Shown: one piece after another, positions 1-61,970 of the stretch
Numbering within the stretch: the first letter of the stretch is position 1
Layout of the letters: every line of letters begins with the position of its first letter
Origin: Aplysia californica
Lineage: Eukaryota
Assembly: GCF_000002075.1 (NCBI RefSeq)
Contig: NW_004797282.1
Span: 2,292,830 to 2,354,799 of the forward strand
Length of the DNA: 61,970 nucleotides
Reading direction: 5' to 3'
Translations under genes and position numbers: made by a program
Notes under the pieces: model-generated
The model's database searches: none
Seen by the model: the letters and a program-made list of their open reading frames with translations, nothing else
What the model was told of the DNA's origin: nothing

Positions 1-566
1 AGAGAGAGAGAGAGAGAGAGAGACTGCAATTATATAATACATACTTAACGTCAACAAAGAATAGGAACAATTTCAATAGTTCAAGACTTGAATTTAATAG
101 GGACAAGAGAGATTTCAACAAAACCATAATCTACACAAGTTGCAAATACATTTCTAAAAAAATGTTCTCATTGAACCTGTGGAAAAAATGAAAGTGAACC
201 AGTTTTGGAGAATACGGGAGGGTACATAGATCTAGATCTATGTCTAAACAGCAGATAACAGGTTAAGAAAATCTTCATTGGACCCTTGTCCTCTTTCCAT
301 TCAACGATGTTTTGTCCCAATCTTAAAATTAAAGAAAGAAACCCTTAAGTCTGTTTCTGAGAGTCGTATTTGTTTCGAAAAATTGTTACTTTTTAATAGA
401 AAACAAAAAGTTAATTTTTAATTTTGAAAGATAAAGTTAATCGTTTCTCCCTCCCACTTCCTTTTCAAGCCTGCTTTGGGTGTGAGGAGGGGGGATGTCT
501 TAAGCAAAGTATCACATAATAGTGTACCCTCCCTCCGCGTCCTCTTCCCTCTTTCTTTGAGTCTGT

Positions 567-3500
567 TTAGGCCTCAACACAGTCACTGAGATCTACGTCG
601 AATAGTTTTTGGGGTACTGGTATCTCCGTAGGGTTCACGAAGGAAAGGATCTTACTGAGGCCATTTTTCTTGTCCACCAGATTTGCGGAGATGGGGAAGC
701 ATTTGTCCTTAGACATCACCCACGTTTCTTTCACGTCTGCGTTCTAGACAAAAAACAAAATAAAACATTAAAGGACCACAAAAACTTAAAGGAGTCGTGG
801 TACTAAGATGTCGTATTTTTTAAGTCACCCTGTAATGAGACAATGTACATTCAAGATGATCAATATTTCAATGATAAAACACACAAAAGCATTCTCGACT
901 TCCCAGTAGACATACAGTGCAAGCAGCCGATTAAGTTTTCATACACTAACTAACTATTGAGATCTTCCGCTACCTGTTCCTAAATTGGCGGAGTACAGAG
1001 TGTCAGACCCAGAACGGGCTTTGAATCCACGACCTTTGAGTTACAAGCCCGAAAACCTTGACTGTTTAACCGCGTCCTCAGTTTCACCAGGCAACCTCCA
1101 TGAGATAGCTTTAAGGATATACGAGTATTTCTAGGCGTGCTGACAAAATGAATCAATTCTCGGAGTTTAGCCATGCGGAAACAAATAGAAACATCACATT
1201 TACTGGTTGGGTATATGAAATGATAAAACACAGATATTTAACTTGAAGTAAAGGGTATCAATTGAAAAATTTACAAATTTTAGGAGTCTATTATTTTTTG
1301 GCATACATCTCCACTGGCGTATTACGAGAAATAACTCCTTTTATCAACACGCCAATGTCGTGGAGCCTTACTTATCACCGTGAAGCTCTGGTTCTAACTA
1401 GGTCCACTTTCGACAATTATTTGTTTGGAATATTAGAAGAGTCATAAATAAGTAGGCAATTTTAGATACTTTTATGTCCAGGCGAGTTCTGCATGGGTTG
1501 ATGGTGAAACCCCACACTCTTTCTGGCAAGCCAACCTCAAGTCTTCTCCCCGTCATTGTCGACCAGTCTGGGGACCCCTGATGTGTGCATAGGAGCAGGG
1601 GTTGCAGACGGAGCTCTGGCCAGGAGGTACCATAGTTCTGCGAGGTGCAATGTGAGCAACGACCCTTCGGCCCGAAGAAGGGTCTGCACACATCCACCAT
1701 TATTGTAGGTCTTTCGTCAAAGCAGGCCAACCTGTTCATTCAGGAACTCACTGTCGACATCTTCTTCACTCCCTCTCTCGGGAGCTCTACAGACGGGGCA
1801 TGGCACCCACAGACTGCGAGATGACTCATCGTGTGGTGTCTCCGCGGACCCAGAAGGCCTTGTAGCAGTAAGGAATAGGCTGCCTGGAAACATATGACGT
1901 CCCTACTGATATCCTTGCAAATGCTCACTGATCCATGACGGGACGATCCTCTGTCTGAGTAGATTTGGCCATCCCTTGAATTATTCTGCTCCATGAACGG
2001 AAATGTTAATAGCAGATAGCCAACTGATGGCGGGAATTGGACAAACGCAAGCTAAACTATGTAATGTAGGAGACTCGCTGTGGACGGAATGCGTTAGCCT
2101 TTACTCAACGGGACCCCTTACTGGACTGCTCAGACGATCACTGGTCATTGGTTGCTTTTTTTGGCTCCCATCCCTCAGAAATAGAGTGTGCCTACACCCC
2201 CTTATAACTGTCTACTATATAAGAAATCCCTGTGATGATGGATGGAAAACAGGACTGCGAACATTGTATCTTCGTTCTCTTGCGGCAAGATGTTTGGGCA
2301 CAAGCCAGTGTCAGAATAAGACTACCACTTAACTGAGATCCTACAGGGATGCATACAAGCCTTCAGATCCCCCAAACCAATAGAATGCCTCTACAATAAA
2401 TACAACTCTACGAGGTAGAATGTCGCCTCGGTTATGAAGGTCCGCGCTTTCTGCCTTCTTCCGGGAGCGGGAGTGCCAAGTCAGCTACTGGGACCCACGC
2501 TGCGGATATAGGGGCCATAGGCAACACACAGATACCACAGACTCCCCAACCTACAGACACACAAACATTGAATTGCAGCCTTACATCTCATCAATACAGA
2601 ACAAGAAAATGGAACTTGCAAAGATGCTGTCAGACTTAAAAATTTATGTAGCCCTGCTACTGGAAACCCAAATACCCAAGCGGATAGAGTTTCATTTGAC
2701 ATGCTACACAATGTTCCACTGCAAGTGCACCAAATGTCAAGGTATCGCAACCCTCATTCGGAATGACATCACGGCCGAGGTTTCTCACCCAGAAACCGAT
2801 GACGAAACTGACATGCAGGAAGTGAAAGTGCAGCAGTCGGATGGAACAACCTACACCATCTACAATGTATACTGCTCACCGAGAACTACTCTGCAGCTCA
2901 ATTTCCGTAAAACATACCACAAACATACATTCTTGCGGGAGATTTCAATGAACGCTCTCCGCTGTGGGGTTACAGTGATAAAGACACGACATTAACAGTT
3001 CTAGAAGAACTACTGAGATTAAGCAACCTCATTTCACTTCAATATGACAAGACACCACCCACCCTACTTCATAGAGCCAGCGGAACTCTCAGCACATCAG
3101 ACTTGACTTTGGTCTCAGACCTTCACCCGCACCGCTCCATGACTGTCCGAGATGACATAGGAAGGTCCTAGATGACATAGGAGGTGACCACCACCCAATC
3201 CTACTGCAGATATCCAGCAACATGAAACGAGAGCGACCAACCCCATAAGACGCAGTTGGAACTACAAGAAAGCAAACTGGGAGCTCTACCAATAGAATTC
3301 TGAAAGTAGACTCTTGAGAGTATGCACGACCAACCAAATTGATGAGGGCTGCAAGGACATCGCCACAGCACTAAAGACATCTGCTAAGAAAGCGATTCCA
3401 TGAGGGAACCCAAAGAAGTTCGCCCATTATTGAGACAAAGAACTGGAACAGCTAGCTGACCAAGGCCAGAAAGAAAGCCAGATGGCGAGCTGAGAAAAAC

Positions 3501-6367
3501 CCAACAGCCGAAAACAGAAAGCACTACAACTACCTGACTGCCAAGGTAAAACTGAAGAGTAAAAATGTTAAAAGAAAAACTTGGAAAGAACATTGTGGAG
3601 AACTAGACCTGCTTAAGGGCGGGAGGAAAACCTGGAACCTGCTCGTCAATCTCTCAGTCACAAAAAGAAGGAATTTCCCTGTCCCAATGAAACCAACTGA
3701 GAAAGGAAAAACATGAAGAGCTGAGGTTATGAATAAATACTTTGCTAGCATCAACAAGAAAGGAAACCAGAACAAACTGAGCAACACAATAAAGCAGCTG
3801 ACCAAAAGTGCCGAACAGACCCCCAAGGCAAACCTGGATGTGTTTGAGTAGGAGTTTATTTTGACGGAATTGAAGACTGCTCACAAAAAGTGTAAAAAGA
3901 GAAATGCTCCAAGACCAGACCACATCACCAATGAGATGATCCTCAACATGGCAGACTCTTCCCTTTCCATACTTTTGGACTTCTTCAACAGAACCTGGAA
4001 TGAGGGACAGCTTCCAATAGAATGGAAGAAGGCAAACATCACACCAATACTGAAGGACAAACCAGCAAGCCAGCCTTCAAGCTGTAGACCAATCTCTTTA
4101 ACATCATGCCTGAGTAAGGTCGTATAGAGAGATTGGTCAACGACAGACTTTACTGGTGGATGGAAAACACCGGCACAATCAGCACATCACAGACAGGATT
4201 CAGGAAAGGCAAAAGAGCTATAGACTACCTCATCAGATTTTCCCAGAAGACCAGGGATGCCTTACAAGATAAAAACAATGTTGTGACCTGAGGCAGGCGT
4301 ATGATCGTGTGTGGAGACAGGGACTGTTCTACAAAATACAAAACCTTGGGATAGCAGGAAGGATGTACAGCTGGGTCAAGAACTTTCTGTCTAGCAGAAC
4401 TATCGAGACTTCGTATGACAACAAGATTTTTTCACAGAGGACACTCGAGGAGGATCTTCCACAGAAGCCAGAACTCAGCTGTACCCTCTTCCTGTTGTTT
4501 ATAAACGACTTGCCAGATGCATCTCCAGACAGAAAGCACTCTACCCTAACGACTTGGTCATCTGCAGCAAAGGAAGTGACATGAGAGTATTGAACCATGC
4601 CATTAACATGGACCTGAATACTATCTCGTCCTACTGCCCGCTATGGAAGATGGAAATCAGCACACACAAGACTGTTTTTGGACTCTTCAGCCTCAAAAAC
4701 AAGATTACAGCAGGTCAGGTAAACCAGGTAAACCTGAAGATCAATGGAACCAACATTAAATATGAGGACTATCCCAAGTACCTTGGTGTACAACTGGAAC
4801 GAAATTTGTCTCTCAAAAAGCACTTAGGTGAGCTGACCAAGAAAGCCACCTCCAGACTAAACCGTCTGAAATTACTTTCATCAATCAACTGGGAAACTGA
4901 CAAAGCAACCCTCCGACAACTCTGGGTATGTCAGATCTGTGATTGATTACTCCCTACCACTACAATCCATAGCCAGCCAAAGCTCTTTGGCCCAGTTTGA
5001 CAGAGTAGAGAACCATGCGCTCCGATTTGTTTATGGCCACTCTTACTATCGCCTGCAAAATCCACACCAATATAGAACGACTGAACCTCAGAAGAAAGAG
5101 TGCTACACTCGAAACCTACGAAAGATTTGTGCGGCTAGAAGACACGAATGAAAACAGGAAAATGGCAGATGAGTGGGAACCAAGAATACGCGTTCAGGAG
5201 ACCTCCTTCATACGAGGAGCAACAAAACTACTTAAGGAGTTTGACCCACCTTAGAACTGAGAACCAATCTCCAACATCAGCAGTAAACCTTCATAATATT
5301 GGCAGGCACCAGAAATCAAAATAAGGACGAAACTTTTAGACCTCTCTTGTGACAAGAAGAAATCCAGAAGAGGTCTGACCAGAAGAAATCCCCAAAACCT
5401 GGAGACAGTGGACTCGTATGCTGAAACTCCAATACATGCACACACAGATAGGTCAGCAACAAACGGTACACGGAATACTGGATACGGATCTATCATCAAA
5501 TATCGAAACAACATTGGAAAAAAGAAGCAGACCCAACTATCTGTCCCATGTGGAACATACAGCTCCAACTATGATGCAGAGAGAGTTGCCATAACAAAGA
5601 CCCTGGAGGAAATCACCCAAGACTTTTTTGAAGACGCAGTATCAGCAGGAGATGTTATTGTCTTCTCTGACTCAATGTTAGTACTCCAAGCTGTCGAGGG
5701 AGGTTGAGACTACAGAGGTGACGGGAACATTCTCAGCTTTGTAAAACAGAAGGGCACTTCCTTTGGCGTCCGGAGCACACTGCACGGGGTGCCTAGCCGT
5801 TCTAGAGTACCAGGGAATGAAACTCCAGACCAGCTATCAAAGGCTGGAGTAAGCCTGTCCCAAACAGACACAGTCGCCTCTTTACAGACCTTTACAGGGA
5901 TCATCCAAGCCAAAAACAGACAAGTGGCTAAGGAGATGGGCCAAGGAAGAAACAGGAAGGTCTCTCTTCGGGTACATGGTAAAAATAACCCCTAAGGTCC
6001 TTCGAATCTCCTATGTAGAGCTGATCAGACAATGATCTTCAGAGCCCGCACATGACGCTTACACACCAACAAGCACATAAACAGAATTAACCCACCTAGG
6101 AACCCCATTGCAGGCACTGTGACTACCACTAGGAGACCGTTGAACATCTTCTCCTTCAATGCCCAAACCTGGCAGTTCTTTGACACAGGCTCCTACAAAC
6201 ACAAACAGACTTACAAAGCCTGCTCTTCTGAGGCATTTACCAGATGAAAAGGACGTGTGGTTACTTGAGAGAGGCATTGCGCAGCTAAGAGCGAAATGGT
6301 CTCAGCTAAAAGGATTTGAAAACAAAAACAACAACATGCCCAGGCGTGCGGTAGGAAAGGGGAGGGG

Positions 6368-6399
<32 letters not shown>

Positions 6400-9300
6400 T
6401 ACATTTCTCAGCATATCTTCGATTAATCTTACAAATGGGGGGAGCTGACAGAATATTTGGTTTCTGACCTCATGGCCATAGTAACTCAAAATGGCCAAAA
6501 ATGTTGGACAGAACTTTGTACTTGTAAGGTAGCCATTTAACATCGGTTTTTATTAGCAGAGCAAAGTCTGTTATTAATTATTCTAATGGTCAACTCACGT
6601 CCACTTCCCAGGCAGCCACGTCAGGAGCTTCATAGACCAGAGTGGCGTCTTGATCGATACAATGAGGCACGTACTGCTTGTTGGGCAGGTCAGTTACTCT
6701 GGCAGGGAGGGAAAGTACATCATCCATTAAATCCTTTCTATCGTAATCATCTTGTAATTTAAGTATTCTTATAACCTATAAAGCATTCAATGTTAGAATA
6801 CTATTGAGTTACACCACATCATGTTTTCATGAAAAGACAAAAGCTCAACTATTTCCGAACTATGGACTACACAGATTTTCATTTATTAGGCATTTAAATG
6901 TATCATGAGGAAGTATTATTTTTTTAGGGTACTTTTTAACTTTTTAATGGGGGGGGGGGGTGTACACCCCAAAAGTCCCGAATCCACTCAAGACTATGGA
7001 TTTTAAGTTGCAGGCATTTCTAGCTTCTTCAGCCTCTCTTTCTATTATTTCATCGCATAAGAACCCCCTAAAGCATTATTACTTCCCATACCGGGCATTA
7101 CTGTCTCCACCATTTCCTCGTGAAGTCTTTTATTTTTCTTTATCGCCCGTTTTCTCGAAACGTAGTTTTTCTATATACTTTAAAAAAATTACTCCACCAT
7201 TTTTCTTTCAAACTTCTTGAAACTTTTGCAGAATGAAGAAAAGATGTATGTTTGATATATGGAATAGTTTTTTGTTGCTGGTCTATGGAGTGTGGATTTT
7301 CATGGATTTTTTGCAAACGTGAATACTACCTCAGAAAAAAAATCATAAAAGATTTTCTAGTACAATTAGGAAAAGTTCCTCTCACAGATTTGTAGATCTA
7401 TTGTTTGCAAAGATGCATGCAAAAGAACAATTTATTTCCATGAAAACTAAGTGCTGTATCAATTTCGTAAGACATGTCAACAAAACCCATTATGGCCGCC
7501 ATATCTATGGAAACACAACATTTTATCACAAATTTGAAGGCGGATTTTTAAACGTCTTATTATGATTGTTATATTTGTGAAATTTGCTAACATTTGATCC
7601 ACTAATCAGCGAGAGAGCCTTCAGATGTAGCCCGTCCTCTTAACATTGAAGATGGCTACTATAAAGTGACCAATACCCGTACTTGGGGTACGCACCCTCT
7701 CCTCATGCCGTGCACCTCAAGTGAAGCTGAATCTATTCGTGATACATACATGTTCACTGAGAATTGCTCGATACTATAAATAGCAGTGCGCATGAACACC
7801 TATGTCAACTGAAATACGTATGTAGCTTAATAATATCAATGTTAACAATTATCATGGTTGAGTTACCTTATGCATGTGGCGGGGAGCCTGTTTGTGAATG
7901 TAAACATACTATTGCATATTATGGTTATGTGTGCAGATGTGTNNNNNNNNNNNNNNNNNNNNNNNNNNNNNNNNNNNNNNNNNNNNNNNNNNNNNNNNNN
8001 NNNNNNNNNNNNNNNNNNNNNNNNNNNNNNNNNNNNNNNNNNNNNNNNNNNNNNNNNNNNNNNNNNNNNNNNNNNNNNNNNNNNNNNNNNNNNNNNNNNN
8101 NNNNNNNNNNNNNNNNNNNNNNNNNNNNNNNNNNNNNNNNNTATATGTGCCAGGATATAGACAATAAATATTTATCTTGTCTATCTTATCTATAAAATGG
8201 GGTTGGGGGGGGGGGGATGAGATGTTGCAATTTGTGATTAGCTGAGCCAGGCACGATATAAATGCTGTATAATATTCTACGATCAAATTGCATGAGTTAA
8301 CTTTTATGAATTAAATTGTAAATCACAATAAGTCGACACCCTGCTCATCAATAACACGGTCACTTCATGATCTTGAGATTTAAAAAAAAGTCAAACTTTC
8401 ATTTTCTATCTGAATCAGCATCATTTAGTGAAAAATAAAAACGTAATGCCTGTACAGTATTGGGTGTTATGAATTATGGCTGACACATTAAATGAGACAC
8501 ATTGTTATTGGAAGAAATAGAATCTGTCCATGTGGATATTACATGCATTTGCCATTCAGTCTGGTGTATCTTTTCCCAGCAACCTCGTCCATGAAGATAT
8601 AGTCGCCCTCTTGTCCCAGGACGTAAGCAATGACCTTGCCTTGAGTGAAGTCCGTGATAGCAAGATCCCAACNNNNNNNNNNNNNNNNNNNNNNNNNNNN
8701 NNNNNNNNNNNNNNNNNNNNNNNNNNNNNNNNNNNNNNNNNNNNNNNNNNNNNNNNNNNNNNNNNNNNNNNNNNNNNNNNNNNNNNNNNNNNNNNNNNNN
8801 NNNNNNNNNNNNNNNNNNNNNNNNNNGGATAGAGAATGAGATGTGTGGGATCAGAATAAATATGACAAAGACTGTAGGCGTAAGCATCCAGGAAGTCAAG
8901 ATATGAAAAAAGGCAAGTGGTACGTTAAGCATTTTGTCAATCTACGTCCGCAATGTCTATCTCTCAGGCAAAGACGTATTATGCATACTGCATTGAGATT
9001 ATCTGTCAATACTTTCAAAAAGCCATAGATGCTGTTGTTTTGCCGTAATCAACTTTCAGACTATTTTCCTGAGGGCTATCGTTAAGTGTCCGTTTTGTGA
9101 GTTCCACAGCTGTACTCGGGAAGAGACAGAAGCAAGTGAGGCTATGACTCTGGCTGAAGACTAGGTCCTCGGGTATGTAGGAGTGTGTTGCTGTGTCATC
9201 CACATTGCCACATCTTTGACCCTTCTGACTTGCATAATTTCTAGCCCAAAAGCAAAATAAAGCACGAAAGAGACCGATATTTTTATCGTAGAATATCGAG

Positions 9301-9980
9301 ACTATTTAATATTCTTTAATGAAGTTTTTAAAAATCTTCCATGGACACGATTTAGATCATTTAGGTAAATATGCTTGTCAGGCCTATCTTGGTTGAGAGG
9401 GATACAACACCCTATCCGAAAGATATTTTCAATAGAAATTATCCCCACACAGGAATCGAACGTTCAACGACAACACACCAAACTGCTACGTTACAAGAAA
9501 TGTTTTAATGACGTAATATACAAATTATTCTGAGACGAACTGCAAGGAACAAAAACGTCGACGATCTTCAAGGTTGAAGTATTTAGTACTTGCAGAATAT
9601 TGATTAAAAATGATACTCAGAATTTATTCAAATTTATACAAATTATTCTGGGACGAACAACTGAGAACAAAAATGTGATCGATTTTTAAGAATAAAAAAT
9701 TTAGCAGTTGCTGAATGATGATTAAATGTTGATACGTTAAGTTTATTCAGATTGATGGGAAAGCGTTATTGTGACAGTCAACAGCAAAAGTTTCTAAATA
9801 GAATAGTTGACAGAGTTGCGTCAAAAGGTATACCTCGTCCCCCATGTTGTAGACAGTGATGGAAAACGAGTCTGGCATACAACAGGGTGTGGTCCCAGAC
9901 GATGGAACAGCTCCTGAGGTCGACGCAAAGGTCAAGGCCACAGCCACCAGAGGCAGGACCATACGGGCAGAAAGATCCAT
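567..9980 (-). CDS. Secreted ependymin-related (EPDR-like) protein, paralog A; 4 coding exons, 184 aa
   Basis: Exons (minus): 9980..9834, 8673..8543 (first base and acceptor in an N gap), 6698..6599, 743..567. Visible boundaries are GT/AG, phases 0/2/0, total 555 nt. Protein: MDLSARMVLPLVAVALTFASTSGAVPSSGTTPCCMPDSFSITVYNMGDE|RWDLAITDFTQGKVIAYVLGQEGDYIFMDEVAGKRYTRLNGKC|IVTDLPNKQYVPHCIDQDATLVYEAPDVAAWEVD|NADVKETWVMSKDKCFPISANLVDKKNGLSKILSFVNPTEIPVPQKLFDVDLSDCVEA*. The hydrophobic signal peptide, CCxPxxF, CIxxxA, a conserved W, CxP and C-terminal F...P..F.....C resemble the ependymin family. The gene model is firmer than the family call. Confidence 0.85.
1485..6335 (+). mobile_element. Apparently full-length but decayed non-LTR retrotransposon (APE-RT-RNase H-CCHC; I group, Ingi-like) in the last intron of paralog A
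   Basis: APE motifs (LLETQ, IYNVYCSP, LAGDFN ~2930-2950), RT motifs (RPISLTSCLSK, QTGFRKG, LFLLFINDL, KYLGV), RNase H (HTDRSA, YDAERVAI, FSDSMLVLQA, VPGNE) and a C-terminal CRHC...EHLLLQC. (CAA)-rich tail at ~6320-6335. 11-bp TSD with one mismatch: ATGTCCAGGCG 1474..1484 / ATGCCCAGGCG 6336..6346. Many stops and frameshifts. Absent from the corresponding intron of paralog B. Confidence 0.9.
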
Positions 9981-10610
9981 TTTGTGGTAAAAAGTCGTCC
10001 GGAATGTGCTATAACATAAAGTTAATACTACATGTATTCATAATGGAGATAAAGAATAAAAGGAATAATAATTTACGTCTACAGCAAACAACAAGATATA
10101 GAAACAACAGGTATCAGATCTGTAGACTTTGCCCCTGCCTCATTACTCCGGAACTAGCTTTCATACAACAAATAAAGTAAGTTATCGAACCTTAAATCAG
10201 ATGATTTAGCAAAGAGATTTTGACCTCAATATTTTATGTCCAAGGGGGTCGTTTACTAATCCATAGACTTGACAGCCGTAGTCAAGCTTGGACCTGACAT
10301 AGAACAGAAAAGGTGGAGGACGTGTCTGGAGTCCACCCCCCCCCCCTCTAACTCCGGGGGATACAAAGTTTTAAAAAGATTTAATACTACCTGGCACCTG
10401 ACATGAATGTTTTTATTGACCTGACTATAGACAGTGAACGATCTTGTCAATTTGATAGTGTTTGAGCGCGTGAAATCCGCAGCTTGCACTGTATGCTTCC
10501 GCGGAAGCCGAGAATGTTTCTGAGTGTTCTCAGAGGGTCTGCTGGGGTAATAATAGTTGTAAAGCGCATAGAACATGATCTTGAGCGTGGATATGTGCTA
10601 CATGAATGCA

Positions 10611-10623
10611 ATTATTATTATTA

Positions 10624-10654
<31 letters not shown>

Positions 10655-10655
10655 A

Positions 10656-10698
<43 letters not shown>
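10611..10698. repeat. (ATT)n microsatellite (SINE tail)
   Basis: Direct reading. Confidence 0.95.
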
Positions 10699-11365
10699 GT
10701 ACGTGATGAGAGTTAATGTTTTGTCAAAAATTACTCCTCGGACACGAGGACGGGAATCCTCTACCCGCATAATGTCAACCTAGGTTGTAACACACGTCTG
10801 TGGGTCAGCAGAAGTGCACTGTAATCGGCTCTGACGTGGAAAACTTCAAACTGGTTTTATTTGCCCATTTTTCAAGTTTGAGCAGCAGCGTCTTCTGTTA
10901 TTGCCCCAAAGACCTTACTCGAGGATTCCTAGATCGGTAGCATAATAATACCAGAAATTCATCAGCGTTTTACAAGCTCTTTGTGGTTTTTTGAGGGCCC
11001 AAATGACGGATTTGGTTTAATTTCAAATAGGAGAAGAAAAAGTTGGTTAAGATCGACAGAGAAGATCCGACACAAACCTAGAAGGAGCAGGTGACCGTTT
11101 AGACCGAGAGTATACAGCACTCTGCTGAGAATACCGGGCATCAAGGTTATGTCAAAAGATTTTTTGCTAGTCACTGAAGGCCCCGAAATGCCGTTCATTA
11201 ATACTTAATCTATTGAGAAGTCATGTTGCATAAAGTGGTTCTCAAAATCGTTTGAAAGTGAAGTCTAGAAAAGTCAATGCTTGGCAGAGCAGGACTATCT
11301 TATTGTAAGTAAAATATTGATTATTATATTATTAGCTCAACAGTTAAACATTAATTTAATTACTT

Positions 11366-11719
11366 GATAATAATAAATAATAAATAGCATTTGTACAGCG
11401 CACTACCTCGCTCTACAGCAAGCTCTAGTGCTTTACACTATAATATATTATTACCCCAGCAGACCATAGAACACTCAGAAACATTCTAGGCTTCCCAAGA
11501 AGCATATTATTATTGTGAAAGCAACTGACAAAGCGCTCAAACACAAACTGACAAGATCTTTCACTTTCTATAGCTGGTTACCCATTCCCACCTCGATGAG
11601 GTGAGGACAATTTATGTAAAGCTCCTTTCCGAAGGACACAACGTCCGGTCCCTGATGGGATTCGAACCCACGACCTTACGGTTGCGAGCTTTAGAGCCTA
11701 ACCACTAGGCCACCTATGC
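11366..11719 (-). mobile_element. tRNA-derived SINE (family 1)
   Basis: Minus strand A-box-like TGGCCTAGTGG and B-box GGTTCGAATCCC, a GTGTCCTT...AAAG body and a simple-repeat tail. Related copies at ~850-1080, 10420-10700, 13040-13180, 16540-16800, 25090-25310, 47500-47660, 50830-51170 and 52790-53110. Confidence 0.75.
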
Positions 11720-11807
11720 CACAAGCTGGAATCTGTCAAACCTTTTTGTCAAGAGGATCAGATTGGTTCTGGACTGTTATAGTAACATAATATGTGGATG
11801 TGCACGT

Positions 11808-11877
11808 ACTTACCAAAGTCCAAAGCTCGGTCTGAAATGGTTTGCATTTTGACGAGAGCAGAGCATGGGTTTATATA
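11808..11877 (-). promoter_or_regulatory. TATA box and short non-coding first exon of paralog A
   Basis: Minus strand TATATAAA 11877..11870, predicted exon ~11850..11814, donor GTAAGT 11813..11808. The acceptor TTATAG ends at 10009, leaving 28 nt before the ATG. Homologous in all four paralogs. Confidence 0.65.
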
Positions 11878-13529
11878 CTGTTCTCCTGGCATCAATCCTA
11901 GATGTGCAATGGGCGATAGTGAGTTTTTAACTGCTCCCCGACAAAAGGTTAAATAATAAACATATTATTTTATTGGTCTGTTGTCACATTATTAATAAAA
12001 ATGACAATACTTTGTTAAGATCCAGATCCCCAAAACGTTATCCATTGCAGACAACGGCTGCTGTTCCGAGAGTGAGCAACGTCTGTCTGTTTCTATCGTT
12101 AGACTCTGATTTTTTCGACTATTTTTAGATTATTTAGGAAGCAGGCTTCCTTGATTCTTCCTATCAGGACCAAGCAGAGCTGAGAGGTTGAGACATCATC
12201 ACGCTAGACAGAATGATTGTGGAACTTGATTTTTTTTTAAAAGCCACATAAAAACGTCTTAGAAGCAATAAAAAAAGCTCCCTCAAGAATCAGGCTCATG
12301 TCTTCTGTGTGCAATTGAGCACCCTGTTAGCTGAGATGGTATCATGCTTTACTATTGAGTGGATGGCCCTGGTTCGAATCTCAGACTGGGAGGTCTTGAA
12401 CTAGGGTTTTAAAAAAAAAGTTTTCAAGACTCTCAATCCATATTATTTTAAGTCGGTCCCGTCGGGCACAGAGTTTCCGCTTCTTAAATTACACCCTAAT
12501 TGTATTGACAAGGGCGTTTAAACCATTCACTCACACTTTACTGTGTGCAACAGCGTTAGGGGAGCTTAAACTATTAAATCACTGGTGTTCGTTATGAAAT
12601 GTTGCGTTTACAGTGAAGTAATCCAGTGATTTAGTTCTTCGTGTTGGCTGGCAAAAGAAGCAAGCTCGATGACAATTAGGGGAAACTATTTAATATAATA
12701 ATAATAATAAAGATTTCATTTGTATAGCATATACGAGCAGCATTTGTTGTACGACTTACAATTATTATATGCTACCTCAGAATCACAAAGTTCTGACATC
12801 TTGGGCTATTTTGAGTTACAAAGACCATGAGGTCAGAAAAGAAATGCCTTATCTGCTCTATCAAAATCGTAAGGATATTCGAAGTCATTTATCGAGATAT
12901 ACAAAGAATTGCATTCGAAAAGGCTTGACATGTTGATGAAACTCAAAAGTTTTGACGTCGAATTTCTCCAAACTAGTTATTGAGTAGATAGAACGTTATA
13001 ACAAACTGATACGTTCGTTTGTGGTCTATGCCGGGAACTAAACCCTACCGTGGATGAAGTGAGGAAATTCGTGTAAGATGCCTTTCACAAGGACTGAATG
13101 TCAGTCAGACCCAAATATGATTCGAACCCACGACATTTTGGTTGAGATTCATAGAGCTTAACTACTAGAACTCCGATGCGGAGGTTAAGAATGAACTAGA
13201 ATAAATTCTTTAAAGTTTACGGACTTAGCTATTTTTCCTTCATCATTCTTTATTTACTTAATATTATTCAGTGAACAATGATGTGCACCGCTGTGAAAGA
13301 GGTTCTTGAAGGAAGGATGTGGGGGGCAGTAGATCCAGGGGTAGACAAAGAGTTTTTGAATGGTCAACAACAGAGTTCAGCACCAGAAAATCTATCACAC
13401 AACTGCATTTTTTGAACACACCCATACACTGTAAACAAAATTTAAAAATAACGACAAACTCATCAGACTATTCGCCCCAGGGTCATCGAAAACCTCAAAG
13501 CTTAGACTTTTCCCAAAATAGATATTGAA

Positions 13530-14150
13530 CAATTTCTTTTCCCCGACCCCCTTCCGTAGCACCTCACCAAGGCAAAAGTAGATCTATAACTCAACAAACA
13601 AATCAAGTACACACACCAAAACATTTAAAGCTGTATTAAAGCTAAACTAATTAAAACATGCTCCGATGCAGAGTATATCTTCACAGATGGCTCTAAATCA
13701 GACTTAGCTGTGGGCGTCTGCGCCCTGTGCTGAAACTCCATCCTGAAGCCTCCATTTTCTCTGCCAGAGGCCAGTTACAAAATTCCCCTAAAACACCTTT
13801 CCTTTTTCTGGACTTATCCGATAACTCTCCTAAAACATCTATCCTTATCCTGTCTGACTCTCTATCCTGCATCACCTCACACACAAATTACACTTTTCAT
13901 GCTCCCAAAAATAGTTAAGTTGCAACGAAAAATACCCACTTTAATGGAAAAGGGGAATAACATAGTGCTCACATAGCTCCCCAGCCGTGTGGGCATCCGA
14001 GGAAACGAGCAGGTCGATCTACCGACGAAGGAATCATTGTCCCTTCTGTTGGGATCAACGGAGAACATTCTCCAACAGACTGATTTTAAAGATAAGTAAA
14101 GAACTTTTACTAGATCTACACCTCCAGTCTGTGGGAGACGCAAGACTTAA
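13530..14150 (+). mobile_element. RNase H fragment of an I-group (Nimb/I-like) LINE
   Basis: Across frames: IFTDGSK (~13677-13697), LHPEASIFSA, ILSDSLSCI, PSRVGIRGNEQVD; degenerate. Confidence 0.75.
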
Positions 14151-14761
14151 CTTCAATTCAAGTGTCCCGTAAACTTTGTCTTATCTTGATTGCTTTTATG
14201 ATCGAGCGCCCACGTGGATTTCTTCAAGTACTACCGTATTTTCATTTTTTTCCCCTTTCAAGATGTTCTCAGCAATTTCCATTTCTGCTGCTTTTATTTC
14301 ATTTTCACTGTCTTGGTGATTGTCCACCATTAACAGAACTTTCATTTTGGAGAGCACCGAAATATTGAGCTTTAAAAAAAAATAATTAAATAAATAATAT
14401 GTAGTATTGGTTGCATGTCCTCAAGAAACATTTTCTTAAACGTCAAATCTAAAAACAAGCCAGAAAAAAGGCACAAAATGAGTAAAATCGTTTTAAAAAA
14501 TGAAAGTTTTTTTCTTCTTTAAATCTCTTCTGTAAAAACTGTGTTTTTGGCCTGAATATTATTTCTCAACAGCTTGCCTATTATATTACTATATTATGGA
14601 ATTTCACGATCACAAAAAACAGAAACCACGAATACAATATTACATTTGCATTTTGTTGTCTAGCTTTCTAGAATATAAACGTATTTTATTCTCTTTGTAC
14701 ATTTGAAAAACTCACACAAAAATGAAGTATCTATGAACTGCTATTCAGTTTGAAAGAACCA

Positions 14762-14762
14762 G

Positions 14763-14832
<70 letters not shown>
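14762..14832. repeat. (CAA)n microsatellite
   Basis: Direct reading. Confidence 0.95.
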
Positions 14833-14833
<1 letters not shown>

Positions 14834-16805
14834 AAATATCCCCTATATTAAAAAAGAAATTAAAAAATCACCACTACACTAAGATACAACCGGAATTTGA
14901 GGCAATAATTAGAATGATTTTGGCTATAACACTTTATGGCATTGCTGAACAGTTACCTTTTTTTTTTCTTTCATGATTAAAGGGAGACATTTCGCTAGGC
15001 TTTGAAAGCTTGGAGGATTCACGCGTGTAGAATCTTTGTTTAAAGTTTATACTCTGCCTTTTAGCACTTGCTTTCAAAACATTAGAACTGCTGGTCTACT
15101 TCTATAGCCACTGTGATAAGTAGAACAGCTTTTAAACTGGTTTAATCTGATTCGATTGTAAATGTTTTGTGCATTCTTCGAAACAGTTTTCATCGTTTGG
15201 GAGGTGGGCTGCTTACACCCTACCTACCAGTACGCCTTGACTGGGATGATTTTGTTAGTACCGAAAGACTAATATATCGGATGAACTATTAAAGCGATAT
15301 CTACGAGTATTATGTTACGTTACAAAACAAAATCGCACTGTTTTTGCGTTGCTATAATATATATTTGTAACACACTGAGAGCCAGTTTTCTCTGAATCAA
15401 GGTTGAGCGCTATACACATTTTANNNNNNNNNNNNNNNNNNNNNNNNNNNNNNNNNNNNNNNNNNNNNNNNNNNNNNNNNNNNNNNNNNNNNNNNNNNNN
15501 NNNNNNNNNNNNNNNNNNNNNNNNNNNNNNNNNNNNNNNNNNNNNNNNNNNNNNNACTGAGTGACAATTCATAGGCACTTTTATTTTAATTGAGTTATAT
15601 AAGATACAGAGAGCTACATTGTGTTACCTATTCGTGTGTGTCGGCAGAACGCTATGCTTTTAGCAGAACGGTCCTACAAACCAAAATTGGAAACGAACAT
15701 GATTTCTACTAAATGCAACATTGTCAAACCGCATTGAAATTAACCATACGGCAAGCTGCTAGCTTGTATAAAGAATAAAATACGTTTCTATTCCAAAGAA
15801 GTAAATAATAAAATGCAAATGTAATAGTGTGTGCTCTGCATTTTGTGATCGTGAAATAAATTCCATATTATTATTTTCGGCAAGTTGTTGAAATATATTA
15901 AGCCCATAAACACAATTTTACTGAAGAGGTTTGAAGCAAAAAAAACAACTGTTTAATTCTTCTTAACAATATTATGTTACCTATTTTGTGCCTTTTTTCA
16001 AACTTTTTTTCAACGTTTAATTTAGGATTTGACTTTTGACAATAATATAATATCTTGAGGACGTTCAACCAATACTACACATTGAAAATGATCTTTTTTT
16101 CTCTCAAAATTTGGGCTTTAGCAAAATGAAAGTTCTATGAATGCTGGACAATCACTAAAGACAGTAAAAATGAAATAGAAGAAACAGAAAAGTAGTTTCT
16201 AAGGAGACTGTTGAGAATATCTTGGAAGGAAAAGAAATCAAAATGCGGTGGTACTTGAAGAAGCCCACATGGGCGTTCACCGTTAAAAAACATTACCGGC
16301 GCCCTACCCTAAAACTTCATCCCGAAGCCTCCATGTTCTTTGCTACTCTTGCCTGCCCCTGGGTCACATGCTCCACACCCTTCCTTCAAGCACCTCTTTC
16401 ACAATGGGGCACACCATTGTTCACTGAATAGTATTAAGTAGATCTAAGTAAAGCGTGGTAAAGGAATAATAGCTGAGTCCGTTTAACGAGGAAAATTTCA
16501 AAGAATTTATTCTAGTTCACTCTTAACCTCAGCGTCAGTGTTCTAGTAGTTAAGCTCTAGGAATCTCAACCATAAGGTCGTGAGTTCGAATCCCCATTCT
16601 AGGCCTGACATTGTGTCCTTGTGAAAGGCACTTTACATAAACTTCCTCACTTCACCCTGGGTGTGAAATGGTACCGACATAGACCACTAAAGATCTTATC
16701 AGTTTGTTAGTGTTTGAGTGCATGTAAACTGCAGATTGCACTGTTTGCTTTCAGAAAAGCTGAAAATATTTCTGAATCGTATTGTAGGGTGTGCTGGGGC
16801 AATAC

Positions 16806-17041
16806 GCTACCTCAGAATCACAAGGTTGCTCAATAACTTGTTTTGAGAAATTCGACGTCAAAATTGTTGAGTTTCACAATATGTCAAGTTTTTTAGAATG
16901 CAGTTCTTTGAATGTCTTGATAACGACTCCAAATATCGTTACGATTTTTATAAAACAGATAGAGCACTTTCTTTCGCACCTCATGGTTTTAGTTACTCAA
17001 AATCGGCCAAAAATGTCAGAACTTCGTAAATCTGAGGTAGC
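16806..17041. mobile_element. MITE with GCTACCTCAGAATCACAA-type terminal inverted repeats (TIRs)
   Basis: Starts GCTACCTCAGAATCAC and ends TCTGAGGTAGC. Related copies at ~12770-12990, 22613..22860, 24367-24600, 34303..34711, ~47950-48335 and ~6400-6535. Confidence 0.75.
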
Positions 17042-17134
17042 ATATAATGGTTGTAAACCGCACAGAGAATGCTGCATGGCGAGGATGTGCGCTATTCAGA
17101 TGCAATCGCTATCTATTAGATTTAATTGTTTCTA

Positions 17135-17527
17135 ATATGTGAGGCAGCGTGGTGGAATCAGGCTCTCGTCAATTTTTGGGCATGTAGAGTTATTGGTGTC
17201 ATCCATTTATCTTGAATGCAAGTCAAAATATTTGATAATGAAGGAGATGGAGTCACCTGTTTTCAAAGGTAAAATTAGTGGGAAAATGGCCACCAAAGAT
17301 TAGTTATTTCCTTCGCTTAAGAGTCCGTGGTAACTGAAAACTTACATTTTTTGTGCCTTTAATCAACGTTTTTAAGAAAAATCCACACAGAAATGAGTTC
17401 TTCAATGGACATGAAAGGTGTTGAGCCAAAAAACAAAAATTTCATAAAAACTCACAAACCTGCGGAAAAATACAAGTTTCTTCACTATTTTGACGAGAGC
17501 CTGATTCCACCACGCTGCCTCACATAT
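17135..17527. mobile_element. MITE with ~38-bp perfect TIRs
   Basis: ATATGTGAGGCAGCGTGGTGGAATCAGGCTCTCGTCAA ... TTGACGAGAGCCTGATTCCACCACGCTGCCTCACATAT; no coding capacity. A second copy lies at 56540..56983. Confidence 0.88.
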
Positions 17528-17534
17528 ATTATTA

Positions 17535-19040
17535 TTGTTCCGCACTAATTACCTGTCGGTGTAATCTTAAGATTGCGCTGCGCGATTGAACGATCGTATG
17601 ATTGCGCGGCATTTTGAAGATTGCGTTAATATTTCAATGTTAATTTAAAATTCAATTTTCATATTTTAAAATTTTTGAAAATATCTGAATGTTCCTTGAT
17701 GTGAGTAAAAGAATAAAGATGAAAGTGAATAATAAAAATAATAATAAATTATTTCAAAAATATAAAATATTAACGCAATTTTAAGATTGCCGTGCAATTA
17801 TCATCATCATCCGGTGCCTTGCCGACTGGCGTGGGCGATCATGGACCTCCACTTCCATCTATCTTTCGAAGCAGCAATGGTGTCTGTTATTCTTGCTGCT
17901 CACGGCCATGTTGTCATCTTGTCCAGTATCTTTTCCCTCTGTCTGCCTCTACCTCTCTTTCCATCAAACTTTCCTGTTGTTACAATGTTCTCTAATGCTT
18001 CTTTCCGCATTGTGTGTCGAAAAAATTTGCCTGTCGTTTTCTTATATTCGTGATAAGTTGTTTTCTATAATTTGCTTCAACCAGGACTTCTTCATTTGTT
18101 TTTCTAGCTGTCCATGGGATACGTAGCATGCGTCTCATGAACCACAACTCTGCCGCAACAATTGTTCTTTCCAGCTGTTTATTGATTGCCCATGCTTCGC
18201 ACCCGTATAATAGGGTTGGCTCGATGTAACTTTTCATTACTCTTTTCCTCTTTTCCAGTGACAGATTGATGTTTGTTAGTATCTGTTTCATCTTGTGGAA
18301 GGTTGCTTTTGCTTGGCAAATGCGGCTTTTAATTTCGGTGTGACATCTACCATCTGATGATATAATGGTCCCCAAATATTTAAAATGTTGTACTTGCTTC
18401 AGGGTGGTATCATTGATTTTGATATTGCATGTTGGGATTGGAGTATTTCTGCTTATCTCCATCGTTTCGGTTTTCTTGATGTTTAGGTTTAAGCCCATGT
18501 TGTCACTCTCTTGTACGATGACATTTAATAGATTCTGCAGGTGTTTTTCATCTTCTGCTATTAGGACTTTGTCATCTGCATATCTTAGATTGTTTATATT
18601 GTGTCCCCCTATCGAGATACCAGGCATTTCTTCTATGTGTCTCATGATACTTTCACTATACAGGGAGAACAAGACTGGAGAAAGTACACATCCTTGTCTG
18701 ACTCCCTCTTTTAATCTGTATGTATTCGCTGATGTCATTTTCTATTCTCATTGCAGCAGTTTGATCCCAGTACATGTTTTTGATAATCCGTAAGTCCTTC
18801 CCGTCGATATTAAGAACTTCCAGCATGTCGATGATCTTGTCGTGCCTGATTTTGTCGAATGCCTTGGTGTAGTCTATAAAACATAAATGAAGATCTTTCT
18901 GAACTTCTAGGGCACGTTCTATTGTTGTTCTGATGACATATATGGCATTTACAGTGCCTTTGCCCGTGCAATTATACGATCGTTAAAACGCTCAGCACAA
19001 TCTTAAGATTGCATCGATCGGTAATAATTAGCGCGGAGCA
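17535..19040. mobile_element. Fold-back MITE with ~75-bp imperfect TIRs, interrupted by an RTE insertion
   Basis: 17536-17610 (TGTTCCGCACTAATT...AATCTTAAGATTG...AACGATCGTATGATTGCGCGG) is the reverse complement of 18964-19040, apart from scattered mismatches. Confidence 0.75.
17802..18963 (-). mobile_element. 5'-truncated RTE-clade LINE (RT C-terminal half)
   Basis: ORF 17992..18738 has GVRQGCVLSPVLF, LRYADD, FKYLG, LLYGCEAW; FIDYTKAFDKI lies upstream near 18850-18885. (GAT)n 3' tail at ~17802-17811. Perfect 12-bp TSD CCGTGCAATTAT at 17790..17801 and 18964..18975. Confidence 0.93.
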
Positions 19041-20142
19041 TTGTCATCGAACTCACTTTTTTTCTAAACGAATGGAAGAACTAAATCACTGAATTACAGC
19101 ACTATAAACGCAAGATTTGACAACAAATACCAGCGAAGTAATGATAAACTCTTCTAACGTTGTTGCGCATGGTAAATGTTCGTGTATAGGTTAAACGTTC
19201 CTGTCGATACTATTCGGGTATCTAAGAAGTGGGACCTCTGAATTTAACGTCTGTCTCCGATAGGACTGAATCAAAATATGGGTCCAGACTGATTCCTGGG
19301 AGAAACGTTTTATTGATTTTTAAAGGGATTTTTTTGCTGTTGTTGGTATTTTTCTTCAAATCGATTTCCCTGGGGCTCTCGAGGTCCAAAGGTTACTGTG
19401 TTCGCTTCTCATTCAATAGGTCCCGAGTTCTAAACTTGACAACTACGGAATATTTTCTTCTTTAAATTGTTCTCCTTTCCCCTTTTTCCCTGCTCTTTAA
19501 CCATGTTCTGTCGCCTTCTCTTGTCTCCATTTTCTGCCACTCTCCCTCCCCCCTTTGCCCCTTCCCCTTGGGCTCCAGACTCTTTCTGCAGTCTTTCTAC
19601 TGAAAAAGATCTTACCCCAAACCTTCTCTATTAAGGCGGGAAATCTAGGAGATCCCGTCTGCAAGATGCGTATGTTAAAGATCCCTTGGTGGTCCAAAAT
19701 CGATAAGAATATACTTTGGCCTCCATTCGGACAAAATTCAAAATTTTATACCAACTGAAAATGTTTAATGTGTTCCGCGCACTCATTTGACCTTGTGCAG
19801 TTGCAAGCCCCGTAAAACTCTTTTAAAAAAACGAGCCCCCCCCTCCCACATCTGTATACGGAGATGTTCTGTCCACGCTCTCCACTCAGGTTGGCCCAGG
19901 GTCCGGCCAGGTAGTATCAAAGCAGCCGGCCTCCTAAATAGCCTAAATAGAGTCGGATCGGCCGTACTCTTACGATAGAAACCGTACCGGATTATATTTT
20001 TGGAAAACTGGATCTTTACAAAGTATTGCAATTTTTATTAGAAATATAACAACAGAACGATAAAATTTTGTCGCTTAATAAATTAGCAGTTAAAAACTCG
20101 CCATCACCCATTGCACATCTAGGATTAATGTCAGGATAGCAG

Positions 20143-20212
20143 TATATAAACCCATGCTCTGCTGTCGTCAAAATGCAAACCACTTCAGACCGAGCTTAGG
20201 ACTTTGGTAAGT
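20143..20212 (+). promoter_or_regulatory. TATA box and short non-coding first exon of paralog B
   Basis: TATATAAA 20143..20150, predicted exon ~20170..20206, donor GTAAGT 20207..20212. The acceptor TTTTATAG ends at 21557. Confidence 0.65.
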
Positions 20213-20889
20213 ATGTGTACGACGTGCAAGTTGTTGTGATACGTGATAATACCGACGAATTACAATCTGATCTTCTCTACAAAATATTTTAAGATTTCAC
20301 TTTTAAGTAATCGAACTTCTGTTAAATTGTTGAGCTGTTGATATAACAACATTAACGTTTACTTTAAATGTATACCTCTGTTCTAAGAAACATTGACTAA
20401 TCTAGATAATACTTAAAAACAACTTTGAGAACCACTTTACGTAACATGAATTTTCAATTAGATAAGTGTTTAGTTTCGTTTTAGTAAGAGTTTTACGGCA
20501 CTTGTAACACAATAAGGTTATATAAGGGCCTTAGATTAAAGGTGTTACAAGTGAGTAACAAGGAGGAGAGATACGAACGATAGATGTTTGATAGGAAAGA
20601 AGGAGCAAACCACACCAAAGCACCCGCCAACCACCAACTCGTAGATGCATGACAAATAAACTAACAGGCATACATTGACTTAGTTCAATTTTTAGTATAA
20701 CTTAAATGTTAATAAACGGCATTCTGTGACTTCTTTCACTAGAAAAAGCTTCCGACATAACACGGAGGTCTCAGCAGAGACCTGCATACTCTCGGTTTAC
20801 GTTGGCGATCATAGACCCCCCGTTCCGTCTGTCTTGCGTTTAAGAACTGATGTCTGTTGTTCTTGCTGCTCCCAGCTACGGATCTAGGA

Positions 20890-21340
20890 ATCCTCAAATA
20901 AAATCAGTGGAAAGACAACAGAAGATGATGCTGCTAAAACTTGAAAAGTGGGCAAATAAAACCAGTTTCAAGTTTTCTACGTCAGAGTCGATTACTGTGT
21001 ACTTCTGTTGTCTAATTCGGCAGACGTGTATTACAACCGAGGTTGACATTATGCGGGGGAGATGATTCCCGTTCTGCAACAGGATCGTGTCCTAGAGTAT
21101 TTTTTTTTAACAAAAGATGAACGCTCATCCCGCACATTAAACACATTCACGTGAGGTGCCAGGAGTCCTTAAATCTGTTTCATCCGGAATAGGGATTTGG
21201 GGGGGGGGGGGTGGAGACTCCAGACACCTCCTCCATCTTTACTGTTCTACGTCAGGCCCAAGCTTGACTACGGCTGTCAAGTCTATGGATTAGTGAAGGG
21301 TTCTCTGGGGCAGAAAATACTGAGGTCAAAATCTCTTTGC
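20890..21340 (+). mobile_element. Old LINE RT C-terminal fragment in the 5'-UTR intron, shared with paralog A (mirror at ~10220-10420 and ~10700-10930)
   Basis: LEKWANKTSFKFSTSE, HIKHIHVRCQ and RPKLDYGCQVY-like motifs. Present in both arms, so it predates the inverted duplication. Confidence 0.6.
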
Positions 21341-21585
21341 TAAATCGTCTCATGTAAGGATCGATAACTTATCTTTTTTGTCTTATAAAAGCTAGTGCCT
21401 AAGTAATGAGACAGGAAAAAGGTCTACAGATCTGATACCTGTTCTTTCTTTTTCTTGTTGTTTGCTGCAGATGTAAAGTTATTCTTCCTACTATTTGCTA
21501 TTTTAATTATTCTTTATCTCCATTATGAATACATGTAGTATTAACCTTATTTTATAGCACATTCCGGACGACTTTTTACCACAAA

Positions 21586-22999
21586 ATGGATCTTTCTGCC
21601 CATCTGGTCCTGCCTCTGGTGGCTTTGGCCTTGACCTTTGCGTCAACCTCAGGAGCTGTTCCATCGTCTAGGACCACACCCTGTTGTATGCCAGACTCGT
21701 TTTCCATCACTGTCTACAACATGGGAGACGAGGTATGTCTTTTTACAGGAGCTTTTTATCAGCTATTCTACTTAGAAAATTGTGCAACTTGCTGTTGACT
21801 GTAACAATAATACTTCTGTAAAAAAAAATTGGACAGACTTTACGTACTATGTTTAATCACCATTCTACCACCACTAAATATTTTATCCATAAAGATTGAT
21901 AACGTTTTGGTTCCCTGTAGTTCGCCCCAGAATACTTTGTATATCCCCTCATTGCAAAAGTTGTGGTCAAGAGAATGTAGCAAATCTGTTATGAACGGTG
22001 CCTGTAATGTAGCAATTAGGTGTTCTGTCGTTGAACTTTTGTTTCCAGAGTGAAGATAAAAATTTATATCAATTATCTCGGTATTTCGGGTAAGATGTTG
22101 CATTCCTCTCAGCCTCAGTTGGCTCTGACAAGCACAGCCACCTTAATGATCTACATTGTTTTTATAGGGACGTAAAAACACCTCCATCGAAAAAATAACG
22201 AATTTTTAAATGTAAGAACATCAACTTCTACGAGCCTCTTCCGTGCTTTATATAAATTTGTGGGCTCGAAATCTTGCAAGTCTAAAGGATCAAAGATGGG
22301 GCAATGTGGATGACACAGCAACACTCTCCTCACATACCCGAGGACCTAGTCTTTAGTCAGAGTCACCATAGGTTAGATGCACTTGCTTATGTCTCTTCCA
22401 GAGCACAGATTTGGAACTCAAAAAACTGACTCTTGACAATAGCCCAGCCTCTCAAAGAGCATTTGTCTGAATATTAATAGCCGGCAAGACAACAGTCTCT
22501 ACAGTTTTTGTTGCCTTGTCACATTATTGTGATGCTTTTAAAGCAGTCCTCATAGTACGTCTTTGCCTGGGAGGTAGACATTGTGGACGTATATTGCCAA
22601 AGTACATATGTCGCTACCTTAGAACTACTAAGTTATATCTGTCCAGTATCTAATTTTTTCAGAATTCTGACGTAAAAATAATTTAAATTTCACAACATAA
22701 ATAATATCAAGTTTTTCGAATACAATTATTTAAATATTTCGATAACGACTAAATAATCTTACAATTTTGATATAACAGATATAACATTGAGTTTCTGACC
22801 ACGTGATCTTTGAAATGCAAAACGTCCAAAAAATTCAGAACTCTGTAATTCTAAGGTAGCATTAAACTATTCCCCTTTCTCCAGAACTTCACCTCTTTAT
22901 ATTATACTAGGTAACAAGCCTACAGTTTTTGCAATATTCTGATCCAACACAACCCATCCTCCATCCCCTTCCTTTTCCCCAAACCAAACACACACAAAC

Positions 23000-23062
<63 letters not shown>

Positions 23063-25636
23063 CACACACGCGCACGCTCATTAAANNNNNNNNNNNNNNN
23101 NNNNNNNNNNNNNNNNNNNNNNNNNNNNNNNNNNNNNNNNNNNNNNNNNNNNNNNNNNNNNNNNNNNNNNNNNNNNNNNNNNNNNNNNNNNNNNNNNNNN
23201 NNNNNNNNNNNNNNNNNNNNNNNNNNNNNNNCAGCGTTGGGATCTTGCTATAAGGGACTTCACACACGGCAAGGTCATTGCTTACGTCCTGGGACAAGAG
23301 GGCGACTATATCTTCATGGACGAGGTTGCTGGGAAAAGATACACCAGACTGAATGGCAAATGCATGTAATATCCACATGGACAGATTCTATATCTTTCAA
23401 TAAAAACGTGTTTCATTTAATGTGTCAGCCATAATTCATAACACAGGCATTACATTTTCATCATTCACTAATATAAAGAATGCAAGATTGAAATTATTAT
23501 TCTTTATAATACTATAATATGACCATGTTGCTGCTTAACAGGTTGTCGACTCTTCGAGATTCAGATTTTAATCTATAAAACTTAATTTATACAAGAATGT
23601 CACACAATTTTTTTACACTGCCTGGTTTTCCTCGTCACAAATCTCACACCTCACATCCACCACCTTTTTAAGGTAAGGTAGATAAAATTAATCTTTAGTG
23701 TTCTGATCCTGGCACACATACACATATACATACATATTCGTTNNNNNNNNNNNNNNNNNNNNNNNNNNNNNNNNNNNNNNNNNNNNNNNNNNNNNNNNNN
23801 NNNNNNNNNNNNNNNNNNNNNNNNNNNNNNNNNNNNNNNNNNNNNNNNNNNNNNNNNNNNNNNNNNNNNNNNNNNNNNNNNNNNNNNNNNNNNNNNNNNN
23901 NNNNNNNNNNNNNNNNNNNNNNNNNNNNNNNNNNNNNNNNNNNNNNNNNNNNNTCCATAAACACATGTACATATAACTATAATAATACATTTGTATGCTT
24001 GCACTCACATGCATGATATAGATAAACAATAATGGTTACCATTTATAAAATATAATAAGTTAGATACGTAATCAGTGTTTTGACTGCAACCAAATGATAT
24101 CCTAATATTGCATGCTTCATAGATCATTGGAATACTTATATTTCAAGATGATTATCAAAGTAGGAGTTTAATGGATGATGTACTTCCGATCCTTACCAGA
24201 GTGACTGATCTGCCAAACAAGCAGTACATACCTCATTGTATCGATCAAAACGCCACTCTGGTCTATGAAGCTCCTGACGTGGCTGCCTGGGAAGTGGACG
24301 TGAGTTGACCATTGTAATAATTAATAGCAGACTTAGCTCTGTTAATAAAACCGATGCCAAATTATGGCTACCTTAAAATGACAAAGCTCTATCTGACATT
24401 TTCAGCCATTTTGAGTTACTAAGACCATTAGGTCTGGAACCAAAATTTCTGTCTGCTTTATCAAAATCATAAGATGATTCGTAATTGTTATCAAGATATT
24501 CAAGGAATTGCTTTCACAAAAGCCTGACATGTTGCAGAACACTTTTTAACGTCAAATTTCTCAAACTAGGTACTGAGCAGATAGAGCTTGTGATTCTAGG
24601 AAAGCGAAATGTACGAGCTAAAACTCACCACACATTACTGGGCATTACTGGGCATAAACGTATTTTAAAATCGCCTTCTTATTAATGGCTCTTTTAATGT
24701 TCCAACAAATAATTGACAAAACTGGACCAAGTAAGGGCCAGAGCTTTACAGTGATTAGCAAGCTCCATGGAAAACGGCGTGCTGATAAAATTTTAATGAG
24801 TTATTTTTCACGATCCACGAATGGAGCTCTCTGCCAAAAAAAAAAAGACTCACGAACTTGGTAGATTTACAACTTGTACTATTTGCTTCAAGTTAAATAT
24901 CTGTGTTTTAATGCTATTATTTCATATAATAAATTATTTAAATTCAACCCGTACATGGGATGTTTCTATTTGTTTCCGCATGGGTAAACTCCGACTATTA
25001 AATCATTTTGCCACCACACCTAAACCATATCCTGAAATCCACGTCACGGAGATTGCTTGGTGGAACTGAGGACACGGTTTTAAACAGTCCTGGTCAGAGT
25101 TGTACTTGTAACTCAAAGGTCCTGGGTTCGGATCCCATCAGGGGTCTGACACTGTATTCTTTGGAAGACACTGTACATACATGTTCCTTAGTTCATCCAT
25201 TTGGGAATAGGCAGCCGAAAATTTTATCAGTTTGTTAGTGTTTGAACGCTTGACAATAGGCTGCTGGCACTGTATACTTCATGGGAAGCCGAGAATGCTT
25301 CTAGGTGTTCTACTTTTAAAATCTTGATCATCTTGAATGTGCATTGTCGCATTGCAGGGTGACTTAATAAATAAGACATCTTTGTACCACGACTCCTCTA
25401 AGGGTTTTTTTCTGTCCCTTTAACGTTTTATTTTGTCTTTGCCTCTCCATATCCCCTAGAACGCTGACGTGAAAGAAACGTGGGTGATGTCTAAGGACAA
25501 ATGCTTCCCCATGGCCGCACGTCTTGAGGACAAGAAAAATGGCATCAATAAGCTCCTTTCTTTCGCGGACCCTACGGAGATAACGGTACCCCAAAAACTG
25601 TTCGACGTAGATATCAGTGACTGTGTTGAGGCTTAA
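21586..25636 (+). CDS. Secreted ependymin-related (EPDR-like) protein, paralog B; 4 coding exons, 184 aa
   Basis: Exons 21586..21732, 23235..23365, 24200..24299, 25460..25636 (147+131+100+177=555 nt), all GT/AG, open frame ending TAA. Protein: MDLSAHLVLPLVALALTFASTSGAVPSSRTTPCCMPDSFSITVYNMGDE|RWDLAIRDFTHGKVIAYVLGQEGDYIFMDEVAGKRYTRLNGKC|IVTDLPNKQYIPHCIDQNATLVYEAPDVAAWEVD|NADVKETWVMSKDKCFPMAARLEDKKNGINKLLSFADPTEITVPQKLFDVDISDCVEA*. It differs from paralog A at 19 residues by hand count. Confidence 0.88.
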
Positions 25637-26686
25637 ACAGACTCAGAGAAAGATCGAAGAGGGGAGGGGGTAAGGATGGAGGTACACGTTTATAATTATG
25701 GTGTGCACTCTATAAGATACCCCCTTCCACATAACAGACTTGAAAAAGAGGCTGGGAAGTCAAAGCTGGGCAGAAAAAAGAGAGACATTGTTCAAAATTA
25801 ATAACTAATTTTTTTGCCTTATATTTTTTAAAAAGGAACAGTTATCGAAACGAATACGAATCGCTCACAGAAACGAGCTTGAAGAATTTCATTTTTATGT
25901 TTGGGTAAAACAAACTGTTTAATGAAAAGACGAGACAATTCCTATCAAGATTTTCTTAGCATGTTCTCTGCTGAATAGACGTATGTACTCTTCTGTATTC
26001 TCCAAAACTGGTTCACTGCCTTTTTATCTTCTGATATAAGAAAATATTTTGGGAGATGTATTTGCAACCGGCGCAATTATTATTTTTGATGAGGAGAAAT
26101 AAATTTCAGCTTTATTTCAGTCTCTTTTGAATGCGCATGTTCTTTTGTATTAGAAGCGCTTCGGCGCTGAAATGGTGAAGCCTCCATTAAACTCAAGTCT
26201 TGAAACATTGACATGGCGTGCATTCTTCGTTGACGTATNNNNNNNNNNNNNNNNNNNNNNNNNNNNNNNNNNNNNNNNNNNNNNNNNNNNNNNNNNNNNN
26301 NNNNNNNNNNNNNNNNNNNNNNNNNNNNNNNNNNNNNNNNNNNNNNNNNNNNNNNNNNNNNNNNNNNNNNNNNNGCAGTGCGTACCCCATGAACTAAATA
26401 GGTCACACGCTGGAGCAAACCTGAACGAGACTATCGAAAAAGCAATACAGATTTGATACACCAAGACGCAATTGTGAACTAGACACACGAAGAATCAGAG
26501 GAGTCATTTGGTGCTGGGTAAAAGTAAAACAACAAGGATAGAATCAACAGAGGGAACGTAAAGTGGCACCCTTCAACCACACGCCATGAAGAAGCAAACC
26601 TGAACTCAACACACGAAGAAACAGTCCTACAGTCAGCCCCCCACCACCGCTACAGCTTCTCGTACCATCACATTCTACTTCTCCTG

Positions 26687-26687
<1 letters not shown>

Positions 26688-26750
<63 letters not shown>
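26688..26750. repeat. (CT)n microsatellite
   Basis: Direct reading. Confidence 0.95.
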
Positions 26751-26755
<5 letters not shown>

Positions 26756-28132
26756 CTCACTTTCTTTATCCCTCTTTTTATGTACTGGCGTTTGCAATTT
26801 TGCCATTGGGCGCCTCGATCCAAGTGCGATTCCCTTGTGAGGAGAAAACATGTATCAAGTATCCCAGTCTTTCATCTGTGATGCATTGCTCTCATCCCGG
26901 GTTGGCCCTGACAGGCACGGCCAGAAGCCCGCCTCTTAAATGATTAAAACTGTGTCGACAGGAACGCAAAAACAAGAAATTAATGAAAAGCCATCAACAC
27001 TGTTCAGTGTTGTATTATTTTGACTCCAGGAAAAAGGGTGGGGTTTGACTGGAACAGAACCGTGGAGAAACGTGAAATTGTATAGATTTAAAGCCCATAT
27101 CAACACTGCAAGGTTACCTAGGAGGCGGGACCACCGACTTTAACGTCCATCTCCGATAGGACAAAGCCAAATAGGCGATTCCCTTGAAGAACCTTTCCCA
27201 AGGACAACGTCGGACCGAGGTGAGGCTCGAACCCCCGAACCCGTTGCCTCACGATATCGGGTCCAGTAGCCTAACCACATGGCAAGCATAACAGGTGCTT
27301 TTGCTACTGTGCATATTGTGAGCCCAAACTTCTCACATGCATTTAAAAAAAGATCCACACAGTTTTGCAGAAATTTGCGAACCGTTGTAACGAACTTTGA
27401 TGCGCAACCGTTATTGGTCAGGCCAGATTTTCTGTAATACCTTTATTCGTGGGTTAAACATTGTAGATGTGTGTATCATTAAGGCTATTAATAAATTCAT
27501 CATATTTTTGTGTTGTGACGAGCTATAATACCTACCATTTATGCGTCGTGTTTATTGTTTCTGACATTAAGAAACCCCCCCCCCCCCAAAAAAAAACAAC
27601 CTCAGACCCAGATCTCGGATGCTCTCTAATAGCTACGGCCTACATAATCCTGATCTTTCCCTGTCACAAACCTATTTAGGTTCTACAAGTAGGTTGCTTT
27701 GGGTCTACCCCTGCAGATTATTTTGCCTTCAGTTTTCCCCGTGATAACTAAATGTTCAAGGCCTTTATATCTTTAATTTAAGTGTTTCAGAAACTGCATT
27801 TGTCTTTTCCTGATTGTTTTTATAAGCGAGCGACTCACCTGAGATTCTTCAAGTTCCACTTTTACCAGAGAGCAAATAGTGGCGGACTCACTTTTTAACA
27901 GTAGATAATAGGTGATTTCCAAAACCTGAAAAAAGAAAAAAAAATGCGAACACACAGGAATCCATAGGCTACATTTTAACTTCGCAGAAAGGCCTTCCAT
28001 GATACAGCATACATTATATGACATGCACGTTATTGGTAACATTTTAAAAACTTTTTTGGGGGGTTGGTTAACAAAGTTTCCATGAAATAGCATGTTCTAC
28101 ACATACATTATACCTTTATTCGTGGGTTAAGC

Positions 28133-28610
28133 GGCCCATACACTATCACAGTCCTGGTTGCACAATATAATTGACAGTTTTCAGGTTGGCCACGCACAGC
28201 TCAATATAATTGAGGCTCATTTTGGTTTTGCAAACCGCTGGGACAGGATGGGAGATTTCGACCAAGCAATCGCTGTGGCAGTTCCTCTCCATACAGAAAA
28301 AGAAGACGATTTCCCAGAAAGGAAACGAGCACTGAAATACCACAAAGTTGGTTCATAAATCTGGTCCGTCCCTGCACCAGATTGTTCTGAGTCAAGCACT
28401 TTCTTTAGTTCCTTGCGATTATTTGTTCTGTTGGCACTGATTTAAAAAAAAAAAATTCTCTTGTATAGTTGTGGTTCTTTTCCTGGAATTTCTCGATCAA
28501 TACACCGTTTAAGCAGCATTTTTCTTTTGTCTGTTTTTGTAATCGTCACACTTCACTTTCCATAGGGCTGGTAAACCTTTGTAAACCTAGATTCACCCCA
28601 ATTGAAATGC
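28133..28610 (-). mobile_element. Degenerate MADF/Myb-SANT coding fragment, probably from a PIF/Harbinger transposon
   Basis: Minus strand across frames: VYKGLPALWKVKCDDYKNRQKKNAA...RTNNRKELKKVLDSEQSGAGTDQIYEPTLWYF, a typical MADF domain pattern. A Harbinger-like end GGCCCATACAC is at ~28133..28143. Confidence 0.65.
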
Positions 28611-29062
28611 CCTGTCTTCTTCTTTATCAGACACCCCAGACATGATGACGGTACGAAGTCTGAAAGAAAAACTATTATTGCGTACAATTCAATTGACGGT
28701 CCCGACACACGGCCAATAAAATTGTGCAAGCATGTAGGCTTGCGCAGTAAAATATCAAACTGATTTTGATCGACTCAACACAATTTTGCAAGTCGTGAAT
28801 ATCGCCCATACACGGTCAATTTAATTGTCAATTCCGAGTTTTGACAATTAAATTGCGCATTATAATTGATCGTGTACTTTAAACATCCGAAATCTTTTCA
28901 AAGCATTGCGTTTTTTAGCAATGATACGACACCAGATCGACGAATCTTATTGTTTAACATTTTGTCAAACAGGCGAAAAAATACACCCTCATAATATATA
29001 ATACACCCGTACATAACATATTATGTTCCTCCTTTGGGAAGGGAAAAATGCACAACGAGAAG

Positions 29063-29141
29063 TATAAAATCCACGCACTGCGCTCCCCTCCAGTTTGCAA
29101 ACATACGAATTTTAATCACGTAAAAACAAGCTTATGTAAGT
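29063..29141 (+). promoter_or_regulatory. TATA box, initiator and non-coding first exon of paralog C
   Basis: TATAAA 29063..29068, CCAGTTT with A at 29092 (29 nt downstream of the first T), donor GTAAGT 29136..29141. Homologous to the paralog D module. Confidence 0.6.
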
Positions 29142-30488
29142 ACTTGTATAGAACCAACCAAATGTGTCATAATTTATTATAACTTTATCTTATTCAACAG
29201 ATGATACATTAACTAAATGAAACATGTAATGCGCGAAGTAATCTTAATGTAATGATAATAAAATAATGATAATATTACTTGCAATTTATCCATGCTCTAC
29301 ATCACGTTCTGTGCGCTTTACAACTAGCATAGCACGTGTAAAAATGTTCTTGGATTCCCGGTAAGTATAGTGCCACTGCCTAAGATATAGCGCTTTATTG
29401 CAGTAATAAGTAAATGCTTGAAGTTATTGGTTAATTCAAAATTATAAATCTTATGAGACGACATTAAATATGATGTTACTAATTTGCTGCGTCGTGGTTT
29501 GGTGGGTAAGAAGACCTCTTGCAACATTTGGCGCGCATGATATCGCGGTCAAAAATCTGTTTGTGAAATTCTCTCAATAATTCATGTTGGATAACTTCAC
29601 TTGTTTTCTACTTTACAAAGCCGGGGACGAAGTAAGGAAGTGGGGAAATTGTTGAAAGGTCTGATAGCTGTTGTTTCTTTGTTTTATGTTGTTTGTTGCT
29701 GTGCTGAATTTACGTCACTGTTGTATATATTGCCTATGTATAATTATAATATTATGTATATTATACTTTAACACAAAACACGGAAATGTTTCAGCATTGC
29801 ACTTACGGTGAAATAAAGTCTTGTATTATTTCACGTGTGAAATAAAAAAGCAAAAACACTTGAAATCCCACTCGTAAAATAACACCAGCTGTTAAAAAAA
29901 TCATAAATTACTTCGTGCTCTATATCTATCTACTAAAATTAAGAAAGCAATTAGTATGGACTTGAATTTTGATATTATTCCTAGACCGTGCAATGTAATG
30001 GCAGCTGCTCTTTGCCTGTTGTAACAACATCACTGCGAACGCGCTCTCTATGACAAGCAAAACACCAGACGCCAGGAGTCTCGCTTTTGTCGACAGAACA
30101 CACAACCTTTCTACGTTGTTGTTTAGTTCTAAAATTAATTGAGTCAAATGGAGCGCACCATAGTAAACTGGAAATACGTCACAGTTCATTGATATTTTCG
30201 GAAAGAGAGAGGTATAACCTCTTTGCGCTTTCATTAAAACTCATAATTACAGCTTTGCGCTTTCACTCGTACAATAAATCATGGTGTATCACCATAACTC
30301 GTGTAATCCTGTAATAAATTGTTTATGAATATCAAAAGAGAGGGAGAGAAAAAGTTTGGGGGGGGGGGCGAAACATAGAGAGAGAGAGAGAGAGAGAGAG
30401 AATGTTATAATGGATTCATGTAACGCTCTAGTAGATCTACTTTTTCTGTTTGTCTAACACATCCAAGATGATAATTGCACAGCACAAA

Positions 30489-32495
30489 ATGGCGCTGGAT
30501 TTGTCTACCCGTCTGATCCTGCTTCTGGTGGCTGTGACATTGATCTTAGAGACAACATCAGCAGCTGTTTATCGTCCAAACCTACACCCTGTTGTATGCC
30601 AGACAAGTTCTCCATCTCCATGAACGCCCCGAATAACAGGCAGGGAGAGGTATGTCTTTTTGTCCCAAATCTTTGTCAGCTGGTGAATATTATGTATCCT
30701 GCTATTGACCGTAATAATAAAATTAATGATTTTGTATGAATGTGAACAAACTCTACGTGCCATGTACTTACGTATGTATGAAAAAGTGCTATGTGTGTAT
30801 TATTATATGTGTTTACTGTGTATATTATAAGTGTGTGTGGGTGTGTGTGTGTGTGTGTGTATGTATGTGTGTGTGTGTATGTGTGTGTGTGTGTGTGTGT
30901 NNNNNNNNNNNNNNNNNNNNNNNNNNNNNNNNNNNNNNNNNNNNNNNNNNNNNNNNNNNNNNNNNNNNNNNNNNNNNNNNNNNNNNNNNNNNNNNNNNNN
31001 NNNNNNNNNNNNNNNNNNNNNNNNNNNNNNNNNNNNNNNNNNNNNNNNNNNNNNNNNNNNNNNNNNNNNNNNNNNNNNNNNNNNNNNNNNNNNNNNNNNN
31101 NNNNNNNNNNNNNNNNNNNNNNNNNNNNNNNNNNNNNNNNNNNNNNNNNNNNNNNNNNNNNNNNNNNNNNNNNNNNNNNNNNNNNNNNNNNNNNNNNNNN
31201 NNNNNNNNNNNNNNNNNNNNNNNNNNNNNNNNNNNNNNNNNNNNNNNNNNNNNNNNNNNNNNNNNNNNNNNNNNNNNNNNNNNNNNNNNNNNNNNNNNNN
31301 NNNNNNNNNNNNNNNNNNNNNNNNNNNNNNNNNNNNNNNNNNNNNNNNNNNNNNNNNNNNNNNNNNNNNNNNNNNNNNNNNNNNNNNNNNNNNNNNNNNN
31401 NNNNNNNNNNNNNNNNNNNNNNNNNNNNNNNNNNNNNNNNNNNNNNNNNNNNNNNNNNNNNNNNNNNNNNNNNNNNNNNNNNNNNNNNNNNNNNNNNNNN
31501 NNNNNNNAAATCCGTCCACCACCCACCGCCACCCTCTCCCCAACCACGTCCCAATCCCCTCACTCCTCCCCCATCCAATCGGTCCACCCCCACCACCCAC
31601 CTCCTCTTTCAGCGTTGGGACCGTGTTATAGTTGACTTTACCGTGGGCAAGTTCCTGAATTACGTTTCAGACCAAGATGGCGACTATATGTTGGTGGACG
31701 AAGAAGCTGGTAAAAAGTACACCAGACTGGATGGCAAATGCAGGTCATGTTCACATCCACAGATTCTGTTAATTTAAATTACTAAAGATCGGGGTGCCCT
31801 TTAACATTGCTGATTTTGGCCAAATAAGTAACACAATTTTAAAGTTTGAGTTGGCAGTTTGGTTAAGTTTAACTACTTCCATATCTAAAAATAGCAAAGA
31901 CAAGAATTAGACACATCTCGCTCATGTCACAATTTGCCTTTGAAAACTTTAAAATAGTCAAGTATTTGGCATATTTCTGAAAGAAACAGTCGGGTTTTTG
32001 AAAACTCAAAATAATTATTTTCTCCATCCTACCTGCATAAAATTGTCATAAAACAAGAACAGCATTCAAGCAAAGTTGAACAAAGGAGTAAAAAATAGAA
32101 CAATAAAAGATTACTTCGTTGAACAACATAATATTGTATAATAAGCTAAATTAGATACATACTACAAATGTCAGTAAAATGTTCAAAAAGTGAATTTTAC
32201 TTCGAAAAACATATTAAAATTATACCGTGTGAAATTCAGTAAAAAGCAGAAGAACTTGTTCACCAAGTTTGGGAAATTTTGGTTTATGAATTAAAAAGGC
32301 CTTTTGGATTAATATCATGTTTAAAATATATTACTGTTTCCCCTATCCCCCCCCTTCACCCCTCCCCCCCCCCCATTTTTTTTGCTCCCTACCAGAGTGA
32401 CTAATCTGCAAAATAATCAGTACGTAGATCAATGTATCCCACAAGACGCTGCGTTGGTCTATGAGTCTCCTGAAAAGGTTGGCTGGGAAATTGAC
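30489..32495 (+). pseudogene. EPDR-like paralog C, probable pseudogene (exon-1 frameshift, exon 4 not found)
   Basis: Exon 1 30489..30649 is 161 nt: MALDLSTRLILLLVAVTLILETTSAAV, then a 1-nt deletion near 30568-30571, then SSKPTPCCMPDKFSISMNAPNNRQGE in another frame; the ATG frame stops at TGA 30621..30623. Exon 2 31613..31743 (RWDRVIVDFTVGKFLNYVSDQDGDYMLVDEEAGKKYTRLDGKC) and exon 3 32396..32495 (VTNLQNNQYVDQCIPQDAALVYESPEKVGWEID) are intact, with the same lengths and phases as in A/B. Confidence 0.7.
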
Positions 32496-32636
32496 GTGAG
32501 TTGACCATTGTCATAAATTAACTCTTTTTATTCTGGCCGTACCCCCACGGATTCTGTCCCCGTTCTGGGGGTGCCGCGCCATATGAGTTGGAATTCAGGG
32601 TGCTGTATTTTTTACATTTACTATTAGATTTTAGAG

Positions 32637-32822
32637 GGTGCGGTGGCAGAGCGGTTAGTGCGCTCGTCTCCGAAGCGGAAAGTCCGGGTTGGAGCCTCGG
32701 TTCGGACACGGATTTTTGTCGCCCCCTCCTGCCCACCCAGCAGTAATGGGTACCTGACTTCGAGTTGGGGAAGTAAAGGCAGCGTGGAAAGGAACTGGCC
32801 TCCCTACCGCAATATGCCAAAG
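32637..32822 (+). mobile_element. tRNA-derived SINE (family 2)
   Basis: GGTGGCAGAGCGGTTAG A-box head followed by the body CGGACACGGATTTTT...CCTGCCCACCCAGCAGTAATGGGTACCTGACT. Other copies at 34466..34670 (+) and 59800..60010 (-). Confidence 0.75.
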
Positions 32823-33233
32823 GCCTTTACTCTTAGATTTTAATTTTAAGGACTTTTAGCAATTATGTTAGAAATTGAAAGTAGTGTCTGAAAATGCATA
32901 TGGTTAGGAATTACACCTATTGTTTCATGTAGATTTTGAAGTGTATTCCAACCCCCAGTTTTACCCTGATTGCCGTGTCCACAGATTTACAGATCTACCC
33001 CTATCCATCGGTACTGCACGTATTTCAGTACCGGTCCCTTCACCATGATCTGAACCATTATTAGATGAGTCAAATTCCTGTTCGTTATCATCCACAACGG
33101 AATTTAGGGCACTTGATTCAGAGTCACTTTCATCAAAGTAGTCTTATTCCCCCTCACAACTCAGCACAACTTCAAAAGTACTTCATCGGTCGTGAACGTG
33201 CGTTTTCGATACATTTTTCAAGCTTCTACACCC

Positions 33234-34055
33234 TAGACCTGGGCAGGACTTGGACTTGAAACTTGAAATTCTCGTGCCCATCAAGTAGTGTTTGAGACCA
33301 AGTATTTAGAACTGAGCAAGTCCAAGTCTTGCGTGGCCTAGCAAAATAGATCTATCCCTCAATCAAAAGATACAATTATTTTAACGCACAGTAGATCTAC
33401 AAACATTGAGTAAAGACTCAGTGAACCAATGTCTAAAGAAATGCTAAAAATTGGCATGGTTCTTATTAATTTAGTGCTTTAAGTTTGATTGTTTGAATTC
33501 AAATACACCTACCACCCCTACTACTTGCTCGGACTTGCTCGCCCTAGGCGGATTGGTTGAGTCCATTTCTTCGATAAGGGGTAAGCAGTATCACCCCTAT
33601 TACTTGCTAGGATTTGCTCGCCCTTGGCGTATTGGTTGAGTCCACTTCCCCGATAAGGGGTAGGCAGGCCTAGGCCCAGATAAGGCTTCAATACCATCAT
33701 TGCCATCCAAGGCTGAAGCAATTCTTGAGTTTATTAATACAACAGAGAACAGAACAAAAAAACAAACAAGCGAAGAAAAATAAAGTTTTTAAAAAATTTA
33801 AAAATCCACCAAACAAGTATCACAAAGATGTTCCATACGTCTCAACATAGGTGGTTGGTTGGAGAACAAAAAAAATAATGATAACGATAAAGGGAAGTAA
33901 TGCTGATGGCTTTACTATCAAAGAGACTATTCATGTTACATGAATACTTTATTAGGTCCCCTGGACTTGAAATTGGGCTTGAGACTTGCGGGTCTCAAGG
34001 TGTTTGGACTTGAGACTTGAAAGTCCTATTTTTTTTTCAATTCTGCCCAAGCCTA
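33234..34055. mobile_element. Non-autonomous hAT-type element
   Basis: TIRs TAGACCTGGGCAG / CTGCCCAAGCCTA, perfect 8-bp TSD CTACACCC (33226..33233 and 34056..34063), subterminal GACTTG repeats and an internal ~80-bp tandem duplication at ~33520-33667. Confidence 0.85.
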
Positions 34056-36922
34056 CTACACCCATCAAAAACAAAGAAACCGCTGTTCATTAGAAATATT
34101 GAAATATTCAGGCAGAGCTATCATCGCCGTACACGCGTATTTCGGTAATTACAAGCAGAACTAGCTGTTTGACGTGACCGTATACATGTAGCTGTTCCAG
34201 GTTTACTCGCAGCCCTGTCTAGTCCTCGTTACGAGTATACTCGTAGCCCGGATAAAAAATTAAGTATTAGTTAGGCCTTGCTTAACTAAGAGGGTGTCAA
34301 ACGCTACCTCAGAATTACAAAGTTCTACCTCACATGTTTGGCTGTTTTGAGTTATTAAGACCATGAGGTCAGAAATCAAACAAAGTATCTACTTTATTAG
34401 AATCCTAACAATATCCAGAGTCTTTAAGAAGATACTCAAAGAATGGTATTTTGACAAATGTGACAAAAAGTCCGGGTTCGAGCATCGTTTCGGACACGGA
34501 TTTTTCTCGCCCCCTCCTGCCCACCCAACAGTAAAGGGCACCTGACTGAGATGGGGAAGTAAAGGCGGTGTGGAAACGAACTGACCACCCTACCACAATA
34601 TATCAAAGGTCCAGGAAGTTGTCTCACTAACAAGACAATACCCAATGTCCGGATTGGATGCGGGAACAACTTTAATACTGAGCAGACAGAACTTTGTAAT
34701 TCTATGATAGCGAAATGTTAAAGCAAAATCCCCCACCAGGCCAGTGTTACTGATTAAGCTGTCTTAAGGCCATTCCCAAAAGGGGGGGGGGGGATTAACA
34801 TGTTCTTATGCCCAGTAGAATTGTAAATGGGCTGATTTATCAATGTCGTGTTTATACTGTACCGAAACAACATAGTGGTAACTGCTGGTTATTTTTTCCA
34901 CACCATTACTATCGTCATTTTCCTCTACTGCTTTTGTATGTTTGTCACTCTCCCGTGAACTGCTATTTCAGGGGTGCCTTGATAGTCGAAGCAGAGTTAT
35001 GCTGTTGAGGCTAGAGCAGAGATCAGCAGAGTTAGCCTGATTCCCCGTTTGAACTTCTCTGTTGAATCCACCCATTAGCGCCCATATGGCCTTTTGCAGC
35101 TGCAACCTTACTAAAAAACAGAGAACAAAAGCAAAATCTCACCACACTTTACGTATCCTTGTTGCCTACTTTCAGTAATTGTGTCATTGCTACAAAGCCC
35201 TAAAAGCGCTTATACGGAAGAACACGTTTTCGTCCCGCATTTTTCATTGTTGAATTTTGTCGAACCCCTTTTCGTCCCATATAGATTCAATTACTTATAA
35301 GTTACTGCAATTACCACTCCAATTCCAAAAGATTTAGTAAATTCATTGTTTATAATCACATCAACAGGGGAGGAGAAACACCATTATTCCATCATTTGAG
35401 TGGCCTAGCTCTTCTTTTGTAGCCTTAATAGTTGGTAATAATGATTATATTCAAATAGGATCTTGAGGTTGGCCAATTGGGTGACATCCGTAGCAGGTGG
35501 CTGAATCTTTTTATTATCTGTTTTCTTTTTTTTAAATAATGAAATGCAAGTGGGGCTCCCTGCCAACATCTACTCTTACATCTTCATTCCTCAGCCTGTC
35601 TTTTTTGTGATGCTTGAGGTGTTGTGGAGTCATTTTGTTTTGCATGTCTGGTAATTTTGCTTTCGTGGGTTTTTCTTTTTTTTTTCTTTTTTTTGGGGGT
35701 AATTTTTTACGGCGCTCGCAACTGCATAAGGTCATATGAGTGCGCGGGACACACCTAATATTTTCAGTTGGTAGGAAATTTTGAATTTTACNNNNNNNNN
35801 NNNNNNNNNNNNNNNNNNNNNNNNNNNNNNNNNNNNNNNNNNNNNNNNNNNNNNNNNNNNNNNNNNNNNNNNNNNNNNNNNNNNNNNNNNNNNNNNNNNN
35901 NNNNNNNNNNNNNNNNNNNNNNNNNNNNNNNNNNNNNNNNNNNNNNNNNNNNNNNNNNNNNNNNNNNNNNNNNNNNNNNNNNNNNNNNNNNNNNNNNNNN
36001 NNNNNNNNNNNNNNNNNNNNNNNNNNNNNNNNNNNNNNNNNNNNNNNNNNNNNNNNNNNNNNNNNNNNNNNNNNNNNNNNNNNNNNNNNNNTGGAAATGA
36101 AAGCAGACATCAGAATATTGCTAGAGAGCATGAAAGGAGGTGAAAGGAGACAATTTTAGAGAAGAAAATTTTCGGTCGTTACCCGGATTCGAACCCGCGG
36201 GACCTTTGAATGAGAGGCCAACACCTAAACCTCTAGGCCACGAGAGCCCCCTTGGGTTTTTCTGAAGTCCGGGTCTTGCATTGGTAGTTTAATAACTGTT
36301 ATTAATTGTGCTAAAAAAAAGGGTGGGGGGTGGGGGGGTGGAATCGGTATAGACATTCAGCTATGCTACCAGCGCAGAGCAAGACTGAACTTGAGCTCTA
36401 CATCTTCTGTCCAGCAGTTTTCACTGTTGTATAATATCTTTAGAGTCAAAAATCTGTCCTAAACACCTGTATGTGGTTTGACATAATGTTCATCTGACGT
36501 AATATAATATATTTAAAAAGTCCAGGTATCACCACTTCTTTAAGTTCTTGTGGTCCTAAATTGTTTGGTTTTGACCCCCCCCNNNNNNNNNNNNNNNNNN
36601 NNNNNNNNNNNNNNNNNNNNNNNNNNNNNNNNNNNNNNNNNNNNNNNNNNNNNNNNNNNNNNNNNNNNNNNNNNNNNNNNNNNNNNNNNNNNNNNNNNNN
36701 NNNNNNNNNNNNNNNNNNNNNNNNNNNNNNNNNNNNNNNNNNNNNNNNNNNNNNNNNNNNNNNNNNNNNNNNNNNNNNNNNNNNNNNNNNNNNNNNNNNN
36801 NNNNNNNNNNNNNNNNNNNNNNNNNNNNNNNNNNNNNNNNNNNNNNNNNNNNNNNNNNNNNNNNNNNNNNNNNNNNNNNNNNNNNNNNNNNNNNNNNNNN
36901 NNNNNNNNNNNNNNNNNNNNNN

Positions 36923-36978
<56 letters not shown>

Positions 36979-37224
36979 GTGTATGTGTGTGTATTTGTTT
37001 GTGCATGTGTGTGTTCGTATGCATAAAGGAGCTGAATGTGTAATCAAAGAGGACGAAAAGAAGCACTAATCATAACAATCACTTCGCACATATCTCTGTT
37101 AAATAAGAGCCAAATCAATGACTTGAGGCAAGACACCGACAAACGTCATTATGGCAACTGGCGTTTGTTGGAGCCATCGAAATATCGCTAGGCGTTTTGA
37201 AAAGACTGGTGACGTATCTAGCAG

Positions 37225-37400
37225 TGAACAAGACACACGAAGAAATAAGACCTGAATTGGACACACGACGAAAAACATGAAACAGAAACACGAAAGAAAA
37301 ACTTGAAATAGAAACACGGAGAAAAATACCTTACCTAGACACACGCAGAAATAAACCTGAACTAGACACACGAAGAAACAGACTTGAACAAGACACAATA
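37225..37400. repeat. Degenerate ~27-bp minisatellite (CCTGAACTAGACACACGAAGAAA-like)
   Basis: About 6-7 diverged units here; also at ~26415-26625 and ~52645-52730, i.e. downstream of paralogs B, C and D. Confidence 0.7.
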
Positions 37401-37509
37401 AAATTATCTCTGAAAAAAGTGAAACGACTTTAAACTGTTCAAAACAATGCTGCCAGTTTATTTTACAGGGAAAAAAACGAGACACTCCTTTACGGAGAGT
37501 GCGTGGGTT

Positions 37510-48984: not shown

Positions 48985-51849
48985 TGTATCCATGCTAGTG
49001 TGTATGTGTATTATTGTATATTATTATTATGTTTGTAAGCGAATGTATGAATTGAAATATTTCCGTATGCGTTTATGCTTGTGTACGCGTGTGTATTGGT
49101 GTTTGTGCGTTCATGTATGTATATTTGGTGCCTGTGTAAGTGTGTGCGTTTGTGTGTGTGTGTTTGTGTGTGTGTGCGTGTGTGTGTATAAATGTCTATG
49201 TGTGTCTGTGTATTATATGGGGTTGAATGCCCCAATTTAACGGCCACAAGGAGGTCTAGCTTTTGGCCCACAACTAAGAGCATTTTCAGATTGTCAAACA
49301 ATAGTAACTGGCACATGCAATCTGTAGCACACTTATAGTTTTTGTCGTATGATCCCTCCCTACCCCCCCCCCCTTCCTTTTCCAATCATACCCCCAAACC
49401 ACCCATCATCGCCCGTATCAGCGTTGGGACCTCGCTATATTTGACTTTACCGTAAACAAAATGATGGCTTACGTTTTGGGTAAAGATGGCGACTATATCT
49501 TGGTTGACGATGGAGCCGCTAAAATGTACACACGATTGGAAGGCAAATGCAGGTAACGTTCAAATCTACAGGTTCTATTTCTTTTGAAGAAAAAACATTT
49601 TGATTTCCAACTAAATGAGGTTACATACTACATATTATTGATAGTAAAATTCCAGAAACGGACTTTCTTTGAATGGTATTTATTTATAACCCAGCAGTAT
49701 GGAAATTTGTAATAAGCAGAGGAGCACTCTCACCAAAATTGAGAAAATATGGTCAATTAAATTCTTACAAATCATTGTGGACATATATCATATTATAATA
49801 TATCACGCTTTAGATTTTCTTCAGCAGGTCATCACCTCCCCGTAATGTGCCTCGCTGCAGTTTCATTTTGTCATCCTGGCTTTGCTCGTCATAATAAAAT
49901 GTAACGTTTGACTTCCTTCCCCTCTCCTATCCAACCCCATATCCATCCACCACCAACTCCTCATCCCCCATCCCCGAACACCTAATCCCCTCACCCCCCT
50001 CCCCAACCCGTCATCCCTCTCCACCAACCCCTCACTCCCATACCCCAACACGCANNNNNNNNNNNNNNNNNNNNNNNNNNNNNNNNNNNNNNNNNNNNNN
50101 NNNNNNNNNNNNNNNNNNNNNNNNNNNNNNNNNNNNNNNNNNNNNNNNNNNNNNNNNNNNNNNNNNNNNNNNNNNNNNNNNNNNNNNNNNNNNNNNNNNN
50201 NNNNNNNNNNNNNNNNNNNNNNNNNNNNNNNNNNNNNNNNNNNNNNNNNNNNNNNNNNNNNNNNNNNNNNNNNNNNNNNNNNNNNNNNNNNNNNNNNNNN
50301 NNNNNNNNNNNNNNNNNNNNNNNNNNNNNNNNNNNNNNNNNNNNNNNNNNNNNNNNNNNNNNNNNNNNNNNNNNNNNNNNNNNNNNNNNNNNNNNNNNNN
50401 NNNNNNNNNNNNNNNNNNNNNNNNNNNNNNNNNNNNNNNNNNNNNNNNNNNNNNNNNNNNNNNNNNNNNNNNNNNNNNNNNNNNNNNNNNNNNNNNNNNN
50501 NNNNNNNNNNNNNNNNNNNNNNNNNNNNNNNNNNNNNNNNNNNNNNNNNNNTATATATATATATATACATTGCATATGTGCAATCTAATATGTATTTGCT
50601 GTGCAGGATGACGTAATGATGCCAAATAATAATAACTGCATTTACACAGCGCATATTTACGCTCTACAATGTGGTCTATGTGCTTTACAACTTGTCGGTA
50701 CGCTTTTCTTTAGCGCTTATAAATGGCTGCTTGCATTGTATGCTTCCCAGGAAGTTGAGGTTGTTTCAGAATGCTCTCAGGTCTGCTGGGGCTATAGTAT
50801 AGATTGTAAAGCGCATAGATCTTGCTGTTGAGCTGGGGTTTGCGCTATACAAATGCTATCTATTATTATTATTATTATTATTATCATTATTATTATATAT
50901 TAACCCCGTAGACACTTGCACGCTCAGAAATATTCTCGGTTTCTTGGGAAGCACACAGTGCAAGCTGTGAATTACACGCGCTAAAGAACTAATAAATTGA
51001 CAAGATATTTTGCAGTCTTCGCCGGGTACCCAACCCCACCTTGATAAAGAGAGGGACATTTCTTTTTAAAAAAACTTTCCCTGGGACACGATGTCGGATC
51101 CCTGACCTGATTCGAACCCACGACCTTACGGTTGATAGTAAAAGAGACTGACCACTGGAGCCTCAGCACCACAGAAACCTTACACAATAAAAATCCTGGC
51201 ACCATGACTCCTTTAAGTTCAGCTGGTCATCTAATGTTTTGTCCCCTCCCCACCACTAGGGCAGTACTACTGGAGGGATATTAACATGTTCTAATATTAT
51301 GCACAGTAGAATTGTAGATGGGCTGATTTATCAATGTCATGCTCATACTGTGCCGGAACAACATAGTGGGAACTGCTGCTTTTTCTTTCCTCCTCCTTAC
51401 TGTCATCAATTTTCCTCTACTGCTTTTGTATGTTCGTCACTCTCTTATGAACTGCTATATCCGGGGTGCCTTGATAGTCGAAGCAGACTTTGTGCTGTTG
51501 ACGCTAGAGAGGTGAGAAGAGTAAACCTGATTCCACGTTTGGACTTCTCTGTTGACATCCACCCCTTGGCGCCTATACGACCTTATGCCTTTGCGAGCGC
51601 TGTAAAACCTTACTAAAACTAAAAACTAACTATTGTTTTGTTTGGCCTTTTCCCTCCTGTCGTCTCCTACAGAATGATGACGTGAAAGAAACATGGATGA
51701 TGTCACGGGAAAACTGTTTCCCCATGTCCGCTCTGCTGGTGGACAAGAAAACTGGCGGCGAGAAGATCGTTTCCTTCGCAGACCCGGCCGAGATACCAGT
51801 ACCCGCGACAATCTTCGACGTAGACCTCAGTGACTGTGTGGAGGCTTAA
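48678..51849 (+). CDS. Secreted ependymin-related (EPDR-like) protein, paralog D; exon 3 probably in N gap
   Basis: Exon 1 48678..48803 (MALELSTRVFLPLVAVALTLELTSACCMPDRFSITINNMGEE), exon 2 49422..49552 (RWDLAIFDFTVNKMMAYVLGKDGDYILVDDGAAKMYTRLEGKC), exon 4 51673..51849 (NDDVKETWMMSRENCFPMSALLVDKKTGGEKIVSFADPAEIPVPATIFDVDLSDCVEA*), all GT/AG. The 100-nt exon 3 is not visible. The gap 50055..50551 follows a C-rich tract like the one before exon 3 of paralog C. Confidence 0.78.
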
Positions 51850-53054
51850 CTTCGACTCTCACGTCAAATTACGTCTCTGAAATTGTCGAAAACAAGTCTC
51901 TTTTTACCGGGAGTTTATTCATAAGATGATATACAATCAAAATAGTTTCACTTGCTTTTATTTAACGACCAATATTATAGTGACGTATAGGTCACTTTTA
52001 GACTTTACACAAAAAATAGGGCCCCGGAAGAGTTGTAAATACCCCCCTCAGAGATGAAAGTTAATCTTAAAGTACCCACGTTAAGAAGTACTGGAATCAA
52101 AATATAAAATATATGGCAATGCAAATGACGCCTCTCAACGTTAATATAATAATATAGATTTAATAATAATTGTGGGAAAGCTTTTAAATCGAAAGGTGAC
52201 GAAAGTCATGATTGTCACAAATTTCTCAAACCCTTATTAAATTAAAGTCTTGAAACATTTTAATTAATGGCATTCTTTCTGGAAGTATTATGTATGATTG
52301 TTGTTTCTTGTATGTGTGTGNNNNNNNNNNNNNNNNNNNNNNNNNNNNNNNNNNNNNNNNNNNNNNNNNNNNNNNNNNNNNNNNNNNNNNNNNNNNNNNN
52401 NNNNNNNNNNNNNNNNNNNNNNNNNNNNNNNNNNNNNNNNNNNNNNNNNNNNNNNNNNNNGGACGTGGATGTGTGCTCAAAGAGGACGTAAAGAAGCACC
52501 CATCATAACAATCACTTCACACATATCTCAGTCAAATAAGAGACATCTGTAGGAACCATGGCTTGATGCAAGACACAGACAAACGTCATTATTTAATTGG
52601 TGTTTGTCAGAGCCAGCGAAATGGCCCGTGGTGTCTTGCAGTGTGTAAATCTGGATTAGACAAACGAAGAAACAAAATCTGAACTAGACACATGAAAAAA
52701 CAAAACCTGAACTAGACACACGAAGAAGCAAACTTTTCAAAAGGAAACTTCCTACATCGATAGTCCTACCACAAGTTTCGCGTCTCGCATCGTCACACTT
52801 CATTCATCTGTGTCCTTCGGAAAGATACTTGGCACACATTTTCCTCACTTAACTCAGGTGTAAATGGGTTCAAGGTTCTTTGAGGGCGAAAGATGGAGTG
52901 AGTATGTTAGTGTTTTAGCGCCTGTAAAATGGCAGCTTGCACTGCACGCTTCATAGGAAGTTTAAGTCTTTATAAAAAATGCAATTAGGCCTGCTAGGAT
53001 AGTGATATATTTTTTTTATTGCAAAGAGCAGAGAGCGGGAATTCGCGCTATACA

Positions 53055-53109
<55 letters not shown>

Positions 53110-54619
53110 NNNNNNNNNNNNNNNNNNNNNNNNNNNNNNNNNNNNNNNNNNNNNNNNNNNNNNNNNNNNNNNNNNNNNNNNNNNNNNNNNNNNNNNNNNN
53201 NNNNNNNNNNNNNNNNNNNNNNNNNNNNNNNNNNNNNNNNNNNNNNNNNNNNNNNNNNNNNNNNNNNNNNNNNNNNNNNNNNNNNNNNNNNNNNNNNNNN
53301 NNNNNNNNNNNNNNNNNNNNNNNNNNNNNNNNNNNNNNNNNNNNNNNNNNNNNNNNNNNNNNNNNNNNNNNNNNNNNNNNNNNNNNNNNNNNNNNNNNNN
53401 NNNNNNNNNNNNNNNNNNNNNNNNNNNNNNNNNNNNNNNNNNNNNNNNNNNNNNNNNNNNNNNNNNNNNNNNNNNNNNNNNNNNNNNNNNNNNNNNNNNN
53501 NNNNNNNNNNNNNNNNNNNNNNNNNNNNNNNNNNNNNNNNNNNNNNNNNNNNNNNNNNNNNNNNNNNNNNNNNNNNNNNNNNNNNNNNNNNNNNNNNNNN
53601 NNNNNNNNNNNNNNNNNNNNNNNNNNNNNNNNNNNNNNNNNNNNNNNNNNNNNNNNNNNNNAGGGGGGGGGAGGGCTCTCATGGTCTAGAGATTACGGAG
53701 TTCGCCTCTCATTCCTGGGAATGTTTTTTCTTCTCTAATATGTTCTCCTTATACCTCCTTTCCTGCCCTCTAACCATGTTCTATGTTTTGCTTTCGTTTC
53801 CACTCCCTGCCCCCCTCCCCCTTACAAAACAAAAATCAACTCATGCGTCTCTCTTGGAATTCAGCAGCTCCGGATCTTATTAAAGCCTTTTGTTTGTTTG
53901 TTTGTTTGTTTGTTTTTTGTGTTGTTTTGTTTTGTGAATGGCCGCTTTAACGGGACAATTTGAGTCTACTGAGGACGAGATTTCTTCTCTTTAAAATAGC
54001 TGCTATGATTGATATTGGTGGTAGTTGGAGACCCATCCAATATCTATCATAAAAGCTTCTCGGGCATTCTACCTGGAAAGAAAAATGTGACTACAAGAAT
54101 TAAAATGTATAATCAATTAAGCTAAGACGTAACAATGGTTGTGTAGATACAGGCTTTCACTTTCATCCGCACCTTTTGTACACTTATCACTTAATGTCAC
54201 TGGAGCAAGAAGAAAAGGTTAATTCTGAAAAACACTTCATTTTCACATGTGCGGTAGGTAACAATTACCGAAAAACCTGTCGATAGTGACCACATTTCTA
54301 TTACGATCGTTTTTCTCTGTGACTTTTACTGATCGTTAAGAACAGGTTCGACTGTCTGTAGTAAAGACTAATCATAATTATCACGTTAAATTTCGGTAAG
54401 CCGTTGTATCCATTTGAGATTAATTTTCGAAAGGAGTAGTTTATTGATAATATTATTATACATTGCTAAAACCCTTATGTCATAGTAAGCATAAAAGTTT
54501 GGTGTCTGTGAGAATGGTTGGGCATGAGGGATGTGTCTCTCCCCTCTGGACAGCCTGACGGGACGTTTAGTTGGCCGCAGAAAAGAAATAAGATTACTAA
54601 TGCAATACCTAACGTTGCT

Positions 54620-54623
54620 CATT

Positions 54624-54676
<53 letters not shown>
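54620..54676. repeat. (ATC)n microsatellite
   Basis: Direct reading. Further (GT)n/(CA)n and (GATA)n/(CTAT)n tracts border many of the N gaps. Confidence 0.95.
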
Positions 54677-56539
54677 TAATGATAACATTAAAACAGCAGC
54701 TGCAACAGCTGTGGAATACCAAGAAGGTCCTCATACCTCCTATAGTATTAATCTATCTCTCTATCTATCGCTATCTATCCATATGAGAATGGAAAAGATT
54801 CTCATTAACGTTCAATAGTACCCGCCAACATCATATATTTAACGTAATGATGCATTTTTTAAAACAGCAGTGACTAAGCAGCTTAAAAGTGGGTCATGGG
54901 GAATAACGGTATTACCTCAGTTCTGTTATAACTCCCCTCCCGTATGCGACTAGTTCAGGCAAATATAGTCGAATCAGCCCGCATCCAAATCAATCTTAGG
55001 CCTACATAATTTTTCGATGGGAGCGTAAAAGGCTCGAAAATAATCCTCTCATTTTTCTATATTCTATTGTTAGAACGAAAGTAGACGGGTGGATCATAAA
55101 TGTAGGACAGATGTGACTTCATCCACAACACAGTTGTGCAGGCAGACGCAATAAGTATAGGGCTTGAGTCTAGTTTTCGAAAGAGTTTTTACGGCAGTTG
55201 CGGCACAGACAGGTCAAACACGAGTGGAAGATTAGAGGTGTAATTAGAGAGTAGCATACTTAGAAGAGAAGGAAGAGATATAAGGAAGACATATATCTGA
55301 CAGGAAAGAATGAGCAAACCATACCAGGGCATAATCTGCCAATCACGCACAAACATATTAAATTCTATTAATAAAGAGAAATTATTCTTAACAACAACAT
55401 ACTTTTCTTTTTCCATAGACGCATTATTTAAACGAAAATAGCTCGTTTTCAATTAGCATTGTGTTTTCCTTTTCTCGTGTGCACACCTGAAAACTCTGCA
55501 GTTCAAAAACTCGTTGGTCGTAACAGTATTTCCATTGGTTTTCGTACTTTTTCATCTGCGTTGATTTTTTTCCTGCATTTTATTCCCACGCTTTTTGGCA
55601 GTTATACATGACCACCCATACTGCACATTGAGAATATCATTAACCACGGTTAGGTTAATCTGTCTTTTTTTCTCTTTTAATAAACGTTTTATGACAATGT
55701 CCAACCTGTGTCAAACTACAAAGCCTCACTCTCAACTCGGGTTGGCCCTGACAGGAAGGTTCGGAAGCCCGCCTCCCACATGATCTAAACTGTGTCGATA
55801 GGGTTGTGAAAATACATAGGCCTACTTAATATATAAATTTTTTTAAAAACAAATATTCTTGATATGCCTTTTATATCATTGATGCCTTATTGATAAAACG
55901 TACATTATAAAACGCTGGGATTCGGGCAGTTATGACCCTGCCTGCCACGGATAAAACGGTTTGAGAGAGACTCAACATCCCAGCAGACCAACGGAGAATA
56001 TAATTAAACAATCCCTGCTATTCGAGCCGAGAAACGAAGTCATATTCTGCATATTATATGTCAGTAAAGAGCCTAACCACCACACGGCAGATGTTGTGGT
56101 TTTTGTGGGGGGGGGGGGATGGTGGTTGTTTTGTGCTTTGTCTTGGTAATCGTTTTTTTCGGCGCCTGCAACTGATAAGGTCATACTATTTGACCTCGAG
56201 TTTCATTTGGTGTCGAACCCAGGAAGAACGATACACGTACGGACGTGGTTAATGTACGTGTGCGGGGCGCTGCACTCATAAATTAGAATAGACCAATTAA
56301 TCATTATTATAGAATTATGTGCCGTAAAGGTTACTTTCTTCGCCGCTGCACACAGAAGGCATGAATTCGATTCTCCAGCAGGGAAGGGTTTTAGGTTTTT
56401 TGTAGAATCTTTGCTCACCTTGTAGAAGCTGATTCTTTTGATGGAGCTGGATAATGAAGATATGGGGCCCTCTTCTGGACGATGATGTTTCTGTTCTTCT
56501 CAAGATCTAGATCTAGATCCACAAAACGCCCGATTGGCC

Positions 56540-56983
56540 ATATGTGAGGCTGCGTGGTGGAATCAGGTTCTCGTCAAAATAATAAAGATGAAGAAACTTG
56601 CATTTTTCTGTAGGTTTGTCAATTTTTATCAAAATTTTGTTTTTTGGGCTCAACACCTTTCATGCCCATTAAAGAACTCATTTTTTGTGGATTTTTCTTG
56701 AAAACGTTGATTAAAGGCACCAAAAATGTAAATTTTACAGTTACCACGGGCTCTTAAGTTAAGGAAATGACTACTCTTTGGCGGCCATTTTCTCACTAAT
56801 TTTACCTCTGAAAACAGGTAACCCCAACCTCCTTCATTCGCAAATATCTCGACTTGTATTCAAGATGTATGGATATTTTTTTCATCCAAATAAAGACAAG
56901 TGAACTCACTTTAAGATGATACCCAAAACTCTACATGCTCAAAAATTGACGAGAGCCTGATTCAACCATGCTGCCTCACATAT
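56540..56983. mobile_element. MITE, second copy of the 17135..17527 family (opposite orientation)
   Basis: ATATGTGAGGCTGCGTGGTGGAATCAGG ... CCTGATTCAACCATGCTGCCTCACATAT. The interior is the reverse complement of the 17135 copy. A partial relic lies at ~61080-61250. Confidence 0.85.
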
Positions 56984-57344
56984 ACCACCCAACCGACTCG
57001 CCTTGTTGATCACACCAGTCGGTGAACGGGTCTCTCAAGTCTCGTGAATCTATTCAGGTCGGTGCGAGGTCAGATTTTCGCCAGTACGAACTTGCCGGTG
57101 TCAACTTATTCTTTTACACCACAGTTTTTTGGTTGTTGATTTTTTTAAATCGGGTGTCCCTCTCTGTCTACTAGGGTTTTGTATCCTACTCAATCTTGTT
57201 TGGCCCCGAGGGCAGGATCTACGCAGCCTGCCTCCAAAACTATCTGAATTGAGTCAGTTGGGGAAAGGGTGGAGGCGTAAATTTAAGGATTATAACAATG
57301 ATGATATTAATAGTCATCATCACCATCATCACGGTAATGATAAT

Positions 57345-59609
57345 ATACTAGCGAGCAAAAGAAATGCAAAAAACTATTTGGGCCATAACTAAATTACCAT
57401 CAGTGGTAGAAGACTATAATTTATATCAATGATAGTATGTCACAGGTTCGTTAGAAATCAAAAAGTCTTGCTTGTGACTAGAGTTATTGCCCCTTAATTG
57501 GAGCATTGAAAAAGCCACGTGGCACCCTCGAAACACGGTCTAAATGAGTGGGAAAAAGTGTGAAAAGGATTCACCTGAGCTCGGCTATGAAAGTCGTGGT
57601 AAAAAATCAGTTCCACCGTTTCGTCTGCATGTGTTTAAGGGCTACACAGCGAGAAAGGGCAATAGTGGTCGCCAATCATTTTGGTGTTCACGTCTCGACT
57701 ATCCACAGACTGATAGCCCGTTTTCAGCTCGCGAATTCTACTGCAGACCGAAAAAGGTCAGGTCGACCCAGAATGACCGATGTACGTGCACACAGACACA
57801 TTGTTCGGATGTATAGTTCAAATTGACTACAAAAATGTCATATTTGGTAGGGAGTACCCACAGAAGAGCCAGAAGTCGACATACGTTGAACCGATGATTG
57901 CGTCAGGTAGGCCTTAGACGTCGTCGACCTTACCATGGTCCAGTCTTGAGCGCACACCATCGCCAAGAGCGTCTCAGCTGGGCCCAGCACCATGTCAACA
58001 GGCGTCTGGGGGACTGGTCTTCGGTTCTCATTTTCGGAAGAATGCCTGTTCTCCATAGTTACAACAAACAGGGGCCTCAGAGTTTATTAAAAGGGAGGCG
58101 AACGTAATTGTGACAGCTATGTCATAAAGAGCAATCGCTGGGGAGGACATCGCGTCATGATATGGGGAGGAATCATGAGGAACCACAAAGTAGGACCAAT
58201 GATCTTCTAAAATCAAGGCCAAGGTCGAGGTCAAGGTATCAATGTTGTTTGTTGCATAGCAGAAGTTCTTAGGACCCTACACACAGACACAATTTTAACT
58301 TCCGGTTCCAGCAAGATAATACTTGTGCGCACATTTCCCGTGTTACACAGGATTTCCTCCAACACCATGGCATCATTCCACAGCCTTACCCAGCCCTTAG
58401 CACTTCTTAAAACCCAATCAAACATTTTTGGGACGAAATTAAACGACGCATCGAGGGGAGACAACAAAGACCAAAAACCACGTGGGAACTGTGTGTGGCC
58501 ATCTAGGATATGTGGAGGCAAACCCACAGGCACTCAACGAACTCATGTTTGCAGACGAGCTAGCAATGATGAACAACAAGACCCAGCTACAGGAACATAT
58601 GAACCAACTAAATGCGAGCTGCGAGAAGTATGACATGAAGACATTAGCACGACCAAAGTCATGACAATTAGCAGGAGACCAGACAAAGTGAATATCAACA
58701 TCAATGGATACCAATTAAAACAAAGTAGAGAATTCAAATACTTGGGCAGCATTTTCACAGAAAATGGAAAATTAGATCGAGAAATAGAGACTAGATGCCA
58801 GAGAGCCAAGGCAGTCAGCTATCAACTCAGCCCTCTCCTGAAACATCCCAAAATCCCCATGAGCACCAAGGCGAAGCTCATCAACGCCATTTTGCTTCCA
58901 ACGCACACATATCAGAGCCAGACTTGATCCCTAACAAAAGCCCTAGAGAGGAAACTGGTCACACTCGCGATGAAATGCTAAAGAAGAGCGGTCAACAAAA
59001 CAAGAAGAGACAAAATTAAAAATGAAGTCATAAGGGACACTATAGGAGCAACACCAGTCCAACGACACATTGAAAAACAAAAGGTCAAGTGGTTCGGACA
59101 CCTTACGCGGGTGCTCTCAAACCATCCAGCTCTGAGAGCATACAACTTTAAATATTCTGGATGGAGAACCAGAGTAGGACCAAGGCGACGATGGAGTGAA
59201 TCGGAGGCAGACACCCTCAGAACTCACGGGATGCCCCTTCTACAGGCCACTCGCCTAGCTGCAGACAGACGCCTGTGTCTCCCCGCGACACCCCCCCGGT
59301 ACAAGAGGAAGAAAAAAGTAAGTAAGTAAGATCCCGCTACGATTTACCAACAGCCTAGTGGCTTCCTTGTACTGGATATGTACTGCTGTTATCCGATTTA
59401 ATAGTGCCCATAACCACTACTGAGTATGTTGGTGCATTAACCGGAAGTTGAAAATGTATTCCGTTAGAATTTGATATTCCCGGTGATGCCCCACGTATCC
59501 TTTCATAACGCCAGAAAACAGTTTGTGTTTAAATTACCCTGTTTTGTAAAAAATGGAAAACGAACATGATCACCATTGCGAAGGTAAACAGGATTTTGCG
59601 TTTCTTTTG
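57345..59609 (+). mobile_element. Decayed Tc1/mariner element interrupted by an RTE
   Basis: HTH region VANHFGVHVSTIHRL...RSGRPRMT, then LRRRRPYHGPVL...RLSWAQHH, VMIWGGI, FQQDN, NPIKHFW. The C-terminus resumes at ~59331 (IPLRF...CTAVIRFNSAHNHY*). TIR-like CAAAAGAAATGCAAAA at ~57356 mirrors TTTTGCGTTTCTTTTG at ~59594-59609, which is cut by a gap. Confidence 0.85.
58522..59330 (+). mobile_element. 5'-truncated RTE-like LINE nested in Tc1
   Basis: LMFADEL, FKYLGS, KWFGHLTR, PRRRWSE and ADRR motifs; (TAAG)n tail 59318..59330. Confidence 0.85.
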
Positions 59610-61970
59610 NNNNNNNNNNNNNNNNNNNNNNNNNNNNNNNNNNNNNNNNNNNNNNNNNNNNNNNNNNNNNNNNNNNNNNNNNNNNNNNNNNNNNNNNNNN
59701 NNNNNNNNNNNNNNNNNNNNNNNNNNNNNNNNNNNNNNCAGCAACAGCAACTTTATTAATGGTAATACATGTAACAATAATATCAGCAATAAAAAGTAAA
59801 GTTGTTCCCGCATCCGATCCGGACGTTGGGGATTGCCTTGTTAGTGAGACAGTTTCCTAGGCCCTCGGCATATTGTGGTAGGGTGGCCAGTTCCTTTCCA
59901 CGCCGCCTTTACTTTCCCAACTCTAAGTCAGGTATCCATTACTGCTGAGTGGGCAGGAGGCTACAAACAAAAAATCCGTGTCCGAACCCAGGCTCGAACC
60001 CGGACTTTCCATCAGCAATAACTATACTAAGTATAATACTTATAATGGTAATTATAATAATAAAATCATTTCCTCAGAGCTATAATTGCTCAAGAAAAAA
60101 AAAAAAAAGTAATTGCCTGCCCCCACAAATCGTGCCAAACACAAAAGGTTAGATGGAGAACATTGTGGGATTAAAAAGTAAGTCTGGCCAATTATCTAAA
60201 ACAGCTCACTCTGCCTGGGTAAACCACTCATACGGTTATTTATTAGGCAAGGAGCGTTGCGTTAAAACAGTTTGAGTTCGGTACGATTGTCAATTCAGTC
60301 CTTTTGGAACGTTCATGTAAAGTGTTTGGCGCTTTTTATGACTGTGCTTGAGTGGTTTTCGTCATATTTCAGTTGAGTGATTAAACAAAGTTATTTTGTG
60401 TCATTTGCACAGAGTCCTTCAAAGTGTTATTGTTTTGNNNNNNNNNNNNNNNNNNNNNNNNNNNNNNNNNNNNNNNNNNNNNNNNNNNNNNNNNNNNNNN
60501 NNNNNNNNNNNNNNNNNNNNNNNNNNNNNNNNNNNNNNNNNNNNNNNNNNNNNNNNNNNNNNNNNNNNNNTGTTATAAATATTAGTATTATTATGTATAT
60601 GATAATGATGATGATGATATTATTTTTATTATTATTATTATTATTATTTTTATTTGTTTTGATTTATTATTGCTATTACAGCTAGAATTTTAAACAGCAA
60701 TATGCATATATAATATATATAATAGAAGTGGACTACATCAGCTGATAACATCAAAGTCGCTGTTCCCCTGCGCAGCAGTCCCTGTAACTTTTTGACGGTT
60801 CGCCTCTGCAGTCAGAAAATGTGAATTTGGTTCTGGGGGAGGGGGGGGATCTTTTTCGTCTGTCTGCTTAGGCGCTGCATCCCTCTGTCTCACCCTAGGT
60901 TGGTCCTGAAAGGTAGATTTGATCAATCCGACTCATAATTGAGCTACAACGTGCTGGAATCAGTTATTTTGGCATTTGTGAGTGTCGCCTGGCGCCAGAG
61001 GTAAACATAAAGAGAGGAGCTCCACAACTTTGGTAACTTCCAAAGCTTCAGAGTCTTTAAAAAAACTGCAAATCTATTAATATGTTTTTTGTGCCCTTGA
61101 TCAACGTTTTCAATAAAATTCACTCAGAAATTTATCTTTAGATGTACACAAAAAATGTCGAGGGAAAAAAAAGAAAAGAAAAAAACCAGTTAGAAATTGA
61201 ACACCAGGAGGACTAATGTTGTTTTCGTCGATTTTATTATTTTGATGAACAATCTAAAGAGAATGAAGGAAAGGGTGAGGGGGGGGGGCATAAAATACTA
61301 GCCTTGTAATTACAGTCACAATTTTAGCTTTTGAAGAAGGAAAACGCAACTCCCCTGAACACGTACGCAGCTCCATGCCTGATTCAGTTTCTGGAATTTT
61401 TCATCTTTAAAAATGTATCGCAATATTCTTTAAGTGACTCGATATTTTTTATTCCAAAATATTACAAATTTGTATAGCCATCAATTTTTAAAGAAAGATT
61501 TCCCCTGCATCAATTAATTCCCCGCTCCCCTGCAGGCTGCTGTATGTTCTGAAACCATTCAGTATAAATGACTAGTTTGTTACAAATCTGACTCGCGATC
61601 GGGTGAGGTCGGGTCTGGTCGGGGCGTGGGGTCGGGTCGTTTTCTGGTGATATTAGTAATAGTGCACACTACAACCCCGTCGCGATTATACCCGTCCACC
61701 TGGAAGTTAAAGTAGAGAAACCTTTAACCTCAATGGCTTTCAAGGACTCCTTTCCGCAGTTCCCTGTTGCAATGCTGCGACATCCTACTGTAACCCCATA
61801 AGCGTGGATAACCTTTTATAATCTCATTCAAGCGGAAATGCCGACCTTTACATCGCTGTGTCAACATAGACACGAGACTGAGCCTTGTTGTGATTGGATG
61901 CAAACCGTCCCATCGCGTGATAAGCAGGCCTGAAAACAAACGTGTTTGTTTTTGAAGGCCACCGACCGAG

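What the first reader, a model, noticed from the sequence alone, without database searches (positions are those of the whole stretch)
75..26210. Paralogs A and B sit head-to-head in a ~26-kb ancient palindrome
Seen: reverse-complement collinearity extends from beyond the 3' ends of both genes inward to a spacer of about 1 kb (~14700-15770). The arms are clearly diverged and carry arm-specific insertions: the LINE at 1485..6335 on the left, and the MITE/RTE stack at 17135..19040 and the MITE at 22613..22860 on the right. This makes an assembly fold-back unlikely. Inference: a fold-back duplication created a divergently transcribed pair with starts ~8.3 kb apart and mirrored upstream regulatory DNA, while C and D arose as direct repeats.
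Basis: partly seen in the sequence, partly recalled or inferred. Interest (0 to 1): 0.7.

Follow-up and report, generated by a model that had tools for sequence, protein, structure and literature searches.

The report
Old mirror duplication of ependymin-like genes
Two genes for predicted secreted ependymin-like proteins in a sea hare sit back to back inside a roughly 28-kb mirror-image duplication that likely arose in one fold-back copying error and has since decayed to about 75% identity, with signs of later copy-correction in some exons; this is a real but ordinary kind of gene-family event.

Summary
16 of 19 inverted matches form one collinear chain (6,272 columns, 75% identity), and the named insertions have target-site duplications or terminal repeats. 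Corrections: the mirror runs inward to an (AAC)n tract and the edge of the N, so the unmirrored spacer is about 0.6-0.7 kb. It also runs outward past the window (about 28 kb). A third copy, E, is a later direct duplicate of arm A just left of the window. A, B and E have intact 184-codon frames with the six-cysteine pattern of profile-2 ependymin-related proteins; neighbour P0001 is named as Aplysia californica. Non-coding A-B divergence is 22%, but silent sites of coding exons 2-4 differ at only 3-8% from B, which points to gene conversion across the arms. One-step fold-back is likely but not proven. No contig bridges the central N, and expression is not shown. Head-to-head pairs make up 10-21% of linked animal duplications (PMC3194840), and this scan has noted similar converting inverted pairs on other DNA. 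New member of a known kind; low interest.

The parts
1..14833 (-). Left arm (gene A unit); continues about 1.2-1.4 kb left of the window
   Evidence: collinear inverted chain
15556..26905 (+). Right arm (gene B unit)
14834..15423 (.). Unmirrored spacer; its halves are not self-complementary; its first 516 bp are also copied beside gene E
   Evidence: 297 of 300 shuffles reach the score of its two halves; genome search gives itself, the E copy and three matches under 90 bp
14763..14833 (+). (AAC)n tract at the inner end of the left arm
   Evidence: TRF; mirror block ends 14 bp before it
15424..15555 (.). 132 N at the mirror position of the (AAC)n tract; contigs run into it from both sides in T-rich simple sequence, none bridges it
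11814..11878 (-). Gene A TATA box and predicted non-coding exon 1
   Evidence: motif positions; block differs from B at 11 of 125 sites against 961 of 4356 overall; no transcript evidence
9834..9980 (-). Gene A coding exon 2 (signal-peptide-like start, CC motif)
8543..8673 (-). Gene A exon 3 (first base under N)
6599..6698 (-). Gene A exon 4
567..743 (-). Gene A exon 5 with stop
1475..6346 (+). Decayed LINE in the last intron of A, with target-site duplication; both ends shared with E, absent from B
   Evidence: (weak RVT_1, E 0.089)
20142..20206 (+). Gene B TATA box and predicted non-coding exon 1
21586..21732 (+). Gene B coding exon 2
23235..23365 (+). Gene B exon 3; run of 8 consecutive variable sites where A equals B (23279-23353)
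24200..24299 (+). Gene B exon 4; run of 6 variable sites where E equals B (24195-24230)
25460..25636 (+). Gene B exon 5 with stop; silent divergence at background level
17136..19040 (.). B-only stack: MITE plus TIR element with nested RT fragment
22602..22917 (.). B-only insert with inverted ends (MITE)
30489..32495 (+). Paralog C, direct orientation; exon 2 is out of frame (161 nt) and no last exon is visible
48678..51849 (+). Paralog D, direct orientation; exon 4 not visible (may lie under N)

Best explanation
The region is an old inverted duplication of a whole gene unit, predicted to encode a secreted ependymin-related protein, that likely formed in one fold-back or template-switch step. 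Shown: a mirrored unit of about 11-12 kb (promoter side to about 1.3 kb past the stop) around a 0.6-0.7 kb unmirrored spacer; B lies in the same direction as the older paralogs C, D and F, so the left arm is inferred to be the new copy. Inferred order: (1) direct duplications built the B, C, D, F array; (2) a nascent or broken strand folded back just upstream of B, possibly at the (AAC)n tract, copied the B unit backwards and rejoined the chromosome; (3) a LINE entered the left copy; (4) the left copy plus 0.5 kb of spacer duplicated directly, giving E and A; (5) elements kept inserting in each arm. Gene conversion likely homogenised coding exons 2-4 between B and the left copies, and the 5' halves of A and E. 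Each gene has its own TATA box, 8.3 kb apart, so they are probably separately promoted; at 75% identity with large inserts the arms would not act as a cruciform today.
For: Collinear chain, 16 of 19 HSPs. Mirror reaches the spacer from both sides with a short unique centre, as in fold-back duplications, whose spacers are 766-70,466 bp, median 3,428, with inverted homology at their edges (PMC3907307, section 8). Order of events: non-coding A-B 961 of 4356, E-B 948, A-E 271; LINE ends shared by A and E, empty site in B. Conversion: four-fold sites of exons 2-4 differ at 5 of 59 (A-B, p 0.005) and 2 of 59 (E-B, p 8e-5) against 22% background; silent private changes in exons 3-4 are B 0, A+E 7 against 169:88 in the flanking introns (p 7e-4); run of 8 A=B sites, 0 of 5000 shuffles; run of 6 E=B sites, 8 of 5000. 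A-E divergence varies from 1.3 to 18% by window (chi-square p 1e-51). Family: Cys 33, 34, 92, 106, 141, 181 and CxP match profile 2 of PMC6280359; P0001 is 53-55% identical and hits Ependymin clusters in the Atlas (score 0.94, TM 0.73).
Against: No junction can be compared with an ancestral state, so fold-back is inferred from layout only. The spacer is slightly shorter than the shortest human one. A junction at a microsatellite is weak evidence: 2.5% of unmasked bases lie within 50 bp of a trinucleotide run, but 23% if all simple runs and N are counted, and a tract inside the copied unit would be mirrored anyway. The innermost block is significant with A but not with E. Exon 5 shows no homogenisation (5 of 19, p 0.59). 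The run tests include amino-acid-changing sites, and in exon 3 E alone is derived at 4 of the 8 run sites while A and B share the derived base at 2; exon tree support among A, B, E is weak (41-74). P0001 scores below the Pfam cut-off (16.9 against 32.3 bits) and PF00811 found no match on this contig.
Confidence: 0.65

Rival explanations
1. A direct tandem duplication of the B unit came first, and a later small inversion flipped the left copy.
For: Direct duplication is the usual mode in this cluster (C, D, F, and E from A). Orientation switches also occur in the related cluster on C304.
Against: Both inversion breaks would have to fall within about 0.6 kb of the unit's ends, and the spacer shows no match to the unit's downstream end. 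Age profiles in six animals indicate that most inverted pairs are made inverted from the start (PMC3194840, passages).
Confidence: 0.15
2. The unit was copied by a DNA-level repair or 'drift' event and inserted in reverse close to its source, without a hairpin intermediate.
For: Such randomly oriented multi-exon copies are described (PMC3194840). No short priming homology can be proven here.
Against: Landing 0.6 kb from the start of the source unit is predicted by fold-back and is coincidence otherwise.
Confidence: 0.15
3. The head-to-head layout is a scaffolding error at the central N.
For: 0 of 4 laid runs has a contig that bridges the N. The window holds a clear artefact elsewhere (1,403-bp, 99.7% direct repeat round a 100-N run).
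Against: Arms differ at 22% of non-coding sites and carry separate insertions. The mirror continues right up to the N, which sits opposite the (AAC)n tract; contigs enter it from both sides in T-rich simple sequence, which breaks short-word contigs. It is 132 long, while two other runs in the window are exactly 100.
Confidence: 0.05

Closest known systems
Fold-back inverted duplications with a single-copy spacer (Hermetz et al. 2014, PMC3907307; abstract and section 8 read)
   Same: Inverted copy, short unduplicated spacer, inverted homology at the spacer edges.
   Different: Those are new, megabase-scale human events, often with terminal deletions. This one is a fixed, interstitial, 11-12 kb unit at 75% identity and needs a second switch back.
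Adjacent inverted paralogs under gene conversion, e.g. C. elegans hsp16-1/hsp16-48 modules 416 bp apart and hsp70-7/hsp70-8 (review PMC3966223, passages read)
   Same: Head-to-head layout, later re-duplication of the module, coding DNA more alike than flanks.
   Different: Here homogenisation is partial (exons 2-4, 94-97% identity), the starts are 8.3 kb apart, and introns and flanks still align.
Head-to-head linked duplicates in animal genomes (Ezawa et al. 2011, PMC3194840, passages read)
   Same: Multi-exon DNA-level duplicate in 3'-5' 5'-3' orientation; this class is 10.1-21.1% of linked duplications in their Table 2.
   Different: No mollusc was in that set.
Ependymin-related proteins, profile 2 (McDougall et al. 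2018, PMC6280359; parts 1-3 of 7 read, 8 supplement files searched)
   Same: Signal-peptide-like start, six cysteines, proline two after the fifth; clustered lineage-specific expansion (37 EPDRs listed for A. californica).
   Different: 184 aa against a median of 213; below the Pfam cut-off; A, B and E were not found in the protein collection.

Membership tests
Fold-back inverted duplication | Two collinear reverse-complement arms | tested here: met
   16 of 19 HSPs in one chain
Fold-back inverted duplication | Short single-copy spacer between the arms | tested here: met
   About 0.6-0.7 kb, not self-complementary, unique apart from the later E copy
Fold-back inverted duplication | Pre-existing inverted homology at the spacer edges | tested here: inconclusive
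   (AAC)n on the left faces a TTG-type loose end at the N; cannot tell a priming repeat from a copied one without an outgroup
Fold-back inverted duplication | Physical adjacency across the centre | tested here: inconclusive
   0 of 4 runs bridges the N; no long reads listed
Interlocus gene conversion | Local silent-site identity above the pair's background, with discordant site patterns | tested here: met
   Exons 2-4; not met for exon 5
Interlocus gene conversion | Paralogs closer within than between species | not testable with these tools
   No related genome is held
Active palindrome (Y-chromosome type; recalled) | Arms above about 99% identity end to end | tested here: not met
   75% identity with heterologous inserts
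Bidirectional promoter pair (starts under about 1 kb; recalled definition) | Shared short promoter | tested here: not met
   Separate TATA boxes 8.26 kb apart
Ependymin-related proteins (EPDR) | Profile-2 cysteines and conserved proline | tested here: met
   Cys 33, 34, 92, 106, 141, 181 in A, B, E; pattern
Ependymin-related proteins (EPDR) | Pfam PF00811 above the curated cut-off | tested here: not met
   P0001 16.9 bits, E 0.007, cut-off 32.3; 4 of 6 C304 relatives hit, all below cut-off; single exons of B gave no hit; spliced A, B, E were not scanned
Ependymin-related proteins (EPDR) | LolA/EPDR fold | tested here: inconclusive
   Atlas model of neighbour P0001 matches an Ependymin cluster at TM 0.73 and LolA clusters at 0.66-0.69; both sides predicted; A, B, E not folded
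Ependymin-related proteins (EPDR) | Secretion and lipid binding | not testable with these tools
   Hydrophobic N-terminus seen by eye; function by analogy to human EPDR1 (PMC6363788, abstract only)

The most novel reading that the evidence does not exclude
The centre is a fossil fold-back junction primed by an inverted (AAC)n/(GTT)n microsatellite pair 0.6 kb apart, and the three resulting unannotated ependymin-like genes still trade exon- and promoter-sized patches across both orientations, some still segregating among animals. That would make this a readable natural case of a simple repeat seeding a lasting gene duplication in a mollusc.
Probability: 0.2. Interest if true: 0.45.

Novelty: new member of a known kind. 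Interest (0 to 1): 0.24.

Why it matters
It gives a clean, layered history of one gene cluster (direct array, inverted copy, LINE, second direct copy, patchy conversion) and three intact ependymin-like genes that seem to be missing from public protein sets. It also warns that synonymous divergence (0.12) would understate the A-B split (non-coding 0.26) about twofold. None of the processes is new.

Tried and rejected
Expression: no RNA holder was listed. Two poly-A runs of unstated tissue (X21, X22) gave zero or near-zero depth in the bins holding the coding exons of A and B (A exons 4-5 were outside the laid stretch); this is no evidence either way. Bridging the N: 0 of 4 contig runs, expected to fail at simple repeats. 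A longer exon 4 (acceptor at 24164) was my first model; rejected because the acceptor at 24200 is shared by A, E and C and gives the profile-2 cysteine spacing. E as a mis-assembled allele of A: in 3 of 4 runs (one study) A-type and E-type contigs at 14633-14750 each have about single-copy depth and the shared piece about double; in X3 they are about half of single-copy depth, so that run is ambiguous. Protein search with B exon 5 found nothing among 29 candidates; with P0001 only itself among 69; the profile search gave 3 hits, of which only P0001 covers the profile. PDB sequence search gave nothing below E 0.4. Control cluster C304 (160 kb fetched): 20 inverted HSPs of 300 bp or more, none round the 157335/168698 switch and no long chain. 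Print: six searches (listings only unless stated) showed no paper on this locus; the accession and a motif were absent from 8 text-held supplement files of PMC6280359, whose alignments or figures may not be held as text. No age in years is given because no rate is available.

Full report
Observation. A self-BLAST of the window and a more sensitive arm-against-arm run confirm the mirror. Of 19 reverse-strand HSPs between 1-14762 and 15556-26900, 16 form one collinear chain of 6,272 columns at 75.2% identity. The 8 direct-strand HSPs are short scattered repeats. The named inserts are real: a decayed LINE at about 1486-6335 with a near-perfect 11-bp target duplication and an empty site in arm B, a MITE and a TIR element with a nested RT fragment at 17136-19040 (PF00078), and an insert at 22602-22917.

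Limits of the mirror. A further 47-bp block, 14703-14749 against 15602-15556, scores above all 2000 shuffles with arm A, though not with copy E (352 of 2000). So the mirror reaches the (AAC)n tract at 14763-14833 on the left and the edge of the 132-base N on the right. The remaining 14834-15423 is not self-complementary (297 of 300 shuffles score as high) and is unique in the genome apart from the E copy and three matches under 90 bp. Outward, homology passes the window edge: to 26784 against A's flank and to 26775-26905 against E's flank. The structure spans about 28 kb.

Context. The window is G000:C12:2292830-2354799. In 100 kb left and 60 kb right lie a full extra copy E (contig 2269939-2284653, same strand as A, 82-94% identical by block, including 516 bp of the spacer) and the last exon of a sixth gene F, which is the C-terminus of P0001, named by its source as an uncharacterised Aplysia californica protein. 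The order is E(-) A(-) B(+) C(+) D(+) F(+). A, B and E each give four coding exons with GT-AG ends and a 184-codon open frame without indels (one base and the acceptor of A exon 3 are under N). C has an out-of-frame exon 2 and no visible last exon; D's exon 4 is not visible.

Gene identity. The proteins have a hydrophobic start and cysteines at 33, 34, 92, 106, 141, 181 with a proline two after the fifth. This is profile 2 of the ependymin-related proteins in PMC6280359 (parts 1-3 of 7 read), which lists 37 EPDRs for this species (supplement row). P0001 is 53-55% identical to A and B; its best Pfam hit is Ependymin, below cut-off, and the Atlas places it with Ependymin clusters by features (0.94) and predicted structure (TM 0.73). 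PF00811 did not ring on this contig in a genome search. I file them as divergent EPDR-like; lipid carriage is an analogy to human EPDR1 (PMC6363788, abstract only).

Order of events. In 4,356 well-aligned non-coding columns A-B differ at 961, E-B at 948, A-E at 271 (columns outside the collinear HSPs or within 3 of a gap were dropped). E keeps both LINE ends with a 3.2-kb internal deletion, so the LINE entered after the inverted duplication and before the A/E split. B points the same way as the older C, D, F, so the left arm is inferred to be the derived copy.

Conversion. Coding divergence is dS 0.117, dN 0.050 for A-B, against a corrected non-coding distance of 0.26. The deficit is confined to exons 2-4: four-fold sites differ at 5 of 59 (A-B) and 2 of 59 (E-B), exon 5 at 5 of 19 and 4 of 19. 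Silent changes private to B are 0 in exons 3-4 while A and E together have 7, against 169:88 in the flanking introns (p 7e-4), so general constraint on silent sites does not explain it. Among 1,121 variable sites the longest A=B run (8) lies in exon 3 (0 of 5000 shuffles) and the longest E=B run (6) at exon 4 (8 of 5000). Against: the runs include replacement sites, E is the derived one at 4 of the 8 exon-3 sites, and exon trees are weakly supported. A and E are themselves mosaic (1.3-18% by 400-column window), and 46 of 51 hand-copied single-base differences seen in other runs on arm A are E alleles (35 of the 40 rows shown, where 178 more were hidden, and 16 of 19 rows). Part of that is simply E contigs laid on A, so segregating conversion is only a hint.

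Assembly check. No long-read run was listed. Four contig runs cover both flanks of the N and run 31-44 letters into it in T-rich simple sequence, TTG-type on the right, but none bridges it. This fits a mirrored microsatellite and does not prove adjacency. Copy E has single-copy depth beside A in three runs of one study and is ambiguous in a fourth. Two poly-A runs gave no usable signal on the exons.

Mechanism. Best reading (0.65): one fold-back or template-switch event just upstream of B, since a short unique spacer between mirrored arms is its signature (PMC3907307, abstract and section 8). Tandem duplication plus inversion (0.15) needs two breaks at the unit's ends; an inverted 'drift' insertion (0.15) needs a chance landing; mis-scaffolding (0.05) remains formally open. 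Priming at the (AAC)n tract is attractive but weakly supported (base rate 2.5-23%).

Comparison and verdict. Head-to-head pairs are 10-21% of linked duplications in six animals and are mostly born inverted (PMC3194840, passages). Conversion between adjacent inverted paralogs is documented in Caenorhabditis (PMC3966223, passages). Earlier unchecked notes of this scan describe similar pairs in other genomes; none covers this place. Six literature searches showed no paper on this locus. The feature is real, a new member of a known kind, interest 0.24.

Noticed in passing
G000:C12:2269939-2284653 (L005-L007), left of the window: Gene E: intact 184-codon direct duplicate of arm A, with a 3.2-kb internal deletion of the shared LINE; exons at 2279055-2279201, 2277662-2277792, 2275776-2275875, 2272711-2272887, minus strand.
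   Followed up: yes
G000:C304:126892-273429 (L021-L036); also C366 and C451: A cluster of more than 20 relatives whose whole coding region is one open frame, in mixed orientation, 22-28% identical to B, while the C12 genes have four coding exons. Possibly a retro-derived subfamily that then expanded in tandem.
   Followed up: partly
window 42463-43865 and 43966-45366: 1,403-bp direct repeat at 99.7% on either side of a 100-N run; looks like an unmerged contig overlap. Similar cases at left-flank 100-N runs.
   Followed up: no
window 30489-32495: Paralog C has an out-of-frame exon 2 and no visible last exon: probable pseudogene or sequence error.
   Followed up: partly
window 8567-12900 against E: A and E differ at only 1-7% over promoter, exons 1-2 and intron 2 but 10-18% over the LINE and intron 3; in run X1 a fully E-type contig at about double depth covers 9384-9870 with no A-type contig shown.
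   Followed up: partly
L015:5456-5632: Last exon of F (P0001); its first three coding exons were not found in the visible sequence.
   Followed up: partly
window 12771-12992, 16841-17043, 24367-24585, 34303-34450, 48197-48342: One MITE family recurs many times in the cluster; copies at 12771/16841 are mirrored and so predate the inverted duplication.
   Followed up: no

What the first reader, a model, noticed from the sequence alone, without database searches (positions are those of the whole stretch)
567..51849. Hidden four-gene cluster of divergent secreted six-cysteine ependymin-like proteins
Seen: four sets of homologous exons with matching lengths (131, 100, 177 nt) and phases, which splice into a signal peptide plus a ~160-aa domain with six conserved cysteines (CC, GKC, CI, CFP, DC). 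None appears as a recognisable full ORF in the track. Established: ependymin-related proteins are secreted or lysosomal, have a LolA-like half-barrel that binds lipids, and occur as lineage-specific expansions in molluscs and echinoderms. Inference: this is a divergent, compact, probably uncharacterised subfamily in birth-and-death evolution, with two intact genes, one probably intact gene and one decaying gene. It could be a secreted carrier or signal system for hydrophobic ligands.
Basis: partly seen in the sequence, partly recalled or inferred. Interest (0 to 1): 0.85.

Follow-up and report, generated by a model that had tools for sequence, protein, structure and literature searches.

The report
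Unannotated sea-hare ependymin-related gene cluster
A sea hare carries a real, mostly unannotated cluster of six genes for small secreted proteins of the known ependymin-related family, which probably carry fat-soluble molecules; these are new members of a family already known to be expanded in this animal.

Summary
The four exon sets are real. Gene B (+, 21586-25636) splices to 184 aa with six cysteines. A transcript contig joins all three introns at the predicted GT..AG sites and carries gene A's letters, so A is expressed although one splice acceptor lies in a gap. D's exon 3 is expected exactly where a gap starts. C has a frameshift in exon 1; its exon 4 may also be in a gap. Two more copies lie just outside the window: intact gene E, and F (Aplysia californica XP_012939564.1, 'uncharacterized'). 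Single exons hit no Pfam family. However, an AlphaFold model of F (pLDDT 87, 11 strands) matches EPDR1 and sponge EPD-BCP1 best, then LolA. A profile of published Aplysia EPDRs and their paralogs ranks 12 of the 14 visible exons first among 2007 window peptides. These are six-cysteine (profile 2) ependymin-related proteins, a fast-diverged lineage under purifying selection, absent from the 2018 list of 37 Aplysia EPDRs. Likely role: secreted carriers of hydrophobic ligands; tissue and ligand unknown. New members of a known family. The scan had no earlier ependymin note on this genome.

The parts
9834..9980 (-). Gene A coding exon 1 (147 nt): signal-peptide-like N-terminus, CC motif
   Evidence: letters match the spliced transcript contig
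8543..8672 (-). Gene A exon 2 (130 of 131 nt visible; acceptor and first base in gap 8673-8826), Cys3
6599..6698 (-). Gene A exon 3 (100 nt), Cys4
567..743 (-). Gene A exon 4 (177 nt with stop), Cys5 and Cys6
21586..21732 (+). Gene B coding exon 1 (147 nt)
23235..23365 (+). Gene B exon 2 (131 nt)
24200..24299 (+). Gene B exon 3 (100 nt); holds the only mature-chain N-glycosylation sequon seen in the cluster
25460..25636 (+). Gene B exon 4 (177 nt with stop); a low-depth contig covers it and the 3' flank
30489..30649 (+). Gene C exon 1 (161 nt, one frameshift before the CC motif)
31613..31743 (+). Gene C exon 2 (131 nt, open)
32396..32495 (+). Gene C exon 3 (100 nt, open); exon 4 not visible
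48678..48803 (+). Gene D coding exon 1 (126 nt; CC follows the signal peptide directly)
49422..49552 (+). Gene D exon 2 (131 nt)
50055..50551 (.). Assembly gap where gene D exon 3 is expected (not filled)
   Evidence: intron-2 homology with gene C ends just before the gap
51673..51849 (+). Gene D exon 4 (177 nt with stop)
139..26068 (.). Degenerate inverted duplication, centred near 15,200, that holds genes A and B head to head
   Evidence: intron divergence 0.20-0.29

Best explanation
A tandem and inverted-duplication cluster of six genes (E, A, B, C, D, F) for six-cysteine (clade 2, profile 2) ependymin-related proteins in Aplysia californica. Shown: exon structure, splicing and expression of A, purifying selection, and an EPDR/LolA half-barrel fold for paralog F. 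Inferred: the hydrophobic N-terminus is cleaved and the ~160-aa acidic domain is secreted; three disulfides form (Cys1-Cys5, Cys3-Cys6, Cys2-Cys4, by analogy with EPDR1 and the published clade-2 prediction); the concave sheet binds a small hydrophobic ligand (lipid, pigment or diet-derived metabolite) and keeps it soluble outside the cell. Paralogs diverge to different ligands or sites of expression, and copies are gained and lost. The beta7-beta8 hairpin that builds much of the EPDR1 dimer is about 8 residues shorter here, so these proteins may be monomers or pair differently.
For: Splicing: one contig of run X4 (depth 580) skips all three introns at GT..AG; its differences from B (6/4/5/1 per exon, all nine listed ones) are those of gene A. 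Fold: AF2 model of F from 11 Aplysia sequences, pLDDT 86.8, pTM 0.77, 11 strands with a long loop between strands 6 and 7; the top 18 Foldseek rows are EPDR1 or EPD-BCP1 (E 2e-7 to 9e-6, TM up to 0.72), then LolA and VioE; VIA Z 14.8 mouse EPDR1, 14.0 EPD-BCP1, 14.9 LolA; the Atlas's independent model gives Ependymin clusters first (score 0.94, TM 0.73). Sequence: F hits Pfam Ependymin at E 0.007 and aligns at 23-30% with all six Cys to ORFs identical or near-identical to published Aplysia EPDRs. dN/dS 0.12-0.66, below 1 in all 14 pairs. Hydrophobic N-terminus, 11-residue hydropathy 2.5-2.7. Known ligands or pockets in the family: PMC6363788, PMC10470211.
Against: No ligand, tissue or secretion data. 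The folded protein is paralog F (52-57% identical in exon 4), not a window protein. Pfam score is far below the cut-off (16.9 vs 32.3 bits) and single exons give no Pfam hit. The Z-scores do not separate EPDR1 from LolA or VioE. In EPD-BCP1 the ligand binds the dimer interface, not the cleft, so the fold does not fix the binding site. SignalP was not available.
Confidence: 0.62

Rival explanations
1. The proteins are water-borne signals (protein pheromones, or carriers whose ligand is the signal), released from a gland or skin, like the EPDRs in crown-of-thorns starfish plumes.
For: 15 of 26 starfish EPDRs are in secreted plumes (PMC6363788; PMC6280359). Lineage-restricted, fast-diverged, expressed in one of four RNA sets only. 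Aplysia is known to use water-borne protein pheromones (own knowledge).
Against: No tissue on record for run X4; dN/dS is below 1 throughout, with no sign of positive selection; no paper names these loci. Overlaps with the best explanation if the ligand is the signal.
Confidence: 0.2
2. They are matrix, pigment-patterning or stress/immune proteins that act by binding other proteins or surfaces rather than by carrying a small ligand, like the abalone shell EPDR 'sometsuke'.
For: Molluscan EPDRs are reported in shell, mantle, stress and pathogen studies (PMC6280359); the mature chain is acidic.
Against: No expression data tie the cluster to mantle or haemocytes; the aromatic residues typical of the pocket are invariant in the alignment.
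Confidence: 0.1
3. They are lysosomal lipid-handling proteins like vertebrate EPDR1.
For: Best structural matches are EPDR1.
Against: EPDR1 is clade 1 with a different third disulfide. A, D, E and F have no N-glycosylation sequon in the visible mature chain (F by eye), which mannose-6-phosphate sorting would need (own knowledge). Not detected in three of four RNA sets, unlike a housekeeping gene. The genome has separate clade-1-type genes.
Confidence: 0.06
4. The exons are chance matches, repeats or dead copies, or belong to an unrelated six-cysteine family.
For: No Pfam hit for any single exon; no sequence match in PDB; single-sequence AF2 failed.
Against: Spliced transcript, dN/dS below 1, RefSeq model for F, concordant fold searches.
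Confidence: 0.02

Closest known systems
Aplysia californica compact six-cysteine EPDRs of McDougall et al. 2018 (PMC6280359: Acal_add_comp65463, comp77680, c108869, comp72104, comp87775)
   Same: Six-Cys pattern, PCCxP start, W..DF, CxP and F.vDlS.C motifs, 23-30% identity over the full length; the last intron sits 42 nt before Cys5 in phase 0 as in the C178 (comp65463) and C341 genes.
   Different: The C12 genes are not in that list, form their own long-branch group (100/99 on exon 4), keep three coding introns while the C304/C366/C451 relatives have none, and have a shorter beta7-beta8 hairpin.
Vertebrate EPDR1/MERP (PDB 6E7O, 6E8N, 6JLD, 6JL9, 6JLA)
   Same: 11-strand LolA-type half-barrel, TM up to 0.72, Z 14.8; two of the three disulfide positions; signal peptide.
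   Different: 12-16% identity; clade 1; the third cysteine pair differs; glycosylated lysosomal homodimer; the dimer hairpin is longer.
Sponge carotenoprotein EPD-BCP1 (PDB 8I34, PMC10470211)
   Same: Same fold (Z 14.0; 20% identity, the highest among the EPDR/LolA-type matches); secreted; shows that invertebrate EPDRs bind hydrophobic pigments.
   Different: Four cysteines, glycosylated heterodimer with ligands at the dimer interface; no evidence of pigment binding here.
Crown-of-thorns starfish clade-2 EPDR expansion
   Same: Clustered tandem duplicates, six-Cys type, signal peptides (PMC6280359).
   Different: Independent expansion in another phylum; release into water is shown there, not here.
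Bacterial LolA / VioE
   Same: Same fold, Z 12-15; exon 4 alone draws LolA-clan clusters in the Atlas, as a weak lead.
   Different: No disulfides, 4-15% identity, no introns; no sign of recent transfer.

Membership tests
Ependymin-related proteins (EPDR) | Significant match to Pfam PF00811 at the curated cut-off | tested here: not met
   Exons: no hit. Full-length F: E 0.007, 16.9 bits, cut-off 32.3. Published Aplysia EPDRs of the sister group also miss the cut-off (16.7-25.8 bits), so this test does not define the family in practice.
Ependymin-related proteins (EPDR) | Full-length alignment to accepted EPDRs with the conserved cysteines (criterion of PMC6280359) | tested here: met
   (E to 2e-16 in a local search, six Cys invariant).
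Ependymin-related proteins (EPDR) | 11-strand LolA-type fold with long loop L7 | tested here: met
   Predicted model of paralog F. Not run on a window protein, because a joined model has no reference.
Ependymin-related proteins (EPDR) | N-terminal signal peptide | tested here: inconclusive
   Hydrophobic stretch at residues 7-20 followed by small residues in all copies; SignalP not available.
Ependymin-related proteins (EPDR) | Length near 213 aa (family median) and N-glycosylation sequons in most members | tested here: inconclusive
   184-188 aa, shorter than the median but like the 183-197-aa Aplysia relatives; a mature-chain sequon only in B. About 30 of 420 published EPDRs also lack one.
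EPDR clade 2, cysteine profile 2 | Six cysteines: adjacent pair near the N-terminus, then four at alignment positions 94, 107, 148, 186 | tested here: met
   B Cys 33, 34, 92, 106, 141, 181; definition.
EPDR clade 2, cysteine profile 2 | Placement in clade 2 in a family-wide tree | tested here: inconclusive
   Only a 58-column within-genome tree: C12 genes fall with the compact six-Cys genes, apart from clade-1-type genes (95/91), but the deep branch is weak (73/59).
EPDR clade 2, cysteine profile 2 | Disulfide pairing, secretion and ligand binding | not testable with these tools
MERP/EPDR1 (clade 1) | Vertebrate C88-C222 pair and lack of the adjacent CC pair | tested here: not met

The most novel reading that the evidence does not exclude
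A sea-hare-specific radiation of compact, mostly unglycosylated and possibly monomeric EPDRs (this cluster plus about 25 single-coding-exon relatives) that works as a lipocalin-like or odorant-binding-like repertoire for diet-derived algal pigments, defensive metabolites or pheromonal ligands in a gland secretion.
Probability: 0.15. Interest if true: 0.6.

Novelty: new member of a known kind. Interest (0 to 1): 0.33.

Why it matters
It adds five unannotated or unnamed genes and one unnamed RefSeq gene to a model organism's genome, and shows that the published count of 37 Aplysia EPDRs is too low: about 20 uninterrupted-ORF paralogs on one contig alone, of which three were recognised in that list. 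The ligands of invertebrate EPDRs are almost unknown; small, recent paralogs in a laboratory animal are a convenient place to look for them. It does not change what is known about the family's fold, origin or mode of expansion.

Tried and rejected
Pfam on single exons: nothing. Sequence search of PDB with F and with the family profile: nothing significant. Single-sequence AlphaFold of F: pLDDT 37, discarded. Profile comparison A1 vs A3: circular, both hold F's exon 4; replaced. First tree: five rows had the wrong segment; redone. Searches for relatives outside Aplysia: none in 1.84 billion representatives (exon-4 profile; the second hit P0002 is a tandem-repeat artefact) or in the 5.8-billion set; these searches are insensitive at this divergence and length-limited, so absence elsewhere is not shown. 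No paper names the loci. The look-up of encoding contigs had no record for F. The idea that F's exon 4 is an orphan or an alternative last exon of D was dropped when a full RefSeq model appeared. A cystine-knot toxin Pfam match on one relative (E 0.049) was rejected: far below cut-off and contradicted by the fold.
Full report
Observation. The window is part of contig C12 of a 927-Mb animal genome; a cluster member found later is a RefSeq protein of Aplysia californica on a contig of the same length. Self-comparison shows four sets of homologous exons. Gene A is on the minus strand (9980-9834, 8672-8543, 6698-6599, 743-567), gene B on the plus strand (21586-21732, 23235-23365, 24200-24299, 25460-25636), gene C has 30489-30649, 31613-31743, 32396-32495 and gene D has 48678-48803, 49422-49552, 51673-51849. 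Exons 2-4 are 131, 100 and 177 nt with phases 0, 2, 0. B gives 184 aa with Cys at 33, 34, 92, 106, 141 and 181 (joined only inside a script to check the frame).

Gaps. None was filled. A's exon-2 acceptor and first base are in gap 8673-8826. B's exons and splice sites are all visible. D lacks a visible exon 3, but its intron 2 follows C's intron 2 up to about 50 nt before gap 50055-50551, where the exon is due. C has a one-base frameshift ahead of the CC motif and no visible exon 4; sequence homologous to D's intron 3 (34786-35097) and to D's 3' flank (37033-37304) brackets two gaps, so exon 4 may be hidden. C is probably a pseudogene, but this rests on one base in a draft assembly.

Expression. 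Four runs were laid on gene B. In run X4 (RNA by guess, tissue not on record) one 449-nt contig of depth 580 skips all three introns exactly at the predicted GT..AG sites. It differs from B at 6, 4, 5 and 1 places in the four exons; A differs from B at 6, 4, 6 and 1, and all nine listed differences are A's letters, while E differs at 12 places in exon 2. So A is spliced and well expressed. A second contig (depth 16) covers B's exon 4 and 3' flank. Two poly-A runs (1.3-1.5 billion letters read) and one more contig set show no exon coverage, which suggests restricted expression.

Extent. Exon-by-exon searches of the genome add gene E (C12:2272711-2279201, minus, four exons, open frame, 14-20 kb left of the window) and an exon 4 at C12:2360255, 5.5 kb right of the window. 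A profile of the five exon-4 copies found one real protein among 1.84 billion: XP_012939564.1, LOC106012139, 188 aa, whose last 58 residues are this exon. I call it F. Its first three exons are not in the visible assembly; I used it only as a full-length paralog and did not place its letters in any gap. A search with F returned only itself, so A, B, D and E appear to be missing from the public protein set.

Family. Single exons have no Pfam hit and F scores E 0.007 on Ependymin, below the cut-off. The link comes through relatives. F aligns end to end, all six cysteines included, with uninterrupted ORFs on contigs C304, C366 and C451 (23-30% identity); eight of nine aligned proteins hit Ependymin weakly, and three of the ORFs are in the supplement of McDougall et al. 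2018 as Aplysia EPDRs (PMC6280359). An HMM made from those relatives alone ranks 12 of the 14 visible window exons at the top of 2007 six-frame peptides. The cysteine pattern is that paper's profile 2. An AlphaFold model of F built on 11 Aplysia sequences has pLDDT 86.8 and 11 strands with a long loop after strand 6, the EPDR1 topology (PMC6363788). Foldseek's first 18 rows are EPDR1 or the sponge carotenoprotein EPD-BCP1, followed by LolA and VioE; the independent aligner gives Z 14-15 for all four kinds; the Atlas's own model agrees.

Evolution. Amino-acid identity runs from 93% (A/E) to 52% (D/F); dN/dS is 0.12-0.66 in all 14 pairs. On exon 4 the five copies form one well supported long-branch group; deeper relations are weak. 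A and B sit head to head in a 26-kb inverted duplication. Their introns differ by 0.20-0.29 but their synonymous sites by 0.12, which hints at gene conversion. The last intron's position is shared with the C178 and C341 genes and differs from clade-1-type genes. None of the six genes is among the 37 Aplysia EPDRs of the 2018 survey, and no paper names the locus. No relative outside Aplysia was found, but the searches are weak at this divergence.

How it probably works. Shown: gene structure, splicing of A, selection, predicted fold. Inferred: cleavage of the hydrophobic leader, secretion, three disulfides by analogy, and binding of a hydrophobic ligand. From Cys4 to the conserved Trp there are 17 residues here and 25 in a typical Aplysia clade-2 EPDR. 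That shortens the beta7-beta8 hairpin which makes much of the EPDR1 dimer contact, so a monomer or another pairing is likely. The near absence of sequons argues against lysosomal sorting. A soluble carrier in a secretion or body fluid is the best reading (0.62); a pheromonal role (0.2) overlaps with it and has a precedent in starfish.

Verdict. The finding is a set of new, mostly unannotated members of a known family, in an animal where the expansion and tandem clustering of that family are already described in kind. Interest 0.33. The look-ups of earlier scan notes returned nothing on ependymins.

Noticed in passing
G000:C304:126898-273396 (L031, L032, L034, L036): About 20 EPDR paralogs with uninterrupted coding regions in 147 kb, on both strands, one with an internal stop; plus 2 on C366 and 3 on C451. 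Only three were recognised in the 2018 list. The cluster studied here keeps three coding introns, so these relatives probably lost theirs (retrocopy or intron loss, then tandem expansion).
   Followed up: partly
L048:712-7202 (G000:C12:2272711-2279201, minus): Fifth, gap-free and intact cluster gene E, 93% identical to A; nine changes specific to E fall in exon 2, four of them amino-acid changes.
   Followed up: yes
L051:6256-6432 (G000:C12:2360255-2360431): Last exon of gene F (XP_012939564.1); its first three exons are not in the visible assembly.
   Followed up: partly
window 1500-6440: Decayed LINE-like element (endonuclease, reverse-transcriptase and RNase H motifs seen by eye, many stops and frameshifts; two pieces gave no Pfam hit) in intron 3 of gene A, opposite to the gene. 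Gene A is spliced across it.
   Followed up: partly
window 42463-43865 and 43966-45366: 1.4-kb direct duplicate, 99.7% identical, on both sides of a 100-N gap; likely an assembly duplication. It holds Tc1/mariner-like transposase motifs by eye (no Pfam hit).
   Followed up: partly
window 17135-17527 and 56540-56983: Two copies of a MITE-like element with 38-nt terminal inverted repeats.
   Followed up: no
window 21545-21585 and 9981-10020: An acceptor-like TTTT..TAG lies 28 nt before the ATG of A and B, suggesting an upstream non-coding exon; conserved blocks at 11800-12035 / 19998-20220 could hold it.
   Followed up: no
G000:C696:19223-19297: Exon-3-like match (68% over 25 aa) on another contig; could not be cut out.
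   Followed up: no
G000:C341:335962-373836 (L037, L038, L040): Three near-identical last exons of another spliced EPDR group with the same last-intron position as the cluster.
   Followed up: partly
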